NCBI GenBank assembly: GCA_000320545.1
Contig: ADNK01001386.1
Location: forward strand, 225,969-289,968
Direction: 5' to 3'
DNA: 64,000 nt
Origin: Bigelowiella natans CCMP2755
Taxonomy: Eukaryota > Protista > Cercozoa
A program made the position numbers and the translations under genes. This document shows, piece after piece, positions 1-64,000 of the stretch. The notes beneath the pieces are model-generated. The model saw only the letters and a list, made by a program, of their open reading frames with translations. It ran no database searches and was not told the origin of the DNA. The stretch's first letter is position 1, and each line of letters opens with the position of its first letter.

Positions 1-1909
1 CCCCTCCTCTCTTCTCATCTCTCCTTCTTCCTCATGATGCTTGATTTTAATAAACTCGATGAGGCCTTGAACCGTCGAGGCAATACACGTGATTGTTGCT
101 GCCACCGCTGCTGCCTTCTCCCCCCCTTGCTCATCTTCTTCTTTTTCTTCGTTGTCTTCTTCCATTCTACTAGTGCTGTTCTTCCTCCCTGTGTCGTTCT
201 TACCATTCTTATCATCTCTGCGGCTGGCACTCACAATCTCTGTCATCGTCGCCATCATTTTTCTCTTCTTGTTAGCCTTCTTCGCTCCACCACCACCACC
301 ACCACCACCACCACTGTTTTCCTGAATCGAATCATTTCTGCCGCTATTATTCTCAAAGTGGCGTAGATATTCTGTGACTTGTTGTGATTGTACAAACAGC
401 CGGTGAAGTGTGTGCATGGCAGCATCGATGGCAGAGATTGAAGCCTTACTCTTCCTTTTTTTCTTCTTCTTTTGTGCGTTTGTAGAAGAGAGTTTGAAGG
501 CGAGAAAGGGTGTCAGCATCAGTAGGAGAGAGGATTGCAGCTGTGAAGGAGTTGTTGTAGCAGTAGTAGTTGTTGTTGGCGATGATGATGTTGGTGGTGG
601 TGGAGGCAGCAGCTTTGTACAGAAGGATTGTGCTATCTTACAAAGTCGAGTGATTTCCTTGGAAGTTAGAGGAGGGGGAAGCTTGACAGGATGATCATAA
701 GAACACCTATCGTCATCATCATCATCATCACTCACCTCCTCCTCCTTATTCCCATTGGCCATGTTCTTCCCCTGCTTATTCTTCCTCCTCTTCTTCTCGT
801 TGCCACCATCATCATCTCCATCATGATTATCATCATTCTTCCCGGCTACTGCAACCGTAATCAACCAGATGGATGCTTCACGAAGCTGAGTCCTCAGAGC
901 AGCCATGACCTCTCTGTTGTCATCATCATCATCAGCATCATGATCATCTTTGATGGTAGTGGACAGCACTGAGAGGTATTGGATGATTAGTGTCTTCTGC
1001 GCGATGGGCGTCTTGATCACGGACTCCTCCTCCTCCTCCTCTTCTTCTTCCTCGAATTTCTTCTCCTTGCTTTGATGGTGGTGAGGGAGACGAAAGGAAG
1101 AGAATAGCAACTTATGGACAACGTGGACTGCCATCATTGAGAGTCTTGTCGGTAATGATGATGATGATGATGATGATGATGAACCTGGGCGGTATATGTA
1201 TTACCATTACTATTCTTATTATTATGGAAAGTTGTTGTTATTGTTGTGGTATATTGATAGACAACAATGTTGATATAAGGAGGAAGGCATGAAAGATATT
1301 GCTTCTGCTCTGATGATGATGATAGCATAGCAATTACAATCATTAAGGAAACATGCAAAGAAAAGAATAAGCGAGCTTGCTGTTGTGAGAGTCCTACTCC
1401 ACTTGTAAAAAATGAGCAGCGTAGTAATATACCCCCTCCTCTTCCTCCGTCTCCTCCACCGAGCATGATCTTGCGAACAAGCCTTTCAAGGTCCTCGGAA
1501 GAGACAGCACCACATTTGCGTAGCTGAATCAACACACCATTAATCCGGGAGGAGTGGGAAAGGGAAGAAGAGGGGGAAGAAGTTGACATTGACGAGCAAC
1601 TACGCAACACATCCTTTAAGAATGGCACAATCACGCTCTCTCGAACTCTGGAGCACATTCTCGATTCTTCTTTTCCAGACTTTTTCGGAGAGAAAATGGC
1701 TTGGAAAAAGGGGGTTTTCACAAGCGCGTCAATCCATAGCAAGGGTGGCGGCATGGAGGAGTTGGTAAGAAGATGACGGGTCAAAATGCGGGGAAGAACA
1801 GGACTCCACGCCAAGAAGTAGCACACTAACACACACAACACAAAGATGTGAATAAAGCGCATATCATTTGAATATGTGAGGTGTATTTTGTGTTCTTAAA
1901 ATATTTTTG

Positions 1910-1943
<34 letters not shown>

Positions 1944-4156
1944 CATCATCGAGTTGCCCTGACGAAGAAGACCGCAGCAGCGACGAGGAGGAGGAACCGA
2001 AGGACAACAACGAGGAGGACTTGGATGACGACGCCGACGATAATGTGGAACGGCTTTTCACTGTGAGAGCACACGCGCACATCAGGCGCACAATTGGTCC
2101 ACTAGTGTGCGCCAGGGCGATCATGCTTCTGCTTCTTTCCTTGGCAGCAGCTTTATCATCATAGAACGGTAATGATGATGATGACGACGAAGAGGAACTT
2201 AAAGAAAGAAGCCTTTTCTCGTCACTTTTTCTCCTTTTCTGCTTTCTCTTCCCTTTGATTGCTGCTGCCGTTACCACCGCTGCTTTCGATGCTGCTGCTG
2301 CTGCTGTGCTTTGGAGGATGAGTCGTGGCAAGTTGTATGGGTTGTTTCTCGCGTGGAATGAAAGGAGGAGGGCGAGCAAGGAATCGTCGCCGTCATTAGC
2401 GTCGTCGTCGTTGTTGTTAAAACTAGGTAGAGCCAGCAGCTCGGGTGATGCTAGTAGTGCAACCATTGTTGGTGCTGATGCTAAAGATGATGATGATGAT
2501 GAGGAGGATGATGATGCGTTTTCGTTGTCACTATCCTCCATCATTCCATCTTTGTTGCTGCTGCCTACTACATCACTATCATCATCATCATCATCGTCAC
2601 TAGCATCCTCCTCCTCATCATCATCATCATCATCATCGCTTGGGGGGGGGCTGGGGCTGGGGCTGTTGCTCCTCTTAATATCGAGTGGAAATTGCTCAAC
2701 AGCCTCTGGCATAGAAACCCACACACGTCGAATCGATTGCAACCTGAGAGAACACAATAATAAGGACGACGCCATCATAAGTAACGACATCAAGATTAAG
2801 AACAAGTAAATCAAAACAAAGAAGAGAGAGGAGGAGGAGGAGGAGGAAAATGTGATAATAATTCATTTTAGGTTTATGTCTAACAAATATCAATTACAGG
2901 CCAATGCGGTCCTGCCCCTCCTTTCTCTGCTGCTGCTGCTGCTGCTGAATTGAAGAATTTGCTGCTGCCTTAGAAGAGCAATGATCGAGAAGCTGGCGCG
3001 CCAATCGTGTGAGGTAGGCTTTGGTCAAGACTCTCATTTCCCTGCTAATATCAGCATCATGCGCTTGGTTGTGGGAACTAGTGCTATCTCCTAACCCAGG
3101 ATAAGAAGAATAAGGATAAGAAGGAGGAGGAGGAGGAAAGAGCTTTTCGCTGGATATTCGCCCTATAAGTCTCTCCAAGAGCATCCGCCTCAGCCTTTCC
3201 ACTTCTCCTTCCCCATTCTGCAAGCTGCTGCTGTCTTCTTCGCAATGAATCTGTTGTAGATATCATCTAGTTAGGAAAGATTAAAATGATTGATTCACAA
3301 GTGAGTGGTATTTGAATATCTGCCTGATTCTAGTATATTATTTCCGTGGTAGGTGATAGTAATACTACCAATGCTCGTATCAGCCCCAGAACTTTCCAAA
3401 TTCTATCGGTCACATTTCTGCTGCCTCTGCTACTGCCAGAGAATGGCAAAGAAGACGACGATGATGATGCGTTAAAAGCTTCCCCATCTTTGGCCCATAG
3501 CACAGCGTCCAGGCCCGCAAATAAAGCTAGAATTCCATTCAATCGCAGAGACAAATCTAACAGATACGCAGGGAAAGAGAGGATGGGAGAGGGAAGGAGG
3601 GTGAGGGGGGTTGACATTGGGATCATTTACAATAAACGAAGAAGCAGCAAAAATAAAGTTATTTCTTCTTCTTGTTCTTGTTGATCTTCTTTGTCCTCTT
3701 CTCATATTGGCTTCATTCCCACCGCTGTTCTTGACATTCTCCTTCCTCATCATATTCTCCCTCTTTGCTTCGAGAGCCAGAACGTCGATTATCGTCACAC
3801 AAAAATGTGAAACAGCAGCCGTACGAACCTGGGGATTTATTTACCATATACAAGTGGCGGTGTGCATGCTCTCCTACTGCACTCATGACCATGTAAGGGT
3901 GATGCTTGATTGGTGTAAAGGTGATGATGATGATGATGGTAGTGAGGAGGAGGAGGAGGAGGAGGAGGAGGAGGAGGATATACACGACGTATGTTATGAT
4001 GTACATGCTTCCGTGCTTGTGATTATATTTGATGGAATTGAATGGAGGTGATAGGGACCAAAAACAACCTCTGGATGTTCCCTCGAATTGATCAAAGCAG
4101 TCACGGAATCAAAGACAACCTAATAGTAGTAGTAGTAGGAGGAGGAGTAGTAGTAG

Positions 4157-4189
<33 letters not shown>

Positions 4190-4283
4190 AGCAGCAAAGC
4201 AGGAGGAAGAGGAGGGAGGGAGGGAGAGAGAGAGAGAGAGAGAGGAAGAGAAGGAGAAGGAGAGCAAAGAAGAGAGAAAATAC

Positions 4284-4316
<33 letters not shown>

Positions 4317-5328
4317 ACGACTACCTTGGAGATCTTTTGCACTATATCCCTCGTAATCATTGTTGCCTTTTTTTCTTGTTTTTCTTCTGTTTTTGAGCCC
4401 TTCATCGTCATCATACTTCCCCATGCCTTTCGAACGTAATGTAACACCAGTGGCAACCAGAGAAACGACGATGTAGTGCTACTAGCAATAGCAGCGGTTG
4501 AAGAAGAAGCAGAAATTGTAGAACTCCCCTTCTTTCTCTTCTTCTTCTTCTTCTTCTTCATCATCGTCTTGATCTTCTCATTCTCTTCCTTGACGATAGC
4601 ATCCAGCACTGAATACGCAGAGAACTTCTCTGGATTCAGTGCAAAGCATGCTGCAGCCGTATCTGGTAAGACATGCCCGGACTTTACACTGTGAACGAAA
4701 GAGCTCAGCCAAGACTTTGTTGGTGATAACGGAGAAGAAGAAGAAGAAGAAGAAGAAGAAGAAGAAGAAGGAGGTGATGATGACGACATCGACTTCCGCT
4801 TCTTCTTGTTCTTTTTTGTACTACTCCCTCGTATCCTCCTCTCTTCGGCATCATCATCATCATCACCACCGCCACCACCACCATGATGGTGATGACGATC
4901 GTCTCCTCCAACTTGAGCTGAGTAGCGATGGATGGCCACTAGAGTGGAGGAAAGCTGTGAGCTCTGAAGGAAGCTAGGAAGTGAAGAATAATGAGAAGAT
5001 GATGGGGTAGTAGAGAACAAGACTGCGTTGTCCCTTTTTGACTTTTCTCCTCCCCCCCTTCTTGCCATGGGGCGAAGAAGAAGTATCGATGACAAACATA
5101 GGTCGGATAAACTCGAAAACCTTGCAATGAGGAAGAAGAAAAGTAGAGGAGGAGGAGGAGGAGGAGGAGGAGGAGGAGGAGGAAGATACACATGCATGAT
5201 GATTAGAAGATAAAGAGAGCACGGACGCATGGAAAAGAGGAAGACAAAGAATAAGAAAAAGAGGAAGAAGAAGAAGAAACAAATAGTAGTTTGTATCAAC
5301 TAAGAGGGAGTAGTAGCAGGTGGTAGTT

Positions 5329-5361
<33 letters not shown>

Positions 5362-5429
5362 AATAAAAGGGCATGTGCTCATCATTGATTCAGATATATT
5401 TCCCTTGGTTGCTGCTAATATGATTGCTG

Positions 5430-5463
<34 letters not shown>

Positions 5464-5520
5464 ATGTGTATTGGATAGCTACTAATCATTAAACCGCGAC
5501 CACCACCAGTACCATCATCG

Positions 5521-5554
<34 letters not shown>

Positions 5555-6714
5555 TCTCATCATCAACCAACCAACCTCTGGTCGTTAGCAAAGAGCTCTC
5601 GTATCTTCCCGTAACTTGGATCATCCTCCTCCTCCTCCTCCTCTTCCTCCTCCTCTCCCCCCTCAATATTGCTGCTGCAGCTCACGAGCAAACGAGCCAG
5701 CTCAAAGACAAACAAGTTGTCATCTCCCCAGTACAGCAGCTTCGTCAGACATATCACTGTATACTCGCTGAATCGTGAGAGCAGGGCAGCGTTATGATCG
5801 ATATTAGATGTATTTGAAGTATCATGGCCGTTCTCGCTATTCCTCCTCTTCTTCTTTTTCTTCTTCTTGTTGTTGTTTTGGGTGGTGGCGGTGATAGCTG
5901 CGGTGATATCAGCAACTATTGATAGGGCACAAAAAACAAGGCCAAGGGTAGCTGGATTATGGGAAGATGGAGAAGAGGAGGAGGAGGAGGACGTATCTGC
6001 TACTCCCCCCATTCCCTTCTCGTCGTTTCCATCGTCCACATTGTCCTTCTCTCTGCTCTCACGAATGAGTTGCTGATGGTGGATGGATAAGAACGAAGAA
6101 GAAGAAGAAGAAGAAGAAGAAGAAGAAGAAGAATTTCATCATTAATAATGTGATTCTTCATCATCAACATCAAGGAAATCTCTAAGGAAATCTCTCCTAC
6201 AAGCAAAGATGGATGGGTGGCAGCTTGCAGCCTCTACCATCATCATCATCATCATCTTCTTCTTCTTCTTCTTCTCTTTCAACTACTACTATTACGACAA
6301 CCATTACTATTAGTAGTGCCACGACTTCTCACCCTTTGGATCAGCGCTGTCGCTTTTTGCATATAGTCATAAGGGCTGGTGGAGAACTTCCCCGCCAAGA
6401 AGTCCAAGAAACCGACAGTCTCTGGTTGGCAGGAGGATACGAAGATCCACATATGAAGGGGATGAGCTGCTTTGAATGTAAGGCAATGGAGAGCGCTGCT
6501 AGCAACGGACAGTGCTCGACACGATATTATGTCATCATCGTCGTCATCATCGTCGTCATCTGTTTTCCGAATGATGATTTGTTGTTGTGGCCCCTCCTCC
6601 CTGCTCTGCTGCTGATCCCTGTTTCTTCTTCTTCTTCTTGCTGCCATGGCAATACGCATGAGAATGCCGAATCTCGACGACACACGATGTGTTCGGTCAA
6701 AGAAATCATCTGTG

Positions 6715-6746
<32 letters not shown>

Positions 6747-6833
6747 TTTCCAACAACTTGAGCTCATACGTTTTCCCATTATGAGTACATAAATACACGT
6801 GTTTATTTTGTTCAAATGTTCGATTGCTCTTTG

Positions 6834-6869
<36 letters not shown>

Positions 6870-8507
6870 TCATAATGTAGTCATGATTCTTCAAATAATG
6901 ATGGTATAATCGAGAGAAAGACAGTAGAGGTACTGACCCATCGCTGCTGCTGCTGTTGCTGCTGCCTCGGTCCCTGTCGTTGATATCGAGATCTTTCTTT
7001 TCTTGCTGTTTGGGTGATGATTGCTGGCTGCTTTGGAGTAGATGGACTTAAATCCAGTCGCCTTAACACTCATCATGTCCTTGAAGTCCAATAGACGAAT
7101 GGCGTTTAACGTTCCGACTGCATGGCATCCCTACCAATGATATAACGACAACAACAACAACAACAACTTAGAAGAGCAACGAAGAGAACAAATATAATTA
7201 TATCGAATCATGTTTTATTCCAATGGCCTCCTCCACGGCCATAGGTTGTTACCAACCAGCCTCCCAGCGGCCCTCTCCCCCCCTCTCTCTTTCGCATTTT
7301 CCAGCTGCTCCTTCTCACATAATAGCGTGTGCTTTTGTTTCAACTATTTCATGGTCTACATGGGAATATGAAGAAAACGAAGAAGAAGATGCGCGCTCCT
7401 CCTTCTCCTCCTCCTCCTGCTTCTTCGTATCGCCTTGATTCGTTGCCATGATCTTGGTGGTGGAGTTTTTCATCCATGAGTACATCCTTGCCATAAGACG
7501 CCATTCATCGAGCTTGGCCCTTGCATACGCCTCAGGTAGTAGTACGCGGTACAAGTAGATGGTGCGGTATAACTGTGAGCACACCATCAGCAAACCACTC
7601 GAAGAAGAAGGAGAAGAAGAAGAAGAAGATGGTGATGGCGAGGAGGATGATGATACTCCTTCTGTTTTTTTTCTCTTTCTTCCACTTCCCTCGTCATCTG
7701 CCTGCTTCTGCAAAAGTCGTTGTGAGCCAACGCCATCCCTGAGAACAACAATTGTGGCGGGAGGACCAGGACAGAGAAGGTAATAATAGAAAGTATACAG
7801 CAGCAGTGTCAGTGAGAAATATTTGGAGACATAGAGAGGCAGTACAAACTCTTCCTTGCTTAATCCAAGTGCTGCTGCTGCCAAACTCCACGCATACATT
7901 ACATAGAATCAAAGAAACAAATACATACATTTTGGACTCAATCTTGGCGTAAAGTGCGTAGAGAATTTCCAGACTAGGAAGTCTCTGGGAAAGGGAATGG
8001 CGTAGTGCGGCCAACGTTTGCTCGCTTCCTTGTTTTCCTCCTTTCCCCAACATTTGAGTCGCTTTTCTCACCAGTCTTTGAAAGCTCTCCAGGATCTACC
8101 ATTTTATGTGCATAAAGTATCATTTATGCGTTAGTGTTGATGTAAAAGCACCAAGGGAGGGGGGGGGGATTGGTGGTGACAATGGTATTTTTATAATCAT
8201 ATTTCGGCACAAAAAACAGTACCGTAGTGAGGAGTCGAAGCACAGTGATCTGCACCAAGGCGTTGCTATTCTGTACGCCTTGACTTAGCAATAGTCGTGT
8301 CACACCAGCAGGAAACAACATGCCCACTACCATCTGCACATAAGTATAGGCTTGTAAGTCAGTCTGTATGCATGTATGGCTATCACAATGTTTCTCCACA
8401 ACACGTATGCATTACTATGTTCTTTGATTTCATGTATCATCTATCCTCCCGGTATGCATTCATCTCTCCCTCCCTCATACAAATAGCAGCAACAGTAGTA
8501 GTAGTAA

Positions 8508-8544
<37 letters not shown>

Positions 8545-8841
8545 CGCACATACATTGGGTGGTGTTCTGTGTAATGTGGAGGCCTCGAAGTCCATGAGAC
8601 GTAGAAGCTTAATCGCCAGCGTCACATTTACAAGCCATCTTAGCGACGCTCGAGCCTCGAATGAAAATGGCATTGCATGCAGGTATCTAGCAGAGAAAAG
8701 AGCAGCAGCAGCAGCAGCAGCAACAACAACAACAACATTCGTGAATGATATTATGTGATGAGGCCACAAGATAAATTCAACTGTCACTAAAGGAGCTGCT
8801 GTTCCATAGTAATACACGATGATAACACACTACTTCCCGCC

Positions 8842-8905
<64 letters not shown>

Positions 8906-10618
8906 CTGTTAGTGAACACCACGAAATGCCTAAAGTAGTAAGTATCACCACCTTGTAAGCACATTGGGGAATTTACTCGCAATTTGGACAAGGATCTTCT
9001 GATGTTTTAAGGTGCTGTTGGGCTTGAGGTGCAGAAGTAGCCGCAACATTAGCCCGTTCGCGCTTCTGACGGTTTGTTCGTCGCTCCGGGTCATTAGTTG
9101 CTGTTTTCTCTTCCTCTGCTGCTGATGTTGCTTGTTAGAGATCATTGCTCCTCCTCCTCCTCCTGCTGCTGCAGTAGGCATTATCTTCCTTCGTCTCTTG
9201 TTCTTGTTCGAGCCATTAGATGCGCTTCTAATAAGGCTCTGTGCGTAGGAAGATAGAGACGCAATGAAGGCGTATGCGACGCTACTGCGAGAGGAAGATC
9301 CTGCTTCATCATCGTCTTCTTCGTCGGTAGTGAGCTTGATGATCGAGTCAAGCATATGGCCAGTCAGAAACGTACACAGCACCTGCACACTGTAGGCACA
9401 TGAAGCACATGGATATCAATGTTCCGCTCTTAATTTTGAAGAAGTCCATCATGGATAATACGTGGATGGATGCACAGAAATCGGCAAGGAAGCAAGGAAG
9501 TAGCAACTGAAGTCATACTGCGCAATAGTAATCACGCAATAGCCGTATTGTCCGCTTACAACATCTTCTACTACTATTACTACTACTACTACTTCGACGA
9601 CGACCTGCATGCTCTAGGATCTAGCATGGCGTCTCTCACGCCCCCGAGCACTTCTCGGCAGGTTTTCGCATCCGAGGCCGATAAATTGCGCACAATTCCA
9701 TCTTTCAGAGTGCCAAACACAACAATCAACTCACAGCCTCCTCCACCTCCTCCTCCTGGTTTGGGTACTACTATCTATCAAGCTATCTATCTATCTCCTC
9801 TCTGGTTACTATCATCTCGCTTTATTCTCTCTCCCCCCCCCCCCCCCTCTCTCTCTCGACAACTGTTACTACGTGTATCCACGATCCACACCGAGAAATC
9901 CTTTTGTTGTCACCAGAGTACGCGTCATCTCAGCCTTCTTGTAGTTGAGAATGGACAGTGCAATGCTTGCCGATGCGGTTCGAATCTGTATTATTATGTC
10001 AAGAAGACAATAGATATAGGTGAGGAGGGGAGGAGACCAATGGCTATTCGTCAATATACATCCATATCTCCCCCCCCTCTATCTCTCTCTCTCTTTCTTT
10101 CTCTGAAACGGCTGAGATTATGCCTCCTACTCCGCCGCTTCCTCCTCTTCATTATGGACTGCTGCTTATTATTATCATTTTTATTATTATTATTACTATA
10201 ACTATTATTACGTGGTTCGGCTTTGTCTTGAGATTCAAAGCTGTAAATGCCCGGTGCGAAAAACTAAACTTGTAGCAAAAAGCTCTGGTAACTCCTGTAA
10301 TAGATATGCGATAAGGATTAAGAATCATTATGAGGAAGAGCTACAACAACTAATACAACAACCCGTAGAAGAAGAATAGTAATATTAATTGTAGCACTTG
10401 GAAACAAAGAAGAAAGTAAAAGAAAGAAGAAGAAGAAGAAGAAGAAGAAGAAGAAGAAGCATGAAAGCACTGAATTACCTTGATTAATGTTGACAACGGC
10501 AAGAAGCATATTGACGGCTGCTAGCACGACGCGCTCATCCCCGGCACCTGTACACATATTATATACGGATCGTTTATATACAATATATAGCACACACTCC
10601 TGCACGCACAAACGGGTG

Positions 10619-10679
<61 letters not shown>

Positions 10680-11320
10680 ACAGACAATTATGTATCTTGT
10701 TTCTAGTAACTATAATGTCTATATGTGTATAAGCATGTGTTTTTATGTATATTATCATTTGAATTTTGCTGCTGAATAACCGAGAAGTGAGTATAGAGTG
10801 CGGAGCTGAGAGTTGATGACTTTATATGCAGTTGAAACTATTTGTGACACAAACTTTGCCTTCTGCTTGCCGCTGATGGTGATGATGTGAAATGATTAGA
10901 TTGACTTCAATGATCATGTTTATGATGATTTATGAAAATAGAGCAGAGAAGCTGTAGTAGTGTGTCAGTTGTCGTTGTTTGCACAAAGATCAAAATCCAA
11001 TCTATGTGTCACGAACATTTTCAGTATTTCCGTCAGCGCCCTCATCACAGCAGATGCCAGCCCGTATTTCTGATGAAGAATGTTGTTGCGAGAATGAAGA
11101 AGTCAAATTTCACACTTCCATATCTCTAGATTAAGTTAACTTGGGGTGTTGACTCTCCTCTGTTTCTATACGTTTCGTCGTCCTCTTTGTCCCCAAATCA
11201 TCATGATCATTTCATGATCATTATCATCTTCTATCATCTTCTCCTTAATTCGAGAGGGAGTATCCGATCAACAGCAGCGTGAGTATAAATTTCATCCTCA
11301 CCATCACCATCGTCATCACT

Positions 11321-11354
<34 letters not shown>

Positions 11355-11936
11355 CCTGGCCTTGATCCGACTGCAGGATGTTAAAGAGCTCCACAAGATA
11401 TGGAGATGACTCAAGATACTGCCATCTATTATTATAGTAGTAGTAGTGGTAATAGTAGTAATAGTAGCAGCAACCATCATTTTATCAATGTGTTTGGTTG
11501 GTATAATAATATTCAATACGTAACAGCTTTAGTGGGCAATCTCCTCTTGAACGAGAGGGGAAAACGTTCTTATTATTCCACTGACTAACGAATAATTACA
11601 CGCAGCAGCAGCAGCAGCAGCAGCAGCAGAGATAGATACAGCAGTAGTAGTCGCATTTTGTTTGATATTCTCATCATCTGTGTTGTGTTCTCATTCAAAC
11701 ATTATTTCATCTTCAGAGTCCAAATCTGTCCTTGCAGTCTGCCTTGCAAACCTGCGGGGAGGGAAGGGAGGGAAAGACGATATGATTTCGATGTGGATCT
11801 TTGCCAAGCGATGCAGCATGTTTGTGCTGTAGCTACTCTCTCGGATACGACGACTTGCAATTTCGGCATTGGACAATGATCACACATATAAGTATCATGT
11901 CGGGGTAGTTTGATTCCATCATCGTCATCTAATGGT

Positions 11937-11975
<39 letters not shown>

Positions 11976-12131
11976 CCGATTGAGCCCAGAGATCGTCATC
12001 TTTACATCATCGTCTACTGCGTTTATGTGACTCAGCAACTCTTTCAAGCTGCCAAACCCCTCTCCACGGCTATCCTTGCTGCTATTTCTTCCTCCGCCAC
12101 CATCGCTTCCACTTTTCCGCCTCTTTGACAT
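1..12131 (-). CDS. URB1: Nucleolar pre-ribosomal-associated protein URB1/Npa1 (multi-exon, 3' end beyond the left edge)
   Basis: ATG at 12131 (MSKRRKSGSDGG...). Spliced exons give Npa1-domain-like segments in the expected order: QYLESSPYLVELFNIL; LLAVVNINQG-VTRAFCYKFSFSHRAFTAL; IRTASASIALSILNY; NGLMLRLLLHLKPNSTLKHQKILVQIASKFPNVL; LLSQGVQNSNALVQITVLRLL; LRHSLSQRLPSLEIL; IYLYRVLLPEAYARAKLDEWRLM. An open frame runs from about 1185 to base 1. Family assigned from recalled URB1 motifs, not a database search. Confidence 0.85.
4124..4318. repeat. Intron built from (TAG)n, (GA)n and (GAT)n microsatellites (representative of most introns here)
   Basis: Read directly: TAG/GGA repeats 4124-4187, GA-rich tract about 4200-4280, (GAT)n 4284-4316. 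Confidence 0.95.
10624..10670. repeat. (TA)n microsatellite
   Basis: Uninterrupted TA run in a URB1 intron. Confidence 0.95.
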
Positions 12132-12468
12132 CGTAAAACAGGCTCGACTGCCCCTCTATTTGAGGGGGGGAGCACGGGGTCGCTAGTCCGCTATCGACGG
12201 CGTAGGAAATTGTAAGACATTGTTGTTTTTGTTGCCTGTGTTTTATTATGTTAGATATATTTCTGTTCAGCGTTTATCGAAATAAAATTAGAAACGGATC
12301 ATTCCTTCATATTTCTGCGGTCACAATTTGAGCTGATTTTCCCTCGGGATATCATTGGATATTTTCGGGATAAAAATTGATCCATTTCCAATCAAGAATC
12401 TGCTCCAAATCAAGCGGTAGACTGACCCGTGTCCTCGCGAGAGAGAGGAGTTACGATCGTATGCAATA
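12132..12468. promoter_or_regulatory. Putative bidirectional promoter between URB1 (-) and the U-box gene (+)
   Basis: Short, microsatellite-free divergent spacer. Small inverted repeat CCCCTC-TATTT-GAGGGG at 12151-12167. A possible 5'-UTR intron starts at the donor near 12212. Confidence 0.5.
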
Positions 12469-13110
12469 ATGTGTGCTGACAATCCATGGGATGATAATGG
12501 ATCCCGTATGCGAAATAGTCGTCACCATCGTAGTATTATTCTCCGCAACACGCTCAAAACTGAAGCCTATTTAAATTTCTTTCAGGGAAGGTCTGTTTTG
12601 GTGAGGACAGACAGTGCTGTGCAACGCTACACTGCGTTTCTTCACTGCAGGCTTCGATAATATTGGATGGATATGAGCAACGCAAGGGTTTCTCCTCCTC
12701 CTCTTCCTCGTTTTCATCATCTCTTCCCCCTACACCACCTTGATAGAAATCCTTAGTTGTGAACACAGCATTGCCCTGAGGAGGTAACTTTTGACTTCAT
12801 GCAGGCATCACCCCTTGAGCTAGTTCTTCGCCAGCTTTATAAATGTAAAGCAACCTTTGCTGCTGTGTTCCGGAAGGTGCTGCCTGCCTGTTTTTTTATT
12901 TGATTTTAAGTGCTGCTGGCTGCAACCAATATGATGCCATTCACTGATGCCCGCCCTTCATCCAACCTTTCTCGTCTCATCTAAGTTTGAGAGCAGTTCT
13001 TACTAGCGTCATTAAAGAATAATTCTCCTGATGCGTTGTAGTAACACTTGTGGCGAAAAATATCACCTTGACCAATACCATTGCATCTTCGTCGTCGTCG
13101 TGTTCTTCTT

Positions 13111-13141
<31 letters not shown>

Positions 13142-13743
13142 TTCTTCTTCTTCAGGTGTTGCGAGCATCGCATGTTGGGGTGTTCTGGTGGAAACTCTTT
13201 GACCTAGCAACTGTGATACTTAAGGTAGTATTTATTGTTTTTACACGAGAGGAGAGAGGAGGGTAATGCGTGCAAAAGGAAATGATGCCGAAAGCAACAT
13301 CACCTCAAAAGTAAATTCATCGCACAAACATCATGCACAGACCAAAACACAGTTAAATAATATGGATATGAAAAATTATGAGAACAGCTCATCATTCTCA
13401 CCCTCTGTTGCTGATGACAACAAACAACAGAGAGAGGATAAGTCGGTGGTGGAAAGCAGGGCTGGACAGGGATCGTTGGAGAAGCTAAGTGCATTGTTGA
13501 TAGAGAGCTCGGATGTATGGCAGAGTATTCGCGACTCAGAAGATTTTAGAGATAACCAAGTCAGGCTGGGAAATTTGGAGGTAGTAGTAGTAGTATTAAT
13601 AGTAGTAGAAAACTGCGCATCATGCACAGCATAAACAGCCAGCCATCACCTTTCTCACCACTCACTCATCCACATCATCTTCCCCCATTCACCACCTCCT
13701 TCTCTCCTCTCTCTCCCTCTTCCCCCCCCCTCTCTCTCTCCTC

Positions 13744-13791
<48 letters not shown>

Positions 13792-13796
13792 TGCGC

Positions 13797-13839
<43 letters not shown>

Positions 13840-14095
13840 ATCATTGATTCTTTGTGCGACCACAACTCACTCACAGTGCTCAATTTACGAACTTTTGGAG
13901 ATAGTGAGGGATGCTATTTCCCGCAAGAGGCCGACCGGTAACAACAACAACAACAACAACAACAACAACGCTCATGATGAAGATGATGATGATGATGAAG
14001 CCCTCTCTGATGAGCGCACAACCTTAAATTCGTTCTTCATTGTCAAACCATAAATATATTTTGGAATGTACGTAATATGTGTCCAGATATTATTC

Positions 14096-14127
<32 letters not shown>

Positions 14128-14269
14128 TGTGTGTGTGTGTGTGTGTGTGTTTTGTTTGCTTGTTTGTGGTATTCTATTTTACGGTCGATGCTGGACAACC
14201 AGCAGTGCCAAGGATTGATAAAGATAAGTCGATACGCTTATTTTGGAATCGTTTCTTTGGTAATTGTGC

Positions 14270-14304
<35 letters not shown>

Positions 14305-14645
14305 CATGGGCTAGAGGACGAGGAGGAGCTGCTGGTGGTTATGAAGTTGATAATCATGGATGATGAATCAACGTTTGATGCAAAATCATTATTATCATCA
14401 TCATTGTAATCATTGACGTTTGACTTGACTAGTATTGATTGATGGCTGCATAGGAATGACTCGAGAATTTTGGCCAGCTAGCCTTGACCTGTTTGCCGAG
14501 GCGTTGTGCGTAAATGCGCTGTTGAACCAGCCCAGTCATATTGTTGTACCATCCGAACATGTCCTAGCTGAGATGCTTGCCAACGTCGGAGGTCGTTCCC
14601 CTCACCGATGAAAAACTGCAATAATAACCAAAAAATGCTGCATTG

Positions 14646-14698
<53 letters not shown>

Positions 14699-14892
14699 AC
14701 AATTGTTCCCACGGTTTATTATCCACATTTTCTTCTTTTTGTAAACATCATCATCATCATCTCCATCGTCATCATAATGAATGTTACACAGAGTGGCCCT
14801 CAGAGGAGAAAGGAGAAGATGAAATGCCCAAGAACCTAACGCCTGAAGTGTGGGATTTAATACTCGAACGGTAGTAGTAGTAATTGTTGTAA

Positions 14893-14924
<32 letters not shown>

Positions 14925-15128
14925 ACAGTAATAGTAGTAGGCATCATCGTCATTGACATTATCATCCATATCCTTTTTCTTCTTCTCCTCCTCGTTGATC
15001 CCCTCTTAATATTAATCAGATACGGTCCATTCGAACGCCTAATCCCCAACCTTGAGAGCGTATGTACCACCAATGGACGGATCCATGTATGGCTCACGAA
15101 GGTGCCCTTCTTCATGATGATTATGATA

Positions 15129-15163
<35 letters not shown>

Positions 15164-15405
15164 ACCCTAGCGACCGACTGTTTATTAGATGTCGTATATC
15201 ATCATGTTGCTGGTTTGGCTCAGTATGTGATTATGGAGGTGGTGTTGATGCTGATGCTGATGCTGATGCTGATACTGATACTGGTGCTGGTACGATGGCT
15301 AGGAAAGATCTCGAAAGGGGGCGGAGCAAGCGCTGCTCCAAGGCGCATTTACCTGGATGCTACGACTCGGTACAGTAGTGGTGGTGGTAGTGGTAGGGGT
15401 GTGAC

Positions 15406-15440
<35 letters not shown>

Positions 15441-15486
15441 GGTTATGTAGTAGTTATCTTGGCCAGGAGAAATTTTAGTAAGTAAT

Positions 15487-15519
<33 letters not shown>

Positions 15520-15957
15520 CCCCCACCCCTCATCTCCACCACCACTGCATCATCATCCATCCATCCATACTCATACAACATAGGGAAGGCCCGCCTAGGC
15601 ATGGCTTTCGTTCTTGTCTATAAAAACGCTAATCATGGAATCGATCATGTCAGTAGTAGCAGTAGTAGTAGTAGTAGGAGCAGAGTATCTATCAACAACA
15701 TGCAGCACATTCACCACCCAACTTTCCACCATCATCTTCCGTCTCACGTTCTCATACTACTACTACTACTACTACTACTACTATATTGTTACAATCCCAA
15801 TCTCTTATCGCTATAGCAGCTCTAATCATTATAATATGACATTGAAATAATAATAATAATAGTAATAACTATCATCATCACTATGGAGTATACCGTCATA
15901 TTGGTTATCTATCATCATCATCGTCATCATCGTCATGATGCTATTCTGTCTTCTTAC

Positions 15958-15993
<36 letters not shown>

Positions 15994-16516
15994 CATCACC
16001 ATCATCAGACACCGATCTTACGGGAGGCGAAGGGCAGCAGAGAGTACTACGTGCAAGGAGAAAGAAATCGGACGTAGGAATATAGAAGGATCTACTATAT
16101 ATAACCACCAAAAGATGAACAACACCTTATCTCAAATAGCCAAAAATATAGACTGAACATATCCATTCTTGCATGAGTATATTGACAAATAGTAACATAA
16201 TCTTCATTCGCAACGTCGCCCTCCTTCCTTCACTCTCTTCCACTGCCTTCTCCTCCTCCTCCTCCCCCCTCTCAAGATTCCCAACGGTGCGTGCACTAGC
16301 AGCGGATGTTTGCCAGAGAATGGGGTGGTATAGCACAGGGTACGTTCTCAAGGAAGCGATGGATGGATGGATTAAATATGGAAGTGAGATCTCTCTTCAT
16401 CAAGACCGTAGCAACAAAGGCAAATTGGAACTGATCTTAGGCTTCTTTCCCGATGTTAAGAAAGACCCCACGTGTCCTCTCATTCCAGGGTGGGTGGCCT
16501 GATTCATGCTGCTGCC

Positions 16517-16549
<33 letters not shown>

Positions 16550-17612
16550 CAGTGGTGGTAGTGTGTATTTGTGCACACCTGCAACGTTAAATCAGCGTAG
16601 TCGTCGTGGTCTTGGTCGTGGTCGTGGTCGTCGTCATCTTCTATGAGGATGAGCATAAGGAGGAAGAAGAAGCAGAAGAAGAAGAAGAAGAAGAAGAAGA
16701 AGAAGAAGAGGGAATAGAGAGCTTGCTAAATAACCTAATCCTTCTTCTCCCCTCCTCCTCCTCCTCCTCCTCCTTTTTCTCGTTCTCTAGGCAGCAAAAC
16801 AGCGCTGATTCTTCTTCTTCCTACGAAGCGAAGAGTAGTAGTAGTAATGGTAGCAGCAAAGAGAATATAGAGGGAGAGATCTTGGGGTGGCTCGACGGAA
16901 ACGGCTCAATACAGTCTGTTACCAAGCATCTAGTCAAAACGCTTGATATGGTAGTAGTAGTAGTAATAACAATTATTATTATAATAATAGTATTCTTCGT
17001 CTCCTCCACCTCTTCCTCCTCCCTCTGCTCCTCCTACTCTTCCTCTCAATTTCTACTAAATATGGCCAAGAACAAAGTCCTCCTTATATTCTCATAATTA
17101 GAAATGTACTCTTTGGAAGACATTATTGATTGATTGATTGATTGATTGATGGTGACAACAACAACAACACAGGGCAGCACCCAAAAAGAGAAGAAGGCGA
17201 ACACACTGCTTGGAACAACTCTTACACAAATCCATTTACACGTAAGAATAATTGTAAAAAATAATTTGAATAATAATGATAAAGATAAAAACATGCCTTA
17301 TTTATTATGACTTCCATCCTTTTTATTCCTACAATCAACAGCTCAAGTGTATGAGGGATTTTGTGCTTTCTTCTTCTTGGGAGTAGGAGCATTCTTTGCT
17401 GACTTAATTAAATTAACTTGAAAAGATGTTGAAGCAAGCACAGGATTTACAGGATTTACGATCAAAGGTGCTGGATACGCTATCATATTTTGTCTGTTTG
17501 TTGATGTTTTGCATCTCAAAACCAATTCTATTTTCTATTTCTTTTCTTTTATGGGGGCGGGATCGATCTTATCTCGTAAGTTGTTTGAAGGGCGAACAAA
17601 TAGCCATCATCG

Positions 17613-17643
<31 letters not shown>

Positions 17644-18094
17644 TATCTCTATCATCTATCAGGTGAAAGAACTCCGCGAAAAGGTGGATGTGTACGAAGG
17701 AAAGCCGAGCGCAATAGCAAAATGCACGGTAGGATAAATTCACATGGACATGCGTGTTACTAGGATGATATCACCAGTAGCGCTCTTAGATGTAACGTCT
17801 GAAATATAACAACGACGTTATAGACAAATTTTCTTGTAACTATCTACACATCAATACTATTGCTGTTGCCAATATTATTAGCTCTCAGACCTGTATTTTG
17901 CCTATGTTTTCATGAAAACCACGCGCAACAGTTGAAAGATCTGTTAAAGATGGAGAAGATGTTTGATAGTTCTTCGCAAAAGCTCAGAAAGGCTATTGAA
18001 GGCTTATACGCTAAGACTCTGACGTTTCCCAATGAGTTTCTATGTCCCCTTACGCATGAAGTCCTCAGGGTAGTATGTAGAAGAATGTGTGCGC

Positions 18095-18152
<58 letters not shown>

Positions 18153-18570
18153 TACGTACGCCGTGATATGCTATGGATACTTGGTGCTGTGCGCTTTATT
18201 AGGATCCAGTCATCACCAAGGACGGCCACACATATGAAAGAGCGGCAATCGAACTGTGGCTACAAAGACATGATACGTCTCCGCTTACGAATATGGTTGT
18301 TCTTCGAACTAAAGAGAAGCATAATTTGTTCATTGATGACGTACGTACGTACGTACGTACGTACTAGGGGTGGCAGTGGACTTTGTATATTGATGTGTTT
18401 TTTTTCTTCACCATTATACTACTATTGTGTTTCAGCGGCTGGATGATAAAGTACTAACTCCAAACATCTCGCTGAGGAACTCGATTCTAGCCTTCACGGA
18501 GAAACATAAGGCGATGAACTCAAACATTGGGCTAGATGACGATGTTTTAGATGATGTCAAGTCACAATAA
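12469..18570 (+). CDS. Large multi-exon protein with C-terminal U-box (putative E3 ubiquitin ligase); start uncertain
   Basis: The last three exons splice to FPNEFLCPLTHEVLR|DPVITKDGHTYERAAIELWLQRHDTSPLTNM|RLDDKVLTPNISLRNSI...DDVKSQ*, a canonical U-box (TAA ends at 18570). It is preceded by coiled-coil-like exons (MLKQAQDLQDLRSKVL, QVKELREKVDVYE) and many GT-AG-bounded plus-strand exons back to about 12470. Confidence 0.75.
13751..13839. repeat. Compound alternating purine-pyrimidine microsatellite (TA)n-(GC)n-(GT)n in an intron
   Basis: Read directly: TA run 13751-13788, GC run 13793-13810, GT run 13811-13839. Confidence 0.95.
17125..17150. repeat. (ATTG)n tetranucleotide repeat
   Basis: Read directly; the same motif recurs near 63155-63175. 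Confidence 0.9.
18339..18364. repeat. (ACGT)n self-complementary tetranucleotide repeat
   Basis: ACGTACGT... run in the last intron of the U-box gene. Confidence 0.9.
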
Positions 18571-19416
18571 GTAGTGTATTGTAAGCTATTTGATCTAATG
18601 TACAATGTGAATTAGCAAGGTGAAACAAGTGAAAGAGACTTGGAGTAGAACCAGAATTACATAGTTTGTACAGCATGTGTTCGTGTATGTGTATGTGTAT
18701 ATGCATGTGTGTTCTAGCTAGTGCACTGCATCCTTCTTGCAGCGATGTATGTTGCAGTGCATGCATCTACATTAGGACGCTTGTGCATCTGATCGCAGTA
18801 TGTCCGATTAATATTAATTCAATGAGCTTGATGCAATGATCCAGCAAGACGCTCAAGTGGCACGTGCACATCTATATACATGACTAGCTCAATGCAAGCG
18901 AGCAGTTCCGATCTAGCACTAGAGCGCGGGCATCTTTGACAGCACGCACACCCCACAACGTCCTCTTTTGTGCTTAGCGAAGCTTTCAATTTGTCGCAAA
19001 TTAATGCTATATTCTGTTGAAAGCTAAACTGAAACCCTATTAGCCCATCGAGTTAGCTAGTTAGTCAGTGTTGTAGACTGCTGCAACATGCCTGGATGTT
19101 GTTTCAACCGGGCAAACACATCAACTAATGACGTACGTGGTGGGCACAATAGATCGATTGCGATGCACTTACGTATGTTGCATTTTCCCCCCGATTTGAT
19201 GCATACAGCAGCGATTATGGTTTCACAAGGCGCGCACTGTGAGCGCAACTTATCACAGCTTGCTAAATGACTCACTTAGAGTCATAAAGGCTATAAGCTC
19301 ACCCAGCCACTACCATATCGCGCTAGAGAAGGATAGCAGTGGCAGCTGCCGCTACATTGAATAATACTGTATAAAGCGATGATGAAGCCGAGGGCGAAGT
19401 TGAAGAATCTAAGCTG

Positions 19417-20391
19417 TCAACCATGTTGATCCTCGTCATTATTTGACAAAATCTCTGTATCTGTGTTTGACGAGGGGCTAGGAGGTCCTGAATTCACATT
19501 TTCTAACTCGATCTGAGCTCTTACGTGTTGTTCATCCGTCGCGGAAGAAGTTGAGTCACTTTGCCATAGAAAAGCTAGCACACATGATATTCCAGTGGTC
19601 GCCATCCACATCTGTGCCTCTCCTTCAAAATTTATATTTGCTGTGTAAGTTCCTAAAAGAATGCTTAGCAGAAGTCCTCCATATATTGCAAATGATCCTA
19701 ACGTAATTGTATATTTATGAGGAAGGTTTTGAACCCTGCTGCTCCTCTGGTGGTGCCTTGGCAAGAACTCAACTGCTGCTCTTAACAAATCCATCTGAGC
19801 AATTCCAGTCATAAAACTCGGGACGTCAATGATGACTGTTTTAGCCACCATTGCAATTTGATCTAGCCAATGTGCTTTTTCGTCGAACACCACCGCTAGT
19901 AAAAAGACGAATTCGGTTGATAGGTAAACTGCGAACGATTGCTTTGGCTCTTCGAAGTAGCAAAATGTCCACACTGGATTCAAACTTGCAATGGCATGTG
20001 CGAGATGTGCTGCAGAAAATGCATGTCCAACCTAGAATCGGTGTATTTAATTTAGGGGATGTTTTTAGGACACAGGTAAGACACCCTCTCCCAAGATTTG
20101 AGTATAAAGACGAGCTTCTGTGGAGGTGCCCTCAAGAGTGCAGAAAGGTTTCGTAGGAACGTGATTGGGATGCACAAGAACAGCAAGCACCTAAAACAAG
20201 ACCTCATTGGAGCTCAAATTTGATTCACCTTATTGGAAGAAAGCATACCTTAGGACATAGCGTTCCTTGGGTGTGTGGCTGCTGCCGGATCGGAACTGCG
20301 TCTTGATAAGGATGGCATTGAAGAGAAGGAGAATGAGGCGAATCACAGAGGAGATGAATACACTAACGTTCCCAACAAAGAAGGATGCCAT
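19417..20391 (-). CDS. Orphan multi-pass membrane protein, about 285 aa, 3 exons
   Basis: Exons 20391-20249, 20190-20085 and 20031-19417 join in frame across GT-AG introns of 58 and 53 nt. The product has several hydrophobic stretches (e.g. SVFISSVIRLILLLFNAIL; CLLFLCIPITFL; ITLGSFAIYGGLLLSILLG; MWMATTGISCVLAFLW) and an acidic/Ser-rich tail. The start could lie further upstream. Confidence 0.6.
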
Positions 20392-20630
20392 TTGACGCCT
20401 ACACCGCAAAGTTCTGGCCTGTGTTGCCGGTGAGCTCGAACGAGGGTCCGGCTCATCTTCGGCTCTTCCATGTTCTTCCTTTTATTTTCCGCCGCATTCT
20501 CGGAGCCCGCTGTTTTCGGCCATTTCCCACCTGCGACTACGCTATAATTGCTGAAAACCTATACGAAACTTGCGGAGGAGACTTGGTGTTCGCACTCCTA
20601 ACAACTTAGTCTTGCACAGTTGGTTGATCT

Positions 20631-21064
20631 ATGAGCACGCCCAGCAGCCGAGGAACGATGGTGAGAGAACTCCCGGTTTTGAACTGATGTTCGCCGGGCA
20701 TTTTCTGAACCTTTTTGCAACGAAATGCGAGCCGGTCCGCGGTTTTTTTTCCCAGAGCATTTCCTGTTTCAACGCCTGGAATACCGGCATTTCCTAAGGA
20801 GCATTTTAGGCGAGATTGTCGGAAAATAATACGGAATAAAACGACTGAAACTGCACCTTTTTTCATCTGACATAGCTGAAGAAACTTCCAGGAGGAAACG
20901 TTCCATCCCCCCTGGATCGATTAACTCCACGCGTGCAAAACAGAGACGGCACCATGTCGTTCGACCATGTCAAAGGCAACTTGTCGAGGTACATACGTGG
21001 CGTTGAGGACTCCCTCCTTAAGGCAATGAAGAAAAATAAGATGGATCCGGAGGATGTTCAATGA
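20631..21064 (+). CDS. Small hypothetical protein (tentative 3-exon model)
   Basis: Terminal exon 20876-21064 after the acceptor CTGACATAG reads LKKLPGGNVPSPLDRLTPRVQNRDGTMSFDHVKGNLSRYIRGVEDSLLKAMKKNKMDPEDVQ*. Upstream candidate exon HFLFQRLEYRHFLRSILGEI and donor GTGAGA at 20661. The 5' structure is unresolved. Confidence 0.4.
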
Positions 21065-21791
21065 TGTGTGTGTGTGTGTGTGTAAGTGCAAGTGTTCGTT
21101 TGTTAAGAGAGAGTTGCATGAAACGGGGTTTGATTTGTGTTTGAACCTGTGCATCCAAGCATTTAAGTAATGAAGAGAATTTGCATGCGTGAGCGTTAGC
21201 TAACTCCGTGTGCGATCAATGTGCATGTGCAAAGGTTCGACAAAAAGACAAAGAAAGATGAAAGCAGACAGCTCTACGTATAGCTCAAATGGATTGAATC
21301 AGTTAAAATCAAGTCAGATGGGAAAATTAAGCCGGGGAAATAAGCAAGAATGTAAGGGTGTTCTTTGCGAAACACGCTAAATCATGCTTCAGACTTTGTT
21401 CACGCTGCGTGCAAGGACAAAGGACCTAGATCCGCCCCGTGTCGTGTGATGAGCGACGCACGCTGAAAAAGCTTTCAATTTGAATCAGTGCAGCGCCATG
21501 TGCTAGTGTAGTGCAGAGTTGCATGCTTGCGCGTTTCCGTGCAGTGCAACATGCACGCAACACTAGAATAGCACTGTCCATCTTGCTGACGCTAGGGGAG
21601 CTCTTCTGAGCGGCCGACGTTGCATGCAACCATTTTTCCTTCTTGTAAAAATGGTCAGATGGGCGTGCACTCATGCAGTCAGCATTAGCGTCGTGGCACA
21701 CATTGCGGTCTTTGACTTAACTTTACATGTGTGTATTTTTATACATCTATGTCTCCCTCGCCTTTTAGAGTACGTATGAATTGTACCAATG

Positions 21792-24311
21792 TTACTGCCC
21801 TCTCTTTTTGCGAGATTTGAACGCATGCACATTTGTATCCGCCATCTCGCGCTCCATCTCTGATCGTATTCGTTTCCGCTTTCTCGCAGCTTCGTTCGCC
21901 TGCTGAGCTGCAACCCGCTGCCTCTCGCGTGCGATGAACACGCTGTCCCTCTGGAGCGCCCGCATTGCATGTTTCTTTTCCCTCTTGATTTTCTTCTGCA
22001 GTTTCTTCCGTTCAACTCGCTCCCGGTCGTTGTCCTTGTCCTTCCCTGGCTGAAAGTTGTCGGTGATCTCCGGGTTAAACTGTTGAATCTGCTTAGGCTT
22101 GATAACTTTCAAAATGAGAGGAAGTCGGGTCTCTAGGCATCGCTTCACCCCGGCCTGTATCTTATTCACCAATTTCATCACGAGATCTTGATCATCTTGG
22201 TTAATCGATATCTTAGATAGAATGGGGATGAGTGCCTGAAATAGTTCTGGAAAAGTCTCAAGATCACGATAGATGTCAACGACACTTGACAATGTCCGTA
22301 GTGTCACTCTGAGGGCCGCCAACGACGTTTCTTCTCGAGTGAATTCCTGATGATTATTCTGTAGGAATAATCGGTGCAGCCCAGAAAGAGTAGTGGAAGC
22401 TCCTTTCTTCTTCTTTTTCTCTCCGTTTGATGTCTTCTTCCTTATCTCCTTCCTATTCTTCTTGTTCTTATCGTTCTTCTTTTTCTTCTTGTTATCATCA
22501 CTCAAGCCTTGCCACATGCCACGAACGGAAGATTTCTCCTCAAAGACGCAAGGGAGTGTGGTACTGTTATCCTGACCAACGCCAACAAGAATGAGTTCCG
22601 TGATAAAGCCCGTGAGCTCTGGAATGTATCTCTTCGACTCTTGGATTGAAAATAGTAGAATGCGGCAAAGGAAGTTGGCAGCGAATACGTCTCTCCCCCC
22701 CCTGATCGGACAGGTGGTGAGGAAATGGGCTATGAGGTGGATCATGGGTACAGTGACGTTATGCTTAAAGTCTGAAGTAGGGAAAAGCGTAGCTGCGAGC
22801 TGCATCATGAAGAGCTGCTCGGATGTTGGAAATCCTGCTGCTGCTGATGATGATGACAGCGATAGCATCATCCCAGAGAAGTTTTCACGGAAAATGGTTG
22901 CGGATAACTTAGGGAGCTGGGCGCTGAGCTCATGAAGTGCCTGTGGAAATACCTCTATATAGGATAGCCTTTTATCTATCAGCTTGGATACCATCAGCAT
23001 CGAGGATGATGATGATGATGAAGAAGAAGAAGAAGAAGAAGAAGAGGGGATGGATGATGATGATGGTGATGAGGAGGAGGAAGAGGAGGAAGAGGCGGAG
23101 GAGGGGAGTTTGCATAATTCAGAGAAGTGTTTCATCAGTATTTTCACGAAGAGTTGCAGTTTGGGCTTGTTTTCCTTGGAGATAGTGACGCTATTGTACA
23201 CACGGATCCGATGCACGATCTTTAGGAACTCTTCGGCAGATGTGCAGTGCTCTGAAAGTACTTTTTTGAAATCCTTATAGTTGCTTGGAGCATTGAATAT
23301 GTATGGCAGCTCTTTTCGTGCTATACGGGCCGACTCAATTGCTTCGCTGGAATGCCGATAAGCCCCTTCCTCGTCATCATCATCACTATCTCCACCTTTC
23401 CTATTTTTCTTGTTCTTCTTCTGGGATCGCAAGGCTTTTGACTTAACTTTTGACTTGGGGGCGGCTCCTACATCGAGGACACCAGCCGTCCCCTCCATAT
23501 CATTTTCATCCTCTACAACGTAATTAACAACGAGATCGTCATCGGTGGGCTTCGAACCTGTTTCTTCACCTCCTCCTCCTCCATTGTAGTTTTCTGGATT
23601 CATTCTTCGGAGACGGTCAGCTTCAAGTTTCTCCAGCCTTTCCTTCTGTTCCTGAGCAAGCTCCTCAGGAGTCTTTAACCTCTCCGTTGCCCTTGCACGC
23701 ATATCCATGGCCAGGCGCCGCGTCATAGCACGAAATTCGTCCACTTGAGGGTTTTCGGGCTCTGGTTCCGGTGTTCTAAACATTGGCAGTGTCAGACGAT
23801 GAGATGACAAACAAAGGATAACAATGAGCAACGGAGAATGGAATGGAGGAGTGCATAAATACATCATCACCGTTAAATCAGCAACAAAGGAAGCATCACA
23901 CAAGTGAGGATGTTTGATTAGAACTATTAAAAGATGATACTGGAAGATCAATAACGATACTAGCAATTACTTATTACGGATCATTGTGAGCTGATAAACT
24001 ACTTATTTACTCCTAACACTTATATATTTATATATACCTCCCCATTATCTTGTCCATCTTGGATTTTGTCTGTTTGAAGTCACCCAGCTTTCTAATTTCG
24101 GCCAGGTCATCATCTAGACTTGCGAGGAGTGACGCCTGCTCTTCTTGCAATTCTTTCCTTCGCATTTTCTCCGCATTTCGTTTGGCGATGATCTCAGCTA
24201 GAATCTCTTTCTTGGTTCTCTGTCCATTCCCGCTGCCGAGGTTGGTATATTCGTCGATAAGTTTCATATCCAGCTGCTCATCGTCATCGTCTTCCTCATC
24301 TGCATGGAAGA

Positions 24312-24353
<42 letters not shown>

Positions 24354-25034
24354 GTAAATATATATAGTATGTGTATATGAATCTATGTAACGATATCAAG
24401 AATAATGTTTATATTTTGTGTGTAAATAAGTGTGTTGCACTTCACCTTCTGCAACTGACACATCTTGTGCCTTAGAAAGTGACATTCCCATATGTGTTAG
24501 TTCTTCATTGTCTTGAAGGCTGAATCTTGATCCTTTTGACTTTGATCGTCTACCATTTCATTATTATTATCATTAATAATATAATTATTATCGTTGTTGT
24601 TGGTGGTGTTAGTTCCTATTGTTTTTTTTTTCTCGCATGGAAAGACATGAATTATGCTCGAAGAAAGCCCGACTGCCAAATTATTGAAAATCCAATGTAT
24701 ATTATTACACATCTTTCGTAGCTTACTTTTGTCTCTCTCTTTGAAATCTGAGGAAGTCCTTCTCCTCCTGCGAGATTTCTTCTCTCTCGCCGAATCTTTT
24801 ATCCACAAACTTGTTCTGCTTTGACTGGTTTTGAAGTTCGAGCAACAGGGTCTTCTTCCGCTTCAGATTAGCCTGAAGTCGAGCATTAGGATTACGATTG
24901 GCACCCCGGACCCTCTTATTGAGCACATTATGCTTGAGCCTGACGGAGCCCAGAGACTCGAAAGGGTTTGAGCGCTTCTTGCCAGCGAACCCTTGTGCGG
25001 CTTTCGCTGGTCTCCTTCCTTTCTTCTTTCCCAT
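21792..25034 (-). CDS. NOP14: Nucleolar protein 14 (SSU processome / 40S biogenesis), 4 exons
   Basis: ATG 25034 (MGKKKGRR...NPFE...NKFVDKRFGE). Exon 2 RSKSKGSRFSLQDNEELTHMGMSL; exon 3 RTKKEILAEIIAK; long exon 4 with RATERLKTPEELAQEQKERLEKLEADRLRRM, LFPTSDFKHNVT, RYIPELTGF, IQQFNPEITDNF and ALQRDSVFIA. All three splice phases are consistent. Confidence 0.93.
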
Positions 25035-25434
25035 TGTACAGACGGTTGTATTGTACAAATACAATGCAAAATTCCTCTACTATTCTCTGAGGTCCCTTTC
25101 CTTTCTCGACCAGCGTGTTATCGCTCACGGGTCGTCGCCATTCGGCCAGATGTGGTGGTGTTGTCGCAGGCAGCAGCAGTGGGCTTCTTCCTGCATCGGA
25201 GATTTTTTATGAATGATCGTTAATATCTCCGATAAATCCCTGCTACTGACGGAGAAAATTCCGGCAATAAGGGTGAAATACAGGACTTTGACTTCTGAAT
25301 TATGAATTTGGCATGTTCGAAGGACTGTCGCACGTGTACAGCTGTATGAACTTATTATTGGCATATTTACTGCTTGTCGTCCTCTCCGAATGGAGCCCTT
25401 TCATCTACTTACCACGTGTGTGTCCACAGAATTC
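25035..25434. promoter_or_regulatory. Putative bidirectional promoter between NOP14 (-) and the SHOCT/WW gene (+)
   Basis: 400-nt microsatellite-free spacer between two divergent ATGs (25034 and 25435). It contains a 9-bp inverted repeat ATCGGAGAT/ATCTCCGAT near 25195-25234. Confidence 0.5.
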
Positions 25435-28393
25435 ATGGCGACCCTGTCCTTTCTCCTCTTAGCGTGTTGGCTCGTCAACGGGTAGTTAGTGCCCCCCCTT
25501 CCGAACCTATGGCCTTTCTTGTGATCAATATTCATTACTGAAATAAAGTTGATATCTTTGTCACGCGGCTTCCTCTTTAGAACCGCAAATTTTCCAACAT
25601 GCGGAGTCACGTGGCAGCTAGGAAGAATAGCGAACGATATACTCTAGTATCTCTTAAGAATATATTTTACTTTTGGGCGTAGGCCGAAGGCCATGGGCTT
25701 TCCTTGTAGACACAATGAGGCATCTATGGGTAGAGGTCGTGTGGCCGCATTTCCTCCGCGATCTCTTTCTTCTTGGACCCCTACCACAACGCGTGCGTTT
25801 CGAACACCGCGAAGCCCAATCCCCACCCACATCTATAGAACACAGAGGCCTGTACGTTTGCATCGAGGGATGTTTATTCTACGAAGTTCTGAGGATGAGT
25901 CCTCTGGAAAAGCTCCGTCATCCCTTGTAGACCAACTCGCGCAGCTGAAGGCTCTGATGGTATCCTAGTTACTGCAGCATGCAAGTACAGCAACTTCAAG
26001 TAGAATGTTTCACGACAGGATGCGGGAGCTCTCACACAGGAAGAATTTGAAAAGGCTAAAGCGCGTGTGCTCGGTTCTCTTGTTTTTTTAAAAATGATCC
26101 ACTCTTCTTTCTTTACCGGTGGTTGTGTAGAGTGATAAATAATAGAAGCCATTGTTGATATCCCAGGTGGAAACGGCGAGGGCGGGGGCAGCGGTAGCGA
26201 ACCCAAAAGAGAATCTTCTGACTCATCCCCTCCCTCTCAAACATTGGAGGAAGGAGTCGCAGCGCTAGCTGATCCTGATGCTGCGAAGGTACTGCTGCGA
26301 CAGCATTAACTTGTTGATCCTCCTCCTCCTCTTCTCCTCTCCTCCTTCTAAGACAACCCAATGATTCAAAAACTCGCTCCGTCTACAATACCTAGAATCT
26401 CGGTCGTCTTGCTGGTAAAGTATTCAAAGAGCGCGTACGAGAATGGTCGCAATTCGCGGAAGAGGCCAGCACCGTCGCTCCAGCTGCACTGAGAGTAAGA
26501 TATCTCGATTGCATGCTGGTTATGCTTGGAACGGCAACGACGTAGAAGATGATAATGATGATAGATATAGTGAAAAGAGCGATAATAATGATTGAAGCTG
26601 TGTTTTAGTAGTACATATATCCTATCTCCTATCAGGCTGCACAGAAGGTCGCCGCACCGCGCATAGCAAATGCTGCTGAGGAGGTTGCAGCTAGTACAAG
26701 CGACTCGCTGGAGAACCTGGGGCGATATTCTTCCGCTATAGCAAAGGTGGAATACTTTGTTGTTGTTGCTGCTGGTGGTGGTGGTAGAACAGGATACGAC
26801 TGCGACTTGTTCATTTATAAATTCACACTGAAAATTAATATTATTCATGCTCTCCTCGATTACTTTCTGGGCTACTACTACTACTACTACTCCTACTCCT
26901 ACTCCCAGATTGTTGAGCGGAAAACAGACTCGGCCTTGAATCAGGCAGAGAGCTATCGAAACGCCGCAGGTATTTCAGACAAAGAGGAAGAGCAGCTCTG
27001 ACTAATGTTTTGTTGTGCCAATGACTATCATTTCCGCTTCATCATCTTTACTCACAATTCTCTAAGTTACTTTTACATGATGTGTGTGTTTGTGTGTGTG
27101 TGTGTTTTATCTTAAAAATTCGCAGCTTCCGTTGTTAAAAATCGAGCTAACCGAGTAGTGCTGAACGCAATCGGTTACACGCAAATCATGAAAACGACGA
27201 CGATGACGAGAACACATATTTTGCGATGCAGTCTTAAGCTATCACGACATTAAAAATTGATAGATCTTTTATAGTATGTGATTATGTGATTCATCGCTGT
27301 TGGCAACTATGTTCCATCATCCCCAGCATCATCACCATCCTTTTTTACCTTCAACAACAACAACAAAATTGATAATAATAACAACAGCGACAACTACTAC
27401 TACTACTGCTACTACTACTACAAAACCATCATGCAAGCAATTTGGAACTACTAAATCTTATCAGGTGTAGACTCTTCCGAGGGGGCACTAGCATGGGCTG
27501 CAGAGCTCGAAAAGAAGGCCGAGAACGTAAGAGAATTCTATTATTCTTTAACCCTAAGTGATAATAATAATAATGATAATAATAATAGTAACAATATTGT
27601 ATACATGACTTTCCTTTCCTTTCCTTCTCTTTCTTCTTCTCCCTATCTATTCGTACCCTACTCTACTCTATATTACTACCCCTCTTTCTTTCCCTTTTTC
27701 CCGCAAGTATGATTGATCTATTCCCCCCCCTTCCTCTCAGCTCGAGAACTTCGCCTCAACCCCCGATCGGGCTCTGTCATCCATTTTCAACAAGGGCGGG
27801 GATAAGCCTACCTCGGAAGAAGATGCTGCAAAGATTATGGCTGCTGAAGCTGTGCAGGTGATCTCATCATCAAGTGAACATCTTTTCATTGAGGAAGCAT
27901 CACACATCAACCTCGGGTATTGCACCTTTTCTTCTTCTTCCTCTTCTCAAAAACCATTTATCACAGGTAGATGCGATTGCAGAGACGGCAGCAGCAGCAG
28001 AGGCAGCATCAGCTGCTGCAGAAGCGATTAAAGCTGGTGAAATGCCTGACGTATGGGCTCCAGCTATTGACGAAGCATCTGGAAGGTCTGAACCCCCTCC
28101 TTCTGCTAACATCTCTCATGCTACTGTGTCGCGATATCTTACACAGAGAAGCAGCACCTCTAGTTGTAGATTAGAAGATTTTTTCTCATTTTCTGTCAAT
28201 TAGAGGCAAAAATTGTAGAATTTAATCTTGAGCAAGCTAGGACTCTTCTTTTCTGATGAGTCTTCATATATGTGCTGCTATGCTATATATTCATAGGACA
28301 TACTACTGGAACTATCTCACGAGAGAGACAACGTGGGAAAAGCCTGATAGAGGTGCTGTAGTCCTGCAGGAGGTGATTGAACAGCCAAAATAG
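25435..28393 (+). CDS. Putative plastid/periplastid-targeted protein with N-terminal SHOCT and C-terminal WW domain
   Basis: Exon 1 MATLSFLLLACWLVNG splices (25482-25682, phase 2) to an R/S/T/P-rich transit-like segment. Then LVDQLAQLKALM|DAGALTQEEFEKAKAR (SHOCT-like), Ala/Glu-rich helical exons, and VWAPAIDEASGR|TYYWNYLTRETTWEKP (WW), ending IEQPK* at 28393. Confidence 0.75.
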
Positions 28394-29261
28394 ATAGATA
28401 GAGACGATAGTATTAGATAGAAGAGTATTCCGCAAATTTTCGTGCGTGCAGGCCTCCTCCTCCAGAGTTGCAGTCATCATACGCAATGGACCAAATGTTA
28501 TAGAAAATGGTGATGCTGCATTAGGGTTATCATGATAAAATTAAAAAATCATCAGCATTTACGTACTTACGCGTGATACTGCGCACCATGTACCAGCGCA
28601 GGTGCCATGGATTCACCGCGTAGTGCACATTGCATAGGACAGCAATCATGACATTGCAGTAGTTGCTGCTAGCTGCTATTATCTATTACTAGTGTGGTCG
28701 CTTGTCTTGTTTGCTGGCTGTGGCAGCTACATTCGCTTACCCTCGACCATGTGTATGTGTAGAGGCTAAACATGCGTGCAGCTCACGCTGTGCAAATTAG
28801 CACACACATATTCTAGCATTTTTAAAATTTTGTCGGGAGCACTTACGCACATGCATGCGCATGAGTGGACAAGGCCACAAAATCAATAATTGACGTCACA
28901 TTGATCAACGCGCAAACAATGTGATCTTCAATGTGAGACGGGTGTAATGAATGAACTAAATTTGTTCAATTGTCACCCTGCTAGCCTGACATGCAGCTCT
29001 AATGAGCTAACAGAGCTGCGCAAAGCAGCGACTACAACGCTCATGTTGAATCTATTCATCTAGCTCTGTCATACTTGTTCATCATGTGCTCAATGTATTT
29101 AAAAGCATCAGCATTCTTTTGTCGATGTCGCGCAGCCACATCTGTGCTGTTTCTTTTTTGCAAAAGTCCATCATGTCAATGTGCTCACATGTGGCATAGC
29201 GCAAGAAGGACGCAGCAACTGTGCTAGTCTGTGCTAAAACTGAATCGAACGTCGCCTGATG

Positions 29262-29415
29262 TCTGTAGCCCTACAAAGCTGTGTAGCGTACGCACGTACG
29301 AACACATGTAGCTTTGCACACATGTTCTTTGCTACATGCTAGCATGTGGCATGTGAGAACATGTGTGCTTTTGAGCGGTACGCTCTGTAGCCCTACAAAG
29401 CTACACAGATGTTCG
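29262..29415. repeat. Nested inverted/direct repeat cluster in a convergent intergenic spacer
   Basis: 19-bp direct repeat TCTGTAGCCCTACAAAGCT at 29262-29280 and 29384-29402. 13-bp inverted repeat GCACACATGTTCT (29316-29328) / AGAACATGTGTGC (29356-29368) enclosing the palindrome ACATGCTAGCATGT centred at 29340/29341. 9-bp inverted repeat CTGTGTAGC (29279-29287) / GCTACACAG (29400-29408). Confidence 0.85.
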
Positions 29416-30207
29416 ATGCATGTGTGCACGTAATTGAGTCCCAGCTGTGACACAGCGTGTGAGTCAACAGCGATTGGGCACTTCAGCGGTGGTGACACAC
29501 AACTGTAATGGCAGCGCCTTTTCTTGTGTTCGTTCGATGTTCTTTGAGGCAGCACATGACGTGAAGCGGAACATGAGCACATGGGCAATGTGACAGTGTT
29601 CTTGCACGCACAATGCTATGCGTGGTTCCGGTACGTTTTTTGCACAATGCTGTGTTGTGTCTCTAATGCAATACCAACAAACACAATTTGAGCGCTGTGG
29701 CCGCTGCTTTGCACAGCTACATTGGGATGACCATTGAAAAATTTGATTTGTTCATCACATCCGTCTCATGATGCAGTGCCAACATCGTAAAACGCTAAGT
29801 GCGATTCATGGACTGTCAACGGTTCTGTAGTTCTTGCAGATTCCTCAGTATTCATTTTGAGCATGCAAGATGTCAATTTGCAACACATTTACGCACCATT
29901 TGATTTTTCGTTTTTTATTGCAATGAAGTTTGGACTGACACCCTAAAAGCTGACAAAGAGTTTCATGAATCTTTTTCGATCATGCTTTTTGAAATCTGTC
30001 CTTAGCTTCAACAGATCCGATATAAGACTGAACAAAGAACATGTAACACACGATTGATTACGTTTGATCACACGAGACAACATTGGTTGTTTTGGTACAT
30101 TTTGATATTTCGTCTAAATAGATATCAAATATCAGAAATCTCATTGATGCTCACTGGAATTTTTTTTTTATGCGTTTATTTTAAAGAACACATTCTTTTC
30201 TTGATTG

Positions 30208-32808
30208 TCACATTTTTGAGAAAACTGACTCAATGTTATGACTAGCTGCGTCGCCGATACAGATAACATCTGGAACGTCATAGCTCTTGGCCTTGTTAAT
30301 CTTCTCAAGAGACTTCTTGCCATGCGTTTTGTCTGTTCATAATAGTAATCTCATCTTCCTTATTATCTTTCACAAGTTTGTTAGATCATTTTGGGGAAAG
30401 GTTTTAATCGAACATCTGCAAGCGCAGTGAGAAACAGTATTACCAACGCACGGGAAGACAAAATGCTTAATGAAAATTATCGTCATTTTCTAAGTTAAAT
30501 GTTGACCGTGATTATCCCCCCCCCCCCCTGATTCTGTCTTCTCTTCTGCGGCCGCTCTTCCTGATTCTTTCTTCTTCGTCTCCGAATCATCCTTGTCGTC
30601 TTGGTCATTATTGCTACTGGCTAAGGAGGAAGGTGCGTTCTTCTTGCTCCTGAACGAGTGGTTAATTGATCTTATCACTTTTTTCATAACTTTTTTCCGC
30701 ATCTTCTTCAGGCCCTTTTTCGTTCCTCCAAATCCTAAATATTGGACGAATTTAAAAGTAATATAAAAGACGAGGATGGAGACAGAGAGGGGAAGAGTGC
30801 AGTTCCTTCCATTTCATCGCTAATATACTTCGGGTTCTTCGCGATCTAGAAGATTCCAGTGCCCTAGTGAAGTCGTCGGCGTCACCCAAGATACCTGTGT
30901 CAAATGATATTGTTGCTGAATGCAAAGCATCTTTTCCTCTCTGAGGCCAATATCTTCTCTCTATGATCATGCTTGGGGCAAAGTAATCTACATTTTGAAA
31001 AATATTGCGAAGAATATGTGTTAACTTACGTAAAGTTCCCTGAATTGCGGCCTTATGACTCCTTAAGACTTCGACACTCTCAGCCTTAATGTAAAACAAT
31101 AAAGCTGCTTTTGTGAAATTACTTGATAATTTAAAGAATTATGAAACCTCTAACACGATGACGACAAGTCTCATTGGTAGTAGATCCATCTAAAAGACAA
31201 AAAATCAATTAGATTCAACGGATTGCTTGATAATGTGCAGCAGGAAGGAGACGTTATAATTTGTGCGTGATACGAAGAAGAAAAAGGAAAAGAAGAAGAA
31301 GAAGAACAACGGTGTGCTTCTAATAATACCGAAGCCATAGTTTTCGGGAGGTATAGGCCCGGGAACGACTATGAGGGAAAGCAGCACACATATTGCAACA
31401 AGAGACACTGTCAGTCGGAAAGAGAGAGGAGAGGGGGAAAAAGACAGGAACAAACTCACTCATGTAGAAACACTTACCTCAGAGATTTCTCGAATAAATT
31501 TATTCAGCTGCTCCACTACGTACTTGACGTTTACTACAACCTAAATTTCGATTAGATAAATTGATATGAACACCATAACAGATGGGGACACTCAGTATGA
31601 TCTTCAATAAGAATATTCAGATGAATTTAACGCAGTTGGCGGACCTTTTTAGGCTTGTCAATCTTTGCCTTGGAGTGCGTTTGGATGAACATATCGAGGT
31701 ATTCACAAGCCTGACGGCATTGATGAACCAGCAAGACAATACAAAAACAGGAAGAGGATGGATGCAGCATCGACCAAAGAAGCGAGTAAATTCATGATGA
31801 AGAAGACCAAAGATCATGTAAAAGGTATTGCGGCTGCTCATCATCTTACTCACCAAAACGCGTAGAGTCTCGCGGATTAGCCGCGCAAAGCCCTAAGGAC
31901 GCCAGCCACATACAAGGAGGATTAGTAAACGCGTGTTTGCTTGCGGATCAGTTCTAGTTTGGACAATTACCACATGGCGCATCTTCTTTCCCCAATCGGA
32001 GAAGAAGTCCGTGAGCGTTGCAGTTATCGTCAACACCAAACCGTCCCTTTCGACAAGGAGGAGAAACCAATACCAAGAAGAAAGAAAGATTTTCGCAAGA
32101 GGTAGAAGAAAGAGAGAATCAAGAATGAGACTTTTGATAAATGGGTAGAAGCATGTATGTACTGAAAGATTTACATAAAATGATATTCTCTATTCTACCT
32201 GTCCTGAGACGTATCTTCATTCGTTATCTCACTCACACCCCCCTTTTTTTCTGTCGTCGTCGTCTTTAGCAGTAACTCGAGGGAGGGGAGCAGCGACGAT
32301 AAAATCACGCTGGTAAGGACCTGTTTAATTTGAGATGAAAGAGGACGAATTAGTCTACCCCCAAGGAAGGAAAACATACTTTAATCTTCTCCAACTATAT
32401 CTCCTACCGCAAGAGCTTGTGAAGCACCAGTGGAAAAGTTTCGAATGGACACCTCCGCCCGTCTCAACAAGTTCCGCTCTTCCGTTGTTACCCCTTTAAA
32501 GAACGAAGAATATTCGGTCAATTTCATCATTGCAAGAACTGTGTTCAGTCGCATTGCCTCCTCTATTCCCTCACCTCTTAGTAAGGGCATTAGGCGATGC
32601 CGAAGTAGCTGATCCGCAAAGGTTTCATGACGTCGCGCGTCGTTGATGACGGACACGAACAAATAGTCGGAAATTGAACCAAAACCCTCCACCTATCATC
32701 AAAATGTATGCAATTATATTGATATTATCTGCTGTTCATGTGTTGTTATATGTGTGTGTGTGAAATATAGTTTGACATTTTACATCGAGCGCACAATCAC
32801 ACGGTACT

Positions 32809-32852
<44 letters not shown>

Positions 32853-33039
32853 AAGCTCTCTTCCTTCCTCCTGCTGTTGGAGATGTTATTAGTGGAGAGA
32901 CTTCTGCATTGGATTTATAATAGATAACAATAATTCTACCAGGATGTTCTGTTGCTCATCCACGTGTGTCTTTGACAACCAATTATATTGACTCCATTGG
33001 AATAACTTTCAAACATAACCCGTAAATACGCGTTTGTCC

Positions 33040-33079
<40 letters not shown>

Positions 33080-33368
33080 ACATCATTGCATCTTTGCTTA
33101 ATTTTCGGCAAATAAAGAATTTTTAAACAAAGACGACAAACTCCAACCCAGCTGTTACTTGTTATGAAAGTAGTAGTTCAAAATATGTCCTCTACAAAAG
33201 CACATCAATCATGCAATTTTCGGTGGGTCTGCGCTAGTAATGTTTCTTACTAAAACAGATATCTGCTTTTTCTTCTCAGTTAGTAGTATGAAACATACCT
33301 CGATTGCATCGACAACAGCCTCCAGGAGTGGTAAAGATGACTTCCCTGCAGATATAATTGGATGATGG

Positions 33369-33408
<40 letters not shown>

Positions 33409-34932
33409 CTGTGTATATTTCCCACCTTCTAAGGAAGGCCGCGACAAAGGCTAGTCGTTGATCCATCAATGTGAGTTAAAACACAACATAGTAGGAAAAC
33501 ACTATTAAGATGAGAATCTTACAAAAGGAATAAAGAATAGGTATATATAAGATGGATATAGTGTAATTGTTCGCGAAGAAAGATGCAACATATTCAATAA
33601 TTCTCCAAACCTTGTCGCACATAGTGTTCAGGGCCCAAAATAAATCCTTTGAATATTAAGCAAGCAAGTAAGCAAGTAAGCAACTAGATTTGATGTTATA
33701 TAACTCAGACACCCGTTCCTGATTGTAGCCGAGGCAATACCTGGGGAATATGGCTGAAAATCTCTTTTGTTCTCGACTCTGTATCACTGCTATTGTTTAT
33801 GTTGCTGTTGCTCATTTTCTTGAAGTCCTTCCTGTGGGTGAGAGAATCATATCAGGGAAAATTAAGCCTCAACCTCTTTTCCCTCCATCTTATTTCTTTT
33901 AACACATAATTACGTAGCCTCCTCCCTCCCTCCCCCCCTTCTCCTTCACTATCTATCAACAATGATTTAAGCATTGGTAATGCCTCTTGATCAGCTCTAT
34001 TTTGGGGCCCAGTTCGGTGACTGCGTTGGTGAGGATTTATGCAAGCAGAAGAGGGATAGGAGAAAGAAGATAAGACAAGAAAGGGAGGAGAAGAGACAGA
34101 GACAGAGAAAGAGAAAGAGGGAGAGGGAAAGAGGGGGAGAGGCAGGGAGAGAGAAACATGTTTCAAACTTGACATAGTTTCGCTTGATGTATATCGGAAT
34201 AAACCGTAGGACATCTGTAAATACGCATATCTGGATTATGTACTGCTACTACTTTTTTCAACGAGCTCCAACAAACGTTTTTTGAACTGAGTGGACCAAC
34301 TGTCCAGCAATGAGTTTCGAATGCCTTGGAAGGTTATGACAATACTCCGTTACTAGGAGAATAACGCTAGCACTCGAGATCATGACTTCATACAAATATA
34401 TACTATTGACAAATGTAAACGCTCAGCAGCTTAATTTTCATGCAAAGAAGACCGTCAAAAAGCAAAACAATGGCAGGGTAAAAAGGCACACGTGCTTAAC
34501 CTTCCCATGACGCAACAAGAGAAAGTGTACTTTTCCTACATACAATTCATCAGCAATTTTTCAGTTGCGTTGATCGTATGTTCGAAAACGGAGAGAAATG
34601 TAGCGATGGAGAGTCAGAGATAGGATGTTTGGCAAGAAATCATTCAACAAACCTGGCATCAACATGATACCGTCCATGTGCTTTGTACAAGGCCTGTAGC
34701 TCGTTTGTGTACCTTATCATCATTGTCATCATCATTATCATTATCATCATAACAAATCAATGGCTGAGACCTTTTGCGTCGATAAACTACGTATTATTTA
34801 ATATGTATTACATGTGATACATGTGAGGAGTGAGAAATGACGAAGAAGGAAGAGAAGAAAATCAACGACTAACAACACCTGGTGCTCGCTACTGTACTTT
34901 TCCACACACAAACACACACACACAGAGAGAGA

Positions 34933-34978
<46 letters not shown>

Positions 34979-35012
34979 GGGTACACATTTACAGCTATGT
35001 TTGCCTAAATGT

Positions 35013-35045
<33 letters not shown>

Positions 35046-36517
35046 CAACATACCATCCAACCCATTTAAGCGCCTTAAGTAGGACAGCCATTGGTTGCTG
35101 ATGCAGTCCAATTACGGCATTGTTGCGACTCCCTAACCGTATTCTTCACATTCAGCTTATACACTAGAATATTACAAACTTCTTGTTACCCTCTCCTTCC
35201 TGTGAGCTTGGCAATTTTAAGCCAGAAGGGGGGGCGGAGGAGGAGGAACCTCCTGTGCTGTTTAGCGTACTTTCGCGAAGAATGTAGTGCACGAAGGCAT
35301 TGTACCTGACATAATAGAAGCACTATTTATATACCACGTGGTGACATATATTACACACACACACACACACACATAGAGGACATATTTATGGTTTCCTATC
35401 GAATAATCTCCAACCAACCACATGTGAGTGAATGAAAGCATGCGTGAGCCGCCAGATGTGTGCCTTGTTGTCGGAGCAGGTTATTGTCCAACTCTCTACC
35501 TTTCCGCGAAGAAGGAGAACACCTTATAGTCGGGAGGGAAACACGGCACCACTAGTTCGCATACGTGAAGGAGCGCATCTACGAGTTTTTGCAACACCTG
35601 CAGAGTACAACGGTTATATTCGCGTCATGTGTGCACACGCATGTATATGTTCAGGAAGTTGGTGCTAACCGCAAGAATGATTTCCAGACGTGCCCTTCCC
35701 TTAATCTTTGTCTTCTTCTTCGATTCCTCCTCCTCGCCGAGAAATGAGTCAAGATCCAATGTCCCTTGAAAAAAAAAGAAGAAGAAACAACAGTTTTGTT
35801 ATTGTTGTTATTATCTACTCTTCTATATGAACAATCAACTAATGTGGGCTGCTGCTGCTGCTGCTGCTGCTACTACTACTGCATACCACGTGAGGGAATA
35901 GCTCTTGATACTTTCTCCATGAGTTGATCCGCAACCTGGGCGCTCACTCGAACCTTCAGCACGAGAAGACATAAAGGAGCAACATAAAAGATGGTGTCAT
36001 AAAGAAGGCAGTTTTATTAGTGATTTCCTCAGAGATAAGTAGAGCTAAATCACTAGAAATAATGATAACCTACTAGTAGCTGCTAGCGCATGATTCCTAC
36101 TCTAAACAACCTTTGAAGAATCAATGTTGGTGTTGGGTCGCATAATCGCTCCTCCCTTGCCATGGTTGCGCAATCGGCTTGGCGAAGTTCCTGCAGCAGC
36201 ACCGACTAGCTTTTTCTCAGTGCCATCACTTACAGTCATCTCCAGATTCACCTAAGAGACGAAGATAGGTAACAATGGAGAGAGAGAGAGAGGAGATGGA
36301 TGAAAAGAAATTCTAAGTGATGCTGATGGTACGGCTTTGGTGATTTATGAACAGTAGATACTGTGTTGCTTTAGTTTGCAAATCTTTCTCTATGTGTGTG
36401 TAGTTTACCCAGGCTTTATGAACACTCTAACGCAACCATAGCACAAATTACTTATGTTTGTATTTCAATGTACATATCAAATGATTTATTCATGTTTACA
36501 TGTGAGTGTGCGCGCAT

Positions 36518-36559
<42 letters not shown>

Positions 36560-37362
36560 AAATATCTCCATGTAAACTGACCATAAGCTCCGCCTGGATA
36601 ACTTCAAAAGCCTGAAATAATAAATGTTACCATCATGCACGCAAAGTATTCTGCTGCTCAGGCTGCATAGTATTTCATTGGGTGGCGACGTGCATGCTAC
36701 TATGCACCTATTGGATTGTATTATACCTCGGAAAACTGATAGAAAACCAAGAGTTCAAGCCTTTCGTACACCTGGCAATCATGACGATGAATAGGAGGAG
36801 GGAAAGATGCTGCTGTTGAGGATGAAGAGGAGAAGCACAAAATTACTCGCAGTTCATAGAATCCAATGCACGAGTCTTATGACGAATTATTCTCATCAAA
36901 CTATGCGTCTCTTTCTCTAATTGTCACACACACACACACACACAGTCACAGAGAGAAATTGAGAACCTGAGCTCTTAGGGTGTCAGGTTTCGGGGATGAG
37001 GTAGCTTCCTCCTCCAGCTGCTGATAATCCTTTTGCTCCTTCTCTTCCCTTGAAGCATTCGTATCGTTTTTAAACTTCAGATTGAAGTTAACCACGGAGA
37101 ATCCTGTTTATGCACAATTGTGTTTTTGATGATACATGTAGCAGCAGCAGCAGCAGCATCATGAACCTCTTGTGGTAAATGTGGAGACAAGAATCTTTAA
37201 GAAACGCTTGGTAATAAAAGGTGCATGTGATAGAATACCTGATGCTTCTGCTCCTACTACCCTCTTTGTTTGGCCAATGGTCCCAACTTCTGTCTTCTTC
37301 TCCTGGTGGACAGTTGTGAGAGAAGGAAGGAATGCGAGTTTGTATTATCGTGCAACATTCAC

Positions 37363-37408
<46 letters not shown>

Positions 37409-37672
37409 CAACACACACACACTCAACAAATTAATTGAAACGACTACTATATTTTGACATCGCTCTCTCGCTGTAATTCATACCCTTCTTTCACCGTCAC
37501 TTAGACTAAGAAAGCGTGCACTATGTGCGAGACGGTCCTCACGATCGACACAACCCAATGTTCCTTTGCCACGAAGAAGAAATACAGAGAACACCACGAA
37601 GAATCATCATCTTGAAGCACAATATACAACGATGTTACAAAGACACTTCGTTCGGCTATTTGCAAGTTGAGT

Positions 37673-37704
<32 letters not shown>

Positions 37705-39148
37705 CAATGAGCTCGGGGGGATCCGCCTCCGCAATCTATTATAAATCAAAGGAGTTCAGTCATGACAGTTAATGTTCTACTTTTGCAACAACCAGTCAGT
37801 GAATGGCGTTTGGACTACTATTCAATGATGTGAAGAATAATAATGACTTTCTCACCTGCACGCAAATGAGAACGTTGTTTAAGATCAACCGATGGATCAC
37901 TCTGGAAGGTTCCGAAGACACGGTAGTAAGGGGGGATGTGGGAAGAAAGAGGTAATGAATAAAGAGAAATGCATGGTAAGAGCTGTTCAGTCATTTCATC
38001 GCGTCCTCGCTATTCAGGCCACTTTGTACTTGTACAATTGGTTTTGAGGGAGAAGAAACGAAATCTCATTAGACTCCACCTTGACATTGCTTTGATTTGA
38101 AATTGGATGATGTGCTCGGCGAACTTTAGTACGCTGGCACTCATTCCTCTTTTCACACCCGTGTGCTTTGGTGAAAGCATATGTTATTGTTTAGAATACG
38201 ATTGAGATTCAGCGGCTGTGTATCCATTGCCGAGACAATGTGGGAATAAAAACAACCACCTTATTGCTCTTGATCGATATGAGGTTGAACATGCGCAGAA
38301 ACTCTTTCACCTACTCACATAGCAATTTGGAATTATCATTATTATCATTTTGATTATCTTAAACCTTAACATTCATATCCTATCATGTTATCATCGCATT
38401 CTGCAAGCATTCAAGACCCTTTCCACAAATAGCGTCGCCCTTTCAAGGTTGTTGTATCCTAATTAGCCGTATCAAAGTAGTAGTAGTGGTAGTAGTAGTA
38501 GCAGTATTAGTACAGGGGTATTTCATACCATAGCACATTGATTGTGTAATACTAAGTTCAGTCTTTTAAATACACCCCAACTCTCATAACATTTCTTTCT
38601 AAAAAATATGTAACCTATCTCCACGCGAATGCTCCCTTCAAAATCATGAAACCTACAAGGGAGAAGAGGCAAATAGGAGTTATTGAACCAAAAACCATCA
38701 CCATGTAGCTGATGATGAAGTAGTGTGCTACTCAAGAAGCAACTAGAAGTTGTTATATTTCCTCCCTGTTGGTTTCAACATCTTATGAAAAGAGAAAGAG
38801 CGTAAAAGAGATTAGTCTGTCCTTTGTGGGGAAGTTTCTTACTTGGAAGGAAGCCCTTCTTTGCAACGGCTTCTTGCAAGATTTATTAACTGCAAATCGC
38901 ACGGAATTCATCGGTAAATATACCATTAGAACGAAAAACCACAACACTTATTTACGTGCAAAAACACCTTTTCGGCAGGATTTTCCTGCTCCTGCTGCAA
39001 ATCTTCAAGTGTGACGGCTTCTATCATTAGATCGAGGTATTCCTCTCCCAGCAACATCTGGTCAAATATAAGCAAAAGCACGGCAAGGTGGAGGAGAAAC
39101 AAGTTGGAATAACGAAAGTTTACCGCGACAGAGTGAATACATACATAT

Positions 39149-39184
<36 letters not shown>

Positions 39185-39600
39185 ATTTGTACGTCACCGC
39201 TGCCAGCTCATCCTTTCGGTCTTCAGTTGAGGTTGAAACGCCTCCTCCTCCTCCTCCTCCTTCTCCTTTTTTCTCCACACTGTTGCGTCTGTTCTCAGCC
39301 TTGCATAAGGAGAAGAGATCATTATATCTTTTATATACTATATTTACATTTATGGTTTTTATAGATGACATACCTGTACTCCTGCGACCCCTAAGGCAAG
39401 GAGAACTCCTTCTAAATGCCTATTGTTATGATTACTATTGTTACTATAATCGTTATTATTATTTTATTAAGGATTAGCATGGAAAGTACACAGTAGCAGG
39501 ACGGTTAACGTGCCGACTGTTTGTAACAAGAAGGCATATTGAGGTCATTGTGACATAAATTTTACTCTACTGCGTCGTATACACAATCATATTTTTGTAC

Positions 39601-39643
<43 letters not shown>

Positions 39644-41364
39644 AATATTATTGTATATGATATGCATGCTACCGTGGAAGGGCCAGCATGTACGCGATGA
39701 GGAGCTCTGTTAAGGTTACCTAACAAAAGGAGGATTATGCTATATAATTCTAGGTTGCTGATTTAACCAAGGACGGTACTGCAAACATCTTCAGCCATAG
39801 AAATTATTGACATTCACCTTTAATTTGTTTTCCCCCTTCTGCTCTTGTTTATCTTCTTCGTTAGTATTGGTTCTGTTTTTGGATATTCCTCTGTCGTCGT
39901 CATGAAGCTCTTCTGGCATCTTCTTAATCTTGGTATCTTCTTTCACCTCCACAAACCCCCAGTCCTTGGACTAACAGAAGAAATAAGGTTATCCAGAAAA
40001 TGGAGAGAAAAAGAGAATTTAACAAAACAGTGGTAAACTCACAACGATGGCACTACGATCATACTTCGAACTAAAAACATGCAATTTATCACCCCACTCC
40101 ACAGATAAATCGTTCTCAGCGCCGTCAGATTCTCCGTAGCTCCTTCAGTCACAAAATACGCACGCATAAGAGGGATTATGGCCCAAGTTAAAATTCTAGG
40201 TTGTCAGTAGCAAAAAATGTGAGGCATGAACATGCCAAGAGCCGCTTCAGAAATTGGATCTTCGGCGTATGCTTTGCGTTACAATATATGGTATCCGTTG
40301 TGTGTTATTCAGAGATTTTTCTGTTACTATTCTGTGCATAGAAAGCGTCATCATATAACCCTTACTGAATCTTGTTTCAATCAGCACCAGGTTACAATTT
40401 TAATTATTATTACCACCGCCTAATCCTGTCATCGCCGCAGTGTCCTTCCATGCAAACCACATGTAGTATACTCAATGAGGATTATGTGCTATCTTACGAG
40501 AACATCACCAGGGTGATAATGGGTACATTTCATGATGCGGCATCAGATCAATATGAAAAAGAAATTGTGGTAGAAAATACTATGCACCTCTTGCTTTCCC
40601 CTGTTCCGAACAGAAAACTTGCTACTGCTGCTATTATCATTATTTTCCATCATGGCAAGGCGACTGAGAGACGACCAACGACAAGACACGCCTAATTCAT
40701 TCAGATAATAATACGCAAAACAATAACCCAAATTACGAATTCATTTATTTGTTGTTCGAGGAACTGTTAGTAAAGAATCGTGGTTTGCAAGGGGATATGC
40801 CAACATCCAGTTAAAGGAGTATGGCTTGATTTACTTACTTCCTAGTGCTCTGAGAAGGTTGGTGGTGTGACTATAGAACTTATCTAAAGCAGGACAAAGC
40901 GATGTTGGTGATGAATTAGATGGAGAGGAAGCAGCATGGCTGTCTCCAATCACAATTCTCCGTGTGATACTAAGAATATTAGCAAGTTTCTGCGGAGAAA
41001 GGCCGAATTCACTTTGTCTCTTTATGCGAATAGCCTACATCAGAATGTTTCCAAGCCATTAATTTAATCTTAGGAAGTTGTTGAGTATGATCGCATGTTG
41101 CTATTTCAGTGTGTAATAGATATATTATGAGTTTCATGGGGCGGACGCCTATCAGCCGGGGAGAGTGTATTTCTTACGAGTGGAACAAATAAGATAGTCT
41201 TTAATATCTTTATCCGTGCACGAAAGTATATTAAAACCTGTGTGAGCTTGGCTTCCATCAACAGACCTGAAGTGTAAAGACGAGGAAAATTCGTATATAC
41301 GTTCGATAGTAGCGCCATATGACCTATATGCTCACACTTATACGTGACCTTTGTTTGTGTGTAT

Positions 41365-41405
<41 letters not shown>

Positions 41406-42279
41406 TGCGTAAAAATGTTATGGTTTGAAATATTCTTAATCGTAATTCATCAATTTGTCTTCTTCTTCATCTTTATCATCATCATCGCTTCGTTCTGCCT
41501 CCTCATTCTCACTACAACTACCTATCTCAGGATTCCCATCAAATCTGAATAAATGGCCGTTGTCATACATAGCCCCCGAGCAATAAACAAACAGGACAGT
41601 AGAAAACGAAAATTAGCAACGGCAAAGAAGGCAGTGGACTCGAACTTGAGTAATTTTGTGTGTGAAAAGCAGCACGACAAGAGTGGTTTTTCTGTACACA
41701 CACGCACACACACGCGCACACACACGCGCGCACGCGCATAAGACTACATCTAATAGAAAATTCATAATGATGATGTCGATGAGGAGCATCCAACCCAATT
41801 TGAAGGAGGGGTGGGCAGCGGGCAAGGAGATCTTGAAGCAATCGTGCTGATGAGTCGCTGAGGGTACACCTTCCTAGATCAAGATCCGTAAGAGCTGACT
41901 GTGAGAAAAATGACGAAACCTCTTTGCCCTCAACCATCTCTTCATCGGTATCTCCTCTTTCCTCCATTTTCATGTCCACGTCAATCATCTTAGATTGTAT
42001 GCCCTGCTCGTCTTCTCCTTCCTTCTCCTTCATTTTCTCCTCATAGTTATCATTGCAGTCTTTGTTGCGACTTCTTTTGCTACTACTATTATTGCTAATT
42101 TCGCTGCCATGGACCGCCGGCACTCCTAATGCAAAGTGGATGCGCGGATAATGGAGAGAAGAAATACTCGTCATAAATACTCGTCCTTTGTCATCACTGT
42201 TTATCATCATCCATCCGTCAGTCCCTCTAATGCCCTACCCCCTCTTCTCTCTCTCTCCCTCTCTCTCTTAAACACACAT

Positions 42280-42315
<36 letters not shown>

Positions 42316-43022
42316 CATATTCGTATACTAGAGGTGGTTTTACCGAGTTTACCTCCTGCCGCAGTGGTGTTATCGTTTGATGCAGAGGAAACAGCACCAA
42401 CCATCTGCGTCGTTGTTCCTTCGATTTCTTCTTCTCCTTCTTCTTCTTCTTCTTCGTCTTCTTCTGCCTTGACAACTGCCATAAACGGATTGCGGCTGCT
42501 GCGAATACTGGCAATTAACTCTTGAGCGCCTTTTTTTCAAGGAGAGAACAAACAATGTTAACAAGATATAATCAAAGGTATTATCTGATGTTAGTTGGAC
42601 AGCTTCCAAATACATGCTATCCTACTTGGTTGCAAGAACGGTTCGGTTTATTGCACATCACAGTGCTGAGCATTATTTCCCTATCGTACTTTCCTCTTTC
42701 TCCTCCCCTTCCTCTCATAATTAGGAGCATACAAACCAGTGTCAGTGATGAGGGGATTGGAGCGGAGAGATATTCTCGTAAGGGTCGTGTTGACTTCGAG
42801 AGCCCTATAGAGCAGAAATTATCGTGTTAGTATGATTTTCACTATGTAAGACCTGTGAGAAGCGGATAGGTTAGTGGTGGTGATGACGATGACGATGACG
42901 ATTATGATAATGATAATGATAATGATGGTGATTGAAAAAGCTAAAAAGGGATCTATGTTGAACCATATTTACACCTTTCGAGAAGAATGAAGAAAAATTA
43001 ATTTGGGAAGAGTATCATTATA

Positions 43023-43096
<74 letters not shown>

Positions 43097-43514
43097 TAAA
43101 GTGCAAGAATGTGACCGTCCAATTTCGCTTGCAGCGAAGTCATTGAAACAGTTGTGAGAAAGATCCACAACCTTAATAGATAATGAATACACGTATCACA
43201 TAACACGAAAAATCCTAAGTTTTATGTTATGGTTTTCGTTATTTACTATCTCCGATTAAGGTAATTGCACTGAATCAAGACTGCAAAAACATGCATGGAG
43301 AGCATGAAGAGATAGCATGAAATTCAGGACTTTAAGGGAAGGATGAAGTTCTATAATTTGGGCGATCCAAAGGGCTGCGTCTTCTCCAAGCATGTTGCGA
43401 GACAGATTCAGCTTCAAAATACAGATAATAATCAAATTAAAATTCAGAATGGAATGTGACCTTTCCATCTCTCTCACACAGGATTTACATCCATGACGCC
43501 CACACACATACAAC

Positions 43515-43552
<38 letters not shown>

Positions 43553-43783
43553 TCCACGTCGTATATCTTGTAATAACACATGAAGCCAATATAGAAACCA
43601 CCTCTTGTAATACATTTGCCCTTGTGAGAAGTGCAAGAGAGCTGGAAAAGCTCTGAGAGAGTCGCAAGAGATTTCCGGACAGACTTAAACACTCGATACA
43701 GCCCAAGCGAGTCTCCAACTGAACCTCAAGCTCTCTAACGATCTCTTCCGACTTGCGCTTGTCCTCACGATACTAAAGCAGCA

Positions 43784-43858
<75 letters not shown>

Positions 43859-44526
43859 ACCATGTGTGCTTCCATGCAAGTGATACGAACAAAAGTAACA
43901 ATGCATAAATATGTAATATATAATGGGCTAATCATCAGAACCAAAATACCACAAGAGAGCGTCCTGCCTCTAAAATGGAAGGGGAAATATTGTCGTCGTT
44001 GTTATCATGCATGGTCATGATCATCATGACGTCATCATGATACCGTCGGTATAATCAGTCCATCGGGTGTGTTCAACATAAGATTACGCCTCTTCCGCTC
44101 GCCCATATACCTAGCATTTATTTGGTTATTCAGATCATCCACAAAGATCAGCCCTTTAATGAATTATTCGAAATTAGACGGAATGTATAGTAGCTTTTAT
44201 CCATGCAGGTCCTCACTCGTAGATCCTGCGGTGGCTGTCAGGAGAAATATCGAAGTTGTACTCGAGAGCAAGGTCAATCAGAGTCCTATTCCTTAAGGGG
44301 GAGAAACGATGTGTCATATTTGTAATTATTGAATATATGGGTGTAAAAGTGAGTGATGCATGCGTCTGTGCGTGTGTGTGCGTGAGAGAATGTGAGAGAG
44401 GGAGAGAGCTAAAGAAAACTGTTACTTTTCGAGGGCCTCAAAGAGGAAGTCAATGATCTTGTCCTGAATATTTACATAATTTTGTATGAACTATTTACTA
44501 ATGTTCAGCAGGCGATTGTTCATGTA

Positions 44527-44590
<64 letters not shown>

Positions 44591-44984
44591 TAAGATATTC
44601 ATTTTGACGAATGAGTTGGATTGTAGAATCAGTATGATATGTTTTAGGATGCTGATTGATGATGATGATGATGATGATGCTGATTTATACCTGTAATCCG
44701 CACTGCAGTAAATGTAGAGAGCTGATCGACATGTACGAGAAGATGAATACTTACACAAATTTAAACAAAGCAGGAGTGCATATGCATAGTACTATTACTT
44801 ATGATGTAAGACGACATGAACTGTACCGTAGCGAGATATTCGTTTCAAGTGAAAGGCAAATCCCTATTGTATTGCATGAGTATATTATACGCAGCACACA
44901 ATCCTTTACTGAATACTTATCAAAACGACGCCCATATAGATAATACAATGTGTGCATCGTTCCCGCCCCCCTGTCCCTCCTTCA

Positions 44985-45030
<46 letters not shown>

Positions 45031-45554
45031 CGATCGAAGACGTTGTAGGCGACTGCCCAATTCACAGACCGACAGCTCCCTGCATTCCCAAGCGATTATT
45101 GTTCAGTACTAGGCGCGAGAGCGTTGAATTGTCGGAAATAGCCTGAAGGAAAAAGACTGTGTGTGCTTGTGATAGATCCTTAAGTTTGCCGTATCAACGA
45201 TCGTGTTGTGTATGTGTGCATGCGCGTATCTGAAGATACATGAGAAAGCTTTTTCGCTCCGATATAAGTCAGGCCGTTCTTTGCCAAGTCTAGGGCCTGA
45301 TTCCAACACGGTGGGAGGGGGGAGGAATAATATGTGAGCGAATGCTAGTGTGCCTTTCACATACTGCTGGATATAAGTTATTATCATCATCATCAACGTC
45401 GTCGTCATCAGAACTTATTGAAACGATGAGATAGACGTACAAATCCCCTCAATAATAATTATTACTTGCAAAGAGCACGCAGGTGAAGTTAGTAGCTCTG
45501 CGATGGGGACAATGATCTGTGTGCATTATAAAGATATCATCATTTCAGATACAC

Positions 45555-45586
<32 letters not shown>

Positions 45587-46170
45587 TCTCTCCCTCTCAC
45601 TTTTGAGTTTACACACATAGTAGAAGTATTATCTGTGTAATTTCACATTGTATTACCTCATCGCCTAACATGCAACCATCCACGGCGAGACTAACCAACC
45701 GTGTGCAGTTGTGAAGGGACGATAACATCGTCCGCGCTCGCATGCTTTTAACCTAATTTCACATTATTTTGTTAGGAGATAGTGATGAATCTCGCCGACG
45801 GAAAATAAAATAAGGGGCAACAATTATAATTGCCTTGCCAATGTCTTTAGATCTTAGTTTTAGCTCCAGCAGCATACGAGCCTGACGATGCAAGAAGCAA
45901 CAAAATCTAAGCAAAGAAAGCCGACACAGCACAAGAATGCAACTTGTGCTAAAATGACGATTGAACTAAGGAGATATTACCCTTGTCTCAATGCAGTTTG
46001 ATATTTCTTGTGGGCTGATCTTGCAGCTCATCCCCTCTGTTTGAGCACCATCTCCTACCAGAGCGCTGGATGAAATTATCATGTGGTTTCGACGAATGTT
46101 CTCGATCGACCTGAAACATCATACGTGCTCCTCTTACGATATTGCATTTGGACGAGTATAAACAGCCACA

Positions 46171-46223
<53 letters not shown>

Positions 46224-46424
46224 ATCTTATTCTAAACATACAAACACAGTTTGATAGGTGATAATCTTACTTGATCTTTGTGCTATAGAGAGCATTATTG
46301 CAGTCATGCAAATAGGCCATTTTCAGCATGCGTACCGCCGCATCAAAATCGCCTAAGAATGATACAAAGATGTTCATTATGAAAAAACATAAATATTTAT
46401 AAGTACCACCACAAAGAGTAACAT

Positions 46425-46457
<33 letters not shown>

Positions 46458-47189
46458 ATTAGATCCCATCGCTTACCTTTGAGCTGCATTTTCTTGGCTC
46501 GTTTGACCAACATTTTTGCCAAAGGATTTACAACTTCTGAAGCCAACGTCGTCTACATTGCAAACAACCAAAAGAGGAAAGAAAGGAGCAAGTAGGGAAT
46601 AATCTCACACTATGATGCATATTCGTTCGTATCACAGATTGAGAACAGACCTCCTGAGAGCTTTCCTGCTGACGATTCATCGACTCGAAAGACTACGAGC
46701 CAAGGATAAGAAAGATTACCAAAACCATCAGAAAATCGCAAAATCAACACAAAGAATCTCTGCGTTCCTATCGATTTCGAAGAGGAAGAAACTAATAAGA
46801 CATTGCGCACTCCAATGGCTTCCCCCAACCTTCTCTCCCCAACATGATTGACCTGTATTGCAGTTATCATCTCCTGCATCGTGGTCCTCTTCTTCGAATC
46901 GTTTTCTGAACGAACCTGTAACCAAAGTCAATTAAAGCGTGCAAATCAACGAAATAAATACGACATCAGCTGGGGAAAAAACCATTTGTTTGTTGAAAGA
47001 ATTAACAGCATAAAAGGAATGGACGTTTGCTATGTGCGGATTGAAGGTGAGGAGGATTACCATGTAAAGGTCCAAGAGTGAGAGAGCTTCTTTCTGCTTT
47101 CCACTTTTCATGTAGACATCGATACGTTGCTGGCAGCGTTCCTTACGCGCTTCCTTAAGCTCTGAAGATGTTACATAGAGACGAAAAAG

Positions 47190-47224
<35 letters not shown>

Positions 47225-48185
47225 TAACTCATATGCAATTCATCAAACATCAAAACAGCCAATTTTTACCCTTTAACAATTCTAGTCGCCGTGCAATTTG
47301 GAGTTGTTGTATCCCCTGAAGAATCTCCTCTTCTCTATTCTTCCTCAAAGCATCAAGAGTAGTCTGTTCGTTCTCTAGTTTAGCAGCGCGATTTCCGAGT
47401 CCAAACATTCTCATCAGCTTACCTCCTCTCTTACCTTAAAAGTGAAAGAATATATAGATTTTAAGAGCGAAATCAATGACCATGATCTTTTCATGAGACA
47501 AACTCATAAGAGCACTGTCATTTTTTGTGCGGAGATATGTGCAGCAATGCTGCATGATGACCCTTGCCTTTCTTGGACCGCGATCTAGATCTGGACTTGG
47601 AGCGTGCTTCATCATCATATCTACGGACAATACCAGCAGCATGCGTTCTCATCATCATTTATACGTCGAGATCGGCACAAATTGCTCTCAATGGTACTTG
47701 ATGCTAACATTGAACATAGCTGAGTACAAGCAGTCTCTCCACCTTGTTAGACCAGAGGCTGCTCTCTGACTAGAAAATGGACCCCTTTGCGTAGCAACCA
47801 GCACCAGCATCGAAAAATCAGCATTATGAGGTTATGAATCAACATATAATTATAATACCCATATAATAACCACACGGGTATTACATTGAACTAACCTTGA
47901 AGCATCCTCGACATAGTAGCGCCAATGCGTTGTATTGACCATATTTTCCAATCTACGCACAAAAATCGCTACCCTCCCCTCTCCGGTACCTGCTACCATG
48001 AAAAAGTCAACGAGAGAGGAGTAGAGAGGGAGGGAGGAAAGGGGTAAATATTCTGCAAAACAATACCGATTTCATGGTGTATGCGTCCTCCTCCTCCTCC
48101 TCCTCCTATATCTCCGTCTATGTCCTTTATTCCGGGAGGTTCAAGATGAAGAGACTCGATTACTTGCTTGCCTGATACACACACG

Positions 48186-48226
<41 letters not shown>

Positions 48227-48275
48227 CAAACGTTACATGTGCAAAATTTGGTTGTGCGTGTGTGTGTATGTGTAT

Positions 48276-48311
<36 letters not shown>

Positions 48312-48598
48312 ATGATGGATGGGGTATTATTCGGTGGGCTAGTACTTTGCTGCAAGATCTGAATGCAAACAGTTTGCAGTTCGATAAGACTGAAGGATAC
48401 AAACAAGAACAATAATAAAATACAACTTAAGAACAGTTTCTGTATCTATTATCCCCCCGCTCTCTCTCTCCCTCACTCTCCCCTCCCCTTTTCTCACTCC
48501 ATGATCTTTCACACACACACACACACACAATACGTACCCCTGAAGAGCGTTCCGCGCCTCACTGCTTATTGTTTGGATCATGATTCGACCTGAAATAG

Positions 48599-48638
<40 letters not shown>

Positions 48639-50163
48639 TTAAATTACAACATTGTAGCACCGGCATGTGAAATCTTGTGTTATTTTATGTGCATCATTCT
48701 AACCAACTGCGAGATTGGACGCCCAAACATGAAGCTCATCGCTCGTGAGCAAGTTGTCGTTGTTGTCAAGAGATGTAGTAGGTGCTGATATGCCAGTAGT
48801 CGTAGACTCGTCGTTCTCCTCATTTTTCATATCAAGCCTCGACGAGTCCTCGGATTCAGATAGTAATATCCCTTGATGGCGTTTGTCTTCCTTTCCTTCT
48901 CGACTCTCTTTCTCTGTCGCCCTCCCCTCACTATCCTCCCCTGCAGTTTCTCCCGCATGATCAGAATCATTTATCATAGTCGCTTTTTTTCTATTTTCCA
49001 TTCCATTATTAGATTGCTCATTTTGTTGCTTGGGTCGTGCCTCCCTCCGTCGCCCACGCCATTTCCTACTATTCTTCTTCTTCTTCTGCTGCTGCTGCTG
49101 GAGGCGTTTTTCGTTGTTCGCCGTTTGCAGAAGTTGGTCCAGACGATTTACTTGTGCCTTTGCAAACTGCTCTATACTCTGTAGCACACTCACAAGTTCG
49201 AAGATCACCTAAGATTGTTTTCGGGGTGGGTGGTTTGTCGTCGTTATCATCAGCTTCAGCATCACAAAACGCATGTTTCTTCACATGTGCTAATATGCGT
49301 GACGTGATAGGTCTTCCTTATTAAAAACGCCAGCGTGTTAGTTTATCTTTCTAACGAAAGGGATATAGCGTATAAATGGTCAACTTATTTGATAGAAGCA
49401 GTGTTTTTGGTTGATTTGTTGTTTGCAGACACACGCACACATAGACGCATTAGTAGAACGAACAATGCAATATTAATCGCATGCGATCAGACTTTTCCAA
49501 CTTATATAACATCGAATCTATACGCATCATCGCCATAAAAACTGCTATTTCATCAACTGTTACTTTGTTGGCAAGTGTTGTCCACTTGAGAATGCCTTGA
49601 CAAGCTAGTTTCACATCTTCCCATTCCCAGCACATCTCTACTTCCTGATCCCTTTTCCAAGCAGTAGCATCGCCTTCATAATTTTCTGATTTTGATGCTG
49701 TAGAAGCTGTTGGAGGTGATGAAGAGTAGGCAGCTGCTATTTTCTGCTTCCGGTCATCAGCCTAAAGAAGCAATGTGCAATTTGGGCAGGGCAGGTATTA
49801 ACTCGAATATCACAATTATGGCCTAGTGTTCGCATTCTCAAATACTTAGTAGCAGTCTAAATTTCACCTTGGAATTGTAATTTTCGATATCATCATCATC
49901 TTCATCATCGTCGTCTTCCTCATCACTTTTCTCCTCCTCCTTCTCGACAAGAAATGTCACCATTATCGTTCCAGCTTTGGTGTCTGACGGTGTAGTAGTA
50001 GTAGTAGTACATGTGCGCAGTGCGTCAGTATGTTTCTGCCTCTACTCATCAGTTTGTATCTGTGGGGGATAGTTCAGATAACCGCGAGCATCTTTCAGCG
50101 ACTCTGCTAACATGTCGAAGGTGCTCTCATCCGTAACGTCTGAGTGGACGAATGAAACAACAC

Positions 50164-50206
<43 letters not shown>

Positions 50207-53200
50207 GAACCGTGCAAATCATGTTAGAATTGAACAGACGATAGAATTATTCTGAAAACAACAATAAAAACTCCCCACGTACGTCCCAAACACATGCACA
50301 ATGATAAGCTCGCACTGAATGTAGCACGTGATAAACAAGTACGCAGCAGTGAATACGACCCAAGGATGCTTTTAAGTGACACTCATATCAGCATACCTTT
50401 TTCATTGACCAACTCGATCTGCCAACCGCTTGTAACACCTTCCACCGCATTAAGATGATAAAAGAGAAAATGATAACTGACATGAGGATGCTACTCTAGC
50501 TACAGCAAGGCTTGATCGGAAGACTCTGAACCAATGCTTGGAACTTCTATTTCCCTTTTAATGATGAAACAAAACAAAATATACCTACCTTGTCTCTTAG
50601 CTTGTGACTCTGGTCTGACGTCAGTTATAATCCTGCCATCAAGTTGGAAGCCAAGCGGTTCTTCCGAAGAGAACTCAATTACTTTCCTTGCCGTTGCCAT
50701 TAATAAAGGTTGATCCGTGCTCGCCTCCTTATGCATCAAGATACACGGAAAGGAATATCAGAAATAATATACACACATGCAACAATTCTGTCTTTATGCC
50801 TCTAAACAGCTATAGCGGTACTTTTAAACAGCAGAACTACTAAATCATTGATCTTCCATATGTTATTTACATACACTTCTCTGGTGCGATACGCTTGTTT
50901 CGACCACTGAGTTTACAGCTTCCTGCTTTTTCTTCGTCTCAGAATTACTATGTGCTTTTGCGGGAGTCTCGACGATGATAGGTGCTGCTACTTTCTGAGT
51001 AGATATCGTAGAGCTAATTCAGCATTTATCTTACCCAAAACAATCTGAATAGCTGGAAACTGTACTCATATTTTTAGTGCTTTCAGTTTCTCTCTTCTAG
51101 ACCTTTGATGCAGGCTTCTTTTTGCGTCTAAAGATATTGAACAAACTACGGCGACGGGGTCTGTTTTTAATCTAAGAGCAAGGGTAAAAGAAAAAGTTTA
51201 TTGGCATCCCTTGATTCCACGTGTATTTGACTTAAAAATGAGTGAAGAAAACACAAACTATGGTGAAATGGCTGTTTTGCAGTTCGGAGTTCATTATGTG
51301 TCGATATTGTTACTGTTGTTCTAGTTGATTACTGTTACTGTCGCCTCCTCCTCGATGGCTCCCTTGTCTTTGTCCTCATTATCTCTGTCAACCTCCTCAT
51401 CATCATCGTTATTATCATCACTATCATCATCCTCATCATCGTCATCATTATGATCATTTTTGTTGCCGGTGTCGCCGTCCTTGCCTTCTTTATCATGACC
51501 GATTTCTTCCTTAATGGGGTTGGTCTCTTCTTCCGGGAATTCCTTGTAGATCTGTGAGCTTCTCGTTGTATAGTCGATAATGCAAGTAAGCCACGCCCTT
51601 GCCGCACTCTGCAATACATACATACCACCCATACATGGAAAGGGCACACAGAGAGAGAGAAAAGATAGAGGGAGGAAGGGGAGAAAGAGAGAGGGGGGAA
51701 GGGGAGAAAAAGAGAGAGAGAGGGAGGGAGAGAGATACAATTATACTAAGCCCGCTACCGGCAAAACGTGCAAAACATAATAAGAAAGGAAGGGAGTGTC
51801 TGAGACCTCGGTCGGTGCACGAAGAACATGACGGACATTGCCAATGACAGTCACAACGATGCCTGATCATATTGGTTCATACAATAATACGCCAAATAGT
51901 AGTCATGCATTGCAAATAATGTTGCCAAATGTGCAAAGCGGAGAAAATCTTGAAGTGAGAATAGAGGAGCTCTTTTACTTAAAGCCTACCTGTAGGCCTT
52001 CCTCTCTCTTCATGGGCTTCGATATCGGCATTTATTGCAATGGACCCTAGTTTCTGCGTTGAGTTGGTTGTTCTGCAATCCACATACACATAATGTAAGG
52101 AGAGGCAAAAAGAGACAAAAGAACGTCAATCACACCCCCCCTCCCAATCTTCTTCCGCTTTGTAAAAAAAATCATCGTCACCTCCACCAAGCGAGTTCGG
52201 CTGAATGCTTCTCTGCATCCCACAATAGCCGGTAGTAACGTGTGCGAATGATTTTATCCCCAGATTTTGGCTCTAAAATTCTAGAAAACGCGCACATATA
52301 AAAGGGTTCAAAAAATCCATCATTCACACACTTTGAATATATTTTGTATAAACTGTACAATGGATAAGATAGAGTAGTAAAGTTTGGTAGTGCGAACGGA
52401 CTCAAAGTTTTGCCTCTAGCACCCCCTCATTTCCTCCTTACCCTTCTCTTATAACGGTAGGCCTTCTTTGCCTCATCCTCTTCTTCAGTCCTTCTGATGT
52501 GCCATCAGAACTTTTGGAGGTGATGGGGGATAGTTCTGACGTTGATTCCGAGGCTATTTCATGGAGCGCATACATATTCCTGATGAGAGAATTTGTAGTG
52601 TTCAACATCAGAGTACCAAGTTTGGAGACTGTAGTGTCGTTTCAGACGAAGAAGAATCGAGGGTTGAGAGATTTAGAGGCAAACGTACGCTGTTATGATG
52701 CTCGAGTCTGCAATTAGGCCATAGCATGCGCGGACCTAGAAACGAGACATCATTAAAAAAATGCGATTGCCACTGTACAAAGTAATGTTGGAGAACAAAC
52801 GCACCGCTGAGATAATTCTGGAAGTTGGTGCTTTTAGAATTGGAATATCATCTTCAACGTTTGCGTTTAAAGTCTCGGCCATGAAAGGATTCAGTCTAAA
52901 TTTAAGTGATGAACATGTGAATAGTTAAGTGCGAGTGCACCTCTATCACTCTCGCCTTCTACCATCCCCTCCGCCCTCTCTACATCCTCCTGCATCTCCT
53001 ACCTTGTTGCATCATTCCTTGTGGCGGCACTTAGTTTTACAAAGGACAGGTTCTTGGAAGAAGTGACTTGTGTTGTGTTTATTGCATTGGTGGAGGGAGA
53101 AGATGATGTCATCATATTCGTAGTATCTACATCTGTCATCATCGTCCCACTCGTTGTTGTTGTTGTTGTTGTTGCTTCTTCGATCAGAGCTTGAAATTCT

Positions 53201-53418
53201 GGCATGCGTGCTAACGCCATACGGAATCCGCGAGCATACGTATCTCCTACTTCTGTGGAGGACTTCGTCCCCACCTCCTGATTTTCCCCAATTTCTTCTT
53301 CTTCTTCTCCTTCATGATCCAGATCTTTGGAATTCTTTCCGTCCTGCCCACGGTATCTATTCTTAGAATGATTGCATGACAAAGCGAGTGTATGGTAGTT
53401 TGGTATGTTGTTGTGTAT

Positions 53419-53456
<38 letters not shown>

Positions 53457-56400
53457 TTAGAGTGCGTGTCTGTGGTTAGTGACTTACGTCATCGAGAGTA
53501 AAACTAAGAGTTCTTCGAACCTAGCACATCCAAGCAACATAAAGTACAGTCAATACTTTTATCAACAGATAGATAAAGGAATTTTAGTCAAAATAATGAT
53601 TCCAATACTCAACTATTCCCATCAGCGTAAATTATACGATATTCGCTCTATTTTCATAAATAGTTGGTGTCCACCGTTCATATATTCTTCTTTCACCTAT
53701 AATACCGTCATCACCTCTCTCTTTTTCTTCTTTGCAGATGCAATCAGTCCCACAAGTCTTCTATGCGCTAGTAGCTGCTTGCGGATTGCGTTTACAGCTA
53801 AAAGGTCTCCATCAGTATCGATCTCATCGCCATCTAAGGCTTTTCTCCGAGAGAATAAAGTTGTAACGGCTGTCACAGCATGAATAGTTATTGCCCGCAT
53901 GGTAGTGGATACGACCTGTATCATCATCATCATCATCATCTTCATCATCATCCGTGTATTCAATGTTAATCGACAGTGTTGTTGAATATGATGGGTAAGG
54001 AACGATATATCTGCAGTAGGTGAATAGTAAGGGCTCGAAAAACTAGGTAGGAGGAGGGGAGGAGGGGACGAGGGGATGGTGAAAGTCGTAAATTCCAACC
54101 AACCGGGATACATCGATGCAGCGCCGACGAAATCTGTGTCCCGAGCAAGGTTGGAGCCTACAACCAACAATAGTACACACACACACACACACATACACAT
54201 AGAGAGAGAGAGGGGGGGAGGGGGGGAGGGGAGCAAGTGTAAAGACATAAACACCTCTAAAATCTCGAGGAATACTAAGGACAGAGAAAACGATTATCAA
54301 ATCACAAGCAGTCTCTTCTGTTAGAGCTTCATTCAGAACCTACTGTCATCATACATGGCTTTGGTGACAAAAACGTCTCTCAATTACTAAATCTGTAATA
54401 TTATAATATACTAATTTATTCATGAATATTTATTGAGAAGCAACCCCTTCTTCAAGGAGGGAGGATCGAAGTTCTTTTAGAACCCCAAGCAGCTTTTCCT
54501 CACGTGACATGGCTTTTACCAACTTTTCAAAGACCAAATGTAAGTTAAAGATAGTACATGTGTATGTGGAGAATATTTGTTAATGGACATGTGCGTGTGC
54601 ACGTTTTATTTTGAACAAACTTAAAAAGCAGTGAGTCCGATAATGCGGAATATGAGAGAAATATCGAAGGTAATTATAATTATTAACCGCAGGATTGTTG
54701 ATGTCGCTCTCCATCATATCTGGGTCATATGTTTTGCTAACGTCTTCACGGTTTACTGCATCATCCCACGGTTCCCCTAACATGACACACACACACACAC
54801 ACACGAGAGAATATCGAATAAAGATTAACACATAGGTGATCATCGTCTTCTTGGTCTCTCCCTTCTCTTTGGAACATCATACGCCGTTACTATACTTACG
54901 AGGTAGAGCTGTTATCGGCGAGGATGACCGCCCATCCGTCATCTAACAATGATTGCAAGAAGTGGTCGTTTCAATGACTCTATGCAGATATTATTGATGG
55001 AATTTTACAGGAAGAATTAATTTCTTCATCCCCCTCCCCCTCGTATTATTTTCACCGATGAGCCTTCTCCGCTAGAGCTTACGATTCTTCGCATGGAACT
55101 GAAAGGAAAACATTTAATTGAGGTTCTGACTGACTACCAACAATAGAAAGGTCCGAAAAAAGGAGAGAGGACACAGATAATCGTTTGGAAATAAACTGAA
55201 ACGGTAATTTATATATCATAATCATCAATGCACGTAAGGACTAAATTTTTGATATTCATCGACGTGAAATAACTACTAAATATAGTACTTTGAGAGAAGA
55301 GGAGATTTATGAAGATAGAAGAAAAAGAAGGCTGAAATAGAAACACCAGCATAAATGGCGACTACGTATCGTTATGACCTCGAGCCAGCAATTGATTGTT
55401 GTCGCAAAAAGCGCAATGGCGGAGGCATGTGGGCTGGTTTCTGTTTACGGGTGTCCAACGCCTCTTTCACACTTGCTTTTATTACATTTTTGTCGCCTCT
55501 TTGTATCAATGCTGATGTTGATTTCGCATCTCTCTTCTTATCATCAGTTCGCTGGTGGTGGTGGTGTGGAAGATGGTGCTTCAGCATCATCGGACCAAAC
55601 GCAGCGGATTTTGTTGCTGTTGTTGTGCTCTTGGACGCAGCGCCGAAGTAGTCTGCCATGTAGGGAACAGATAACCGATTGTGGAAGAAAGATAGAACAA
55701 CTGGTATTGGGATGATGTGACGTACAACGCAACGGAGAGCAACAAAGAATTGAGGAAAAATTGGGAGCTTCATACCAAGAAATTAAGATTTACAAATACG
55801 GTGTATACCTCATCCGCGAAGTGTAGCACTATGTGTAGTAAAATAGTAGTAGTATAACAGCATATCATCCAAACACGTTGCTTACCATCTTTCATCCATC
55901 CATATAAATGGCGGGAGAGGACACAGCCTTCGAGCCAGGCGATTACACGGGTGAGGGCCTGTGAATAGAGAGATTGTTTCTCAATGATTCAACATGTGTA
56001 TGGTTAGAAGGTGTTGACATATTATGATTATGTTTTCCTGAGACATGCGTAGACAAACAACAAAGTAGTACCATGCATTTGGACTTCAAATTCTTAATGC
56101 AACGGATATCTCTGTTCCTTCCTAAGAATTATTGATGCAAAAGCATTTGTGATCAGAATAACCGATATGTTTGCTATAGAAACGGATAAAATAGCTATCT
56201 CTTCCACTTTCTTCTCCCCATCCCTCCCTCTCCCTCTCTCTCTATGCATATATGTGTGTGGTGTATTTACGTTTCCGTTTCCTTCTTTCTCTATACTTTC
56301 GACGACAGGATGATTTCTTATCTTTTCTAACATTCCAAATCCTCTCTCATCTGACAGATTCTCCTCCCCCATATCACTCGTTTATAATATTGTTTTACCT

Positions 56401-58614
56401 TCCTTTGGATTAAAATAGGTTGGCTTCCTCCCCATATCGTGGAACTCGTTCAGTACCCAGTTCTTCGAAGAACAAACACCAGTCGTTAAGCAATCACGCC
56501 AAATAATAGTTCTTCAAATATACAAATAATAATAAACTTCGGGATATATCTCATTCGAATGCATGCTCATTTGGGAAAACCTGCCAGTGGTGTACAATTT
56601 GCCCTAATTAAAAACGGAAGATTCAAACACACAGCGATGTAAAATTGAGAAACACGGGGAGAAATCCAACACGAATATTTCTAGAAATATGATAACACAG
56701 AGAATAATCTAACAGAATTCCTAGCAAAATAGCGCAAAGATAAATCGATTTAGAGGATGATAACTGTTGTGTAATTTTCCTACCTACGGGGTCCAAATTC
56801 AAACTCCACAGCTGCACGATAAGACAGGGACAAAAGGATGAGGAGGAGGAAGGATAAGCAAATAAGAAATTAAGGGGTGGTAGGCTGTGATGAAGATTAG
56901 AATGATGGGGTGTATTGTCCCGCTCCTAATATTCAAGAAGTCAGCCGCAAAAAGTCCATTGGTTTTGAAGTAAGCAGTCTAAGTTCTGCAGCTGGCTACT
57001 TTACTTACCAGTTCCTCCTCCTCGTCATCATCCTTGCGGTGGTCTCCATTCCCCACTGAATTAATAGAGGTAGCAGAGAACCGTCTGCTGCTAAAACTGC
57101 TGCCGCTGTTGCGATTATCTCGGTGCAGAACACTGCCTTTACTATCTTCATCCTGGAGATTATTGATAACGTCTCCTGTACCCTGACCTTCAGCGCTCTC
57201 CCATCGGGGTGCTTCTACATTGGATAAGCGTGTTTTAGGTATACTCAAAACATGGATGAGAGCAACGATTGTGATTTGGAAGGCATGTGTATTCTAGGAA
57301 TAAGTTGCTAGTATAAACACCGTTGTTGTCACTTGTAGTGCCGAGCCCTATTTCAAGAATCAGCAGCTCACGACGATCATGCTGGAAACGGGTCAGACTC
57401 CTACGTTTTATATTTCATTTTTATTTCGCAGTTGTCGCCATAATTCATTGAAGATTTCTTCAAACCGTAGAATTCTCTTGCACAATGCTGTTATGGCTCG
57501 AGACTTATTGTTGTGGACCTACCATCACAAGGGAAAGGACGAGGAGGAGGAGGAGGAGGAGGAGGAGGAGGAGGATGCAGATAATCGATAGCTCAGAATG
57601 TTGTTGTCAAACAAAGAATTACCCACTCTTTCTCTTGCAACCCTGTTTCTACTACTACTCCTCCTCTCCTCAAATCTTTGAAATTTTATATTTCTCACTG
57701 CCCTAACTACGTGCTCTTTTGTTGACCACCGAGTGCATATCGAGCTTCTGTGAGTCATTATCTCTTGTTTCGAGCTTACATGCCCATGCAAGTGCTGCAT
57801 CGGGTCCTTGCCAGCCCTGAAAGGAGGAGGGGGGAGGAGGGGGGGGGGAATGGACATCCAGAGTACATATGCTTCGTTACATGATGATGATGATGATGAT
57901 GATGCTGATGATGATGATGGAGACCATTACTATAGCAATAGTGATACTACATATTCAACTAAACATATCGTCCTCAATGATATAGATTTCTATGTATATT
58001 ACTCAATCCACCTACCTGCTCGCTCTCGCGGTCAATATTTCCAACTCCTATATCGCCACCATCTCCGCTTTGTTCCTTTTTTATTCTTACCCAATCATCT
58101 TCTCTATTATAAGGTTTTATCATTCTATTATCATCGTGGTCCAAGGAAGAAAGCAGCTGAAGAAAGACCCCTTTAATCCTACTTGCCATCTCTGGTTGTA
58201 TACCGTTGTTGCGACTTATCAGGTCGCCGATTCCCCCCTCCCCCATTGCCGTAGCACGAGGATGAGATGACATGTTAGCGCCATTCTGTTCGATAGAGAA
58301 GATAGAGAAAAGACAAGAGGCAATAACGGGTATTAGTAGTGAGAAATTTTAAATAGCGAGCTCTAATGTTGTTGATAATGGTACTATTTGTGCTGGGATC
58401 TATCGTTGCATGCAGCAATATCAATCTCGTGGTCGCAGTAGCTCCACTAACCTTCTCCTTCTCGATGGCATCAAGATGTTGCTTCTCCATCTATGTATAT
58501 ATGCATATAAGTGCTATGTGTCTATGTGTGTGTGTATAAATTTGGGTTCCAAATTGCTGGAGTAATTTAATGATAAAATTAATTTACAGCATCTTCTTCC
58601 ATAGCAGTACGTCA

Positions 58615-58656
<42 letters not shown>

Positions 58657-59108
58657 TTGTGTGTGTGTGTGTGTCATTCGCCCCCCCCCCTCCCCCCCCC
58701 CATCCGCTTCTTTCTCTTCCTGCACTTCCTCCTCATGTTCTTACCTGATCATCGTCCTCATCGTTGATTGACCCACCCATCTGAATAGATTTCATCACGA
58801 TAACGTCAATCAATAGTAGTACAACAATATATGAGGATGTGTTAATCAATAGCGAAGAATCATCTAGCAAAATAATAACCTGCATCTTTCTTTCTGTGAG
58901 AAGGCTTTCCAGTTGTCCTAGCAGATGCACATGCGGTGCCTAGTTTTAGGTATATCGAGTGTCAAGAAGAAGCTTTTGCCGTGTGTGTGTGTGTGTGTGG
59001 GTGTGTGGGTGTATGTGTTGTATGAATATCAGTTTTTATATGCGGGGAAAAAGGGATTATCAGAAACTATCACACGTTGAATATACTTCACACGACGCAT
59101 AATATAAC

Positions 59109-59153
<45 letters not shown>

Positions 59154-59159
59154 GTGTGT

Positions 59160-59202
<43 letters not shown>

Positions 59203-59408
59203 GATATAAATTCGTACGAGTTTCTCGTTGTTGAAGAGTTCTATTGCCTTCAACCTGACGCCCTTGTAGTCTCACTATCAACAAATGATTTCTTTCATCA
59301 TCATCATCATCTTGTCATTCGATCCTTCAAAACGGCCTATTACTACTACCTCGTATTTTTAGAGGCAAGCTTTACAACGTGGATACAGAGCGTCGGCTAA
59401 GCCTAATG

Positions 59409-59450
<42 letters not shown>

Positions 59451-61269
59451 AAGATAAGATTATGTGGTTCTATTGGAATTATTCAATAAGAGAATCAGAG
59501 AAGAAAAGTAAAAGGAGGAAGATGGTGAAGGAAGATTGTCGTTGGTACTCATCTGTGAGTGGCCGTCATTGCCTCCACGTGGGAAGAACACCATGTTTGA
59601 GAATCCTCATCTTTCGGTGAGAGGATTCTCCGCTCTCTCTCTCTATCTCTCTCTCTCACTCCCTCCCCCCCCCCCTCCCCTCTTCCCACACACACGCACA
59701 CACAGTCTCTCCCTTTTCTTCCCACTAATCTTGGTGTTGTGTCGTTGTCTTCTTTCCTTGCTAGTTGTGACCTATACTTCACTACTAGGATGATGATGAT
59801 GATGATGATTCCTTGGATCACAACTTCCTGGTCATCATTCCTCGTTACTACTTACCCGCAGTTATTGAGGTGAAGGCTTTCAAGCCTCGTGACGAACCTA
59901 AACGTTCTAGTGTGCAGCTTTATGTTTCGTTGCCGCTTACGGTTTCGAGATCGCTTCAAAGCCTGTGGAATTGTTTGGTGATGATGATAATGATGATGTT
60001 GAGGTTGGTGATAATGATAAAATGATAACTAGGACGATGATGACAGTGATTTCGCAAAAAAGGCAAGGAGAATAGGGTGGTCCTAGGTTTATAGCAACGT
60101 TCATCTAGTTTCGGGTAGAAAGAAGTAGTAGTAGCACAAATAACCCACGATATGGAAAAACCAAAAGGGGGGGAAGGGAAGTGAGTCATTAGACCTGGTA
60201 TAGCACTGAAACCCCTGCATCACCAATGCCAGGATTGAACGACAAATCGAGTGTTTTGACCCCTTGGTTGTACATTTGCATACATATTACCATCAGATCC
60301 AAAGGCATCATTATAGGCGAGCAGCAGCAGCAGCAGGGGGCAATGAAGTGTTGGAATCATTAATCCACACAACATTATTTCACTTAGCTTACCTCCGACT
60401 GGCCTCCCACCAATCTCACGAGCATTCTTTAAAAGCCTTTTGCGCGATATTGTATGGGAAAATAACTTAGAATATGCACCGAACACTTACACGAGCACTC
60501 ATACAGAGAAAGAAAGAAAGAAAGAGAAAAATGGAACATTCTCACTACCTTCCCTTTTTCTAGAACGTAAACATAGTGTATCAAACGAAGGAATGTGTGC
60601 CCCATCAAAGCAGTCAGTACAACAACAATAACAACTAGTGCTAACTACGTACCACCTATTACCTCTTGATGCCCTTATCTGTGATGTTATTGTCTGATAT
60701 GTCTACAAATGTCAGCGACCGGCAGCTCCCTATAAGTGTTCCCTTTCGCATGCCAAAACAAAATGATAGTTTGTATTAACCAGCTGAGAAGCACTCACAC
60801 AACAAATAAGCATTATGGAAATGCATAAAGACCACATATCCAGCTCCAACATCTCCAATTTTATTCTTTCGAATTCCAACGCGTTTCACAGTTCCGAATT
60901 CTGACCCGTTTCGACCCTAACATAGAGTAGCAAAACCAACAATCGATGAATATTTGGGAGAAGAATGTGCATGTGCGTATACTTGTGTGATTGGTATCCT
61001 TCATGCAAGACTATTTTGTGTGAGAGTTTGTCGTTTGTCCCTACTTCTACTTCTACGACTACTACTTTTACTACTACCTCTACTACTACCACTTTTATCT
61101 TCTACTACTTACCCCTCCAGGACCCTGAGCGAGAGCTTCGCACAAGGCTCTAACTGCCTCTGCGCCAGCTTCGGCAAACTAAACAACAACAAGAAGAAGA
61201 AGAAGGAGAGGAAGTAATTCCAACAGTAGAATGGTGTCACATAGTATTAGATGGACAGCAGGGAAAATA

Positions 61270-61350
<81 letters not shown>

Positions 61351-63102
61351 CTGGTTCGTGCGTTGTATTCATATTCGCGGTGGAATACCTGAATTTCCAA
61401 TACTCGGACGTGTGTGGTTAGAAGTTTCCTGGACAATTTTCGAACAAGCCTGTGCGTGAGTGTCTCACCCAATACCATCACTTCCTGCTCCTTTATCAGC
61501 ATTTGCCTTGCTTCACTCCGTAATGACAGAAATTTGGTTAAAAGATCGTCTTCAACCTTCAAAAAAAACAGATGACGAGGAAGAGGGTTAGGAGTGGGAA
61601 GGGGCTATTAGTGAGTCTACACACACACACACACACATACACACATACACATATATAAAATATATATACTTAATTATACAAGATGATTATTCTGCTACTG
61701 ATGCTGCTGGTAATCGGATGGAGGTGACACCGATCTAGATCTATCTGCAACGTAGTAATACTATCATTATCTAGTTAGTGCGTGCTGCCTTATTTTTCAG
61801 AATTTTCTTTTTCTTTATCAGCGAGTTACTATTCTGGCCGAGAACACTGCTCTTGATCATAAGCATGCTATGGCGCATGGTTGCACGCACAGCCCGGGCT
61901 GAGTCAGAGTATATACGACATTGTAAGTTATCGTTGAATATTGTCATCGTCATAGTGATTATCGTCATCATCATCATCTTCTTCTTCTTCTTCTTCTTCT
62001 TCTTCGTTTTCAAATGTTTATAATATCTTTTGCTCAGTGCTACCCACCCCTACGACTTAGACCCAGACTGGTGACAGCAGCAGTCTCTAATAGCCTGTTA
62101 AGATTATGTTGGTCACCAAAGGGGAAAAGAATAGGAAAACGGAGCCGGAAAGATACACAAATGTGAATATGCAATGAGAAACTTAGACCAGACAAATTTG
62201 AATGGTTTGTACCGATTTGACCTACAGCTTGGAATACGGAGGTCTATTTAATGTCACATGCGCAAGCTAGAATAGAGTTAATATATAATTATTATGTAGC
62301 AGTAGTGGTAGATGGTAGCCTAGTAGTATTATAACTATCATTACCAAACAGCATGGTTGAAGTAAAGTAATGCGCTATGCGGATGGTTTCTACGCATCAA
62401 CCGAAGGCCGTTTTCCTCGCATCTGGTTTGCGGCGAGATTGTTCTTGTCAGTAATATTGTGTTAATTTGCAAGTGCCTCATTCATAATTGACAATGAGTA
62501 CTCACAGGTGGATAAACAAATGATGTGAGATGAGAAAGAAATGCTGTTTATGACTGCAGTGGTAACGATATCGATGATGACGACGATGGTACCACGATAA
62601 TGAGAAATAACTCAATAGGCCTATTACGAACATTAGTGAGCAGTGGTTGGTCTAAGTGACCTGTCAAGCTGTCTTCGTCGGCTGCCTATACCTAGTTCCA
62701 CCGGGCTGCAAAACATGCCAACCTCTTCTCGATATGAGGACTTAGAAGAGGAACGATTTCGTGCTTGATCTCGCCGCCGGCCTGCAAGCATTGTATCATC
62801 ATTCAGCATCATGCCGCCGCTACCAACAGCATAAACATTCTCTTCATCCTTATGATCATCTTATTGCTATCAGTACTTATCATCACCTATTTCTATGAAA
62901 AATGATACACAACAGAAACCAAATTAATCATAATTAATGCACATGATAACCGTGCTGGTGCTTCCCATCAACGCTGCTGGTGTTTGTGCTTGGATTGAGG
63001 AATTCGAGAGCCATTAAACATACCTTGAAGAATACGCAATACGAGAATACAGACCAAAGAATAGCACTTACGATGTGCGTGCGATTTGAGTGCATTAGTG
63101 TA

Positions 63103-63146
<44 letters not shown>

Positions 63147-63598
63147 TAGTTTCTTGATTGATTGATTGATTGATTATCACTACCCTAGGTGCAATGGATG
63201 TTCTTTGTGTTAGTGTTGGCTCTCCATCCGAGCCTGGGGCTAGGTCCTGCACATTCACAAATTCATGATGAGAATGGTTATCTTGTTGATACAGATTATA
63301 TATCATATGCTTAGGCTGGTGACATGGGTGTCGGCAACCTTAAGTATTATCTCCATTGACCCAATTTGCTTCGCCTGTGGTGTATAACGATGACAACGAT
63401 ACTAATGACGATGGCGATAATCATCATGACGATACTTACGTTTACGAAATCATTCATAAGGTATTATTACCATAGAAGTGGCCCCCTCACTTGCTGTGCA
63501 TAGAGCTGAAGCCTGACCAAGTACACAGCAACCAATCTCATTCAAACTTGATAAAAAGAGTGCACGTACACACAAACTCACATACGTGCAAAGAGAGC

Positions 63599-63638
<40 letters not shown>

Positions 63639-63748
63639 AGCAAAGGAGGGATAGAGATGAATGACGAACAAAAGGTAGCCGTAACCCCAAGAATAATCCA
63701 AGGAAAAATCTTACCGCGGCCTGAGCATCTATATAGTTCTTCAGCCTG
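30208..63748 (-). CDS. Giant multi-exon gene model: TPR-like / LRR / PDZ / TPR / LRR / C2-like / Sec6; 5' end not in the window, 3' end ambiguous
   Basis: Unbroken chain of minus-strand GT-AG exons with no promoter-like spacer. Phases match at every junction tested (55378/55099, 51.3-50.1 kb, 38615/38458). Not all junctions were tested, so two or three tandem genes remain possible. Confidence 0.55.
30752..38458 (-). CDS. EXOC3: Exocyst Sec6/EXOC3-like domain (C-terminal part of the giant gene)
   Basis: Sec6-like motifs in family order: HIIQFQIKAMSR-GRDEM; VYERLELL; LVDALLHVCELVVPCFPPDYKVFSFFAER; VLLKALKWVGW; DLFWALNTMCDKV; DYLFVSVINDARRHETFADQL; DGLVLTITATLTDFFSDW; GFARLIRETLRVLV. Compared from memory with plant and animal SEC6. 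Confidence 0.85.
41790..45900 (-). CDS. Ribonuclease-inhibitor-like leucine-rich repeat block (LRR block 2)
   Basis: Exons LVSLAVDGCMLGDE; LDLAKNGLTYIGA; LSRLVLNNNRLGMQGA; RTLIDLALEYNFDI; IECLSLSGNLL; LKLNLSRNMLGEDAA; VDLSHNCFNDFAA; LTRISLRSNPLITD; LTDLDLGRCTLSDSSA all fit LxxLxLxxN/CxL. Confidence 0.85.
43786..43856. repeat. (GT)n/(AC)n microsatellite
   Basis: About 70-nt GT run with one interruption, in an intron of the giant gene. Confidence 0.95.
46268..47190 (-). CDS. TPR-like helical segment
   Basis: QRIDVYMKSGKQKEALSL and LAKMLVKRAKKMQLK|GDFDAAVRMLKMAYLHDCNNALY resemble TPR helix pairs. Confidence 0.5.
50085..50695 (-). CDS. PDZ domain split over three exons
   Basis: Spliced with matching phase-1 junctions: RKVIEFSSEEPLGFQLDGRIITDVRPESQAKRQ|GVTSGWQIELVNEK|DVTDESTFDMLAESLKDAR. 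This includes the (P)LGF loop and the PESQA..G...G..I..VN pattern. Confidence 0.75.
59820..61450 (-). CDS. RNI-like leucine-rich repeat block (LRR block 1)
   Basis: HVRVLEIQ; AEAVRALCEALAQ; VKRVGIRKNKIGDVGA; CRSLTFVDISDNNITDKGIK; RLESLHLNNCG. Confidence 0.75.
62345..62445 (-). CDS. Possible TPR-like exon upstream of LRR block 1
   Basis: CEENGLRLMRRNHPHSALLYFNHAV resembles one TPR unit; only a single repeat was seen. Confidence 0.35.
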
Positions 63749-63765
63749 AGTAGGAGAGAAAAGTG

Positions 63766-63810
<45 letters not shown>

Positions 63811-64000
63811 GGGAAAAAAAAGGTGGGTTTGGGTGGGGGGGGTGAACGTCTATATAAAGGGGTGATTTTTTGTGGGAAAAAATAGTTTTGCTTTTGTGAT
63901 TTTCTTGAGGTTGGGGATAAAAGGGTTTTCTATTTTTTTTCGGGGAGTGTCCCGCACGGGGGGGGCGTAACCCTCTCTCGTATATAAAAAAGTGACGTGT

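What the first reader, a model, noticed from the sequence alone, without database searches (positions are those of the whole stretch)
30208..63748. Apparent giant exocyst Sec6 fusion protein: TPR-LRR / PDZ / TPR-LRR / C2-like / Sec6
Seen: about 33.5 kb of continuous minus-strand exons. The Sec6-like region starts at a splice acceptor (38458) rather than an ATG. The best candidate gene break (in-frame TAA at 55372 plus an AT-rich gap) is bridged by a phase-matched intron, AG|GTCATA at 55378 to TTTCAG|T at 55099. Established: Sec6/EXOC3 is normally a stand-alone CATCHR subunit of roughly 750 aa with no LRR, PDZ or TPR domains. Inference: a multi-thousand-residue exocyst subunit carrying its own receptor-like and scaffold modules, which could couple sensing or cytoskeletal/membrane binding directly to vesicle tethering. 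I know of no described protein with this architecture.
Basis: partly seen in the sequence, partly recalled or inferred. Interest (0 to 1): 0.78.

Follow-up and report, generated by a model that had tools for sequence, protein, structure and literature searches.

The report
Giant PH-PDZ-LRR protein ending in Sec6
The alga Bigelowiella natans has one very large gene, split into about 108 small exons, that joins a lipid-binding PH domain, a PDZ-like domain and leucine-rich repeats to a divergent copy of the vesicle-tethering protein Sec6; a second alga has the same gene, but nobody has described it.

Summary
The core of the finding holds. The window is the end of a Bigelowiella natans contig. A public ab initio model (JGI Bigna1 74747, 3418 aa, about 108 exons) runs on the minus strand from 58786 to the stop at 30208.

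- **RNA support.** Spliced transcript contigs from three studies cross 37001-42124 through 21 GT-AG introns. One reading frame stays fully open.
- **Ortholog.** A 2639-aa protein of Amorphochlora amoebiformis is collinear with residues 509-3418.
- **Supported domains.** Sec6 family: Pfam 32.3 bits here and 59.4 in the ortholog, hhalign 92% against the alga's own Sec6. RNI-type LRR: E 3e-24. A probable PDZ.
- **Not supported.** TPR and C2.
- **Not tested.** The extension from 58.8 to 63.7 kb, because the contig ends at 64000. The 55.1-55.4 kb junction has no RNA evidence and rests on conserved upstream exons in the ortholog.

A canonical Sec6 gene lies on another contig, so this is an extra Sec6-family paralogue and probably not the exocyst subunit itself. 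It is a new variant of a known kind, present in databases but not described in the papers I searched.

The parts
30208..58786 (-). Span of the public gene model P0001 (JGI Bigna1 74747, 3418 aa, about 108 exons; stop TGA at 30208-30210)
   Evidence: Found with one exon as query. Source label. Exact mapping of 3415 of 3418 residues to 108 minus-strand blocks. Stop codon.
37001..42124 (-). RNA-verified stretch: 22 exons (23-330 nt) joined by 21 GT-AG introns. They total 1788 nt, with one frame fully open.
   Evidence: Transcript contigs of X1, X2 and X4 from three studies. Splice sites corrected to GT-AG. Frame 1 has 0 stops in 595 codons against 38-45 stops in the other frames.
30955..38856 (-). 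Sec6-family (CATCHR-type) region, P0001 residues about 2500-3260. The best Pfam stretch lies at 35121-35708.
   Evidence: PF06046 scores 32.3 bits (cut-off 29.7) in P0001 and 59.4 bits in ortholog P0002. hhalign against B. natans canonical Sec6: probability 92%, 233 columns. BLASTP E 8e-5. Atlas feature search gives three Sec6 clusters at 0.94-0.96. Sec6p 2fji is the top Foldseek row for a low-confidence model.
41795..45695 (-). Ribonuclease-inhibitor-type leucine-rich repeats, residues about 1780-2215
   Evidence: LRR_6 38.2 bits. Profile search of solved structures hits NLRP and ribonuclease inhibitor at E 3e-24 to 1e-22. The last repeat, in RNA-supported exon 41795-42124, aligns to P0002's best LRR_6 stretch at 42% over 36 aa.
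49924..50685 (-). Probable divergent PDZ domain, residues about 1085-1170
   Evidence: A two-sequence profile hits almost only PDZ chains; the best is Scribble PDZ at E 0.004. Atlas feature search puts PDZ clusters on top at 0.93 and 0.91, recognition 3005. Pfam is silent and the AF2 model is low-confidence here.
51540..52467 (-). PH domain, residues about 830-940
   Evidence: AF2 gives seven strands plus a C-terminal helix at pLDDT 72-93. Foldseek top hit is the pleckstrin C-terminal PH domain: E 8e-6, TM 0.85, rmsd 2.6 A. Weak Pfam PH hits fall at equivalent places in both orthologs.
45657..48600 (-). Conserved region of unknown fold between the PDZ-like domain and the LRR, residues about 1420-1790.
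   Evidence: 29% identical to P0002. No Pfam family and no solved-structure relative.
55381..58786 (-). Probably the same gene, but no RNA evidence.
   Evidence: No Pfam family. Four collinear same-strand matches to residues 155-334 lie upstream of the annotated start of the Amorphochlora ortholog; the best is 15 of 21 identical, E 1.7e-6.
55101..55378 (-). Intron that bridges the in-frame TAA (55372-55374); 278 nt, 67% A+T
   Evidence: Sequence. Used by P0001. No reads were laid on it.
59855..61178 (-). LRR-like open frames upstream of the model. Whether they belong to this gene is unknown.
   Evidence: LRR_6 21.4 bits at 60192-60356, below the cut-off. The other pieces are silent. No similarity to P0001 or P0002.

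Best explanation
Window 30.2-58.8 kb (minus strand) of this Bigelowiella natans contig holds one very large, extremely fragmented gene. Its product is a protein of about 3400 residues (at least about 2900). In order it carries a conserved N-terminal region of unknown fold, a PH domain, a probable PDZ domain, a conserved helical region, a ribonuclease-inhibitor-type LRR domain, and a C-terminal region of about 760 residues that is a divergent member of the Sec6 (CATCHR tethering-factor) family. The gene is single-copy, expressed and spliced, and conserved with the same domain order in the chlorarachniophyte Amorphochlora amoebiformis. Shown: the gene structure over 37-42 kb, the domain identities, and the conservation. 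Inferred: because a canonical Sec6 exists elsewhere in the genome, this protein is an accessory Sec6-family paralogue. The likely mechanism is a membrane-associated tether or scaffold. The PH domain would hold it on a phosphoinositide-bearing membrane; a basic (K/R)xxRxR stretch early in the domain is kept in both species. The PDZ-like and LRR modules would bind partner proteins. The Sec6-like rod would engage exocyst subunits or SNAREs, as yeast Sec6 does.
For: - **Organism and model.** P0001 is labelled jgi/Bigna1/74747. The genome is 91.4 Mb in 3736 contigs, matching the B. natans assembly figures in PMC12730881.
- **RNA.** Contigs of 6806, 3818 and 4302 nt from three studies cross 37001-42124 with GT-AG introns. 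The exon chain equals the contig length (1788 nt) and is open in one frame only.
- **RNA against the model.** Where RNA and the model differ (exons 41795-42124, 41522-41544, 41238-41266), the RNA version fits the ortholog better.
- **Ortholog.** P0002 matches at E 7.7e-78 and is collinear over P0001 509-3251 by BLASTP, and to the end in a pairwise alignment, at about 30% identity. It comes from an annotation trained on RNA-seq.
- **Domains.**
- **Copy number.** No paralogue of the Sec6-like or N-terminal parts elsewhere in the genome.
- **Canonical Sec6 elsewhere.**
Against: - Only 5.1 of 28.6 kb is RNA-verified. All three contigs stop 103 nt above 42124, inside a poly-Glu (GAA/GAG) stretch (my mapping of those 103 nt), so the link to 42.4-58.8 kb rests on the ab initio model and on the ortholog.
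- P0001 is wrong in at least five exons.
- The Sec6 score in B. natans is only 2.6 bits above the cut-off and covers a small part of the Pfam model.
- The AF2 model of that region is poor (mean pLDDT 39.9), and sequence searches of solved structures found no Sec6.
- The word search among proteins of 375-1190 aa found no ordinary Sec6 relative.
- No functional datum exists. The mechanism is inference from domain content.
Confidence: 0.72

Rival explanations
1. The model is a chimera at its 5' end. Residues 1-445 (55.4-58.8 kb) are a separate upstream gene that ends at the TAA at 55372, and the PH-PDZ-LRR-Sec6 gene starts near 54.5-55.1 kb. The LRR/PDZ/PH-Sec6 fusion itself would still stand.
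For: The ortholog's annotated start aligns to residue 509. The open frame 55375-55782 ends in an in-frame TAA followed by a 67% A+T stretch. The two bridging exons are only 15 codons each, and residues 339-508 have no detected counterpart in the ortholog locus. BLASTP found no alignment for a possible conserved extension before the ortholog's start codon.
Against: Four matches to residues 155-334 lie upstream of the ortholog on the same strand and in the same order. No separate gene is called there. The frame just before the ortholog's start codon is open back to a TTTCAG acceptor and resembles the B. natans sequence by eye, about 5 of 13 identical. That points to a truncated annotation.
Confidence: 0.3
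2. The gene is longer than the public model. As the reader proposed, it continues through LRR-like exons at 59.8-61.2 kb up to and beyond 63.7 kb, possibly across the contig end.
For: There are LRR-like frames on the same strand (LRR_6 21.4 bits). The first residues of P0001 do not read as one contiguous frame in the genome: MKSIQMGG in the DNA against MQMGG in the model, so its start is weakly founded. The contig ends at 64000.
Against: Nine of ten further frames from 59.8-62.9 kb have no family hit. None resembles P0001 or P0002. Coding signal there is weak and rich in microsatellites. The ortholog locus I could fetch stops at the counterpart of residue 155, so nothing speaks for a link.
Confidence: 0.3
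3. The C-terminal region is a generic helical tethering-factor (CATCHR) domain of another family, such as Vps53, Sec10 or COG, or merely Sec6-like by chance. It would not be a true Sec6-family member.
For: The Pfam score is marginal in B. natans. The atlas list also holds Vps53, Sec10, COG and RINT1 clusters at 0.90-0.93. The Foldseek match to Sec6p has E 8e-3 and rmsd 14 A on a poor model.
Against: The ortholog scores 59.4 bits for Sec6, with no other tethering family listed. hhalign gives 92% against the organism's own Sec6. 28 of the 100 atlas hits are Sec6, including the top three. Sec6p is the single best of 350,542 chains.
Confidence: 0.1

Closest known systems
Sec6 / EXOC3, exocyst subunit (Pfam PF06046; yeast Sec6p C-terminal domain, PDB 2fji)
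   Same: The C-terminal region of about 760 residues is homologous to Sec6. It is predicted all-helical with long helices.
   Different: Ordinary Sec6 is a stand-alone protein of about 750-950 aa; B. natans has its own on contig C1073. Here the domain ends a protein of about 3400 aa that also carries PH, PDZ-like and LRR modules, and it is only about 19-30% identical to the canonical copy.
Hypothetical protein AAMO2058_000273100 of Amorphochlora amoebiformis (P0002, 2639 aa)
   Same: Ortholog. It is collinear over P0001 509-3418, with the same weak PH hit, the same LRR_6 repeats and the same Sec6 domain. It is also extremely intron-rich; its gene spans 62 kb.
   Different: It lacks the first 508 residues as annotated, although matching exons lie upstream. 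Its acidic linkers are shorter. It is unnamed and undescribed.
Sec3 and Exo84, the exocyst subunits with a PH domain
   Same: A PH domain and a CATCHR rod sit in one polypeptide, the arrangement by which the exocyst reaches phosphoinositide membranes (PMC6784791).
   Different: They belong to different CATCHR families, have no LRR or PDZ, and are of ordinary size. In the survey cited, Sec6 has no extra domain.
Vertebrate Sec6-family paralogues (EXOC3L proteins, TNFAIP2/M-Sec); from my own knowledge, not tested here
   Same: They are extra Sec6-family members beside the canonical subunit. Sec6 expansions in several lineages are noted in PMC6784791.
   Different: Those are Sec6-domain-only proteins and arose independently of this one.
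Second non-canonical Sec6 gene of B. natans on contig C330 (locus L002)
   Same: A Sec6-family domain is fused to membrane-binding modules in the same genome.
   Different: It reads Sec6 C-terminal half, then C2 (59.5 bits), then PH (29.7 bits), in one 756-aa open frame without introns. It has no detectable similarity to the giant protein.

Membership tests
Sec6 family (Pfam PF06046) | Whole-protein score above Pfam's curated cut-off (29.7 bits) | tested here: met
   P0001 scores 32.3 bits, E 5.4e-8. Ortholog P0002 scores 59.4 bits, E 3.2e-16. Single exons do not reach it: 16.7 bits, none.
Sec6 family (Pfam PF06046) | Homology extending over most of the domain, not one motif | tested here: inconclusive
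   Pfam stretches cover model positions 105-153 in P0001 and 90-218 in P0002, of 537. hhalign aligns 233 columns to residues 344-576 of the canonical B. natans Sec6, probability 92%. The rest is conserved between the orthologs but not demonstrably Sec6.
Sec6 family (Pfam PF06046) | CATCHR fold: rod of stacked helical bundles | tested here: inconclusive
   The AF2 model is all-helical but has mean pLDDT 39.9. Foldseek's best row is Sec6p 2fji at E 8e-3; Sec8 and the myosin V cargo domain also appear.
Exocyst complex subunit (functional Sec6) | Assembles with Sec3, Sec5 and Sec8 into the octamer | not testable with these tools
   No interaction data. A canonical Sec6 (86.3 bits over Pfam positions 1-500) is encoded on contig C1073, so this protein is not needed to complete the complex.
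PH domain | Seven-stranded sandwich capped by a C-terminal helix | tested here: met
   AF2 pLDDT 72-93 over residues 830-940. 219 PDB matches at E <= 0.001; the 50 listed rows are PH or PH-like (Ran-binding) domains, and the best has TM 0.85. Pfam PH is below the cut-off in both orthologs at 14.6 and 15.6 bits.
PDZ domain | Sequence or fold match to PDZ | tested here: inconclusive
   Profile hits are to PDZ chains, best E 0.004. Atlas features put PDZ clusters on top at 0.93. There is no Pfam hit, and AF2 pLDDT is about 30-44.
Ribonuclease-inhibitor-type LRR (Pfam LRR_6) | Repeated LRR_6 units above the cut-off, with kinship to RNI/NLR LRR domains | tested here: met
   LRR_6 scores 38.2 bits against a 23.4 cut-off. 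The profile hits NLRP and ribonuclease inhibitor chains at E 3e-24 to 1e-22.
TPR repeats | Any TPR family or TPR-structure match | tested here: not met
   None in the Pfam scans of P0001 (E up to 1) or P0002 (E up to 0.1). None in the PDB profile search of residues 1420-1800.
C2 domain | Any C2 family or structure match between the LRR and Sec6 parts | tested here: not met
   None. Part of this stretch is mis-modelled in P0001, so a small domain could be hidden.

The most novel reading that the evidence does not exclude
Chlorarachniophytes evolved a self-contained giant tether. One polypeptide would bind a specific membrane lipid (PH), recognise cargo or receptor proteins (PDZ-like, LRR) and carry its own Sec6-type tethering rod. 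It would serve a lineage-specific trafficking route, for example vesicle delivery to the outermost membrane of the four-membrane plastid, or polarised secretion in the amoeboid or flagellate cell. It would act independently of, or as an alternative entry into, the canonical exocyst. Within the reach of my searches the family has only the two chlorarachniophyte members.
Probability: 0.12. Interest if true: 0.8.

Novelty: new variant of a known kind. Interest (0 to 1): 0.5.

Why it matters
Exocyst subunits are among the most uniform proteins of eukaryotic trafficking. In the survey I read, only Sec3 and Exo84 carry an extra domain.

Here a Sec6-family rod is fused to lipid-binding and protein-binding modules, and the fusion is conserved between two genera that share only about 30% identity. 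That conservation says the combination is under selection. It points to a tethering route peculiar to an algal group whose plastid-directed vesicle traffic is poorly understood.

B. natans carries three Sec6-family genes, and two of them have PH domains. Chlorarachniophytes may therefore be a good place to study how tethers diversify.

There is also a practical lesson. The gene has about 108 exons, some only 23-31 nt long, and RNA shows the ab initio model is wrong at five exons within the one 5-kb stretch checked. Domain scans done exon by exon miss the Sec6 domain altogether.

Tried and rejected
- **Exon-level Pfam scans.** 40 minus-strand frames gave almost nothing: no Sec6, PDZ or PH. Exons are too short, so silence at exon level is not evidence.
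- **tblastn of the two other B. natans Sec6 genes against the window.** Nothing.
- **Word search with exon frame 32384-32692.** Nothing in the 57-180 aa range.
- **Word search with the Sec6-like part alone.** Nothing among proteins of 375-1190 aa.
- **phmmer and profile searches of solved structures with the Sec6-like part.** No Sec6.
- **AF2 on the Sec6-like part with a two-sequence alignment.** Unusable confidence.
- **The look-up of encoding contigs for P0001.** Not on record.
- **Homology upstream of the ortholog's start codon.** BLASTP could not support it. I keep it only as an impression by eye.
- **Spurious joint 37158->42881 and loose ends at 37138-37160 and 42881-42927**. I read these as unrelated transcripts attracted by triplet repeats and rejected them as splicing.
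- **Mostly non-coding DNA.** I considered this early, because the frames are short and microsatellites are many. RNA and orthology rejected it.
- **Earlier notes of this scan.** Nothing on this place or topic.
- **Joined model.** I sent no self-joined spliced model to any search tool. The only joined step was a script that counted stops in the RNA-supported exon chain. Whole-protein work used the public model by its id.
Full report
**What the sequence is.**
The window is G000:C2351:225969-289968, and the contig is 289,968 bases long, so window position 64000 is the contig end. The genome has 91.4 Mb in 3736 contigs. That matches the Bigelowiella natans assembly figures quoted in PMC12730881. 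The protein I recovered from the window carries the source label jgi/Bigna1/74747. The organism is therefore the chlorarachniophyte alga B. natans.

**First look.**
Between 30 and 64 kb no open frame exceeds 223 codons, and dinucleotide microsatellites are frequent. I trained a codon-usage score on long open frames from 180 kb of the same genome. It showed weak but consistent coding signal on the minus strand, and only low-complexity noise on the plus strand.

A six-frame scan of the whole genome with Pfam Sec6 found two clear Sec6 genes on other contigs. Inside the window it found only a 16.7-bit match at 35505-35693. Forty exon-sized frames scanned one by one gave no Sec6, PDZ or PH, and only sub-threshold LRR_6. 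At this stage the Sec6 reading looked weak.

**RNA evidence.**
Ten runs of this organism each hold about a quarter of the sampled words of 37-43 kb, the share expected for exons only. I laid four runs on 37001-43000.
- One contig per run crosses 37001-42124: 6806 nt in X1, 3818 nt in X2 and 4302 nt in X4, from three studies.
- Every skipped segment is CT..AC on the plus strand. After allowing the stated shifts, that is GT..AG on the minus strand.
- Using the record coordinates I placed the junctions that were not listed.
- One apparent odd join, 41536 to 41787, resolves into a canonical intron 41545-41794. The two "other letters" reported for that piece are read as over-extension of the alignment.
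- The result is 22 exons of 23 to 330 nt. They sum to exactly the 1788 nt that the contig has there.
- One frame has no stop in 595 codons. The other two have 38 and 45 stops.

That script is the only place where I joined exons. Nothing joined was printed or sent to a search tool.

All three contigs end 103 nt above 42124. By my mapping, those 103 nt lie in the next exon upstream, at the edge of a run of Glu codons. I read the common end as an assembly break at a repeat, not as a transcription start. Depth continues in the bins up to 42.8 kb.

The X1 contig has 4915 nt below 37001. That is more than the roughly 2.2 kb of coding sequence left, so it probably runs through the 3' end into the convergent neighbour. 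This is inference.

**The public model.**
The word search with the best-looking exon frame (32384-32692) found nothing in its length range. I then used the one exhaustive search. Its single hit is P0001, 3418 aa, 97% identical over the exon part.
- P0001 maps exactly to 108 minus-strand blocks from 58783 to 30211. Mean exon is 95 nt and mean intron 171 nt. The genome averages are 8.8 exons of 159 nt per gene.
- Compared with RNA it is wrong in at least five places. It lacks exons 40093-40142 and 40414-40444. It over-extends the exon at 41238-41266. It ends the LRR exon at 41869 instead of 41795.

**Ortholog.**
Searching among proteins of similar length with the C-terminal region gave one relative. 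This is P0002, a 2639-aa hypothetical protein of Amorphochlora amoebiformis, at E 7.7e-78.
- The two proteins are collinear from P0001 509 to the end, at about 30% identity.
- The Amorphochlora annotation was trained on RNA-seq with Trinity and PASA. Its gene spans 62 kb.
- Where B. natans RNA and P0001 disagree, the RNA version matches P0002. The stretch CTLSDSSARLLQDLLARCPPLLQI, which P0001 omits, aligns to P0002's best LRR_6 unit at 42% over 36 aa. The short RNA exon restores a KLTQ|AIRIKR join that mirrors KLRQAIRHNR in P0002.

Two pipelines in two genera, plus RNA, agree that LRR and Sec6-like parts sit in one protein.

**Domains.**
- **Sec6.** On the whole model, Pfam gives Sec6 at 32.3 bits against a 29.7 cut-off. 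P0002 gives 59.4 bits. A profile of the two C-termini aligns to the organism's canonical Sec6 with hhalign probability 92% over 233 columns. Plain BLASTP gives E 8e-5. The language-model atlas puts three Sec6 clusters on top at 0.94-0.96, followed by other tethering families. The AF2 model is poor (pLDDT 39.9) but all-helical, and Sec6p 2fji is its best Foldseek row. I accept Sec6-family membership. The full fold is not shown.
- **LRR.** The repeats are of the ribonuclease-inhibitor type, E 3e-24.
- **PH.** Residues 830-940 fold confidently as a PH domain, with TM 0.85 to the pleckstrin PH domain.
- **PDZ.** Residues 1085-1170 are probably a divergent PDZ. Two weak but concordant lines support this.
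- **TPR and C2.** Nothing supports either.

**The 5' end.**
However, the 10 kb upstream of P0002 contains four collinear, same-strand matches to P0001 155-334. The best is VIAWLEGCVLSRH(L/I)YG, E 1.7e-6. No gene is called there.

I therefore think the ortholog is truncated in its annotation and residues 1-508 belong to the gene, at about 0.7. This is not shown by RNA.

The stretch 58.8-63.7 kb could not be tested. P0001's own first residues do not read as one contiguous frame in the DNA, so the true start is open.

**Context and novelty.**
B. natans has a canonical Sec6 (L001, 86.3 bits) and a third gene reading Sec6 C-terminal half, then C2, then PH (L002). The giant gene has no paralogue.

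A survey of tethering complexes that included B. natans does not list protein 74747 in its held supplements. [quoted passage not shown] I found no paper describing a Sec6-LRR protein. The architecture is thus present in databases but undescribed.

**Verdict.**
The finding is a real, conserved, expressed gene. Its extent is confirmed to 58.8 kb at most, and by RNA only for 37-42 kb. Its role as a membrane tether or scaffold is inference from domain content.

Noticed in passing
L002:931-3198 (G000:C330, near the contig start): A 756-codon open frame without introns encodes the C-terminal half of a Sec6 domain (49.3 bits), then a C2 domain (59.5 bits), then a PH domain (29.7 bits). It is a second unusual Sec6-family fusion in the same genome. 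Its N-terminal half may lie off the contig.
   Followed up: partly
L001:760-3624 (G000:C1073): The canonical Sec6 of B. natans (86.3 bits over Pfam positions 1-500) sits in one 955-codon open frame with no intron. This contrasts with about 108 exons for the giant paralogue.
   Followed up: partly
window 37705-37735, 40414-40444, 41238-41266, 41522-41544: RNA-supported micro-exons of 31, 31, 29 and 23 nt. The ab initio model misses or misplaces three of them.
   Followed up: yes
window 37138-37160 and 42881-42927: Short triplet repeats attract pieces of many unrelated transcript contigs. This produces a false 5.7-kb 'joint' (37158->42881) and many loose ends in the read table.
   Followed up: partly
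window about 42336-42440: All three transcript contigs end at the same place, the edge of a poly-Glu (GAA/GAG) run. This looks like an assembly break at a repeat, not a transcript end.
   Followed up: partly
L024:1-82287 (A. amoebiformis BAAHQB010000019.1:324694-406980): The orthologous gene spans 62 kb at 24.6% G+C. Its upstream DNA and first intron (the first 11 kb I read) are largely (TA)n microsatellite, with exons standing out as small islands of normal composition.
   Followed up: partly
window 21795-23966 (-) and 26000-28400 (+): A 724-codon single open frame lies on the minus strand, and a plus-strand gene converges on the 3' end of the giant gene. The 6806-nt X1 contig is long enough to run into this neighbourhood. 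Neither gene was characterised.
   Followed up: no
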